In this document: one piece after another, positions 1 to 37,212 of the stretch
How the letters are laid out: each line of letters begins with the position of its first letter
Position numbering within the stretch: the stretch's first letter is position 1
NCBI GenBank assembly: GCA_041739675.1
Contig: JBGSNL010000083.1
Location: 1 to 37,212 of the forward strand
DNA from: a bacterium
GTDB lineage: Bacteria > UBA10199 > 2-02-FULL-44-16 > DYJF01
Direction: 5' to 3'
Length of the DNA stretch: 37,212 nucleotides
Notes under the pieces: model-generated
What the model was told of the DNA's origin: nothing
Databases searched by the model: none
Seen by the model: the letters and a program-made list of their open reading frames with translations, nothing else
Program-made: the position numbers and the translations under genes

Positions 1-26
1 CCAAAAAACAACAAAAGGAGATATTT

Positions 27-362
27 ATGTTCAACCACCAAAAACTGAAATGCTACGAGTTTGCGCTTGATGTGGCAAGAAAGGTGCCAGCGCTAATCAA
101 GAAATGGCCGGCGGGCTACGCATATCTGGAAGATCAGCTCAAGCGTGCGGCATCAAGTGTCGTATTGAACATTGCGGAGGGCAACTACAGGTACTCAATT
201 AAGGAGCGAACACGGTTCTTCGTAATCGCAAGGGGATCTGCGGGCGAGGTCTCATCCATCCTTGACGTCGCTCTCGCATATCGCCTCATTGGAGATGATG
301 ACTACCGCTTTCTTCAGGATCGTCTCCTTCAGGTTGTGAAGATGCTCTATGCGCTCAGGTGA
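27..362 (+). CDS. Four-helix-bundle protein (23S rRNA intervening-sequence protein / bAvd-like family)
   Basis: Motifs F.HQKL.CY, L.DQLKRAASSVVLNIAEG, RFF.IARGSAGE; RBS AAGGAG upstream. Confidence 0.9.
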   Translation: MFNHQKLKCYEFALDVARKVPALIKKWPAGYAYLEDQLKRAASSVVLNIAEGNYRYSIKERTRFFVIARGSAGEVSSILDVALAYRLIGDDDYRFLQDRLLQVVKMLYALR

Positions 363-597
363 CCTTGAGCGAGAGCATTTGTCCGCCTTTCCCGCCGCTT
401 TGCGCCATAATGCCAAATCCGCCGCCGCCGTTCGCACACCGGTTCTTGTTTCGGTCCAACCTGCCTTAGCGGCTGCTTGCATTGATGGGGGGAGGGGAGT
501 AAATGAAACTGATACACTGATATCAATGTCGTGCGGATTGAATCTAATTGTGAATAGTAATTTGACTGCACTCAGACGATAAAGGGCTCAAATACCT

Positions 598-1005
598 ATG
601 ATAAATATTCCAGAATCAAAACTTTATTATGTGGGTAATCTGGATAAAGATTTGGAAAAATCGAAATTGGTGGAGGGACCAGGCTGGTTAATAGGTAACT
701 TCCAAAAGTTTAAAATAGATGATGCTGTTAAGACTTCTGCTCTCGAACTTAAATACTGGATATTTGATAAGAAAGATAAGCCACATAAAACAAAAGTTCA
801 GGTATCGGCAACAGAGCTTAATATTATTCTGAGAGGTAAGGTGGTAGGCCGAGTGAATGGAAAAGAAATTACCCTGGGAGAGAAAGACTATATTTTGATA
901 AATCCACATGTTGAGAATAACTTGGAAGAAATATTCATTGAAGATGGAACGGCAGTACTAACTGTCAAAGTCCCCAGCGATCCAAGTGACAAATATGAGA
1001 AGTAA
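598..1005 (+). CDS. Cupin-fold protein
   Basis: ELNIILRGK...NGKEITLGEKDYILINPHVEN cupin beta-barrel pattern; AT-rich codon usage. Confidence 0.7.
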   Translation: MINIPESKLYYVGNLDKDLEKSKLVEGPGWLIGNFQKFKIDDAVKTSALELKYWIFDKKDKPHKTKVQVSATELNIILRGKVVGRVNGKEITLGEKDYILINPHVENNLEEIFIEDGTAVLTVKVPSDPSDKYEK

Positions 1006-1086
1006 AACAGGACCAAGGCGAATTCACGGGTCAAGTGCAACGCGAGGCTGATATATCTCGACACATGGCGCATTTCGTTTCGAGAC
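1005..1086 (+). repeat. 82-bp intergenic repeat, copy 1
   Basis: Ungapped alignment to 1535-1616, 56/82 identical by manual count; core GGCGAATTCAC..GTCA.GTGCAA..CGAGGC. Confidence 0.8.
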
Positions 1087-1109
1087 CATGAGCCTATGAG
1101 AGGGTTAAT

Positions 1110-1520
1110 ATGATTCCACCCAAGGCAGATTTGGAGAAGCTTGCTTGGTATAGATTCATGCGCGTAATTGCTGGCCTTGTTATATTCTTAATAATTGCAA
1201 TATCAGCCTATTTATCAATTACAATTTCATTCGATTTGAGTAAGGATAGATTTATAGAGTGCGCAGATGGGAGTAGGATTCAACAGGACTTTCAGTTTTA
1301 TTTATCTGGGGGAAATTCTCGTGACAAATGTAATGAGATTATGTCAAAGAAAGGCCTTTCCGAATCCAAAGACCCCGTAAAGAATGGATTGTTTGAGAGG
1401 CCAGCATACGAGTTATATGGTTATCCAGCCCTAGTATTCATAGTACTAATATCTATTGGTATGCTTCTCGTCTGTGGAGGTAAACGCATCATATTATATA
1501 TTGTTTACGGGAATAAATAA
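1110..1520 (+). CDS. Hypothetical membrane protein (2 TM helices, Cys pair in the loop)
   Basis: 136-aa ORF with RBS GAGAGGG and two hydrophobic segments; AT-rich. Confidence 0.7.
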   Translation: MIPPKADLEKLAWYRFMRVIAGLVIFLIIAISAYLSITISFDLSKDRFIECADGSRIQQDFQFYLSGGNSRDKCNEIMSKKGLSESKDPVKNGLFERPAYELYGYPALVFIVLISIGMLLVCGGKRIILYIVYGNK

Positions 1521-1534
1521 TGCCGCATATAGAT

Positions 1535-1616
1535 AAAGGGGACAGTGGCGAATTCACAAGTCAGGTGCAATACGAGGCCCATATTTTGAAGCACATTGAG
1601 CATTTTGCAGTGTGAC
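1535..1616 (+). repeat. 82-bp intergenic repeat, copy 2
   Basis: Aligns to 1005-1086 at offset 530. Confidence 0.8.
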
Positions 1617-1681
1617 GACTGATTCGAAAGTTTATAGAAATAATCACATGTGAACGCGCAGTAAGTAAAAAGGAGAGTTGT

Positions 1682-1915
1682 ATGGCACGCTGTACAAGAA
1701 CAAGTGAGCTGGAAGTCCATCACAAGCGCCGTGACGGTGGTAACGGTCTCGATAATGCCGAAGTCTTATGTGCGCGTTGCCATCAAGTAGGAACATCCAC
1801 ATATGGAGTGCCAGGCGGCGAGTCGCCACCCCCATTCGACACTCTAACGATAGCGATTGCTTTGCGTCTAGCTGGTGACCAATGTGAATGTACGAGAACA
1901 GGTGGTTGCCATTGA
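1682..1915 (+). CDS. Small HNH endonuclease-like / Zn-binding protein
   Basis: LEVHH-x(7)-GLDNAEVLCARCH HNH motif; RBS AAGGAG. Confidence 0.75.
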   Translation: MARCTRTSELEVHHKRRDGGNGLDNAEVLCARCHQVGTSTYGVPGGESPPPFDTLTIAIALRLAGDQCECTRTGGCH

Positions 1916-1932
1916 TAAGGGATAAAGTGTCC

Positions 1933-2086
1933 GTTCCCCTTTTTGTAAGTTGTTGAAATCACTGGCGCGCGTTTTGGGGCGCGGGGGAATCAGCCGAGTT
2001 TTTCAGGTTTTAAACTAATCAAGACAGGGTATGCGAATCGCGGCGCGGTACGAGATAAGTTCCCCTTTTTGGAAGTTGTTGAAATC
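1933..2086 (+). repeat. 28-bp direct repeat pair (1933-1960, 2059-2086)
   Basis: GTTCCCCTTTTTG(T/G)AAGTTGTTGAAATC, 1 mismatch. Confidence 0.85.
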
Positions 2087-2131
2087 GTTCACTGTCACTT
2101 TTCGGGAAATGGGGGTGAGATAATTAAATTT

Positions 2132-2401
2132 ATGATGAAAACTCTGTTATCTCTTATCATCTTAACTCTTATCTCTTGCTCGATTTGGGCCGCAGGTCCA
2201 GATGCCAAAGACAAGAAAGAAGAGGCCCAAGATCAGGCGAAGACGGAATGGTGCCAAAAAAATCCCGGCAAATGCGCGGAATACGAGACCAAAGATGAAT
2301 GGATCAATAAGCAGGTAAGAGATTGCATCGACGAAAAGGGCAATCACAACGGCAAGGCCGAGAAGTGGGAAATCAAAAAATACGCCGATGAATGCAGGTA
2401 A
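2132..2401 (+). CDS. Small secreted Cys-containing hypothetical protein
   Basis: ATG 2132 begins a signal peptide MMKTLLSLIILTLISCSIWA; four Cys in the mature part. Confidence 0.6.
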   Translation: MMKTLLSLIILTLISCSIWAAGPDAKDKKEEAQDQAKTEWCQKNPGKCAEYETKDEWINKQVRDCIDEKGNHNGKAEKWEIKKYADECR

Positions 2402-2553
2402 GGGGAGCTCGGCGGCGCGGCAAGCGGCAATCATCATGAAAACATTTGTGTAGAATCAATCAAATCGCGCATGGTCGACATCTTGCTAGCAAGCACCTAG
2501 GCAACCTTTTGGCTCTCTCGCACTATCCTGAATTCTGATTCCCTCCGCCTTTC

Positions 2554-3348
2554 TTAGTCGAGAGCCAGCGGTTTGAGGCACAAGAACCAATCCATGCAAT
2601 TCAGCCCCTCAACCTGAGCGTTGTCCACGCGCTCTTTTGCCTTGCCGCACGATCCGGGAGGCGGGACGATGACCTCGTCGCCCGGCTGCCAGTCGGCCGG
2701 AGTCGCGATCTGATATTTGTCCGAAGTCTGCATTGCGATCAGAAGTCTTTTGATCTCCTTGAAATTCCTTCCGTTGGAGAGAGGATAATAGAGTATTGCG
2801 CGGACCTTGGTTTCAGGATCGATGAAGAAGACGGCCCTGACGGCCTTCGTATCGCTGGCGGCTGGCTGCAGCATGCCGTATTTTTTCGCTATCTCCATCT
2901 TGATGTCCGCGATCAGCGGGAATTTCACTTCGACGTTTTCCATCCCCTTGTACTTTATCTTCTCTTTGATCGTCCTTAACCACGCGATATGGCCGTAGAT
3001 GCTGTCGATGGAAAGGCCTATTAGCTTCGTGTTGAGTTTGGTGAACTCGTCCTGCATCGTCGCGAACGTCATGAACTCGGTCGTGCATACGGGCGTGAAG
3101 TCGGCCGGATGGCTGAAGAGAATGACCCAGCTACCCTTGAAATCGTCCGGGAAATTGATCGGCCCTTGTGTGGTATCGGCGGTGAATGAGGGCGCCGTCT
3201 GGCCGATTAGCGGTATCTGCGGCGCGCCCTCAACCGCCTTTGCGCCTTCCTGTTCGCTTTTGACCTTCAGTTGGCCTTTGATGTCCGCCTTGCAAGCCGC
3301 AAAGAACAGAAAAGCTGGGACCAGAAGAAGCAATGAAACTTTTTTCAT
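2554..3348 (-). CDS. Peroxiredoxin (Prx6 subfamily) with N-terminal lipoprotein-like signal
   Basis: FSHPADFTPVCTTE active site, ATPADW, C-terminal DWFLC; N-terminus MKK-hydrophobic-FAAC. Confidence 0.93.
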   Translation of the reverse strand: MKKVSLLLLVPAFLFFAACKADIKGQLKVKSEQEGAKAVEGAPQIPLIGQTAPSFTADTTQGPINFPDDFKGSWVILFSHPADFTPVCTTEFMTFATMQDEFTKLNTKLIGLSIDSIYGHIAWLRTIKEKIKYKGMENVEVKFPLIADIKMEIAKKYGMLQPAASDTKAVRAVFFIDPETKVRAILYYPLSNGRNFKEIKRLLIAMQTSDKYQIATPADWQPGDEVIVPPPGSCGKAKERVDNAQVEGLNCMDWFLCLKPLALD

Positions 3349-3505
3349 AATCCCCCCTTTGTTATTCTATGGAAAATTACGTCCTTGGAGCTATGATGTC
3401 AAGGAAGTCTGTCGCTGCTTGCGAGGGTATGCGAATCGCGGAGGTTGGGCTACGATCATCCGAAGAGAGGTGGCGCGGGGGAGGGCCGCTTGTGCGATGT
3501 GTTCT

Positions 3506-3736
3506 CTATGCGGGCACGACAATCGGCTTCAGATTGCCCAGCGCTTCGTTGTAACCCCTCACTTGAGAAGGCAGAGTGAATAGATCGACAAGCCAGCCGA
3601 TCACAAAGAGGCCTCCGGTAAGCATGTACAAAATTCCCCACCCCATCTTGTTTAGATAAAACTTGTGAACTCCCACAAGCCCAAAAAAGAACCAAAGAAT
3701 ATAAGCAATCCACAGTTCTCGTTCCCGAAATTCCAT
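3506..3736 (-). CDS. TM2-domain membrane protein
   Basis: AYILWFFFGLVGVHKFYL..GWGILY.LTGGLF.IGW..D pattern. Confidence 0.9.
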   Translation of the reverse strand: MEFRERELWIAYILWFFFGLVGVHKFYLNKMGWGILYMLTGGLFVIGWLVDLFTLPSQVRGYNEALGNLKPIVVPA

Positions 3737-3754
3737 ATTGCCTCCAAAATCATT

Positions 3755-4336
3755 TTAGCTTCCCACTGCCTGTCTTCGCTTGCGGCTGATGTGCTTATAT
3801 GCCTGAGTGTAAGCCACTCCGACGGCGATGCAGAATAGACTCTGCCAGAAGTAAAAATCGTTCGGCAGCGCGTTTGGATATAAGAGCCGGAAGGCCGAGA
3901 AACCGGTCGGGATCAAGAGAAGAATTCCCCAGAAGACGGCAATGTTCCTGCATGAGCGGATCAAACCTTCATCGTTCCACATTTCTTTCGGCAGCTCGGC
4001 CCGCGCATATTGCAGCGTGAACGGTTTCCCCGTCAGCACCGTGAACCAGATGATGCCGTCCAAAAAGCCGTTTGCCACGATCCCCATGTTTTTCGCCAGC
4101 CCAACCCAATTGAAGAAGTGGAACGAAATCACGCAGAAAAGGAAGAAGGCCAGAGTGGCCCACTGCAATACGAAGCCCTTGTAGAGCGTCTTGATTCCCA
4201 GGGCCACCGACAAAACAAGGCATATGAGAACCGCTATCTGCAACTGGCCCCACGTATTTGTCGGGAGAAAGAGAAAAAGTATCCACGGCAGGAAGCCGAC
4301 GATGAATTTGATGATTTCGATCAGTTCGCTTACCAT
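3755..4336 (-). CDS. Hypothetical multi-pass membrane protein
   Basis: About 6 TM segments, GKPFTLQYAR motif. Confidence 0.75.
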   Translation of the reverse strand: MVSELIEIIKFIVGFLPWILFLFLPTNTWGQLQIAVLICLVLSVALGIKTLYKGFVLQWATLAFFLFCVISFHFFNWVGLAKNMGIVANGFLDGIIWFTVLTGKPFTLQYARAELPKEMWNDEGLIRSCRNIAVFWGILLLIPTGFSAFRLLYPNALPNDFYFWQSLFCIAVGVAYTQAYKHISRKRRQAVGS

Positions 4337-4439
4337 TTGAGATTGGAAAATTAGGTTAGAAGCAATGCCGGGTCAAGCGTAATCGTTCTTTTTTCCTTCC
4401 CACAAATTTGCTATATATAAAGGAAAGGGAGGGGTAAAT

Positions 4440-4799
4440 ATGAGCTACTTCATAACGGCAATTGGTATTGTCTATGTTGTCTTCGGGGTTTTGTACTTTG
4501 TGCGGCCGGATTACGCGATTGCGATCATCGATTTTTTCAAGGTCGGTAAACGCATTTTCATAGGCAAGATTGTCAAAGCGGTGCTCGGGCTCTTGCTGAT
4601 CGTTTGCGCGCAAGGGGCGGTCTTCCCATGGGTCCCCCGCGTTATCGGAATTCTCGCGCTCGCCGGCGTCGTCGTCACATACGCCCTTGGCACTGAAAAA
4701 GCCTTTGCGATGATGGACTGGTTCAAACAGGAGAAGAGAATCCGCGTGATAGCCGTCGTCGCGGAGTTGGTCGGCATCCTTCTCATCTATTCGGCGTAA
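4440..4799 (+). CDS. Small hypothetical membrane protein (about 4 TM)
   Basis: Strong RBS GGGAGGGG; hydrophobic helices. Confidence 0.7.
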
Positions 4800-4818
4800 A
4801 TTCGCGGGAGTTGACAAG

Positions 4819-5826
4819 ATGAGACGCTTCTTTTTATTTCTCGTTCCGGTTTTTTTGATCGCGGCCAATCCCGCCTTCGGCGCGGAGAAAGGTGGAGCTG
4901 TCATGAGTAAAGAGGAGATCAAAAAGAAACTGACGCCTCTTCAGTATGAGGTCACCCAGCAATGCGGGACGGAAAAACCCTTCGACAACGCATACTGGAA
5001 CGACAAGCGGGCGGGGATCTACGTGGATATTGTCTCCGGCGAGCCGCTCTTCTCTTCGCTCGATAAATTCGATTCAGGCACCGGTTGGCCCAGCTTCACA
5101 AAACCCATAGATGAAGCGAACGTCGTGCAGGATGTGGACACGAGCGGCGGAAGGACAAGGCAGGAAGTGAAGAGCGCGAAAGGGGGCTCGCATCTGGGCC
5201 ATGTGTTCGACGACGGCCCGCGGCCCACTGGGAAGCGCTACTGCATCAATTCGGCTTCTCTTAGATTTATCCCGGCCGAGGATCTGGAAAAAGAGGGATA
5301 CGGAAGATACGCATATCTGTTCGATAAGACAAAATCCGCCGCGTACAAGCGCGCCACCTTCGGGGGCGGATGTTTCTGGGGCGTGGAGGCGCTTTTCAAA
5401 GAGCTGCCGGGTGTTGTCGAAACGACGGCAGGCTACTCCGGTGGAAAGGGCGCCAGCCCGACTTATGAAGATGTGAAGACGGGAACGACAGGTCATGCGG
5501 AGGCGGTGGAAATCCTTTACGATCCTTCGAAGGTGAGCTATGAGGATCTGCTCGATTATTTTTTCAGACTTCACGACCCCACGACCCTCAACCGGCAGGG
5601 GCCTGACGTCGGCACCCAGTATCGCTCGGTCATTTTCTATCACGACGAGGCGCAGAAGAAGGCGGCTTTGGCATTCAAGAAAAAATTCGATAAGGAAAAC
5701 GTGCTTGGAAAACCGTCGGTGACTGAAATCGTTCCGGCGGGCGCGTTTTACAGGGCCGAGGAATATCATCAGGACTATTTTCAAAAGCAGGGCGGCGCGG
5801 TCTGTCACCATCTGCGCGCCAAATAG
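4819..5826 (+). CDS. msrAB: Bifunctional peptide-methionine sulfoxide reductase MsrB-MsrA with signal peptide
   Basis: Msr[31 protein letters not shown]; Msr[18 protein letters not shown]. Confidence 0.95.
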
Positions 5827-5835
5827 AGAGGGGTT

Positions 5836-7128
5836 ATGGGTCCGCTTTCAATCACGAATATCGGCCGGCTTGTCACGATGGAGCCCGCCCGTCTCGCCTC
5901 GCGAAGCCGCGAGGCTCGCGTGGCGGGCGGGCCCAAACGCGAAGGCCCTCTCGGCGTCATAGAAGATGCGGTTCTCGTTGCGGAAAACGAACATATCAAG
6001 TGGTTCGGAACGCGCAAGGAGTGGCTCCGCCGCCGCAAAGACGGTTTTGAAGAGTTCGACGTCGGCGGAGGGATCGTAACTCCCGGTCTCATCGATTGCC
6101 ACACCCATCTTGTCCACGCGGGTTCGCGCCAGAACGAATTCGCGCTCCGCTCTCAGGGGAAAAAATACTGGGAGATCGCAAAGGCGGGCGGCGGGATAAT
6201 GTCGACCGTTCGCGCCACGCGCAAGGCATCGTATGACGAGCTATACCGCGTCTCCTCCGAGCGCGCGGACGAAACTTTCCTGCGCGGCACTCTGGCCCTT
6301 GAAGTGAAAACCGGTTACGGGCTGGACCTTCAAACCGAGCTGAAAATATTAGACGTCATCCGCACGCTCAAAGACAATCATCCGATAAGATTTTTCGCCA
6401 CTTTCCTGGGTGCGCACGTCGTTCCTGAAGAGATGAAAAACCGCCGCCGCGATTATGTCAGACTCGTCATCGATAAGATGATCCCGGCGGTTGCCAAGCA
6501 GCAGCTTTCGCGCTTCTGCGATATCTTCGTGGAGGAGGGCGCATTCACGCCTAACGAAGCACGTGCGATAGCGAAGGCAGCAAGGAAACACAGGATGGGC
6601 CTGAGGTTCCACGTGGACCAGTTCAAAGACGGCGGCGGGGCGTTGTTGGCCGCAGAGCTCAAGGCCGTCTCGGCCGATCATCTGGACTATATTTCGGACA
6701 AAGGTATCGCGGCCCTGAAGAAGGCGGGCACGGTGGCGGTTGTTCTCCCGGGCGCCACTTTTTTCACCGGCGGGAAACATTACGCCCCCGCAAGAAAGAT
6801 GATCGACAAGGGCCTTTGCGTTGCTATCTCCACCGATTACAACCCCGGCACAAATCCGTGCCTGGATCTTTTCATGACGGCCACGATTGCCGTGTCCCAG
6901 ATGGGTTTAACGCTGGATGAAGCCTGGCGCGCCATCACTATCAACGCCGCGGCCTCACTTGGGATAGACGACGATTGCGGCACAGTCTCGGCAGGAAAAC
7001 GGGCGGACCTCATCGTGCTCGACGCGCCCGACGAATATTTTCCGATGTATCGTTACGGGAAAAATTGCGTGACCGCCGTGATCAAAAAAGGCCGCGCCCA
7101 ATGGCTCGATGAATATTACAATGTGTAA
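5836..7128 (+). CDS. hutI: Imidazolonepropionase
   Basis: PGLIDCHTHLV, GGGIMSTVRATR, EVKTGYGL, FLGAH, SADHL, STDYNPG. Confidence 0.95.
   Translation: MGPLSITNIGRLVTMEPARLASRSREARVAGGPKREGPLGVIEDAVLVAENEHIKWFGTRKEWLRRRKDGFEEFDVGGGIVTPGLIDCHTHLVHAGSRQNEFALRSQGKKYWEIAKAGGGIMSTVRATRKASYDELYRVSSERADETFLRGTLALEVKTGYGLDLQTELKILDVIRTLKDNHPIRFFATFLGAHVVPEEMKNRRRDYVRLVIDKMIPAVAKQQLSRFCDIFVEEGAFTPNEARAIAKAARKHRMGLRFHVDQFKDGGGALLAAELKAVSADHLDYISDKGIAALKKAGTVAVVLPGATFFTGGKHYAPARKMIDKGLCVAISTDYNPGTNPCLDLFMTATIAVSQMGLTLDEAWRAITINAAASLGIDDDCGTVSAGKRADLIVLDAPDEYFPMYRYGKNCVTAVIKKGRAQWLDEYYNV
5884..5931 (+). repeat. 48-bp palindromic element, copy 1 (in frame inside hutI)
   Basis: CCCGCCCG...CCTCGCG-AAGC-CGCGAGG...CGGGCGGG; 44/48 identical to the copy at 15795-15842. 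Confidence 0.9.
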
Positions 7129-8293
7129 AAAATTCGTAATCTGCGTCGCCTCAATTTTAGCCATCCTTTCTATTGCCCAGGTTGCATCGGCAAGAAGATA
7201 TCCAGTTTTGAAAGAACCGTCGTGGGAGAAAGTTAAGGGAGGTTTTGAGCTTTCCGGTTTCGTCAACGCCGCCTACGGATGGCAGAAGTTTTCCAACGAT
7301 ACTATCACAGAGATTGCAAACGACGGCTCGTACGCCGGCCCGATAGGGGAATGGTTGCCGGCCACTTCCGGCGGCCCTCCGCCTTCGCCCGGACAAGAGA
7401 TCGGCCAGTTTTTCATCCCAAGGGTCGAGCTGGACATAAGAAAAAATTTCGGAGACCGAGCGCGTCTCGTGGGCGATCTTCAGTTCGGAAGAGCGACTTC
7501 GGGCTCCTCTTTGCCGATCCCTGGCATCAACGTCGTTCACGCTTACGGAGCGGTCACATTGTATAAGCCCAAAAACGTGCAGTTGTGGATAGGCCGTGTC
7601 GGTCTTCAGGCGGGATTCGAACCCTACGAAGATTATTTCAACGACACCGTTTCGTATTCGGTGATCTGGAGGGGGCTCATCGCGCCCGGCAACGCAACCG
7701 GCATACAGGTAACGGGAGATCTGAACGAGAATTTGCATTACTATTTCATTGTCTCCAACGGCACGGTGAATGACTCCACGTTCAGGCTCGCGCAGATACC
7801 GTCTTTCATGTCCACATGGATCGTCAATTGGGGGCCGGATGCGAAGCAGAGCGGCGTTGTGATCACGCCCTTTGCCGGACCGGAATCTGACACGAACAGA
7901 CACTGGTCGATAGGGCTCGATGCGTACACATACTGGTGGATCGTCCCCGAATTTCAGCTGGGGCTTGAGGGGACGTTTCAACGCGACGGCGCGACGGCCG
8001 GCGGCCCGATCACCTACTATGGGGCGGCTCTCTTAAATCTCCATTGGGAATTTGCAAAGAACTGGTACGTCGTGGGGAAATTTGCTTACGGCGGGCAGTA
8101 TAACGCGGGCAACGGAGTCTTGAATCTTCTGGGCCAGCAGCAGAATGTTTTTGAAAACACGCTCTGTTTCGGCCACCGGCTGACAGACACGGCAAAGATC
8201 AAATTTGAGGGGAGGCTGGATATTGTCGATCCCAAAGGGGCGGCTGCTCAGTATGTCGGTGGATTTGCGATGAGTATGAACTACGCTTTTTGA
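7121..8293 (+). CDS. Outer-membrane beta-barrel protein (putative porin)
   Basis: Signal peptide, ELSGFVNAAY start, alternating beta-strand pattern, C-terminal Phe; start 7121 preferred over 7109. Confidence 0.75.
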   Translation: MCKKFVICVASILAILSIAQVASARRYPVLKEPSWEKVKGGFELSGFVNAAYGWQKFSNDTITEIANDGSYAGPIGEWLPATSGGPPPSPGQEIGQFFIPRVELDIRKNFGDRARLVGDLQFGRATSGSSLPIPGINVVHAYGAVTLYKPKNVQLWIGRVGLQAGFEPYEDYFNDTVSYSVIWRGLIAPGNATGIQVTGDLNENLHYYFIVSNGTVNDSTFRLAQIPSFMSTWIVNWGPDAKQSGVVITPFAGPESDTNRHWSIGLDAYTYWWIVPEFQLGLEGTFQRDGATAGGPITYYGAALLNLHWEFAKNWYVVGKFAYGGQYNAGNGVLNLLGQQQNVFENTLCFGHRLTDTAKIKFEGRLDIVDPKGAAAQYVGGFAMSMNYAF

Positions 8294-10113
8294 ACGAGCT
8301 CTTTCACTTTCCTCACGATGTCATTTTTTGAAATTCCTTCAAAGGCCAGAAGCTCTTCAGTGGTTCCGCTCTTTGGGATCTTTCCCGCAGCAAGTTTGTG
8401 GACGGGAACTGCATAACCGCCGAGCGCGCTCGCTACGGCCTCTCCCAGCCCGCCCTCAGGACTGTGATCTTCGACGGTGACAATCGCCTTCGTTTCTTTC
8501 GCGGCTTTTCCAAGCGCGGCTTCGTCTATTGGTTTGATGCTGTACAGATCGATCACGCGGATGAAAATTCCCGCTTTGGCCAGATCGTCGTATGCCTTGA
8601 GCGCCTCATGAAGCGTGATGCCCGCGGCCACAACCGTGACCGTGTCGTTGCCGCTCTGCCTCACGATTTTGCATTTGCCGATCGGGAACTGCTCTTTCTC
8701 ATCGTAGATGACCGGCGTCGGGTTTCTTGTCGTGCGGATATATACCATCCCCTTGTGTTTCGCCGCCTCCTCAACCAGCTTGTCGGTTGAGACGGCGTCA
8801 CAGGGATAGAGCACCGCGCAATCTTTCACGGTGCGGAACATCGCGATGTCTTCAAGGCCCATCTGCGAAGGTCCGTCAGCGCCTATCGAGACGCCCGCAT
8901 GCGAGCCGGAAAATTTTATGTTGGCGGCGGAGTACTGGCACATTCTTATCTGATCGAAGGCCCTGGTAAAGAATGCGGCGAATGTGGAGACGAACGGAAT
9001 CTTGCCGCGCCTTGAAAGGCCTAGAGCTGCACCCACCATGTTCTGTTCGGCGATATACATCTCAAAAAATCTTTCGGGGCAGGCCTTCTCGAAGGCTTGA
9101 CTGTAAGTCGAGTTGGAGACCTCGCCGTCAAGAACGGCCATGTTCGGATATTTTTCAAAAATCCTCACGAGCGCGTCGCCGTACGCTTTGCGCGTCGCAA
9201 CTTCGCCGGTGTACGAAACTTCTTCGGTTTGGATCTCGGGAATCGCGGGCGACGGCCGTTCGTCTCCCGGTTTTTCTATGACCGCCTTGACGGAACGGTC
9301 GACAGCGCCCATCTCGGCAAGCGCCTTCCCTGTTTCCTCTTTCGAGAGGGATTTGCCGTGCCAGCCGTTCTTGTCTTCAATGAGCGAGACACCTTTGCCC
9401 TTTATCGTCTTCGCGATGATCATCACCGGCATTTCCCTCACGGTCCTGGCTTCCTCGTATGCCCGAAGAATTTTTTCAGGGTTATGGCCGTCATCCACGA
9501 CAATTGTGTGCCATCCGAAGGCGGAGATGCGATCCCTGTATGCGGCGAGATCATGCCCATACATCGTCTCGGCAGTCTGGCCGAGGCGGTTCACATCGAG
9601 AATGCCGATGAGATTATCCAGCTTGTAATGTGCGGCGATCTGAATTGCCTCCCACTGTGAACCCTCGGCCATTTCGCTGTCGCCCAGAAGGACGAACGTG
9701 CGGTAGGGGAGGTGGTCGATATATCTCGCGTTGATCGCCATGCCGACGCCGATGGAGAGCCCCTGTCCCAGCGAACCGGTTGCGGCCTCGGCAAAAGGAA
9801 ACGCGGGTGTGGGATGTCCCTCAAGCGGGCTTCCGAATTTTCTGAGACTCAGGAGATCTTTTTCAGTCAGCGCGCCGGCCGCCGCCCAGAGCGAGTAAAG
9901 AAGGGGAGAGGCGTGGCCCTTTGAAAATATCAGGCGGTCGTTGTTGGGATGATTCGGATTTTTTATATCGTATCTGAAGTGCCCGCCGAACATCAACGCT
10001 ACCGTGAGCTCAACGGCGGAAAGAGAAGAACTTGGGTGGCCCGATCCCGCTTCAGTCGTGGAGATCAGAATATAATAGCGGACGAGCCTTGATATTGTTT
10101 CCAGATTCCCCAC
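8281..10113 (-). CDS. tkt: Transketolase (single chain, about 610 aa)
   Basis: AGSGHPSS, SKGHA, ATGSLGQG, GDSEMAEG TPP motif, IAEQNMV, GADGPSQM, VEDH. Confidence 0.95.
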   Translation of the reverse strand: MGNLETISRLVRYYILISTTEAGSGHPSSSLSAVELTVALMFGGHFRYDIKNPNHPNNDRLIFSKGHASPLLYSLWAAAGALTEKDLLSLRKFGSPLEGHPTPAFPFAEAATGSLGQGLSIGVGMAINARYIDHLPYRTFVLLGDSEMAEGSQWEAIQIAAHYKLDNLIGILDVNRLGQTAETMYGHDLAAYRDRISAFGWHTIVVDDGHNPEKILRAYEEARTVREMPVMIIAKTIKGKGVSLIEDKNGWHGKSLSKEETGKALAEMGAVDRSVKAVIEKPGDERPSPAIPEIQTEEVSYTGEVATRKAYGDALVRIFEKYPNMAVLDGEVSNSTYSQAFEKACPERFFEMYIAEQNMVGAALGLSRRGKIPFVSTFAAFFTRAFDQIRMCQYSAANIKFSGSHAGVSIGADGPSQMGLEDIAMFRTVKDCAVLYPCDAVSTDKLVEEAAKHKGMVYIRTTRNPTPVIYDEKEQFPIGKCKIVRQSGNDTVTVVAAGITLHEALKAYDDLAKAGIFIRVIDLYSIKPIDEAALGKAAKETKAIVTVEDHSPEGGLGEAVASALGGYAVPVHKLAAGKIPKSGTTEELLAFEGISKNDIVRKVKELVQKA

Positions 10114-10114
10114 T

Positions 10115-10190
10115 TGGTGGAGCTGAACGGGATCGAACCGTCGACCTCCTGAATGCCATTCAGGCGCTCTCCCAGCTGAGCTACAGCCCC
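10115..10190 (-). tRNA. tRNA-Ala(GGC)
   Basis: Reverse complement GGGGCTGTAGCTCAGCTGGGAGAGCGCCTGAATGGCATTCAGGAGGTCGACGGTTCGATCCCGTTCAGCTCCACCA: 76 nt, G3-U70, GGC anticodon, encoded CCA. Confidence 0.97.
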
Positions 10191-10369
10191 GAAATCAATT
10201 GGCGGTCAGATAACAATCTTTCCGGCAAATATCAATCGGAATTTCAGAAATAGGTTGAAATCAGGGCGTTTATTCGATAATGGGGCGCCCTCTAATACCA
10301 GTAAATTCGAGGGTTAGAAAGGGCCTCTCGCAAGACATGCCTCACACAGTGCAATCCCGCATAAATATA

Positions 10370-10396
10370 GCAACTTTTAGGGGCCCGGGCCGATGA
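10370..10396 (+). promoter_or_regulatory. Putative sigma28 (FliA)-type promoter
   Basis: GCAACTTT-N11-GCCGATGA vs consensus TAAAGTTT-N11-GCCGATAA; same motif and spacing at 17025. Confidence 0.6.
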
Positions 10397-13300
10397 TACG
10401 TATGATGCGATACGCCCCGCCCACAAGCCTTGGAGTGGCGCCGTCAGGTGTCGGCTGTTCGAGCTGTCATCATAGTGAAACCTCATCCGCAATAGAGCCG
10501 CAACCGGCAGGCACAGATCCAAACGGTTCGGTTTTTGTGAACCCGGATGCCCCCTGTCCGCACTGCCATCCGGCGCTCCCATTTTCATCGCAGACTATCT
10601 TTTCCCGCGGGGCCGCAGAGGAGATGCCGTCGCCGTTCGTGCCCGACGCCGCAATGGGCGCGCGCTGGGACGAGAAACTCGCCTCGTTCCACGAGGCCGT
10701 CTCGTCGGGCGACCCTGACCTTCAGGATATGCTGTTCAGGGAGCTGGTTGACGTCGCCATCAGGCGCTACCACCTTGAAAATTCCTATGGCGATCTGGAG
10801 GAGAGCAGGGCGGTACTGGTTTTTCTAAAAAATCAGCTATCCGAATCGGAATCCTTTTATTTTTCCACAAACGCGTGCCATGCCGGGACAAGGGATGCAG
10901 CTCTCTATCTTCGAGCGCCCTCCGAAATTATGGGCCTCATTGACAGGCAGAAAGAAGTGATCGCCGCGCAAGATGGGATCCGAAACGAGGCCCTCAATCT
11001 TCTTGAAAATGATTTGCTCGATGCTTTGGCCGGTCTTGATGAGATGCCCGTCGAAGACGGCCTGCCGCAGGAGATGACGCTCTCGCCGGCGGCTGCCTCG
11101 ATCTTCGGCGATATTTTCAAATCGCTCGCAGATATGGAGCGGGCGCAAAAATATTACAACATAGCCGCGATCAATCCCCTCCAGACGGCCACGGGCGCAG
11201 TCTGGTACCGAATCCGCGCTCTCGAGATCGACGTCCGTTCCGAAGATGAATCGAAAAGGAAAGAGGCGGTGAAAGAAATTGAGTCGCTGCGCGCGGGGCT
11301 CTCCGATCTGCTCTTTGCCATATACGACGAGCGGATAACGGAAGAGGCGAGGAGCTCCATCTCTGAAGATACCGTAAGCGTGAATTTGGAGGACAATGTC
11401 CCCCGTGTATCCGCGGGGACCGAAGATCAGGTGTACGAAATCGACGCGCTGGCATGGGGCGTTCTCTACGACGCCTATGTGAAAGCGGGTGATGACGGTA
11501 AGCTGCATGAGCTGGAAGAAGACAGGCGCGGGATGGTGCGCGGCAGAATCGGCGAAGCTGGCGAACTGGAGTCGCTCCTGCAAGTGGACAACATGGACAG
11601 GGTTGCCCTTTTGAAGACCGTGCACAAAGGCTCCATCGAGCAGGCGTTGCGCTCGGAAGATCAGCGGGCGGCGGGCAGGGTTCAGCGGCAGCTGATAGAG
11701 GACCTGAGAGACGTATATGCCCTGATAAATCCCAACATGGAGAGAAGGCGCGGCGATCCGATCTTCGAGGGTTTTGCAAGACTCAACTGGAGGACTTTTT
11801 TCGGAGGTTATGCGGCGCGGGATCTCCCGCAGACGGCGCTCTATTATCTCGCCGATTTCATGGTCAAATCTTCTGCTTCGGACGAGTGCGTTAACATGGA
11901 CGACGGCCCTCAGCTTTGCGAACCTCCGGCGGACGCGCCGCAGGAGTATCCGGAAATTTATATGAACGCGCTGGACGACGATCTGGACCAGGCGCAGGAT
12001 TGCCGGAACTGCGCGGCGCCGTATGACGAATACTACGACAGGTCGGGCGACCGCCTCTCGGGGGCGGCGCCGTGGTTCTACGATGAGTACGACAGGGTCG
12101 TTGGATTCGGGGATACGAACTTCATCGAATCGGAGCTTGCGCATTTAAGGGAAAATGCGCCGCAGGTTTTCTTTGCCGACGGTACTCTCAATCCGGACGT
12201 CGACGTCGAGGACACGGAAGCTGCCGACAGAGTTATGTCGGCATACTGGCGGAGCAACGACACCTTGAGGGAGGTGGGTCTGCCCGCGAGCGCCGCAATC
12301 GGCTGTTTCGCCATCGCGACAATTTTTGCCGAGACCCTTGTTGTTCCGACGATCGCCGCGGTGGTCTGCGGCGGCGGGGCAAGTCTTGCCAATCGCGAGA
12401 TAAACGAATCGAACGCCTCCGACCAGTATTGGCAGGCGCGAAACACGGGCATTGCGCAGATCACGCCGAGGGAGGCGAAGGGCAACAAGGGGGTCTGGTA
12501 TTTCACGGAAGGAATGAACACGATCTTCAACGCGGCGATGCTGGGGCCGGCGACGTCCGTATGGGGACGCGCGGGTCTGGAGGCGCTGAAGAAAGGCATC
12601 GCAAGGGGGAGCGGATGGCTCGCGGGTGAAGCTGGAGTGAGAGCCCTTCTTCGGGCCGCGGCAGGGCCCCTCGAGACAGTCAGCAGAGCCGCGCTCGGAA
12701 TCGGCCGGGCCGCGGAAACGGCGGGCCAATGGTATTGGAAGCTTCCCGTGGGGACGAGACTTCGAATGGCGGGTCTGCTGCCCGCCGGCATCGATTACGG
12801 CTTTGTGAACCGCGACGGAAATCTTGTTTCGTGGGACGGCAAACTCGACCACTGGTACGGTTATGCGGGTCTCACGGCGGCGGCAAGCGAAGCGGGGTAC
12901 CAGCTTTTCAGCCGCACATGGCAGCCTGCGTTTGCCGAGGCAGTGGCGGCTAGCTCACTGCGAAGCGGTATTGCGCGCCTCGGTGCGGATATGGCCGCGT
13001 CGGATTATTATCTCGTCAAAAAAAATCAGAACGGTGAATACGAATTTGTGGATTTCAACGGGCCGCGGTCCACCTCTCTGGAAGAACACGCCTTTGAATC
13101 GCAATTCGGCATCGATACATATCTCGGCGCGGGAGGCCTCCTCCTGGCCAGCGGTGACTGGATGCAAAACGAGATCCGGATGATGAGCTGGCTTGAACGC
13201 ACCTTGGCGACGGCCGGGGCAGGTGGCGTCATCTATGACATCGCCGACGACGGCCACCTGAATTCGGCTGCCGGCGGAATCGGCGGATCGATCATCGCTT

Positions 13301-15153
13301 CCGAAGTGTGCTATCGCGCATTGAATGTCAATGCATTGGGGTCCATGGCTTTCCTGCCCTTCAGGATTTTGGGCGAGTGGACGGTGCAGGCGATGCAGGA
13401 CGTTCCGATACAAGCACCCGATCCGGTTCGTCTCATATCATCCACGGCGGAGAGCGCCTTCATGCTCATGGTCGTGAAGGGGCTCTATCAGGGAAATCAT
13501 TACTGGAACACTTTCCCGCTCGGAAGAAATCTGGCGGCCGCATCGTCGGAATTGCCGGTATTGAGATACCTGCGCTCGATCCAGAACCTGGGGCGTTATT
13601 CCATGTTCGGCGGCAACAAGGCGTCTCTGGACGGCTGGTCCGGCGGCATACGGACGCGTCCGCTCAGAAGCATGGCAAACGGCGACGTGGTCTACAAGCT
13701 GCGCGGCGACAAACACTGGAACGGGTTTGCAGAGAACAACGAGGATCTGATCCTCCGCGTGGCGGCACAACCCGGCGGCGCCGCTCCGAAATTTTTCTTC
13801 AATGAAATGCAAGTGACCGAGAATTTTCTGTTGGAGCACGGCTATTTTTACAGAAACGGCGCAATTTTTGAATTTCAACCGCTGCGCAACGGTCACCTTT
13901 ATCTTGGCGGAAGGAAGATGACCGCGCATGAAATCAGAAACTTAAACGACGGCGCGCGTTCGCGCGTGGTTTCTGAACTCAGGGAGAACGGCTGGCGCAT
14001 GACCGGAAATCATTTTGAACGTTATTGGATTGAAAGGCCCTACCATCCCGAGGTCCTGCTCGAAAGACCTCAGGGAAGATTGAGCACGCCTGAATATAAG
14101 ATCGTGGAATCGTCTGTCAGACTCAACGGCGACACGGTTCCGGTGTGGCTCAAATTTTCGCGGCGCACGATAATGGCCGATGAAGCCTTGGTCGGAGGCA
14201 GAAAGATCGTTACCTGGACGGGCCAGCGCGAGCAGCCGCATTTTACGCCATGGGGAGTGGCGATTCAGGGACCGCCCGTGATCGGCTCGGCCTACGCCAC
14301 CAACTATCTCTTGTTTCACAGGGTTGCGCGCGGCGATCCCGAGTATCAGCCGCTCAGCCGTCTGGCACTCTATGTTCCGACCGTCTATTTCACTTGGCCG
14401 GTCATTCAGGCTCCCCTGGGGCTGGACACTGCGCAGGCGCGCCTGACCGGAACGCTTTTCGGCCAGTTTTTCCTAATGGGCTCAGCATGGCTTTATCCTC
14501 CGTATCGGAATACGGCTCCGGGACAGCAGACATTGTACGATCTCCTTGATGCGGGCGGAACCATCGACCGGCCCTGGTATCATCCGAACTCCGACAATGC
14601 ATTCGACTCCTTCGGGCGCATCGCGACAAGTTTCAGCCCCGGTTTCTGGGGATCGACTCAGGGCAGTTTTTTTGAAATCGAAAACCCGGCAATGGATAAT
14701 TTAAGGATAGGTCTGGACTGCCGCATGGATCTGGCAAACGACATCGACTTCGGCGATTCGAGATCGTGCATCTCGCTTCCGGATTCGACGCAGGATCAGA
14801 TCCGGATGCTGGAACACGATGTGGATATGGAAATCATGAAAAAGCGCCTGGACGCGTGGGCTAAACTCTTCGAGAGCAAGATGGGCGAGGAGAGGGGCGA
14901 CGATTTATCGGAGCGCGAGAGGCGCCTTCTGATCATGCTCGGCGCGTGGTTCAAACATATGCTCAATGACAACGAGCGCTACGAACCGGTTTTGGAAAAC
15001 ATTCGCCGCGTTCGCGCAAGCCAGCAATACGCGTGGTTCTTCGATTTGATCCCCACGCTCACGACCGATTCGGAATGGGAAGATTTTGTGAAGCAGGTCA
15101 ACGGCGGCAGGGCGCGCGCCTCGGATTTCTATTTCGACCCGCACATGCATTGA
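10393..15153 (+). CDS. Giant hypothetical protein (about 1,580 aa); true start may be ATG 10402 or 10405
   Basis: Uninterrupted 4.76-kb ORF; no signal peptide; N-terminal CxxCH x2; central Gly/Ala hydrophobic segments. Confidence 0.85.
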   Translation: MIRMMRYAPPTSLGVAPSGVGCSSCHHSETSSAIEPQPAGTDPNGSVFVNPDAPCPHCHPALPFSSQTIFSRGAAEEMPSPFVPDAAMGARWDEKLASFHEAVSSGDPDLQDMLFRELVDVAIRRYHLENSYGDLEESRAVLVFLKNQLSESESFYFSTNACHAGTRDAALYLRAPSEIMGLIDRQKEVIAAQDGIRNEALNLLENDLLDALAGLDEMPVEDGLPQEMTLSPAAASIFGDIFKSLADMERAQKYYNIAAINPLQTATGAVWYRIRALEIDVRSEDESKRKEAVKEIESLRAGLSDLLFAIYDERITEEARSSISEDTVSVNLEDNVPRVSAGTEDQVYEIDALAWGVLYDAYVKAGDDGKLHELEEDRRGMVRGRIGEAGELESLLQVDNMDRVALLKTVHKGSIEQALRSEDQRAAGRVQRQLIEDLRDVYALINPNMERRRGDPIFEGFARLNWRTFFGGYAARDLPQTALYYLADFMVKSSASDECVNMDDGPQLCEPPADAPQEYPEIYMNALDDDLDQAQDCRNCAAPYDEYYDRSGDRLSGAAPWFYDEYDRVVGFGDTNFIESELAHLRENAPQVFFADGTLNPDVDVEDTEAADRVMSAYWRSNDTLREVGLPASAAIGCFAIATIFAETLVVPTIAAVVCGGGASLANREINESNASDQYWQARNTGIAQITPREAKGNKGVWYFTEGMNTIFNAAMLGPATSVWGRAGLEALKKGIARGSGWLAGEAGVRALLRAAAGPLETVSRAALGIGRAAETAGQWYWKLPVGTRLRMAGLLPAGIDYGFVNRDGNLVSWDGKLDHWYGYAGLTAAASEAGYQLFSRTWQPAFAEAVAASSLRSGIARLGADMAASDYYLVKKNQNGEYEFVDFNGPRSTSLEEHAFESQFGIDTYLGAGGLLLASGDWMQNEIRMMSWLERTLATAGAGGVIYDIADDGHLNSAAGGIGGSIIASEVCYRALNVNALGSMAFLPFRILGEWTVQAMQDVPIQAPDPVRLISSTAESAFMLMVVKGLYQGNHYWNTFPLGRNLAAASSELPVLRYLRSIQNLGRYSMFGGNKASLDGWSGGIRTRPLRSMANGDVVYKLRGDKHWNGFAENNEDLILRVAAQPGGAAPKFFFNEMQVTENFLLEHGYFYRNGAIFEFQPLRNGHLYLGGRKMTAHEIRNLNDGARSRVVSELRENGWRMTGNHFERYWIERPYHPEVLLERPQGRLSTPEYKIVESSVRLNGDTVPVWLKFSRRTIMADEALVGGRKIVTWTGQREQPHFTPWGVAIQGPPVIGSAYATNYLLFHRVARGDPEYQPLSRLALYVPTVYFTWPVIQAPLGLDTAQARLTGTLFGQFFLMGSAWLYPPYRNTAPGQQTLYDLLDAGGTIDRPWYHPNSDNAFDSFGRIATSFSPGFWGSTQGSFFEIENPAMDNLRIGLDCRMDLANDIDFGDSRSCISLPDSTQDQIRMLEHDVDMEIMKKRLDAWAKLFESKMGEERGDDLSERERRLLIMLGAWFKHMLNDNERYEPVLENIRRVRASQQYAWFFDLIPTLTTDSEWEDFVKQVNGGRARASDFYFDPHMH

Positions 15154-16872
15154 TCACTTGGACAATTTGCCGGTCGTCACTTTTTCGATGGCGGCAGCCA
15201 ACTCCTTCGCCTTCCGGGCAAGATTGTCAGCCGTTGCTCGCGTTTTTTTCACCCACTCTGTATCGCCTATTCCGCCAAGGTTGATGAGTACATTATAATA
15301 CGCGCCCATCGCGGCGGTGTAGCCGGTGAGCCCGGCGACTCCCGCGTCGGAGAGGGAATTCTTGTTTCCCTGTTCGGCAACCTTGAGCGCCAGATCGAGC
15401 GACGTGATCGATTTTTCCATCACGCCCAGCGGAACAAGTGTTGCGCGCTTCGTGGCCTCTTCAAGAGCGCGCGCCCGGACCTTTTTTTCTTCGTCGGTGC
15501 CTTTCGGCATTCCGAAACAGGCCATCACGGCGTTGAAGGCATCCGTATCCTTGTCGATCGCCTCAACCTGCAAGCGCATGTTTGACTGCGCGGCGACACC
15601 GACTTTTTCCATATCATCCCACACTTTTTCGTAACCCTTCTTGTTGTGCGTGAGTGCCGCAACCATGGAGGAGAGGGCTGCCGATAGCGCGCCCGCGAGC
15701 GCGGCCACCGATCCGCCGCCGGGAGCGGGGGAGGCGGACGATAATTCGTCTGCAAAAGCTTTCACGGTCATTGAAGCCAATGGCATATCCACCTCCCGCC
15801 CGCCATGCGAGCCTTGCGGCTTCGCAAGGCGAGGCGGGCGGGCAAAGTGTGATTCGATTATTTTTTTGTGTGGGTCGAACGGTGTTGCGTCGTTCAAACC
15901 AAGAGATCTTATCGCGGTCTGTATCAGCATCTTTTCAGGGACGCCTGAGTTCCCTTTTTGTTTTTTGAGATAGTGGACCCCGGCGTCTATCATCGCCTTT
16001 TTCGGGACGAGCCCCACGATCTCGCTTCCAGTGACGCGGAGGCCCAGTTTGTCCGCTTCCTTCACGCACGCATCGAAGACCTCATGCATGGGCGTCACAG
16101 TGAAGTCGGTGAGGTTGATCGTCACCTGTGCGCAGTTGTATTCGGGGATGAGCCAGCCGGTAGCGCGGCAGTGCTTGAAAAGCCCCGGCACGTAAACGGT
16201 GTCGCCTTGCGAATCGACGACCTTGTTGCCTTGCTTGTCCCTTTTGATGCGCCCCTTCTCGCGAATCGCAAACGCGATCTCCTTTGCGAGCCTCACGTCG
16301 GTCGTGTTGAGATTGACGTTGTACGCGATGAGAAACTGGCGCGCGCCGATAACGGTTGCGCCGCTTTTCGCGTTGAATTCGGCGGGGCCGAAATCGGGTT
16401 TCCATTCGGGTTTTTTTATTTTTTCGGAGAATCCCTCGTATTCTCCCGCGCGGATATCGGCGAGGCTCTTTCTTTGAGATGAAGTCGCGGCGTGTTCATA
16501 AAGATAAACCGGAATATTCAGTTCGTCTCCTACGCGTTTTCCCAACTTTCTTGCAAGTTCCGCGCACTCTTCCATCGTGACGCCTGCGATTGGAACGAAA
16601 GGGCAGACGTCTGTTGCGCCCATTCTCGGGTGCGCGCCTTTCTGATGGCGCATGTCGATCAACTCGGACGCTTTTTTGATTGCGAGAAACGCCGCTTCAA
16701 GAACGTCTGTCGGCGCGCCGGCGAAAGTGAAGACGGTGCGGTTCGTAGCCGCGCCGGGATCCATATCGAGAAGCTTCACGCCGGAGACGGACCGAATTTC
16801 GCACGCGATAGCATCGAGGATTTTCCTGTCTTTCCCCTCGGAAAAATTCGGAACGCACTCGACAAGTTTCAT
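15154..16872 (-). CDS. ftcd: Bifunctional glutamate formimidoyltransferase / formiminotetrahydrofolate cyclodeaminase
   Basis: LVECVPNFSEG, GAHPRMGATDVCPF, SEIVGLVP; C-terminal SPAPGGGSVAAL, GNKNSLSDAGV. Confidence 0.95.
   Translation of the reverse strand: MKLVECVPNFSEGKDRKILDAIACEIRSVSGVKLLDMDPGAATNRTVFTFAGAPTDVLEAAFLAIKKASELIDMRHQKGAHPRMGATDVCPFVPIAGVTMEECAELARKLGKRVGDELNIPVYLYEHAATSSQRKSLADIRAGEYEGFSEKIKKPEWKPDFGPAEFNAKSGATVIGARQFLIAYNVNLNTTDVRLAKEIAFAIREKGRIKRDKQGNKVVDSQGDTVYVPGLFKHCRATGWLIPEYNCAQVTINLTDFTVTPMHEVFDACVKEADKLGLRVTGSEIVGLVPKKAMIDAGVHYLKKQKGNSGVPEKMLIQTAIRSLGLNDATPFDPHKKIIESHFARPPRLAKPQGSHGGREVDMPLASMTVKAFADELSSASPAPGGGSVAALAGALSAALSSMVAALTHNKKGYEKVWDDMEKVGVAAQSNMRLQVEAIDKDTDAFNAVMACFGMPKGTDEEKKVRARALEEATKRATLVPLGVMEKSITSLDLALKVAEQGNKNSLSDAGVAGLTGYTAAMGAYYNVLINLGGIGDTEWVKKTRATADNLARKAKELAAAIEKVTTGKLSK
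15795..15842 (-). repeat. 48-bp palindromic element, copy 2 (in frame in the ftcd inter-domain linker)
   Basis: Reverse complement CCCGCCCGCCTCGCCTTGCGAAGCCGCAAGGCTCGCATGGCGGGCGGG. Confidence 0.9.
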
Positions 16873-17024
16873 CAGAATTCCTAGAAAAATGAATTTTTAA
16901 CAAATGGCTAATAAATGTCTGGCATAACTATGCGAGTTTGCGCACGAAATCAAGTATTCGATAAAGAGGGCTCAAATGGCCGTTTTATGTGGCTTTAGGG
17001 GGTGGATGAATTTGAAATTACCAA

Positions 17025-17051
17025 GCAACTTTTCGGTCAGGTTGCCGATAC
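17025..17051 (+). promoter_or_regulatory. Putative sigma28 (FliA)-type promoter
   Basis: GCAACTTT-N11-GCCGATAC. Confidence 0.6.
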
Positions 17052-17200
17052 GTGGGTTGGAGACCGATGGGAGAAAAAACTGCTTGATATGTCTTATGTA
17101 TTTCGATAGTTGCATACGGCTTTCAAAGGATTTAAAGCACGCCGCTCTGGGGGAGCAAGGTGCGCTGAGGATGAAGCGCTGATATGTAAAAGGAGAACAA

Positions 17201-20200
17201 ATGGCTCCTCCAATTTCGCGTGCGTCGTCGTCGATCCGTCCCTCCATATCTTTTGATATATCTCCTACATTTGAAAAACCCTTGGTCATATCCGTCGATC
17301 GTCCGACCTTCGGTCTTCATCTGCCGGTATTTGCAAATCATCCATTTCTGGTTCAGCCGCCGATGATTCAGAATAACTCAATTCTGGTCGACTCAAGGGT
17401 GATGGCGGCGAGGGCCGAGTTCCATCAGGCCGTTTCCATCATGGGCGAGAATCCGGAAGAGGCCGGGCGGCTCTTCACAATAGTCAGAGACGACAGACGC
17501 GAAGTGGCAAGGAGGCTGCTGGGCTCGCTTGACCAGCTCTACGTCGAGTCGACATTCGGTTCGGCTCTTCTGGGCAAGGTGACTGAAGTCACCTTCGAGG
17601 ATCTGAGAAGGGTAAGAAAGAGAGCCAAGGCGATCGGCGACACTGCAACCATGGCAAGAGAGATGCTTGTGAGGGCGGTGGCCCATTCCCGGATCAACGA
17701 CGACGAAGCGGCCATGGACGTCCTCGATAGGCTGCTCGAAACGGCCGAAGCGAAGAACCCTCTTTTGCGCATCAACGTGCTCATGATGAGGGCCAACCTT
17801 CTCATGAACCATGCCGACAGGCACACCGGCATTCCCCGCTCGTTCTCTCTCAACACGCTCGCCGATATGATGAAGAATGATTTCAGCGCATCGGTAAAGC
17901 AGCTGCCGAACGACGCCGGCCAGAACGCCGATCTGCTGGCTTCGCTGGCGAAGTTCTATGTTTTCACGGCCGAGTACATGCTTGAGCAGCGCCGTCCTCT
18001 GGACGCCAAAGAGATAATAAATGTAGCAAGGCGCATCTTCCCCGACGACGCTACGATTGAGAACCTGTTCGCAGTGAATGGCGCCTCCGAAGATGGTCCT
18101 TCAAGTGTAGCCGTTTCACCGCTGCACCACTTGCTCACGGATCAGCCGACGGCGTTCGATCACATGATAGCGGGTGCCACGCAGCTCTTTCGGAACGCGG
18201 AATTTGAAAACAACAAAACATTCTGGTCATATGCCGTGAAAGGCTCTTTGGCGGGCGCAGCACTCATGGCCGGCGGGGCAATCCTCACCGATACCGATCC
18301 TTCGATGATGCTGACCATGATGGGCAGCGCCGTGGGAGCGACCGGCGCCGTGACGGTTGGAAAATTCAGACGCGGGATAATCGCACCGGAAACGGGGCAG
18401 GCTTTTATTACCGGCTACAATACCGATTCATCTTCACGCGCCTTCTTCAAAGAGGCGGCGAAGCTTTTGGCGACATACGCTGTCTTCGGTGGAATTGTGC
18501 CGGGTGCATCGGCCCTGGATAGTGGCCTGATGGCGACCGATAGCGGTCAGTTCCATGGTCTGGGAAGTCTCTTTTCATATGTTTTCAACTCTGCGGCCTT
18601 CAGAACTGAAGAATTCTTTCACGCGGTCTCCCAATCCGGGCTGGTCGCTGGCGCGGGCGCTTTTTGGAACCACTGGGTTGACACCAGCCTTTTTGCCAGA
18701 ACCCTCAATAACGGGTTCACTCTTCCATTTGACAACACGTTCGAGCGACTATTCAGAAAATCTAAATGGGACATGCTGCCGGAATGGATTCGAACAGTTT
18801 CTTTCGACAGCCCCATGGAGACAGCTCGATCGCTGGGCGTAATGATGCTGTATGGCTATATGGGGATCTCGGGGCTTTTTGCTTTTGCTTCAATGAACCC
18901 GGTGGCGGCAGATTATCTGAAAAAAAGAGTTCCGGACAAGGCCGTGCCTTGGCTGTTTCTTGGCGCTTTTTTGGCAACCGATGCGGCGATGATAGCTTCG
19001 GGAATCGAACCTGCGAGCGCTCCTATACTTGCGCTATGGAACTATGCCATACAGCATCGTCACTGGGTTCAGGGTGGCGGGGAATATAACATCTTTAGAA
19101 AGAGCGTGCGTGAGGACTTGCCTTGGATGACCTATGCTACGGCGGGCGCGGTACAGCTTCTCTACATAGCCCCCGGCAATGCGATCGCGGCGGACATCCC
19201 CAAGATTGCTCAGGCGGGCGGCATCGGGCCGTTTTTATGGAATATAGTTGAAGTGAACGCCGGAATGGTTGGTTTTTTGGCGTCACTGGGTGTTCTCCAC
19301 GCTATCTTCACCGGTCTTAACATAAAGCAGACATTGAAGGCCAAATATGCCAAAGCATGGACCTATGAAGTTCCGGCCAACGCGGTCAAGCTGATTGCAG
19401 GCTGGAATTCACTTTTGGGCAACATTATTGGGCCGTTTATAAAAGAGGTGGGATTCGGGGCGCCTGTCACGAACGTATTCCGTGAAGCCGGTAATTCGCG
19501 GATTCAGCGCGCAATGGTTATGAAAATCATAGCCGCTCAGAGCGCTCAAATGCGTGCCGAAGCTTTGAACGGAGAACTGGTCCAAGGCGAGGTTGCTCTC
19601 GATTCGCCTATGCTGGAGCTGCAGCAACAGATGGTAGACAGCGCCAACAGCCTCCACGATGCAGGTGTGCAGGCGGCGTTGAGGGGTGAGGCGTACGGTT
19701 ACCTGAACGTTGCACTCACGGGACATCCCATTTCGGAGCAGCTGCTCGTTCTCCCCGACATATATTTCATGGAGGACGACAGAAGGCTGCTCTTAAGACC
19801 GGACATCAGAAAAGACAGATATAATGATATCATTTACAGGGCTTTGACCGATCCCGCGACCCAGGCTTCGACCATTGAGGAATATTTCAGAAAACTAGTT
19901 GTCATCGCAGCTGATGTGTCGCCGGAACAAAGGCATATCCGTTACAATCTCATCATCTCGACGATGAGGGCGATGGCAGGCAAGGCGCACGGGGCAGAAA
20001 TCGAGCAATTTTTCACGGAGGGCCAGGGCAGATCGCTGATCGATGCGTACAATCTGCAGGATATTTTCGGCGAGGTGACGGCAATCCCGCGCGACGAAGG
20101 AGCAAACGCATGGAGGGGGCTGGCTTTTAGAAGACCAGCCAAATGGATCGAGAAACACGTTCTAAGACCGGGCGTGACACCGGAAGATAGAAAGGAAAAG

Positions 20201-21865
20201 AAGGTCGACAGGAATCCCACTGAAAGATTCTACGATGCGGCAACCGTAGCCGGAAGGCGCTATGATTTTCCGGCTCCGTTTACGGGACGGAACGCGGTGC
20301 AAAACCTTTCGCCTTTCACATCACTTCTGCTTTCGGCTTCGCAGACGGACGTCGCTTTCCAGACGAGGGCCGACCCCACATTCTTCGCGGGCACGATCTA
20401 CGGTTATTTTATGACGCCTGTCGATAAGGCGCAGATGACCAGAGACGATTATGTGAAGAAGATTATCGAACCGCTCCTCGAGCTTGTCAGAGAGAATACG
20501 AGCGGAAACAGGTTGGGAGACAACAGGCGTGATGTCAGACACAATCTTCTTGTGACCGTCTGGCTCGCTTCACAGGGTCCCTACGGTGACATCTTGAGAA
20601 AATGGATGGACCTTAACAAGCACATATATCAGGCTAACGGGATATACGGCATGCTGAAAGTCGATGGCGTCCATTTGCGCCTGCCCGGCAGCTTGAGTGA
20701 AAGCAGAGTGATAAAAGATCTAGTAAAGCGTTTCCTCTGGAATTCAGACAATTCCGCCGACGGCAAAATTGTCTATCCCGTCCAGCACGGCTTCGAAGTA
20801 GCGAGCAGCAGCAGAGCGCATTCCGCCTCATCTCCTGACGTGTCTGCTGCGCAGACGGCTGGAGCTCAACCAAGATCTCTTGCACAAACCCCGGTGCGTG
20901 GCGCGCCGGCGTGCAATTTCTTGGATATCAACGAGATCTCGACGGATACGGAGAGACAGCGTTTGATAGACACGACCGGCAAATTGCTGATGGAAGACAT
21001 ATTCAGAGACGGCAAATTTTACAGGGAATACACTCCTGAAAACCTCAAGTGGCTGCCCGGCGAAGCCGGTCAGATTGGCCGTCCTATCATGCTTGATATC
21101 GAAAAGACCGGAAGGCTCACGGAACCTCAGAGATCCTTGCTCAGCAGACTTATTCTGGCGATGTCGCTGAACGATATGGTCGATGTATCGAGAATCCTTA
21201 CCGCTATGACCGGCGGCGCCTTGACCGAGGAAGGTGGCAATCTTACTTCTCAGGTCGCGCCCGTAATGGAAGGTAACGACAGGATGTCGGCCAAGCTGAT
21301 GTCGCTCTTCACACTTGTCGCCGGCCGCACCTCCAACTTTGAGCCCAGTTATTTCCAGGCCATCAATACGATAATCTCGTGGGAAAAGATGCTCTCAGAT
21401 ATCGACCCCGACGTCGATTTTTCAACTTACGCAGTTCCCTTCCTCAGAGGTGAAGTGATTGGAAACGCGGGGCAGGGAGGAGCATCTCCCGCCGCTACAC
21501 CGCAGGCTTCTCCCGCGCCGCAAACTCCGCCCGCGCCAGCCGCACCAGTTGCGCCTCGGACAGGGGCTCCGGCGATGTCATCCGTCGAAGAGACCGTCAC
21601 GGAAAGCACGCCGATGCCTTCGGGAGCCGACGTTGCGATGACCTCCACCGTCACGGGATTGGTGGAAGTGGAATATGAGACGAGCGGCGGGGCATATGAA
21701 GGTTTTGAAGTCGATCTGCCGTCTGAAACGAGGCAGGCACACTCACAGGTGAACGGCGCCCGGATGCTCTATCAGCGCGGATCTGCGGCAAGGCAGATGA
21801 GGCCCGCGGCCCGCCCGGCCATGTTCGCACCGGCCGTCACGGCGGTGCGTGTGGCAGTGCCGTAA
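17201..21865 (+). CDS. Giant hypothetical protein (1,554 aa) with multi-TM centre and degenerate UbiB/ABC1-like C-terminal domain
   Basis: RBS AAGGAG; helical N-region, hydrophobic middle, DIFRDGKFYREYTPEN...IMLDIEKTGRL...DIDPDVDF segment, Pro/Ala tail. Confidence 0.85.
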   Translation: MAPPISRASSSIRPSISFDISPTFEKPLVISVDRPTFGLHLPVFANHPFLVQPPMIQNNSILVDSRVMAARAEFHQAVSIMGENPEEAGRLFTIVRDDRREVARRLLGSLDQLYVESTFGSALLGKVTEVTFEDLRRVRKRAKAIGDTATMAREMLVRAVAHSRINDDEAAMDVLDRLLETAEAKNPLLRINVLMMRANLLMNHADRHTGIPRSFSLNTLADMMKNDFSASVKQLPNDAGQNADLLASLAKFYVFTAEYMLEQRRPLDAKEIINVARRIFPDDATIENLFAVNGASEDGPSSVAVSPLHHLLTDQPTAFDHMIAGATQLFRNAEFENNKTFWSYAVKGSLAGAALMAGGAILTDTDPSMMLTMMGSAVGATGAVTVGKFRRGIIAPETGQAFITGYNTDSSSRAFFKEAAKLLATYAVFGGIVPGASALDSGLMATDSGQFHGLGSLFSYVFNSAAFRTEEFFHAVSQSGLVAGAGAFWNHWVDTSLFARTLNNGFTLPFDNTFERLFRKSKWDMLPEWIRTVSFDSPMETARSLGVMMLYGYMGISGLFAFASMNPVAADYLKKRVPDKAVPWLFLGAFLATDAAMIASGIEPASAPILALWNYAIQHRHWVQGGGEYNIFRKSVREDLPWMTYATAGAVQLLYIAPGNAIAADIPKIAQAGGIGPFLWNIVEVNAGMVGFLASLGVLHAIFTGLNIKQTLKAKYAKAWTYEVPANAVKLIAGWNSLLGNIIGPFIKEVGFGAPVTNVFREAGNSRIQRAMVMKIIAAQSAQMRAEALNGELVQGEVALDSPMLELQQQMVDSANSLHDAGVQAALRGEAYGYLNVALTGHPISEQLLVLPDIYFMEDDRRLLLRPDIRKDRYNDIIYRALTDPATQASTIEEYFRKLVVIAADVSPEQRHIRYNLIISTMRAMAGKAHGAEIEQFFTEGQGRSLIDAYNLQDIFGEVTAIPRDEGANAWRGLAFRRPAKWIEKHVLRPGVTPEDRKEKKVDRNPTERFYDAATVAGRRYDFPAPFTGRNAVQNLSPFTSLLLSASQTDVAFQTRADPTFFAGTIYGYFMTPVDKAQMTRDDYVKKIIEPLLELVRENTSGNRLGDNRRDVRHNLLVTVWLASQGPYGDILRKWMDLNKHIYQANGIYGMLKVDGVHLRLPGSLSESRVIKDLVKRFLWNSDNSADGKIVYPVQHGFEVASSSRAHSASSPDVSAAQTAGAQPRSLAQTPVRGAPACNFLDINEISTDTERQRLIDTTGKLLMEDIFRDGKFYREYTPENLKWLPGEAGQIGRPIMLDIEKTGRLTEPQRSLLSRLILAMSLNDMVDVSRILTAMTGGALTEEGGNLTSQVAPVMEGNDRMSAKLMSLFTLVAGRTSNFEPSYFQAINTIISWEKMLSDIDPDVDFSTYAVPFLRGEVIGNAGQGGASPAATPQASPAPQTPPAPAAPVAPRTGAPAMSSVEETVTESTPMPSGADVAMTSTVTGLVEVEYETSGGAYEGFEVDLPSETRQAHSQVNGARMLYQRGSAARQMRPAARPAMFAPAVTAVRVAVP

Positions 21866-21950
21866 TCCTGAGCCATTTCAGATAATTGCCGCTTTACAAG
21901 GGTAATCCTTTTCCATATAAAGTGAAAACTTTGAATGGAGGGATGGCCCA

Positions 21951-23294
21951 ATGGTCACAAAAATCATCAAATTTTTCACGACCGGTATCGACAAGGCGCC
22001 AATCGAAGACGCCAAGGTCGTCAAAAAGATGTATGAGAGACGCCGCTGGTCGGTCTTCCTTTCAATCACACTTGGTTACGGCCTGTTCTACGTCTGCCGT
22101 CTGAGCTTATCGATCGCGAAAAAGCCCATGATGGAAGCGGGCATCCTTGATGCGCAGCAGTTCGGTATCATGGGCTCCGCGCTGTTTTTCACCTACGCGT
22201 TCGGAAAATTTTTCAACGGCTTCCTTGCAGACAGGACGAACGTGAAGCGCTTCATGGCGCTGGGCCTACTTATTTCGGCCATCACGAACCTTCTTCTCGG
22301 CTTCACGCATTTGTTCATCATGTTTGTCATCCTCTGGGGGATCAACGGCTGGTTCCAGTCGATGGGCGCGGCGCCTAGCGTCGTGTCGCTCGCGCAATGG
22401 TTTTCCGACAAGGAACGGGGAACGAGATACGGTATCTGGAGCGCCTCGCATAACATCGGCGGCGCCATCACGTACGTTTTGACGTCCGTCGTCGTCTCCG
22501 CATACGGATGGCGCTACGGGTTCATAGCGCCCGGCCTTCTTTGCGTGGTTGGTGCCATCGCCTTCTACTTTTTCATGTTCGACAGGCCGCAGAGCTACGG
22601 TTTACCCCTCATTGCAGATTATAAAAAAGATCACGGACTCAAAACGCCCAGAAAAGAATCCACTTGGGAGATCCAAAAAGAGGTTCTGAAAAGCCCCGCG
22701 GTCTGGATGCTGGGCCTTGCGAGCGCACTTTTCTACGTCGTCCGCTACGCGATCGAAAGCTGGGGGATCGTCTATCTGGGGTATGAGAAGGGTTACTCGA
22801 CAATTCAGGCGGGCTCAATAATATCCAGCAGTCCCATAATCGGAATCCTGGGAACGGTCTCCTGCGGTTACATAACCGACCGCTTCTTCGGCGGCCGCCG
22901 CAATTTTGTCACGCTGATTTTGGGCGTGCTCTTTTCGATCTGCCTCGTGGCGTTCGTACTCATTCCGCCGGGGCGCCCGCTTCTGCACGTGATATGCATG
23001 GGAACCTACGGTTTCTGCCTGGGAGCTTTGCTCACGTTTTTGGGCGGCCTGATGGCGGTCGATATTTGCTCGAAGCGCGCGGCCGGCGCGGCAATGGGCG
23101 TCATCGGTCTTTTCAGCTATCTGGCTGCCGCGGCGCAGGATCTTGTAAGCGGCTATCTGATCGAATCGCACAAGATCGTCGTCGAAGGTTCGACAATTTA
23201 CAACTTCAAACCCGCGATCATATTCTGGATCACCGCTTCGGTCCTTTCGTTCATATTCGCGGCAACGGTCTGGAACGTGAAGCATAAGGATTGA
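21951..23294 (+). CDS. MFS organophosphate:Pi antiporter family (GlpT/UhpC/PgtP-like)
   Basis: GYGLFYVCR, NGWFQSMG, WFSDKERG..YGIWSASHNIGG. Confidence 0.9.
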   Translation: MVTKIIKFFTTGIDKAPIEDAKVVKKMYERRRWSVFLSITLGYGLFYVCRLSLSIAKKPMMEAGILDAQQFGIMGSALFFTYAFGKFFNGFLADRTNVKRFMALGLLISAITNLLLGFTHLFIMFVILWGINGWFQSMGAAPSVVSLAQWFSDKERGTRYGIWSASHNIGGAITYVLTSVVVSAYGWRYGFIAPGLLCVVGAIAFYFFMFDRPQSYGLPLIADYKKDHGLKTPRKESTWEIQKEVLKSPAVWMLGLASALFYVVRYAIESWGIVYLGYEKGYSTIQAGSIISSSPIIGILGTVSCGYITDRFFGGRRNFVTLILGVLFSICLVAFVLIPPGRPLLHVICMGTYGFCLGALLTFLGGLMAVDICSKRAAGAAMGVIGLFSYLAAAAQDLVSGYLIESHKIVVEGSTIYNFKPAIIFWITASVLSFIFAATVWNVKHKD

Positions 23295-24628
23295 TGAGCA
23301 GGGACCGCAAATCTTTTTTGGGATCGGAGTGGGTGTGCTCCTGCGGTGCAAGGCACAGAGTCCCGGTCCGCACCGTCGTGATAGAGAAGGGTGCCCTCTC
23401 ACGCCTGCCGGATGTTATTAAGGCTGAATTCAAGGGCGGCACGATCGCCATCGTATCGGATTTCATCACACAAAAAGTTGCCTCAAGGAGAGTTGCCGAA
23501 ATTCTTGCGGGAAACGGTTTTGACGTCCGCGAACTTGTGATTCCGAACGAAAAACCCGTGGCCGACGACAAGACGGCCGAATGGGTTCTGTCGCAGATTA
23601 AAGACGAATCACTTCTTATCTCCTGCGGGGCAGGAACGGTCACCGATCTCACAAAAAATGCGGCATTCAAAAAAGGAAAACCCTTCATTGCGGTGGCGAC
23701 GGCGCCGTCCATGAACGGCTATTCATCCGGCATTGTGGCGCTCACTGAAAACGGGCTCAAGAGGACCGCGGCTGCGGATCCTGCTGCGGCCGTGATCTGC
23801 GATCTCGATATTCTTTGCGGCGCGCCGGTTGAAATGATTCAGGCGGGGCTTGGCGACGTCATCTCGAAGCCTGTTTCGATGGCGGACTGGAAGCTTGAAT
23901 CGATCGTGAAGGGGATACCTTTTTGTCCTCTGCCGTTCGAACTCATCGCCGATCTTGAACCGATATATTCAAAAAATTCAAAGCTTCTTCGTGAGCGCGA
24001 TTCCAAAACGATTGCAGCGCTCTCTGAAGCTCTCGTCTATTCGGGGATATCGATGGTCATTGCGGGTTCGTCCGCGCCCGCATCCGGCGGCGAACATCTC
24101 ATCTCCCACACCCTTGACATGCAGTCGCAGATCAAGGGGAAAAATCACGACTTCCACGGTGCGCAGGTGGGCGTGGCCGCGATCATCACGGCAAGGCTCT
24201 ACGAAAAAATTCTGGCGCTAGATCCCGACCGCCTCGACTGGCCCAAAATTTGGGAGCATCACAAAAAAGACCGGACGGCGGAAATAATGGAATACTGGGG
24301 TCCTCTTGCGCCGGCGGTCATTTCCGAATTTGCAAAAAAGAAAATGGACATCAAGGCGAAGGAGGCGGAGCTTGAAAAAATCGTCGACAGCTGGGACGAT
24401 ATCGTCGACGAGCTGAAGCTTTTTTTAAAATCCTCTGCCGAGATAAAACGCATCTTGACAGAGGCGGGCTCAAAAGCGCATTATACGGGCATTGGAGCGT
24501 CGGAGGAGGAGTTCAAAAGGGCGATAATCATGGCACGGACGATGCGCTCCCGCTACACGATACTTGATCTGGCAGACGATCTGAACATTCTGGAGGCGTT
24601 CGCAAATGATAAAAGCAATCTTCTTTGA
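23294..24628 (+). CDS. sn-glycerol-1-phosphate dehydrogenase (AraM/EgsA family)
   Basis: N-terminal CSCGARH, GAGTVTDLTK, TAPSMNGYSS, AGLGDVISK, PASGGEHLISH, HGAQVG, R.RYTIL; ATG overlaps the upstream TGA. Confidence 0.88.
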   Translation: MSRDRKSFLGSEWVCSCGARHRVPVRTVVIEKGALSRLPDVIKAEFKGGTIAIVSDFITQKVASRRVAEILAGNGFDVRELVIPNEKPVADDKTAEWVLSQIKDESLLISCGAGTVTDLTKNAAFKKGKPFIAVATAPSMNGYSSGIVALTENGLKRTAAADPAAAVICDLDILCGAPVEMIQAGLGDVISKPVSMADWKLESIVKGIPFCPLPFELIADLEPIYSKNSKLLRERDSKTIAALSEALVYSGISMVIAGSSAPASGGEHLISHTLDMQSQIKGKNHDFHGAQVGVAAIITARLYEKILALDPDRLDWPKIWEHHKKDRTAEIMEYWGPLAPAVISEFAKKKMDIKAKEAELEKIVDSWDDIVDELKLFLKSSAEIKRILTEAGSKAHYTGIGASEEEFKRAIIMARTMRSRYTILDLADDLNILEAFANDKSNLL

Positions 24629-25286
24629 CGTCGGAAACACTCTCTTTTTCTATAATTACGATTTTTTGCGCGGCCTTTTGGAGGAGCGTTTTGGCGTCGA
24701 CGTGACAACAGAGGAGCTTGAGGCTACCCATCAGATCATCAGAAATTCGATGGGCCCGATGCTCGACCAAGGTCTTTCCCATGAAATGATAGTCTGGGAG
24801 GCCTATAAAAAATGGTTCCGGTCGATCGGGATCGAAGAGGAGAAGATTCCGGCGATCATCGATGCAATCAAGACCCATCCCTTCCGCCATCTTTTCTGGG
24901 CGCGTATGGCCGACGGCGCGCGGGAGCTTTTAACCTGGTTCAAGGACCGCGGCTTCAAGCTGGGTATCATCTCCAACGCGGAAGGCCAGATCAAAAGGCT
25001 CATCACGCATGCTGGGCTCGATGCGTCTTTCGATACGATCCTTGATTCCCATGAGGTGGGTTTTCAAAAGCCCGACGAGAGGATATTTGAGCGCGCTCTC
25101 GCGGATCTGAACGTGAAGCCCTCCGAGGCGGTTCACGTGGGCGATCTTTTCGAGGCGGACGTCGTAGGTGCCCGCGCGGCAGGCATCGTTCCGGTTCTTG
25201 TCGACCGCGAGGGCAGGTACCCCGAAGCAAACTGCCTGACGGTCAAAAACGTCGGCGATTTAAGAAACCTTCCCATTTTTGGCTGA
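24606..25286 (+). CDS. HAD-superfamily hydrolase (subfamily IA)
   Basis: FFDVGNTL, IISN, KPDERIF, HVGDLFEADVVGA. Confidence 0.92.
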   Translation: MIKAIFFDVGNTLFFYNYDFLRGLLEERFGVDVTTEELEATHQIIRNSMGPMLDQGLSHEMIVWEAYKKWFRSIGIEEEKIPAIIDAIKTHPFRHLFWARMADGARELLTWFKDRGFKLGIISNAEGQIKRLITHAGLDASFDTILDSHEVGFQKPDERIFERALADLNVKPSEAVHVGDLFEADVVGARAAGIVPVLVDREGRYPEANCLTVKNVGDLRNLPIFG

Positions 25287-25292
25287 TTATCT

Positions 25293-26312
25293 ATGAATCT
25301 ACCTTCTATCACAGACCTCCCCATAGAGCGTCTTGCCGCCACCGTTACCTCTCTGGGGCTGAAGAAATTCGCCGCCTCGCAGATCGTCACATGGCTCTAC
25401 AAGAACCGTGTGACATCGTTCGACGAGATGACAAATCTTTCAAAAGGGGCAAGGCAGGTGCTGGCAGAAAATTATTCAATCGGGCGCCTGAAGCTTTCAA
25501 AAGTTCAAAAGGCCGAAGACGGCACGAAGAAATTCGCCTTTGTTCTCAAAGACGGCAAAAAGATCGAATCGGTTTTGATACCTTCGCCTGACGGACGTAT
25601 CACGCTTTGTATATCGACAGAGGTCGGTTGCGCAATGGGCTGCACCTTCTGCAGGACGGCGAAGATGGGTTTCATAAGGGACCTGACACAGGGCGAGATA
25701 CTGGGGCAGATAATTGAAGTGGAACGTGCCACGGGTCACGGATCGCGAATCACGAATATCGTTCTGATGGGCATGGGAGAACCTCTCGTCAACTACGATG
25801 CCGTTGTGAGCTCGGTGAAAGTGCTATTGGACGCGCGCGCGTTCAATATGTCAAAACGGCGCATAACCGTTTCCACATCCGGGCTCATCTCCCAGGCGGA
25901 GCGTTTTTCTAAAGAACTGGATGTGAAGCTCGCCATATCGCTCAACGCCACGACCGACGAGGTGAGGGACAAGCTCATGCCAGTGAACAGGCGCTTCACG
26001 ATCGCCGATATAATGAAATTCTGCCGCGAATATTCAAAAAGATCGAAATACCGCCTCACATTCGAATATGTAATGATAGGGGGCTTGAACGATTCGGCAG
26101 GGGACATGAAAAGGCTCGTTAAACTTCTTTCCGGTATCAGGGCCAAGGTGAACCTCATACCTTTCAATCCGTTCCCCGGATGCGACTACAAAATGCCGCA
26201 AGAAACGACTTTAAAGGAGTGGTATAACTACTTGACAAGTAAGAGTATTCAAACGAATATACGCGTCAGCCGCGGGCAGGATATACTGGCCGCCTGCGGA
26301 CAGCTGGCTTAA
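25293..26312 (+). CDS. rlmN: Dual-specificity 23S rRNA/tRNA methyltransferase RlmN
   Basis: GCAMGCTFC radical-SAM motif, MGMGEP, ISLNA, VNLIPFN, AACGQL. Confidence 0.96.
   Translation: MNLPSITDLPIERLAATVTSLGLKKFAASQIVTWLYKNRVTSFDEMTNLSKGARQVLAENYSIGRLKLSKVQKAEDGTKKFAFVLKDGKKIESVLIPSPDGRITLCISTEVGCAMGCTFCRTAKMGFIRDLTQGEILGQIIEVERATGHGSRITNIVLMGMGEPLVNYDAVVSSVKVLLDARAFNMSKRRITVSTSGLISQAERFSKELDVKLAISLNATTDEVRDKLMPVNRRFTIADIMKFCREYSKRSKYRLTFEYVMIGGLNDSAGDMKRLVKLLSGIRAKVNLIPFNPFPGCDYKMPQETTLKEWYNYLTSKSIQTNIRVSRGQDILAACGQLA
25730..25757 (+). repeat. 4 x 7-bp tandem repeat within rlmN
   Basis: CACGGGT CACGGAT CGCGAAT CACGAAT. Confidence 0.55.
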
Positions 26313-26331
26313 CGAAGAAAGGGAGCAAATT

Positions 26332-27195
26332 ATGGCAAAGGGTATCATCGGTATCATCGGCGGGAGCGGTCTTTATGCGATGGAAGGGCTGAAGCTTACG
26401 GAGGAAAGGACGGTCGAAACCCCGTTCGGCAGGCCGAGCGACGCCATCATGATCGGAACGCTTGAAGGCAGGGACGTGGCTTTTCTGCCACGCCACGGCC
26501 GCGGCCACGCCATCCCTCCCCATCAGATCAACTTTCGCGCGAACATCTACGCCCTGAAGTCCATCGGCGTGGAGAGGATCATATCCGTGTCGGCGGTGGG
26601 CTCCATGAAGGAAAATATCCATCCCGGCGACATCGTGATCGTGGACCAGTTCATAGACAGGACGAAGGTTCGCCACCAGACGTTTTTCGAGGACGGTATA
26701 GTCGCCCACGTCTCGTTTGCCGATCCCGTCTGTCCCGCGATGTTTGACCGTATTGCCAAGTCCGCCTCCAACGTCGGCGCCAAGACCCACAAGGGGGGCG
26801 CGTATGTCTGCATCGAGGGGCCGATGTTCTCGTCGCGCGCGGAATCGAACGTTTACCGCTCGTGGGGCGTGGACGTGATAGGCATGACCAATTATCAGGA
26901 GGCAAAGCTCGCGCGCGAGGCCGAGATATGCTATGCTACCGTCGCGCTTTCAACCGATTACGACTGCTGGCACGAGGGCGAAGATGCGGTCGATGCCATG
27001 AAGGTCGTGGAGGTGATGAACAAAAACGTGGCGACGGCGAAGAAAATCATAAAGGACGTGCTGCCGCAGATTCCTTTGGAACGCAATTGCCCGTGCGCAG
27101 AGTCGCTCAAGTTCGCGATTGTCACCGACCGTGCGAAAATCAATGCCGAAACAAAGAGACGTTTGAAGCCGATAATAGGAAAATACGTTGAGTGA
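26332..27195 (+). CDS. mtnP: S-methyl-5'-thioadenosine phosphorylase
   Basis: IGIIGGSGLY, TPFG.PS, FLPRHG, EGPMFSSRAES, GMT, STDYDCWH. Confidence 0.95.
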   Translation: MAKGIIGIIGGSGLYAMEGLKLTEERTVETPFGRPSDAIMIGTLEGRDVAFLPRHGRGHAIPPHQINFRANIYALKSIGVERIISVSAVGSMKENIHPGDIVIVDQFIDRTKVRHQTFFEDGIVAHVSFADPVCPAMFDRIAKSASNVGAKTHKGGAYVCIEGPMFSSRAESNVYRSWGVDVIGMTNYQEAKLAREAEICYATVALSTDYDCWHEGEDAVDAMKVVEVMNKNVATAKKIIKDVLPQIPLERNCPCAESLKFAIVTDRAKINAETKRRLKPIIGKYVE

Positions 27196-27206
27196 CAAAT
27201 GAAAGG

Positions 27207-27309
27207 GAGGGGACACTTCCCCTGTTCACGCCATAAGAGGGGACGCTTCTCCTGTTCACGAGGAGCCCATGTGGAAATGAGAAGCGTCCCCTCCTCGGGA
27301 AGTGTCCCC
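27207..27309. repeat. Nested inverted-repeat (REP/REPIN-like) element
   Basis: GGGGACACTTCCC 27209-21 / GGGAAGTGTCCCC 27297-309; GAGGGGACGCTTCTC 27237-51 / GAGAAGCGTCCCCTC 27279-93. Confidence 0.85.
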
Positions 27310-27316
27310 ACAAGTT

Positions 27317-28048
27317 ATGCATCATTCGACGCGCGCCATAATTTTGAAAAAGGTGATTTACGGCGAGGCCGATCTCATCGTGACCTTCTTCGGCCGCGAG
27401 GAAGGGCGTCTCACGGGGATGGCAAAGCACGCGCGCGCCTCGCAACGGCGCTTCGGCGGCTCGCTGGAGCTGGGCTCCATAGTCGATCTCCGTTATGTTG
27501 CAAGAAACGCGTCCAACATGGTGCGCATCGAAGACGCGCACATCCATATCCCCACTGTGGGCGTGATGAACTCGCTTTCAAGAATCGGCGCTATGTCCCG
27601 TGCGCTGGAACTTGCACTCGCTTTTGTTCCCGAACGCCAGGCCTCGCCGGAGAAATTCGATCTTCTGGAGGATCATATCGCTTCGATTGCGCGTTCGGAA
27701 CCCACGGCCCAGTCGAGAATCGCCTTCGAACTCAAGTGGCTTTCGCTGGTGGGCTATCAGCCTGCGCTTGAAAATTGCATGGGCTGCGGAAGCGAGGCAA
27801 ACGGGAACGAACATTGGTCTTTTTCTTTGGACCACGGTGGAGTTTACTGCAAAAGCTGCGTCAGGCCCAATTTGCCGGGTGTAGAGCTCAAGAGCCGCGC
27901 CCTTGAGGGGATGCGCCTTCTCTCGAACGGTGGCGAGGCGGTTCTTGCGGAATCGGACAGCCGCGCTATCAGCGGGCTGCTTGCAAATTACGTCCAGTAC
28001 CTGATCGGAAAACCTTTGCCGGGAAGTTTGATCTTCGAGCGTTTTTGA
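27317..28048 (+). CDS. recO: DNA repair protein RecO
   Basis: AIILK...YGEADLIVTFF...G, ARASQRRFGGSLE, GYQPALENCMGC...GGVYCKSC; ATG 27317. Confidence 0.93.
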   Translation: MHHSTRAIILKKVIYGEADLIVTFFGREEGRLTGMAKHARASQRRFGGSLELGSIVDLRYVARNASNMVRIEDAHIHIPTVGVMNSLSRIGAMSRALELALAFVPERQASPEKFDLLEDHIASIARSEPTAQSRIAFELKWLSLVGYQPALENCMGCGSEANGNEHWSFSLDHGGVYCKSCVRPNLPGVELKSRALEGMRLLSNGGEAVLAESDSRAISGLLANYVQYLIGKPLPGSLIFERF

Positions 28049-28049
28049 T

Positions 28050-28925
28050 ATGATTATTCATCATCATCTACATGCCTATGAGGAGGATCGTCCGACACTT
28101 TGGCCCTATCTGGTGGCGTCGATCCTTCTGCATCTGCTCATGTTTGTCTTCTTCCCGTATCACGTCCAGTCCCCGTCGTGGAAAGAGAAGGTCGTCGAAG
28201 TGTTTCCCGTCACAGAGAAGGGCAGCCAGCCCTACGAGATCGCCGACATCGCGAAACCCGCGGTGGAGAAGAGGCCCAAGTCCGCAAGATTTTTGGGGAT
28301 GTACGACAGCTCCGTCGAGCAAGAGACGGTGGCGCGGACTGTGAGGCAGAAATCGGCGGGCTCAGATCAGAAGCGGGAAGCGAGAAAAGAGAAGCAACAG
28401 ACAAAAGAGAAGAGCAAGGAAACGGCAGATGCCGGGAGAATGACGATTGGAAAGAAGAAGTCGCTATACGATGTTGACAGAAAACTCTTTGCCTCGAAGA
28501 CGCCGGATATCGACAGCAGGAGCGGCGAGCTGGGAGGCGCGGCGGAGGCTCTGGCCGATTACTATCCCGATTACCGCATCGGCGCGCGCACGTATCTCAA
28601 CGTTCTTCGCTATCCGGATGTCGAATATTTTGTAAGGATGAAGCGCCAGTTCAAGATGACGTTCAACCCGGTTCCGCCGCTTCGGGCTTATTTTGCCCAA
28701 AACCGCGTGTCGCGCGGTTCGATCGAAGTGGTGCTCGCCGTGAGCGTCAACAGCGGTGGCAACCTCTCCGAACTTTTCGTTCTGAACAGTTCCGGAATTC
28801 CCACCTACGATCAGGAGGCGATGCGCACTATCCGCGCGTCGGCACCGTTCCAGAGTCCGCCCGACAAATTCCTGAAAGACGACGGCCTTCTCCGCATGAG
28901 CTGGACCTTCACCGTTTATCTATAA
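28050..28925 (+). CDS. TonB/TolA C-terminal-domain membrane-anchored protein
   Basis: SILLH TM motif, charged linker, C-terminal NSSG...YDQEAMRTIRASAPF.SPP. Confidence 0.8.
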   Translation: MIIHHHLHAYEEDRPTLWPYLVASILLHLLMFVFFPYHVQSPSWKEKVVEVFPVTEKGSQPYEIADIAKPAVEKRPKSARFLGMYDSSVEQETVARTVRQKSAGSDQKREARKEKQQTKEKSKETADAGRMTIGKKKSLYDVDRKLFASKTPDIDSRSGELGGAAEALADYYPDYRIGARTYLNVLRYPDVEYFVRMKRQFKMTFNPVPPLRAYFAQNRVSRGSIEVVLAVSVNSGGNLSELFVLNSSGIPTYDQEAMRTIRASAPFQSPPDKFLKDDGLLRMSWTFTVYL

Positions 28926-29034
28926 GATGTCCTGATAATTGACGCAGATAAGTAATATTTAACATCATTTTCCACACCTCTTTCTATAAACCTAATCATT
29001 ACGCCTAATTATCGATCCAGCTCTCTTCCGAGTT

Positions 29035-29051
29035 CCGGCACGGAGTTTGCT
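29035..29051 (+). promoter_or_regulatory. sigma54 (-24/-12) promoter
   Basis: CCGGCACGGAGTTTGCT: GG-N10-GC matching YTGGCACG-N4-TTGCW. Confidence 0.7.
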
Positions 29052-29094
29052 TAAAGTATGTGTGGGTTTGGGAAGTCAAAAAAAGGAGGGTTTT

Positions 29095-29709
29095 ATGACA
29101 AGACCGATAAATCAGATATTGAGCAGTTTGTTGCAGGATGCCCGTAGCGTGGGCAATCTTGGCAACATCGAGGGGACAGAATATGTTCCCGTGAATTTGA
29201 GGCAGGCGAGCGTAGTTTCTTTTTCACGTGAGGATTTCGAAGCCTTGCCCGCGGACGAACAACAGGCGCTGGTTCAGGCCGGATACGGGTTCGGCGAGAT
29301 AAGAACTAAAGGGGACGTGATAAGTCCGAATCCGCGGGTGCATGCTGACGCATTCTATGTCGTCAGTAAGCATGAAATAACTGGCGAAGACATATTCTCA
29401 CCTGCCTACGGCTTTTTAACTGAAATGGAGCGCAACAACGTGGCTGCCTACAATGCCAGCGCGCAACTGGCACATGTTGAGAGCGGCGGAGGTACCGCCA
29501 TGGCAGAGGAAATGCCGCTCGACAACCGGATAAAAGCTCACGGTAGAAAAGACGCCGAAACGGGTTACATGGTTCTGAGTGATGACCATGTCAGGATGAT
29601 GGACGTTCCTGAACTCATGAGGCGCGGCTGGTTCAGAATGGATGTCGACGGCGTAGAACAATGGGTGAGGGAGCCCGGGGAGAGCGCCAACGTTTTGCGC
29701 GAAGAATGA
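29095..29709 (+). CDS. Hypothetical protein (204 aa)
   Basis: RBS AAGGAGGG then ATG 29095; own promoter and terminator. Confidence 0.8.
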   Translation: MTRPINQILSSLLQDARSVGNLGNIEGTEYVPVNLRQASVVSFSREDFEALPADEQQALVQAGYGFGEIRTKGDVISPNPRVHADAFYVVSKHEITGEDIFSPAYGFLTEMERNNVAAYNASAQLAHVESGGGTAMAEEMPLDNRIKAHGRKDAETGYMVLSDDHVRMMDVPELMRRGWFRMDVDGVEQWVREPGESANVLREE

Positions 29710-29731
29710 GAATGAATCTTGAAAGAGAATC

Positions 29732-29765
29732 AAAAGGCCCTCGCGAAGAGGGCCTTTTATTTTTT
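29732..29765 (+). terminator. Intrinsic terminator (possibly bidirectional)
   Basis: AAAAGGCCCTC-GCGAA-GAGGGCCTTTT followed by a T-run, between convergent genes. Confidence 0.85.
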
Positions 29766-30834
29766 ACTGTGCGGATACGTATGCGGGGTAGAGCGCCCGG
29801 CCCCTTTCGAAATATTCATTGGGAAGCTCTTCGTCGCCCCGTTTCTCATACAGTTCGCTGATGTTAAAATAGATGAGCGGAAGAGAGGGATCGTAGCTCA
29901 GTGCCGCCATATATTCACCAAGTTTGAAATTGAAGAGTCTGTCGGACATCGCGGCATAGACGCCGTTGTAAAGCGGCTCGTGATACTCCGCCGGCGGGCG
30001 GGCGCCGCGGCTCATTCGATAATTTGCCGCAGCCGCGAGATCGCTCGTCTCCACCCACTCCCTGTGGGGACTGGCAAGGAATGGGGAGGCCCAGGCAAGA
30101 TCCGCCAGCGTGACATCGTCGGGATGGGCGGGGTCAAGATGGAGTGCGACGCACATGTGATCGACGCGGCGGCCCGTGTTGTCCACGGTCACGGCAACGA
30201 AGCGTGCGTCGAGACCGGCGAGGCGGCATAGCTCGACGAAGATCATCGAGAGCTCCGTGCAATCCCCCACGCGTGTCCCGGTCAGCGTCTCTACGACGGA
30301 TGTCTCGGAGGGCGCGTTGCCCAGTGCGCGCGTCACTCCCAGCCCGTTGGAGGCCAGGACGTAATCGGCAAGGGTCTTGGCAAGGGCCCGGTTATATTCT
30401 ACCGAGTCGGAAGATAGCCCGCTCTGAGCGATCTCGTTTTTGATCGATGATATGCGTGAAGAGATTTTTTCGAGAAGAGATGTGTTAAGAGGTCTGGACG
30501 GCAGCTGTTCGGCCAAGAACCATCCGGCCCTGAACGTTGTATTTTGCGAAACAAAACTGGAATAGGGAAACGAATCGAGCGTGAACGACGAGGTCGCGAA
30601 CGCGTTTCTCTCTTCCTCCTGCAGCACGGCAATCGTTCTGCTGAGCACTTCACCCGCTTCAGGGCAGCCGTTTTCTACTGTTTCGGAAATGATCTCGGTG
30701 TGGGGAGGGGATGCAGTAAAGTCGATTTTCGGGACGCCGACATCTATGTCGGCCAAACTGCTGACGCCCGAAGAGATATGCCAGTCGTACAAAGTGGCGG
30801 CGTCGCCCGAAAGTTGTGGACAAGTAGGAGACAT
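29764..30834 (-). CDS. Transglutaminase-like (Cys-His-Asp) domain protein with C-terminal TPR-like segment
   Basis: GDCTELS.IF..LCRLAGL.ARFV, HMCVAL, LADLAW; C-terminal ALSYDP...YFNISELY..RG. Confidence 0.8.
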   Translation of the reverse strand: MSPTCPQLSGDAATLYDWHISSGVSSLADIDVGVPKIDFTASPPHTEIISETVENGCPEAGEVLSRTIAVLQEEERNAFATSSFTLDSFPYSSFVSQNTTFRAGWFLAEQLPSRPLNTSLLEKISSRISSIKNEIAQSGLSSDSVEYNRALAKTLADYVLASNGLGVTRALGNAPSETSVVETLTGTRVGDCTELSMIFVELCRLAGLDARFVAVTVDNTGRRVDHMCVALHLDPAHPDDVTLADLAWASPFLASPHREWVETSDLAAAANYRMSRGARPPAEYHEPLYNGVYAAMSDRLFNFKLGEYMAALSYDPSLPLIYFNISELYEKRGDEELPNEYFERGRALYPAYVSAQ

Positions 30835-30841
30835 TTCTTAC

Positions 30842-30885
30842 CCCGCCCGCCTCGCCTCGCAAGCTCGGCTTGCGTGGCGGGTGGG
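30842..30885 (+). repeat. Palindromic element, copy 3 (44-bp variant, non-coding)
   Basis: CCCGCCCGCCTCGCC-TCGCAAGCTC-GGCTTGCGTGGCGGGTGGG; same arms as copies 1 and 2, shorter centre. Confidence 0.8.
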
Positions 30886-30895
30886 CCTGCCTGTT

Positions 30896-30921
30896 TTTCG
30901 CGCTTTTTCAAAAAAAGTTGC
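30896..30921 (-). promoter_or_regulatory. Putative sigma28-like promoter (weaker -10)
   Basis: Reverse complement GCAACTTT-N11-CGCGAAA; CGA at the same offset as in the 10370 and 17025 copies. Confidence 0.4.
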
Positions 30922-30928
30922 GTGGTTT

Positions 30929-32404
30929 TTAAGCCTTGAGCCTGGGTTCTCTGGCTGCCCGGACCTCGTCCAAACGCCTGCGGAAAGTCTTATGGGGTGC
31001 CTTTTGGACGGTTTCAGGGCTTTCTTTGGACTCTTTTGCGATTTCTATCATGGCGTCGCAGAAGCGGTCGAGCAGGGCCTTGTTCTCGGTTTCAGTGGGT
31101 TCGATCATGATAGAACCGTGGACGATGAGCGGGAAATAGACCGTTGGCGGATGGAAGCCGTAGTCCATCAGCCTCTTGGCGATATCTAATGTTTTCACGC
31201 CGTATTCGTTCTGAATCTTGTCGGAGAAGACGCATTCGTGAAGAACGGGGCAATCATATGGGATGTCGTATGAACCGCGGAGGCGCGCCTTTACGTAGTT
31301 TGCGTTCAAGACCGCGAGACGCGTGGCCGCCATGAGCCCTTCGCCGCCAAGTTCCTTGATATACGTGTACGCCCTGACGAGGACGCCGAAATTTCCAAAA
31401 AATGACTTCACTCTTCCTATCGATTGCTTTCTCTCGAGCGCGAGTTCATATCCGTTCTGATTTTTCACGATGACGGGAACGGGGAGGAAGGGCTCCAGTG
31501 TTTTTCCGACGCCCACGGGGCCCGCGCCGGGGCCGCCGCCGCCGTGCGGCGTGGCGAACGTCTTGTGAAGATTCATATGCATGACGTCGCAGCCGATTTG
31601 TCCGATTCTCACGTATCCCATGAGCGCGTTCAGGTTGGCGCCGTCGCAATAAACCAGCCCGCCTTTCGCGTGAACGATGTCGGCCACTTTTTTGAAGTTC
31701 GTCTCAAAGATCCCAAGCGTGTTGGGATTGGTGATCATTATCGCGGCGACCTCTTCGTCCATGTGTTTTGCAACTTCCTCAGGACCCACCAGCCCGCAGC
31801 CGTCGGACTTGACTACTTCGACCTCGTAGCCGCAGATCGCGGCGGAAGCGGGATTCGTGCCGTGCGCGCTGTCTGGGATCAGAACTTTTTTCCGCGGATA
31901 GCCTTTTGACGTGTGATAGGCGCGGATCATGAGCATGCCCGTGAGCTCCCCGTGCGAGCCGGCGGCGGGCCAAAGAGTTACGGCTTCCATTCCGCAAATA
32001 TCGGCCAGATCTCTCTGAAGATTGAAAAGGAGCTCAAGGTTTCCCTGAACGGTCGAGATATCCTGATACGGATGCGTGTTTGCAAATCCGGTGAGGGTGA
32101 CCGCCTTGTTTGCAATCTTGGGATTGTATTTCATCGTGCACGAGCCCAAGGGATAAAGCCCGATGTCCTTGCTGTAGTTCAATGTAGACAGGCGCGTGAA
32201 ATGGCGCGTGACGTCGACCTCAGAGAGTTCAGGAAGCTCTGCAGGCTTTGATCTGGCAAGGGCGCCGAACACGGATTTCGGATCTACGGCCGGAACGTCG
32301 GAAGGGCCGAAGTTAAAGCCGCAGCGTCCCTCGGCGCTCTGTTCAAAAACGGTGGGCTCTTCGAGTTGCGGCCCGCAGCTTGTATATTTTTCAGTCGTGT
32401 TCAT
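30929..32404 (-). CDS. gcvPB: Glycine dehydrogenase subunit 2
   Basis: YPLGSCTMKYNP, PDSAHGTNPASA, NLHKTFATPHGGGGPG, IEPTETE. Confidence 0.96.
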   Translation of the reverse strand: MNTTEKYTSCGPQLEEPTVFEQSAEGRCGFNFGPSDVPAVDPKSVFGALARSKPAELPELSEVDVTRHFTRLSTLNYSKDIGLYPLGSCTMKYNPKIANKAVTLTGFANTHPYQDISTVQGNLELLFNLQRDLADICGMEAVTLWPAAGSHGELTGMLMIRAYHTSKGYPRKKVLIPDSAHGTNPASAAICGYEVEVVKSDGCGLVGPEEVAKHMDEEVAAIMITNPNTLGIFETNFKKVADIVHAKGGLVYCDGANLNALMGYVRIGQIGCDVMHMNLHKTFATPHGGGGPGAGPVGVGKTLEPFLPVPVIVKNQNGYELALERKQSIGRVKSFFGNFGVLVRAYTYIKELGGEGLMAATRLAVLNANYVKARLRGSYDIPYDCPVLHECVFSDKIQNEYGVKTLDIAKRLMDYGFHPPTVYFPLIVHGSIMIEPTETENKALLDRFCDAMIEIAKESKESPETVQKAPHKTFRRRLDEVRAAREPRLKA

Positions 32405-33750
32405 TTTAAAGCCGTTCCGAGCTTATCGGCGAAACAATCGATCTCTTCTTTTGAATTCATCTCCGTCACGCAGACGAGAATGCAATTCTTGTAAGCGGGA
32501 TACCATTTTCCAAGATCTATGCCGCCGAAAATATTGTCTTTAGCAAGTGAGGTTAAAACCCCACTCGCCGGTTTAGGCAGCTCAAGAACAAATTCATTGA
32601 AGGTCTGTGCATTGAATTTCAGTTTGACGCCGGCAACGGCGGCCAGTTTCTTCTTGGCGTATTCGGCCTTACTCAGATTTATCCGCGCCAGTTCAACTAG
32701 CCCGCACTTTCCCAAAGTTGAAAGATACATTGCGGCGGTCGTGGCGCACAGCGCCAGATTGGAGCAGATGTTCGACGTCGCTTTTTCACGCCTTATGTGT
32801 TGCTCGCGCGTTGACATTGTGAGCACGAATCCGCGGCGCCCCTCCGAGTCGACCGTTTCTCCGCAGATTCTTCCCGGCATATTTCTAAGGAGGGCCTCCC
32901 TTGCGGTGAAGATTCCGACCGAGGGCCCGCCAAAACTGACGGGGATTCCAAACGAAGTTCCTTCGCCAACTGCGATGTCGGCGCCCCACGAGCCGGGTGG
33001 CGAGATAATTGCGAGAGAAGAGGGCTCCGATACGGCAGCGATCATGAGACCGCCGGCCTTGTGAACCAGATCCGAAACGTCTTTCAAATCTTCAACTATG
33101 CCGAAAAAATTCGGATAACCCACAATGACAGCGGAAAGATCGTCATTCAGGCAGTCTTTCAAAGCGGAGCGGTTGAATACGCCGTTCTCGGAAGGCAGAA
33201 CCTTGAGATTGGAATCGTCGTGCCCAAGGACCGTGAAGACGACCTCCCTGTATTCGGGATGGAGATTGTCAGGGAGACAGATCGTTTTTCTCTTTTTCCC
33301 GATGCGCCTTGCCATGAGGCACGCCTCGGCGACACCGGTGGACGCGTCGTAGTTAGATGCGTTCGAGACATCCATGTCGAAGAGCCGGCACATCATCGTC
33401 TGATATTCAAACATCGTCTGCAGAGTGCCCTGGCTTATCTCCGGCTGATAGGGCGTGTATGGAGTTACGAATTCCGCGCGGGAGGAAAGTTCCGTCACCG
33501 CGGCGGGGATGTAATGCCTGTATGTGCCGCCGCCCAGGAAGTAGATGCAATTTTCCGAGTTCTTGTTGCGTCCGGAAAGTTCGTTCAAATGTTTGAGAAG
33601 GGCGGGCTCGGAAAGAGAGGCGCCGATTTTCAGCTGCTCCCTTGCGCGAAGATCTTTTGGTATAGAAGAGAAGAGATCCTCAACGTCGGATGCGCCGATC
33701 ACCTTGAGCATCTCTTTAATTTCGGAGTTGGTATGCGGCAAATATCTCAT
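32401..33750 (-). CDS. gcvPA: Glycine dehydrogenase subunit 1
   Basis: MRYLPHT, TPYTPYQPEISQG, TREQHIRREKATSNICSN. Confidence 0.96.
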   Translation of the reverse strand: MRYLPHTNSEIKEMLKVIGASDVEDLFSSIPKDLRAREQLKIGASLSEPALLKHLNELSGRNKNSENCIYFLGGGTYRHYIPAAVTELSSRAEFVTPYTPYQPEISQGTLQTMFEYQTMMCRLFDMDVSNASNYDASTGVAEACLMARRIGKKRKTICLPDNLHPEYREVVFTVLGHDDSNLKVLPSENGVFNRSALKDCLNDDLSAVIVGYPNFFGIVEDLKDVSDLVHKAGGLMIAAVSEPSSLAIISPPGSWGADIAVGEGTSFGIPVSFGGPSVGIFTAREALLRNMPGRICGETVDSEGRRGFVLTMSTREQHIRREKATSNICSNLALCATTAAMYLSTLGKCGLVELARINLSKAEYAKKKLAAVAGVKLKFNAQTFNEFVLELPKPASGVLTSLAKDNIFGGIDLGKWYPAYKNCILVCVTEMNSKEEIDCFADKLGTALK

Positions 33751-33758
33751 TTTTAAAT

Positions 33759-34148
33759 TTACGCGCTCTCCTCTTTGACGAACGCCTGATACTCGGCGGC
33801 CTTCATGAGCTTTTTGGCCTCATTGGCGTCTTTCATCTCTACTTTGATCATCCAGCCTTCGCCGTAGCAATCTTCGTTGAGCATGGCGGGATTGTCGGCC
33901 AGGTCCTCGTTGACCTCCGAGACCTTGCCCGTGATCGGTGCGTAGCAATCGGAGACCGATTTCACCGATTCCACCACGCCGAAGGTGTCCTCGCGCTTGA
34001 GTTCCTGTCCGATAGAGGGCAGGTCGACGAAGACTATATCGCCCAACTGCTCCTGGGCGTAGTCCGTGACGCCGATCGTCGCCGTCGTCCCCTCGATCTT
34101 GATCCACTCGTGATCTTTCGTGTAGAAAAGGTTGTCCGGAAATTCCAT
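33759..34148 (-). CDS. gcvH: Glycine cleavage H protein
   Basis: YTKDHEW, GVTDYAQEQLGDIVFV, VESVKSVSD lipoyl-Lys. Confidence 0.97.
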   Translation of the reverse strand: MEFPDNLFYTKDHEWIKIEGTTATIGVTDYAQEQLGDIVFVDLPSIGQELKREDTFGVVESVKSVSDCYAPITGKVSEVNEDLADNPAMLNEDCYGEGWMIKVEMKDANEAKKLMKAAEYQAFVKEESA

Positions 34149-34157
34149 AGTTACCCC

Positions 34158-35246
34158 CTAACGTTTGTAAAATGGTGTTTTAACGACTATTGCCTGCCTT
34201 TGGTCACCCCGAATGTCAACGAAAAATTTGGATCCTTCGGCGGAGAGTTCGACGGGAGCGTATCCGATGCCGATCGGTTCCTTCAAGGAGGGGGACATGG
34301 TGCCGCTCGTGACGAATCCCACTTTCTTTCCGTCCGACATTATGGCGCATTCACTTCTTGGAATGCCCTTGTCCACCATCTTGAATCCAACGAGCTTGCG
34401 TTTGAGGCCTGTTTTTTTCACTTCGAGGAGCGCTGCCTTTCCGATGAAGTCTGAAGGTTTGTCCAGTTTCACCACCCAACCAAGACCCGCCTCAAGCGGA
34501 TTTGTCTGATCGGTTATCTCGTGGCCGTAGAGGCTGTATTTCATCTCCATGCGGAGAGTGTCGCGCGCGCCGAGACCCGCGGGCAAGACGCCCTGCGATT
34601 TTCCCCTCTCCAGAAGATCCTGCCAGATTCCCGCCGCCGCTTTGGGCGAACAGAAAATCTCGAAGCCGTCTTCGCCCGTATAGCCGGTGCGCGCCACGAT
34701 TACTGAATCTCGCCCGTTAAATGAACCCTGCTTGAAATGAAACGCGGGAAGATCATTCAAATTGATATCGGTCAGCTCTTTCAGGATCGGGGCGGCCTTC
34801 GGTCCCTGAAACGCGATCAAAGCGAATTCGTCGCTTCTGTTGACTATCTGCACGTTTCCTTTTTTATGCGCGTCCATCCAGTTGAAATCTTTTTCGATGT
34901 TTGAGGCGTTGACCACGAGTATGAATCTCTCCTTGTTGAAGCGGTATACTATGATGTCGTCGACGACGGTTCCGTGCTCGTTCAAAAGGATCGAGTACTG
35001 TGCCTGCCCGTCCAGAAGATTTGAGGCGTTGTTGACCGTGAGATAGTTTATGCAGTCAAGCGCATCCGGCCCAGTGAATTCAACCTGTCCCATGTGCGAG
35101 ACGTCGAAAACGCCCGCGGCAACGCGCACCGCCTGATGCTCATTGATTATGCCGGTGTAGAGAACCGGCATATCCCATCCTCCGAATTCCACCATGCGTC
35201 CGTTCAGACGGATATGTTCTTCGTAGAGCGGGGTTCTCTTCGCCAT
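34158..35246 (-). CDS. gcvT: Aminomethyltransferase
   Basis: KRTPLY, FDVSHMG, RTGYTGEDGFE, GLGARDTLRME. Confidence 0.97.
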   Translation of the reverse strand: MAKRTPLYEEHIRLNGRMVEFGGWDMPVLYTGIINEHQAVRVAAGVFDVSHMGQVEFTGPDALDCINYLTVNNASNLLDGQAQYSILLNEHGTVVDDIIVYRFNKERFILVVNASNIEKDFNWMDAHKKGNVQIVNRSDEFALIAFQGPKAAPILKELTDINLNDLPAFHFKQGSFNGRDSVIVARTGYTGEDGFEIFCSPKAAAGIWQDLLERGKSQGVLPAGLGARDTLRMEMKYSLYGHEITDQTNPLEAGLGWVVKLDKPSDFIGKAALLEVKKTGLKRKLVGFKMVDKGIPRSECAIMSDGKKVGFVTSGTMSPSLKEPIGIGYAPVELSAEGSKFFVDIRGDQRQAIVVKTPFYKR

Positions 35247-35250
35247 TTCT

Positions 35251-36117
35251 TTATCCTTTCGTTAGGCCAACGCATTCAAAACACATTTTTGCCGATTCCA
35301 CCGTGTTCTTCATCAGCATCGCGATCGTCATGGGGCCCACACCGCCCGGAACCGGAGTTATCGCCGATGCGCGCTTCGAGGCCTCCTCGAACTCCACGTC
35401 GCCCACAAGCGTGCCGTCCCCGGTGCGGTTGATTCCCACATCGATGACGACCGCTCCTTGCTTGATCCAATCCCCCTTGATGAAATGGGGAGAGCCGACG
35501 GCGGCGACGAGCACATCCGCCGATCTCACTACGTCAGCAAGATTTTGTGTGCGGGAATGGCAGATCGTTACAGTGGCGTGGCGCTCAAGAAGAAGAAGTG
35601 CCACGGGTTTACCGACAATCTTGCTTCTTCCCACGACGACCGCGTTTTTTCCGGAGAGCTTATACCCGATAGAGTCGATGAGCGTCATTATCCCCATCGG
35701 AGTGCAAGGGCGGAGCGCGGGCAGGCCGCTCACTAACCTTCCCATGTTGACGGGATGAAAACCGTCGACGTCCTTTGCGGGATCTATCTTTTCGAGGATC
35801 GCCATCTCGTCGAGCGTCGATGGCAGCGGCAGCTGAACAAGTATTCCGTTCACGTTTCTGTCCGCGTTGAGCTTTGCGATCAGTTCTTCCAACTCTTTTT
35901 GCGATGCCGTCTCTGGCAGATTGAAATCGAAACTCTTGATCCCCACTTCCTCGCACGCCTTGCGTTTATTTTTTACATAGACCTTCGATGCCTGATTTTC
36001 GCCCACCAGCACAACCGCGAGCCCGGGTGTTATGCCGTTTTCATGGAGGAGTGCGACTTCGTCCGCCAGAAGTTTTTTTATCTCCTGAGCCAGTTTTTTT
36101 CCATCCAGGATTTTCAA
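35251..36117 (-). CDS. folD: Methylenetetrahydrofolate dehydrogenase/cyclohydrolase
   Basis: [45 protein letters not shown]. Confidence 0.97.
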
Positions 36118-37019
36118 GCCCGCACCTGATTTCTGCCGCCCTCTTTTGCGGCATAAAGCTGCTGATCGGCGGCATCGAGAAGGGCTTTCGGCGAATCGAA
36201 GTTCGCTCCCTTGAGCGTGGATACGCCGATGCTTATGGTGGATGTGATGGTGTGTCCTTCGAACTGAAGCGGGTTTTTCTCAATTGAGAGTCTGATCCTC
36301 TCTGCGAGAAGAACGGCCCCATCCTTTTCTATGCCGCGTAAGATGACGACGAACTCCTCGCCGCCGTAGCGCGCGAGGATGTCTTCGTTTCTTATCGTTT
36401 CGCCGATGCGCTTCACAATGTGCGAGAGGACAAAATCCCCGGCAAGGTGGCCGTATGTGTCGTTCACTTTTTTGAAAAAATCTATGTCGATCATGAGGAG
36501 CGAAAGGGGATGGGAAGTTCTTTTTGCGTGGCTGAATTCCTCTTCAAGGCGGCGCAGGAAAACGTGCTTGTTGTAGATGCCCGTTACCGCGTCGAAGTTG
36601 GCCATGTTGTAGAACTCGTCGTGGAACATCCTTTCGCCCTTGTCGCCGTATGCGAACTTTATCACGGTTGAAGAAGATATCTGTATTTTGTCACCGTCTC
36701 TTAAGAGATAGGCCCCTTTCAACTTGCTGCCGTTGACGTACGTGCCGTTCGTGGAGCCCATGTCTTCGATAGTTGCGTCGCCTTCGGCAACGTTGATCTT
36801 GAAATGATGGCGGGATATGCGGGCGTCGTTGATGTGGATATCCACTTCATCGGCGCGCCCGACGAGCGTCTCTTTTTTCTCCAGACAGTAGAGTTTACCC
36901 TGCAGCGGGCCCGATAAGAAGAGGATGTAGGCGCGTCTGTCGGTTATTTCATCGAGTTTTTCGATGGAGGTGATAACTGTCTTGTCTACAACCTCGTCGT
37001 CTGGTTTCTTGTCGGTCAT
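36114..37019 (-). CDS. FHA-GGDEF diguanylate cyclase (DgcB-like architecture)
   Basis: [23 protein letters not shown] with RNED I-site; RBS AAGGA before ATG 37019. Confidence 0.9.
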
Positions 37020-37035
37020 GGTTTTCCTTATAAAG

Positions 37036-37059
37036 CGCAAAGTCGCAAAGAGCGCAAAG
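37036..37059 (+). repeat. 3 x CGCAAAG short repeat, intergenic
   Basis: CGCAAAG at 37036, 37044, 37053. Confidence 0.6.
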
Positions 37060-37067
37060 AAAAAATT

Positions 37068-37212
37068 TTAAGGATTTGCGGGCGGCATTACGGGCATTTG
37101 CGGTTGCGTTCCTGCGGGCTCCGGAGAAGGAGCCGGTTCCGCCGCGGGAGCGGGTTGCGGAGCCGGAGCAGGCTGCTCTGCTGCTGCCGGCTGTGGCGGC
37201 GCGGCTGGCGGC
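37068..37212 (-). CDS. 3' end of a CDS with Pro/Ala-rich tail (runs off the window)
   Basis: Reverse frame reads ...PQPAAAEQPAPAPQPAPAAEPAPSPEPAGTQPQMPVMPPANP-stop. Confidence 0.6.
   Translation of the reverse strand, partial: PPAAPPQPAAAEQPAPAPQPAPAAEPAPSPEPAGTQPQMPVMPPANP

What the first reader, a model, noticed from the sequence alone, without database searches (positions are those of the whole stretch)
5884..30885. 48-bp palindromic mini-element inserted in frame inside housekeeping enzymes (hutI, ftcd)
Seen: the same GC-rich element occurs at 5884-5931 (+, in hutI), 15795-15842 (-, in the ftcd linker) and, as a 44-bp variant, at 30842-30885 (non-coding). It has 8-bp terminal inverted repeats CCCGCCCG/CGGGCGGG and an inner hairpin. 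Copies 1 and 2 are 44/48 identical, and two of the four differences form a compensatory pair (CCTCGCG/CGCGAGG to CCTTGCG/CGCAAGG). Both coding copies are exactly 16 codons and have no stop in any of six frames. They are read in different frames (PARLASRSREARVAGG vs ARPPRLAKPQGSHGGR). Excision restores clean junctions (E-P-K; F-E-V). The only copy whose length is not a multiple of 3 is outside a CDS. Known analogue: Rickettsia palindromic elements. Inference: a non-autonomous mobile hairpin that adds peptide loops to proteins, conserved at the nucleic-acid structure level; its mobiliser is unknown.
Basis: partly seen in the sequence, partly recalled or inferred. Interest (0 to 1): 0.8.

Follow-up and report, generated by a model that had tools for sequence, protein, structure and literature searches.

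The report
Hairpin mini-element of tiny nuclease transposon
The three 44-48-base hairpins are real inserts that close relatives lack at the same sites; they belong to a family of about 22 copies in this genome, ten of them inside genes whose frame stays open, and they share their ends with a roughly 300-base element, found in other bacteria, that encloses one tiny GIY-YIG nuclease gene, which likely moves them.

Summary
All three copies are absent from relatives about 93-97% identical. The genome holds about 22 copies (39-79 bp). Ten lie inside genes and all keep the frame open, in 4 of 6 frames. The same ends occur in several phyla. In 15 of 77 distinct loci fetched by protein similarity alone, the two halves of this hairpin enclose an 82-90-aa GIY-YIG nuclease gene (one reads through to 112 aa). 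This 285-390-bp unit splits host genes cleanly. This genome has no such full-length unit. It has a 66-72% identical nuclease gene beside its longest copy, at the tmRNA 5' end. Corrections: the terminal repeat is 10 bp; stop-free frames are chance-level; the hutI gap is 14 codons, not 16. That the nuclease moves the element is inferred, not shown. The closest published case is Ssn/NTS, whose IS-like origin is only hypothesised. I found no paper on this family. This scan has already reported similar GIY-YIG-enclosing elements on other DNA.

The parts
5884..5931 (+). 48-bp hairpin mini-element, copy 1, in frame in hutI after codon 16 (net 42 bp against relatives)
5836..7128 (+). hutI (imidazolonepropionase), 430 aa, open frame, host of copy 1; the insert lies upstream of the region covered by TIGR01224
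15795..15842 (-). 48-bp hairpin mini-element, copy 2, in frame in the linker between the formiminotransferase and cyclodeaminase domains; clean empty site in relatives
15154..16872 (-). ftcd (fused formiminotransferase-cyclodeaminase), 572 aa, open frame, host of copy 2
30842..30885 (+). 44-bp hairpin mini-element, copy 3, intergenic, 7 nt upstream of the ATG of the minus-strand ORF 29764-30834; empty site skips exactly 44 bp with 2 letters fitting either side

Best explanation
The three hairpins are gene-less short forms of a very small mobile element whose full-length form is the two halves of the same hairpin around one GIY-YIG nuclease gene, and that nuclease likely moves them in trans. 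SHOWN: the copies are insertions, because empty alleles exist. They share their ends with 285-390-bp nuclease-enclosing units that split host genes without any duplication longer than 0-2 bp. In this genome they almost always sit next to a GG on one side, in either orientation. The genome carries an intact relative of that nuclease beside its longest copy at the tmRNA 5' end. INFERRED: the two ends pair into a stem on single-stranded DNA, and the nuclease would recognise that stem and nick at its base, as SsnA does beside its hairpin. The freed hairpin would then be joined into a nicked GG-containing target by host repair enzymes. Copies in genes survive only where the frame stays open and the site is a tolerant loop or linker, and the extra 12-16 residues are probably translated and neutral. 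Copies beside ribosome-binding sites would survive because the terminal G run can replace the G's of the site. The cut position and the joining step are speculative (about 0.3).
For: Empty sites: ftcd net 48 bp and hutI net 42 bp in X2 and X3 (one study), copy 3 exactly 44 bp in X3, X5 and X8 (two studies). Orthologue gaps of 12-16 aa at ten coding copies. Of 77 distinct loci chosen only by similarity to the C29 nuclease, 15 have the gene between the left half and the right half of this hairpin. An end motif occurs in 54 of 81 such loci, against 1 of 32 Y1-transposase loci and 1 of 30 generic GIY-YIG loci. Removing the unit in silico restores PF13366 genes: the halves match profile positions 2-72 and 74-116. 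It also restores an epimerase-like start and other frames at different sites. A genome of the same class has minis that consist of exactly the full-length ends plus about 6 bases (L364, L365). Y5, Y16, R26, H30 and E62 are invariant in 60 aligned homologues. The model has pLDDT 96.9, and its nearest solved folds are UPF0213, Slx1 and HIGLE. Median dN/dS is 0.10 in the 12 of 120 pairs where dS could be estimated. The nuclease gene is 36% GC in a 53% GC genome. All 4 genomes with dispersed copies have the hairpin or its right end at the tmRNA 5' end; two genomes without dispersed copies have neither hairpin nor nuclease there. GG flank: 17 of 20 copies, background 0.124, p=3e-13.
Against: No activity was tested. 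A single nuclease domain has no known strand-joining chemistry. No full-length unit was found in this genome. The C29 nuclease lies beside, not inside, a hairpin, and its place in the tree is unresolved (quick tree, 81 columns). Nucleases at least 60% identical occur in only 3 of 93 class genomes. G026 and G040 have dispersed copies but only 47-55% identical hits, and G058 has the nuclease but no short copy under the pattern. None of 80 mini-element loci from other species has such a nuclease within 1.5 kb. The GG flank is not general: other genomes show different flanks. Five of the 15 full-length units sit at one and the same host site, which could be one old insertion.
Confidence: 0.68

Rival explanations
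1. The hairpin is a selfish palindrome spread by host processes (hairpin processing, repair, template switching). The nuclease gene is a passenger that was once caught in its loop, or a separate tRNA-linked cassette that the hairpin favours as a target.
For: Most close-nuclease loci have a complete hairpin beside the gene (31 upstream and 6 downstream of 77), often inside a duplicated 5' piece of a tRNA gene. The family nests in many other repeats. Co-occurrence with a close nuclease is incomplete.
Against: The enclosed form occurs at several unrelated sites with clean junctions and a gene under purifying selection. Related nucleases carry different terminal repeats, and end type clusters on the tree, which fits enzyme-end pairing, although kinship alone can also produce such clustering.
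Confidence: 0.18
2. The element is a REP/REPIN-like unit moved by one of the two Y1 (RAYT/IS200-type) transposases in this genome.
For: Two PF01797 genes are present. ssDNA hairpin recognition with little or no target duplication is typical of that family (established knowledge). Intragenic REPs are known (PMC3733652, passages).
Against: No copy lies beside either gene, and only 1 of 32 Y1 loci carries an end motif. There is no GTAG or CGTC tag. PF01797 is in 78 of 93 class genomes, whether or not they have the element.
Confidence: 0.07
3. The element acts at RNA level: it is spliced out or bypassed, or it serves as a regulatory hairpin before ribosome-binding sites and as a tmRNA leader.
For: The ends form a stable stem. 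Six non-coding copies end 7-11 nt before an ATG. The longest copy overlaps the first 3 nt of tmRNA.
Against: All ten coding copies keep the frame, which removal at RNA level would not require. Both orientations occur. There is no Rfam match in the window other than a tRNA. Positions are not conserved between close relatives.
Confidence: 0.07

Closest known systems
Ssn single-stranded DNA nucleases with NTS/SRM hairpins (SsnA, cd10448; Chenal et al. 2025, PMC11893778; read: parts 1-3 of 11, Discussion, term passages, 12 of 14 supplements searched)
   Same: A single-domain GIY-YIG protein of about 85-95 aa tied to its own dispersed hairpin family. Conserved Tyr, Tyr and Glu at equivalent places (SsnA Y6/Y17/E64; here Y5/Y16/E62). 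The authors liken NTS-ssnA-NTS to an IS as a hypothesis.
   Different: Here the gene lies between the two halves of one hairpin, not between two complete tagged hairpins. There is no CGTC tag. About half of the copies are in CDS, against 2% for NTS. Filled and empty sites give comparative evidence of insertion. The protein is only 40% identical over 72 aa to this genome's Ssn-like protein and lies far from it in the tree. The sequence terms were not found in the supplements searched.
Rickettsia palindromic elements (RPE; as summarised in PMC10969869 and PMC3733652, passages read; original papers not read)
   Same: Palindromic DNA inserted in frame in unrelated housekeeping genes; about half of the copies are in ORFs.
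   Different: RPE-1 is about 150 bp and is described as encoding a conserved peptide. Here the copies are 39-48 bp, read in four frames, occur across phyla, and have a candidate full-length parent.
Bacterial MITEs (Correia/NEMIS, RUP, Nezha; PMC3184786, passages read)
   Same: Short non-coding element with terminal inverted repeats shared with a longer gene-carrying element; filled and empty orthologous sites.
   Different: The parent encodes a GIY-YIG nuclease, not a recognised transposase. There is no distinct target duplication beyond 0-2 ambiguous bases. It is smaller than the 70-300 bp given for MITEs in PMC3733652.
GTAG/CGTC-tagged REPs and REPINs with RAYT (PMC3733652: part 1 of 8, passages, 4 supplements searched)
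   Same: Short GC-rich hairpins, some intragenic, some nested in other palindromes.
   Different: No tag or tail, no Y1 gene nearby, and symmetric ends. In other genomes this element inserts into the loops of such REPs.

Membership tests
MITE (non-autonomous TIR element) | terminal inverted repeats | tested here: met
   10-bp repeat, 98.6% of cells paired over 14 copies
MITE (non-autonomous TIR element) | dispersed copies with empty orthologous sites | tested here: met
MITE (non-autonomous TIR element) | ends shared with a gene-carrying element | tested here: met
   15 of 77 loci; L364 and L365
MITE (non-autonomous TIR element) | target-site duplication | tested here: inconclusive
   0-2 letters (G/GG) fit either side and cannot be told from the element's own end
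MITE (non-autonomous TIR element) | parent encodes a recognised transposase that acts in trans | tested here: not met
   the parent gene is PF01541 only; action in trans cannot be tested with these tools
Ssn / NTS-SRM | single-domain GIY-YIG of about 90 aa with catalytic Tyr, Tyr, Glu | tested here: met
Ssn / NTS-SRM | member of the cd10448 clade | tested here: inconclusive
   No CDD library and no SsnA sequence were at hand. Against a proxy (this genome's GIY-YIG flanked by CGTC-type hairpins, C33) identity is 40% and the branch is long and separate, which suggests a different branch.
Ssn / NTS-SRM | flanked by CGTC-tagged oriented hairpins (SRM) | tested here: not met
   flanks are the CCCGCCCGCC-ended hairpin or its halves
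Ssn / NTS-SRM | site-specific cutting of ssDNA only | not testable with these tools
   needs purified protein
RPE | in-frame insertion in ORFs | tested here: met
   10 of 10 coding copies keep the frame
RPE | sequence family of Rickettsia, about 100-150 bp, conserved encoded peptide or CGTC tag | tested here: not met
   39-48 bp, four frames, no tag; RPE sequences themselves were not aligned
REP/REPIN-RAYT | GTAG or CGTC tag at one end | tested here: not met
   flanks of 20 own and 83 foreign copies
REP/REPIN-RAYT | copies flank a Y1 transposase gene | tested here: not met
   1 of 32 PF01797 loci
IS110-type element | PF02371 transposase in the genome | tested here: not met
   0 matches in a 94.6% complete genome

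The most novel reading that the evidence does not exclude
A prokaryotic class of self-contained mobile elements of only about 300 bp that use a single 85-residue GIY-YIG nuclease as their only enzyme. Each nuclease lineage is paired with its own hairpin ends, has a home site at tRNA or tmRNA 5' ends, and spawns 20-80-bp derivatives that write short loops into essential proteins (MurC, RNase R, YbeY) across several phyla.
Probability: 0.4. Interest if true: 0.9.

Novelty: new variant of a known kind. Interest (0 to 1): 0.7.

Why it matters
How tiny in-frame palindromes such as RPEs and CGTC-type REPs move has been an open question; the 2013 survey concludes that CGTC REPs lack a dedicated transposase. 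Here a mini-element, a full-length parent with the same ends, filled and empty alleles in near-identical strains, and an intact 83-aa candidate enzyme in the same genome make the question directly testable with one small protein and 48-base oligonucleotides. If the nuclease moves the element, it would be a transposition route outside the DDE, HUH, serine, tyrosine and IS110 types (those categories are from my own knowledge), and a source of new hairpin-specific nucleases. It also gives ten natural insertion-tolerant sites in housekeeping enzymes. The in-frame behaviour itself is a known kind, and this scan has met related elements before.

Tried and rejected
Rfam: only a tRNA in the window. 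Y1/RAYT transposases are present but unlinked. No IS110 transposase. Generic PF01541 presence is uninformative (91 of 93 genomes). A HutI model from a single sequence had pLDDT 39.8 and was not used, so the surface exposure of the inserts is argued only from orthologue gaps and the B. subtilis HutI alignment. The first automatic classification mis-sorted nested cases and had an invalid reversed-motif control; it was replaced. The careful tree did not finish and only the quick tree was used. A model in which a 2-nt 3' overhang at GG primes insertion fits this genome but not the flanks in other genomes, so it is not claimed. The idea that the ftcd copy fused two genes was rejected: 5 of 5 relatives have the fused gene. 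No plasmid homologue of the nuclease at E<=1e-10. In viral contigs there was one close nuclease locus and two pattern hits. No RNA holder was listed. An ORF list for a Pfam scan of neighbours was prepared but not sent; the neighbours looked like unrelated genes by eye, and tblastn found no close nuclease in 0 of 80 loci. Nine paper searches found no description of this family. A recalled paper on very small cyanobacterial repeats (Elhai 2008) was not held and was not read. Two Ssn supplement files were not searched and could list related proteins.

Full report
1. Observation. The three copies lie at 5884-5931 (+), 15795-15842 (-) and 30842-30885 (+). Copies 1 and 2 are 44/48 identical and are read in different frames of open genes. 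The hosts are hutI and a fused formiminotransferase-cyclodeaminase. Each copy folds far better than its shuffles (z -3.7 to -5.7). The terminal repeat is 10 bp, and the inner stem shows changes on both sides at 4 of 8 pairs over 14 copies, while the outer stem hardly varies. That alignment mixes length classes and the copies are kin, so this is suggestive only. The absence of stops in six frames is not informative: 39-57% of shuffles share it.

2. The family in this genome. Paired-end and profile searches give 20 complete copies of 39, 42, 44, 45, 48 and 79 bp, plus one cut by a contig end and one long degenerate copy. The reversed-genome control has nothing below E 2.4. Ten copies lie in genes: hutI, ftcd, murC, rlmD, rnr (RNase R), ybeY, an MFS transporter, a radical-SAM protein, a cysteine-rich unnamed protein (C1) and a large unnamed protein (C45). 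All ten frames are open, in four of the six possible frames. Orthologues from up to five relatives show gaps of 14 (hutI), 16 (ftcd, murC, rlmD), 15 (radical SAM), 13 (MFS, C1), 14 (rnr) and 12 (C45) residues. At ybeY the loop length varies among orthologues, and the 44-bp copy is in frame together with one neighbouring G. Length mod 3 does not separate coding from non-coding copies significantly (9 of 10 against 6 of 11, p=0.15), so survival of open frames is a sufficient explanation. Six of the twelve non-coding copies end 7-11 nt before an ATG, where their terminal G run adjoins a purine-rich spacer. A GG lies directly outside one end in 17 of 20 copies, in either orientation (background 0.124, p=3e-13); the ftcd copy has a single G.

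3. Empty sites. Contigs of relatives about 96-97% identical lack copy 2 (net 48 bp; X2, X3) and copy 1 (net 42 bp; X2, X3); both runs are from one study. Copy 3 is skipped by exactly 44 bp in X3, X5 and X8 (two studies; the shorter side is 45, 236 and 45 letters), with two letters fitting either side. The insertions are therefore recent, and any target duplication is at most 2 bp and cannot be told from the element's end. The hutI event came with a 6-bp loss.

4. Range. The specific pattern occurs in 4 of 41 relatives. The looser 10-bp-end pattern occurs in 27 of 93 genomes of the class, including a 20-bp pure palindrome and up to 81 matches per genome; the control pattern hit two genomes once each. 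Among 83 distinct foreign copies most are 36-39 bp, and many sit in the loops of other repeats. My labels for these hosts (REP-like hairpins, heptamer arrays, tRNA fragments) come from reading the flanks by eye. Their flanks do not follow the GG rule. Six loci have a copy inside a long open frame, one of them probably a chance match.

5. The candidate mobiliser. The 79-bp copy lies between an 83-aa GIY-YIG gene and tmRNA, after smpB; its last three G's are the first three bases of tmRNA. G003 and G058 have the same smpB-nuclease-hairpin-tmRNA cassette. G040 has the long hairpin and G026 its right end at that place; for G040 I could not tell whether a nuclease gene lies upstream. G001 and G002, which lack dispersed copies, have neither hairpin nor nuclease there. 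I then fetched loci by protein similarity alone: the best 80 of 560 confirmed metagenome candidates plus one viral locus, 77 distinct. In 15 of them the gene lies between the left half (beginning CCCGCCCGCCTCGCC) and the right half (ending TGGCGGGC plus three bases) of this same hairpin, giving units of about 285-390 bp with proteins 66-72% identical to the C29 protein. The automatic sort gave 14 such, 31 with a complete hairpin upstream (one of which is a nested enclosed case), 6 downstream, 5 with other terminal repeats, 5 with fragments and 16 with none. Removing the unit restores a PF13366 gene in six loci (five at one site, one at another), with the two halves matching profile positions 2-72 and 74-116 in the locus tested; an epimerase-like start and other frames are restored elsewhere. 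In the filled state the host frame holds 5-13 stops. Minis are nested in the ends of several units, and G026 has minis made of the full-length ends plus about six bases. An end motif occurs in 54 of 81 close-nuclease loci, 1 of 32 Y1-transposase loci and 1 of 30 generic GIY-YIG loci. The protein keeps Y5, Y16, R26, H30 and E62 in all 60 aligned sequences. It folds with pLDDT 96.9, and its nearest solved folds are UPF0213, Slx1 and HIGLE. It shows dN/dS near 0.1 in the 12 of 120 pairs that could be estimated.

6. Against this reading. No full-length unit was found in this genome, and none of 80 foreign mini loci has such a nuclease within 1.5 kb. Only 3 of 93 class genomes have a nuclease at least 60% identical. 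Two element-positive genomes have none with this query, and one nuclease-positive genome has no short copy under the loose pattern. Within the 41 genomes the association is 2 of 2 against 2 of 39 (p=0.007), but the two positives are kin. The quick tree clusters the enclosed type but does not resolve where the C29 protein belongs. A lone nuclease domain has no known joining activity.

7. Mechanism. Shown: recent insertion, shared ends with a nuclease-enclosing unit, clean junctions, a conserved active site, and an intact relative in the genome. Inferred (0.68): the nuclease acts in trans on the paired ends. More speculative (about 0.3): it nicks single-stranded DNA at the stem base, as SsnA cuts a few bases beside its hairpin (PMC11893778), and host repair joins the hairpin into a GG-containing target. 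Coding copies persist where loops and linkers tolerate 12-16 more residues; the same RNase R loop in G001 has taken an unrelated repeat insertion. Rivals are a passenger nuclease (0.18), a Y1 transposase (0.07) and an RNA-level function (0.07).

8. Comparison. It behaves like RPEs and intragenic REPs and is built like a MITE, but its parent encodes no recognised transposase and it has no REP tag. The closest system is Ssn/NTS. That paper's Discussion calls NTS-ssnA-NTS IS-like as a hypothesis and reports 2% of NTS inside genes. The present protein is 40% identical to this genome's Ssn-like protein, has other flanks, and sits inside a split hairpin. Nine searches and supplement searches (two files not searched) found no description of the family; subscription papers are mostly outside the library. 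I reached the GIY-YIG link before consulting earlier notes on it. Those notes supplied the Ssn paper and show that this scan has reported GIY-YIG-enclosing elements and in-frame derivatives on other DNA several times; one note reads a neighbouring nuclease as a separate cassette. These notes are not independent support.

9. Verdict. This is a real, recently mobile, cross-phylum hairpin element with a named and testable candidate enzyme: a new variant of a known kind, interest 0.7. It would be a new transposition class (interest 0.9, probability 0.4) if the nuclease proves sufficient.

Noticed in passing
window 8292-10112: The transketolase-like gene next to the tRNA at 10118-10190 is absent from close relatives in three runs (joint 8291 to 10113): a gene-sized insertion or loss beside a tRNA. 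The gene label is my reading of the translation.
   Followed up: no
window 10393-15153 and 17201-21865: Two very long ORFs (1586 and 1554 aa) with no family that I recognised flank ftcd; the first is present in close relatives.
   Followed up: no
window 598-1520 and 1933-2086: Two tandem ORFs of about 135 aa with 72% similar 71-nt ends, and a 28-nt direct repeat 126 bp apart.
   Followed up: no
G000 several contigs; C85:9887-10250: A sibling family of about 25-bp hairpins (GCCCGCC-N11-GGCGGGC type), often beside ribosome-binding sites, resembles the hairpin between a second GIY-YIG gene and tRNA-Ser: possibly a second enzyme-hairpin pair in the same genome.
   Followed up: partly
G000 C33:38576-38794 (L327): GIY-YIG gene flanked on both sides by CGTC-type hairpins: a likely Ssn member.
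   Followed up: partly
L172 and L169 (G002, G003), 3' part of tmRNA: tmRNA is interrupted near its T-loop by an insert; in G002 it is followed by an ORF with a LAGLIDADG-like motif (motif recognised from memory). ARAGORN misses both genes. Possibly a group I intron in tmRNA.
   Followed up: no
L331 (G001 rnr): An unrelated heptamer-repeat insertion sits in frame in the same RNase R loop that holds the 42-bp element in G000.
   Followed up: partly
L242, L254, L260, L299, L301, L302, L311, L312 and others: Close nuclease genes lie between a duplicated 5' piece of a tRNA gene, which carries a complete hairpin insert, and an intact tRNA: a second architecture whose origin is unexplained.
   Followed up: partly
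L249, L252, L256: Related nucleases enclosed by a different pair of terminal repeats, inserted in genes that look like four-helix-bundle proteins (label from memory).
   Followed up: partly
L239, L257: Full-length units inserted near a gene start are followed by a second, intact copy of that gene's first codons, so the host gene is restored downstream.
   Followed up: no
L031, L040, L058, L070, L003, L071, L104: In other genomes the mini-element sits in the loops of REP-like hairpins, in heptamer arrays and in tRNA-like fragments.
   Followed up: partly
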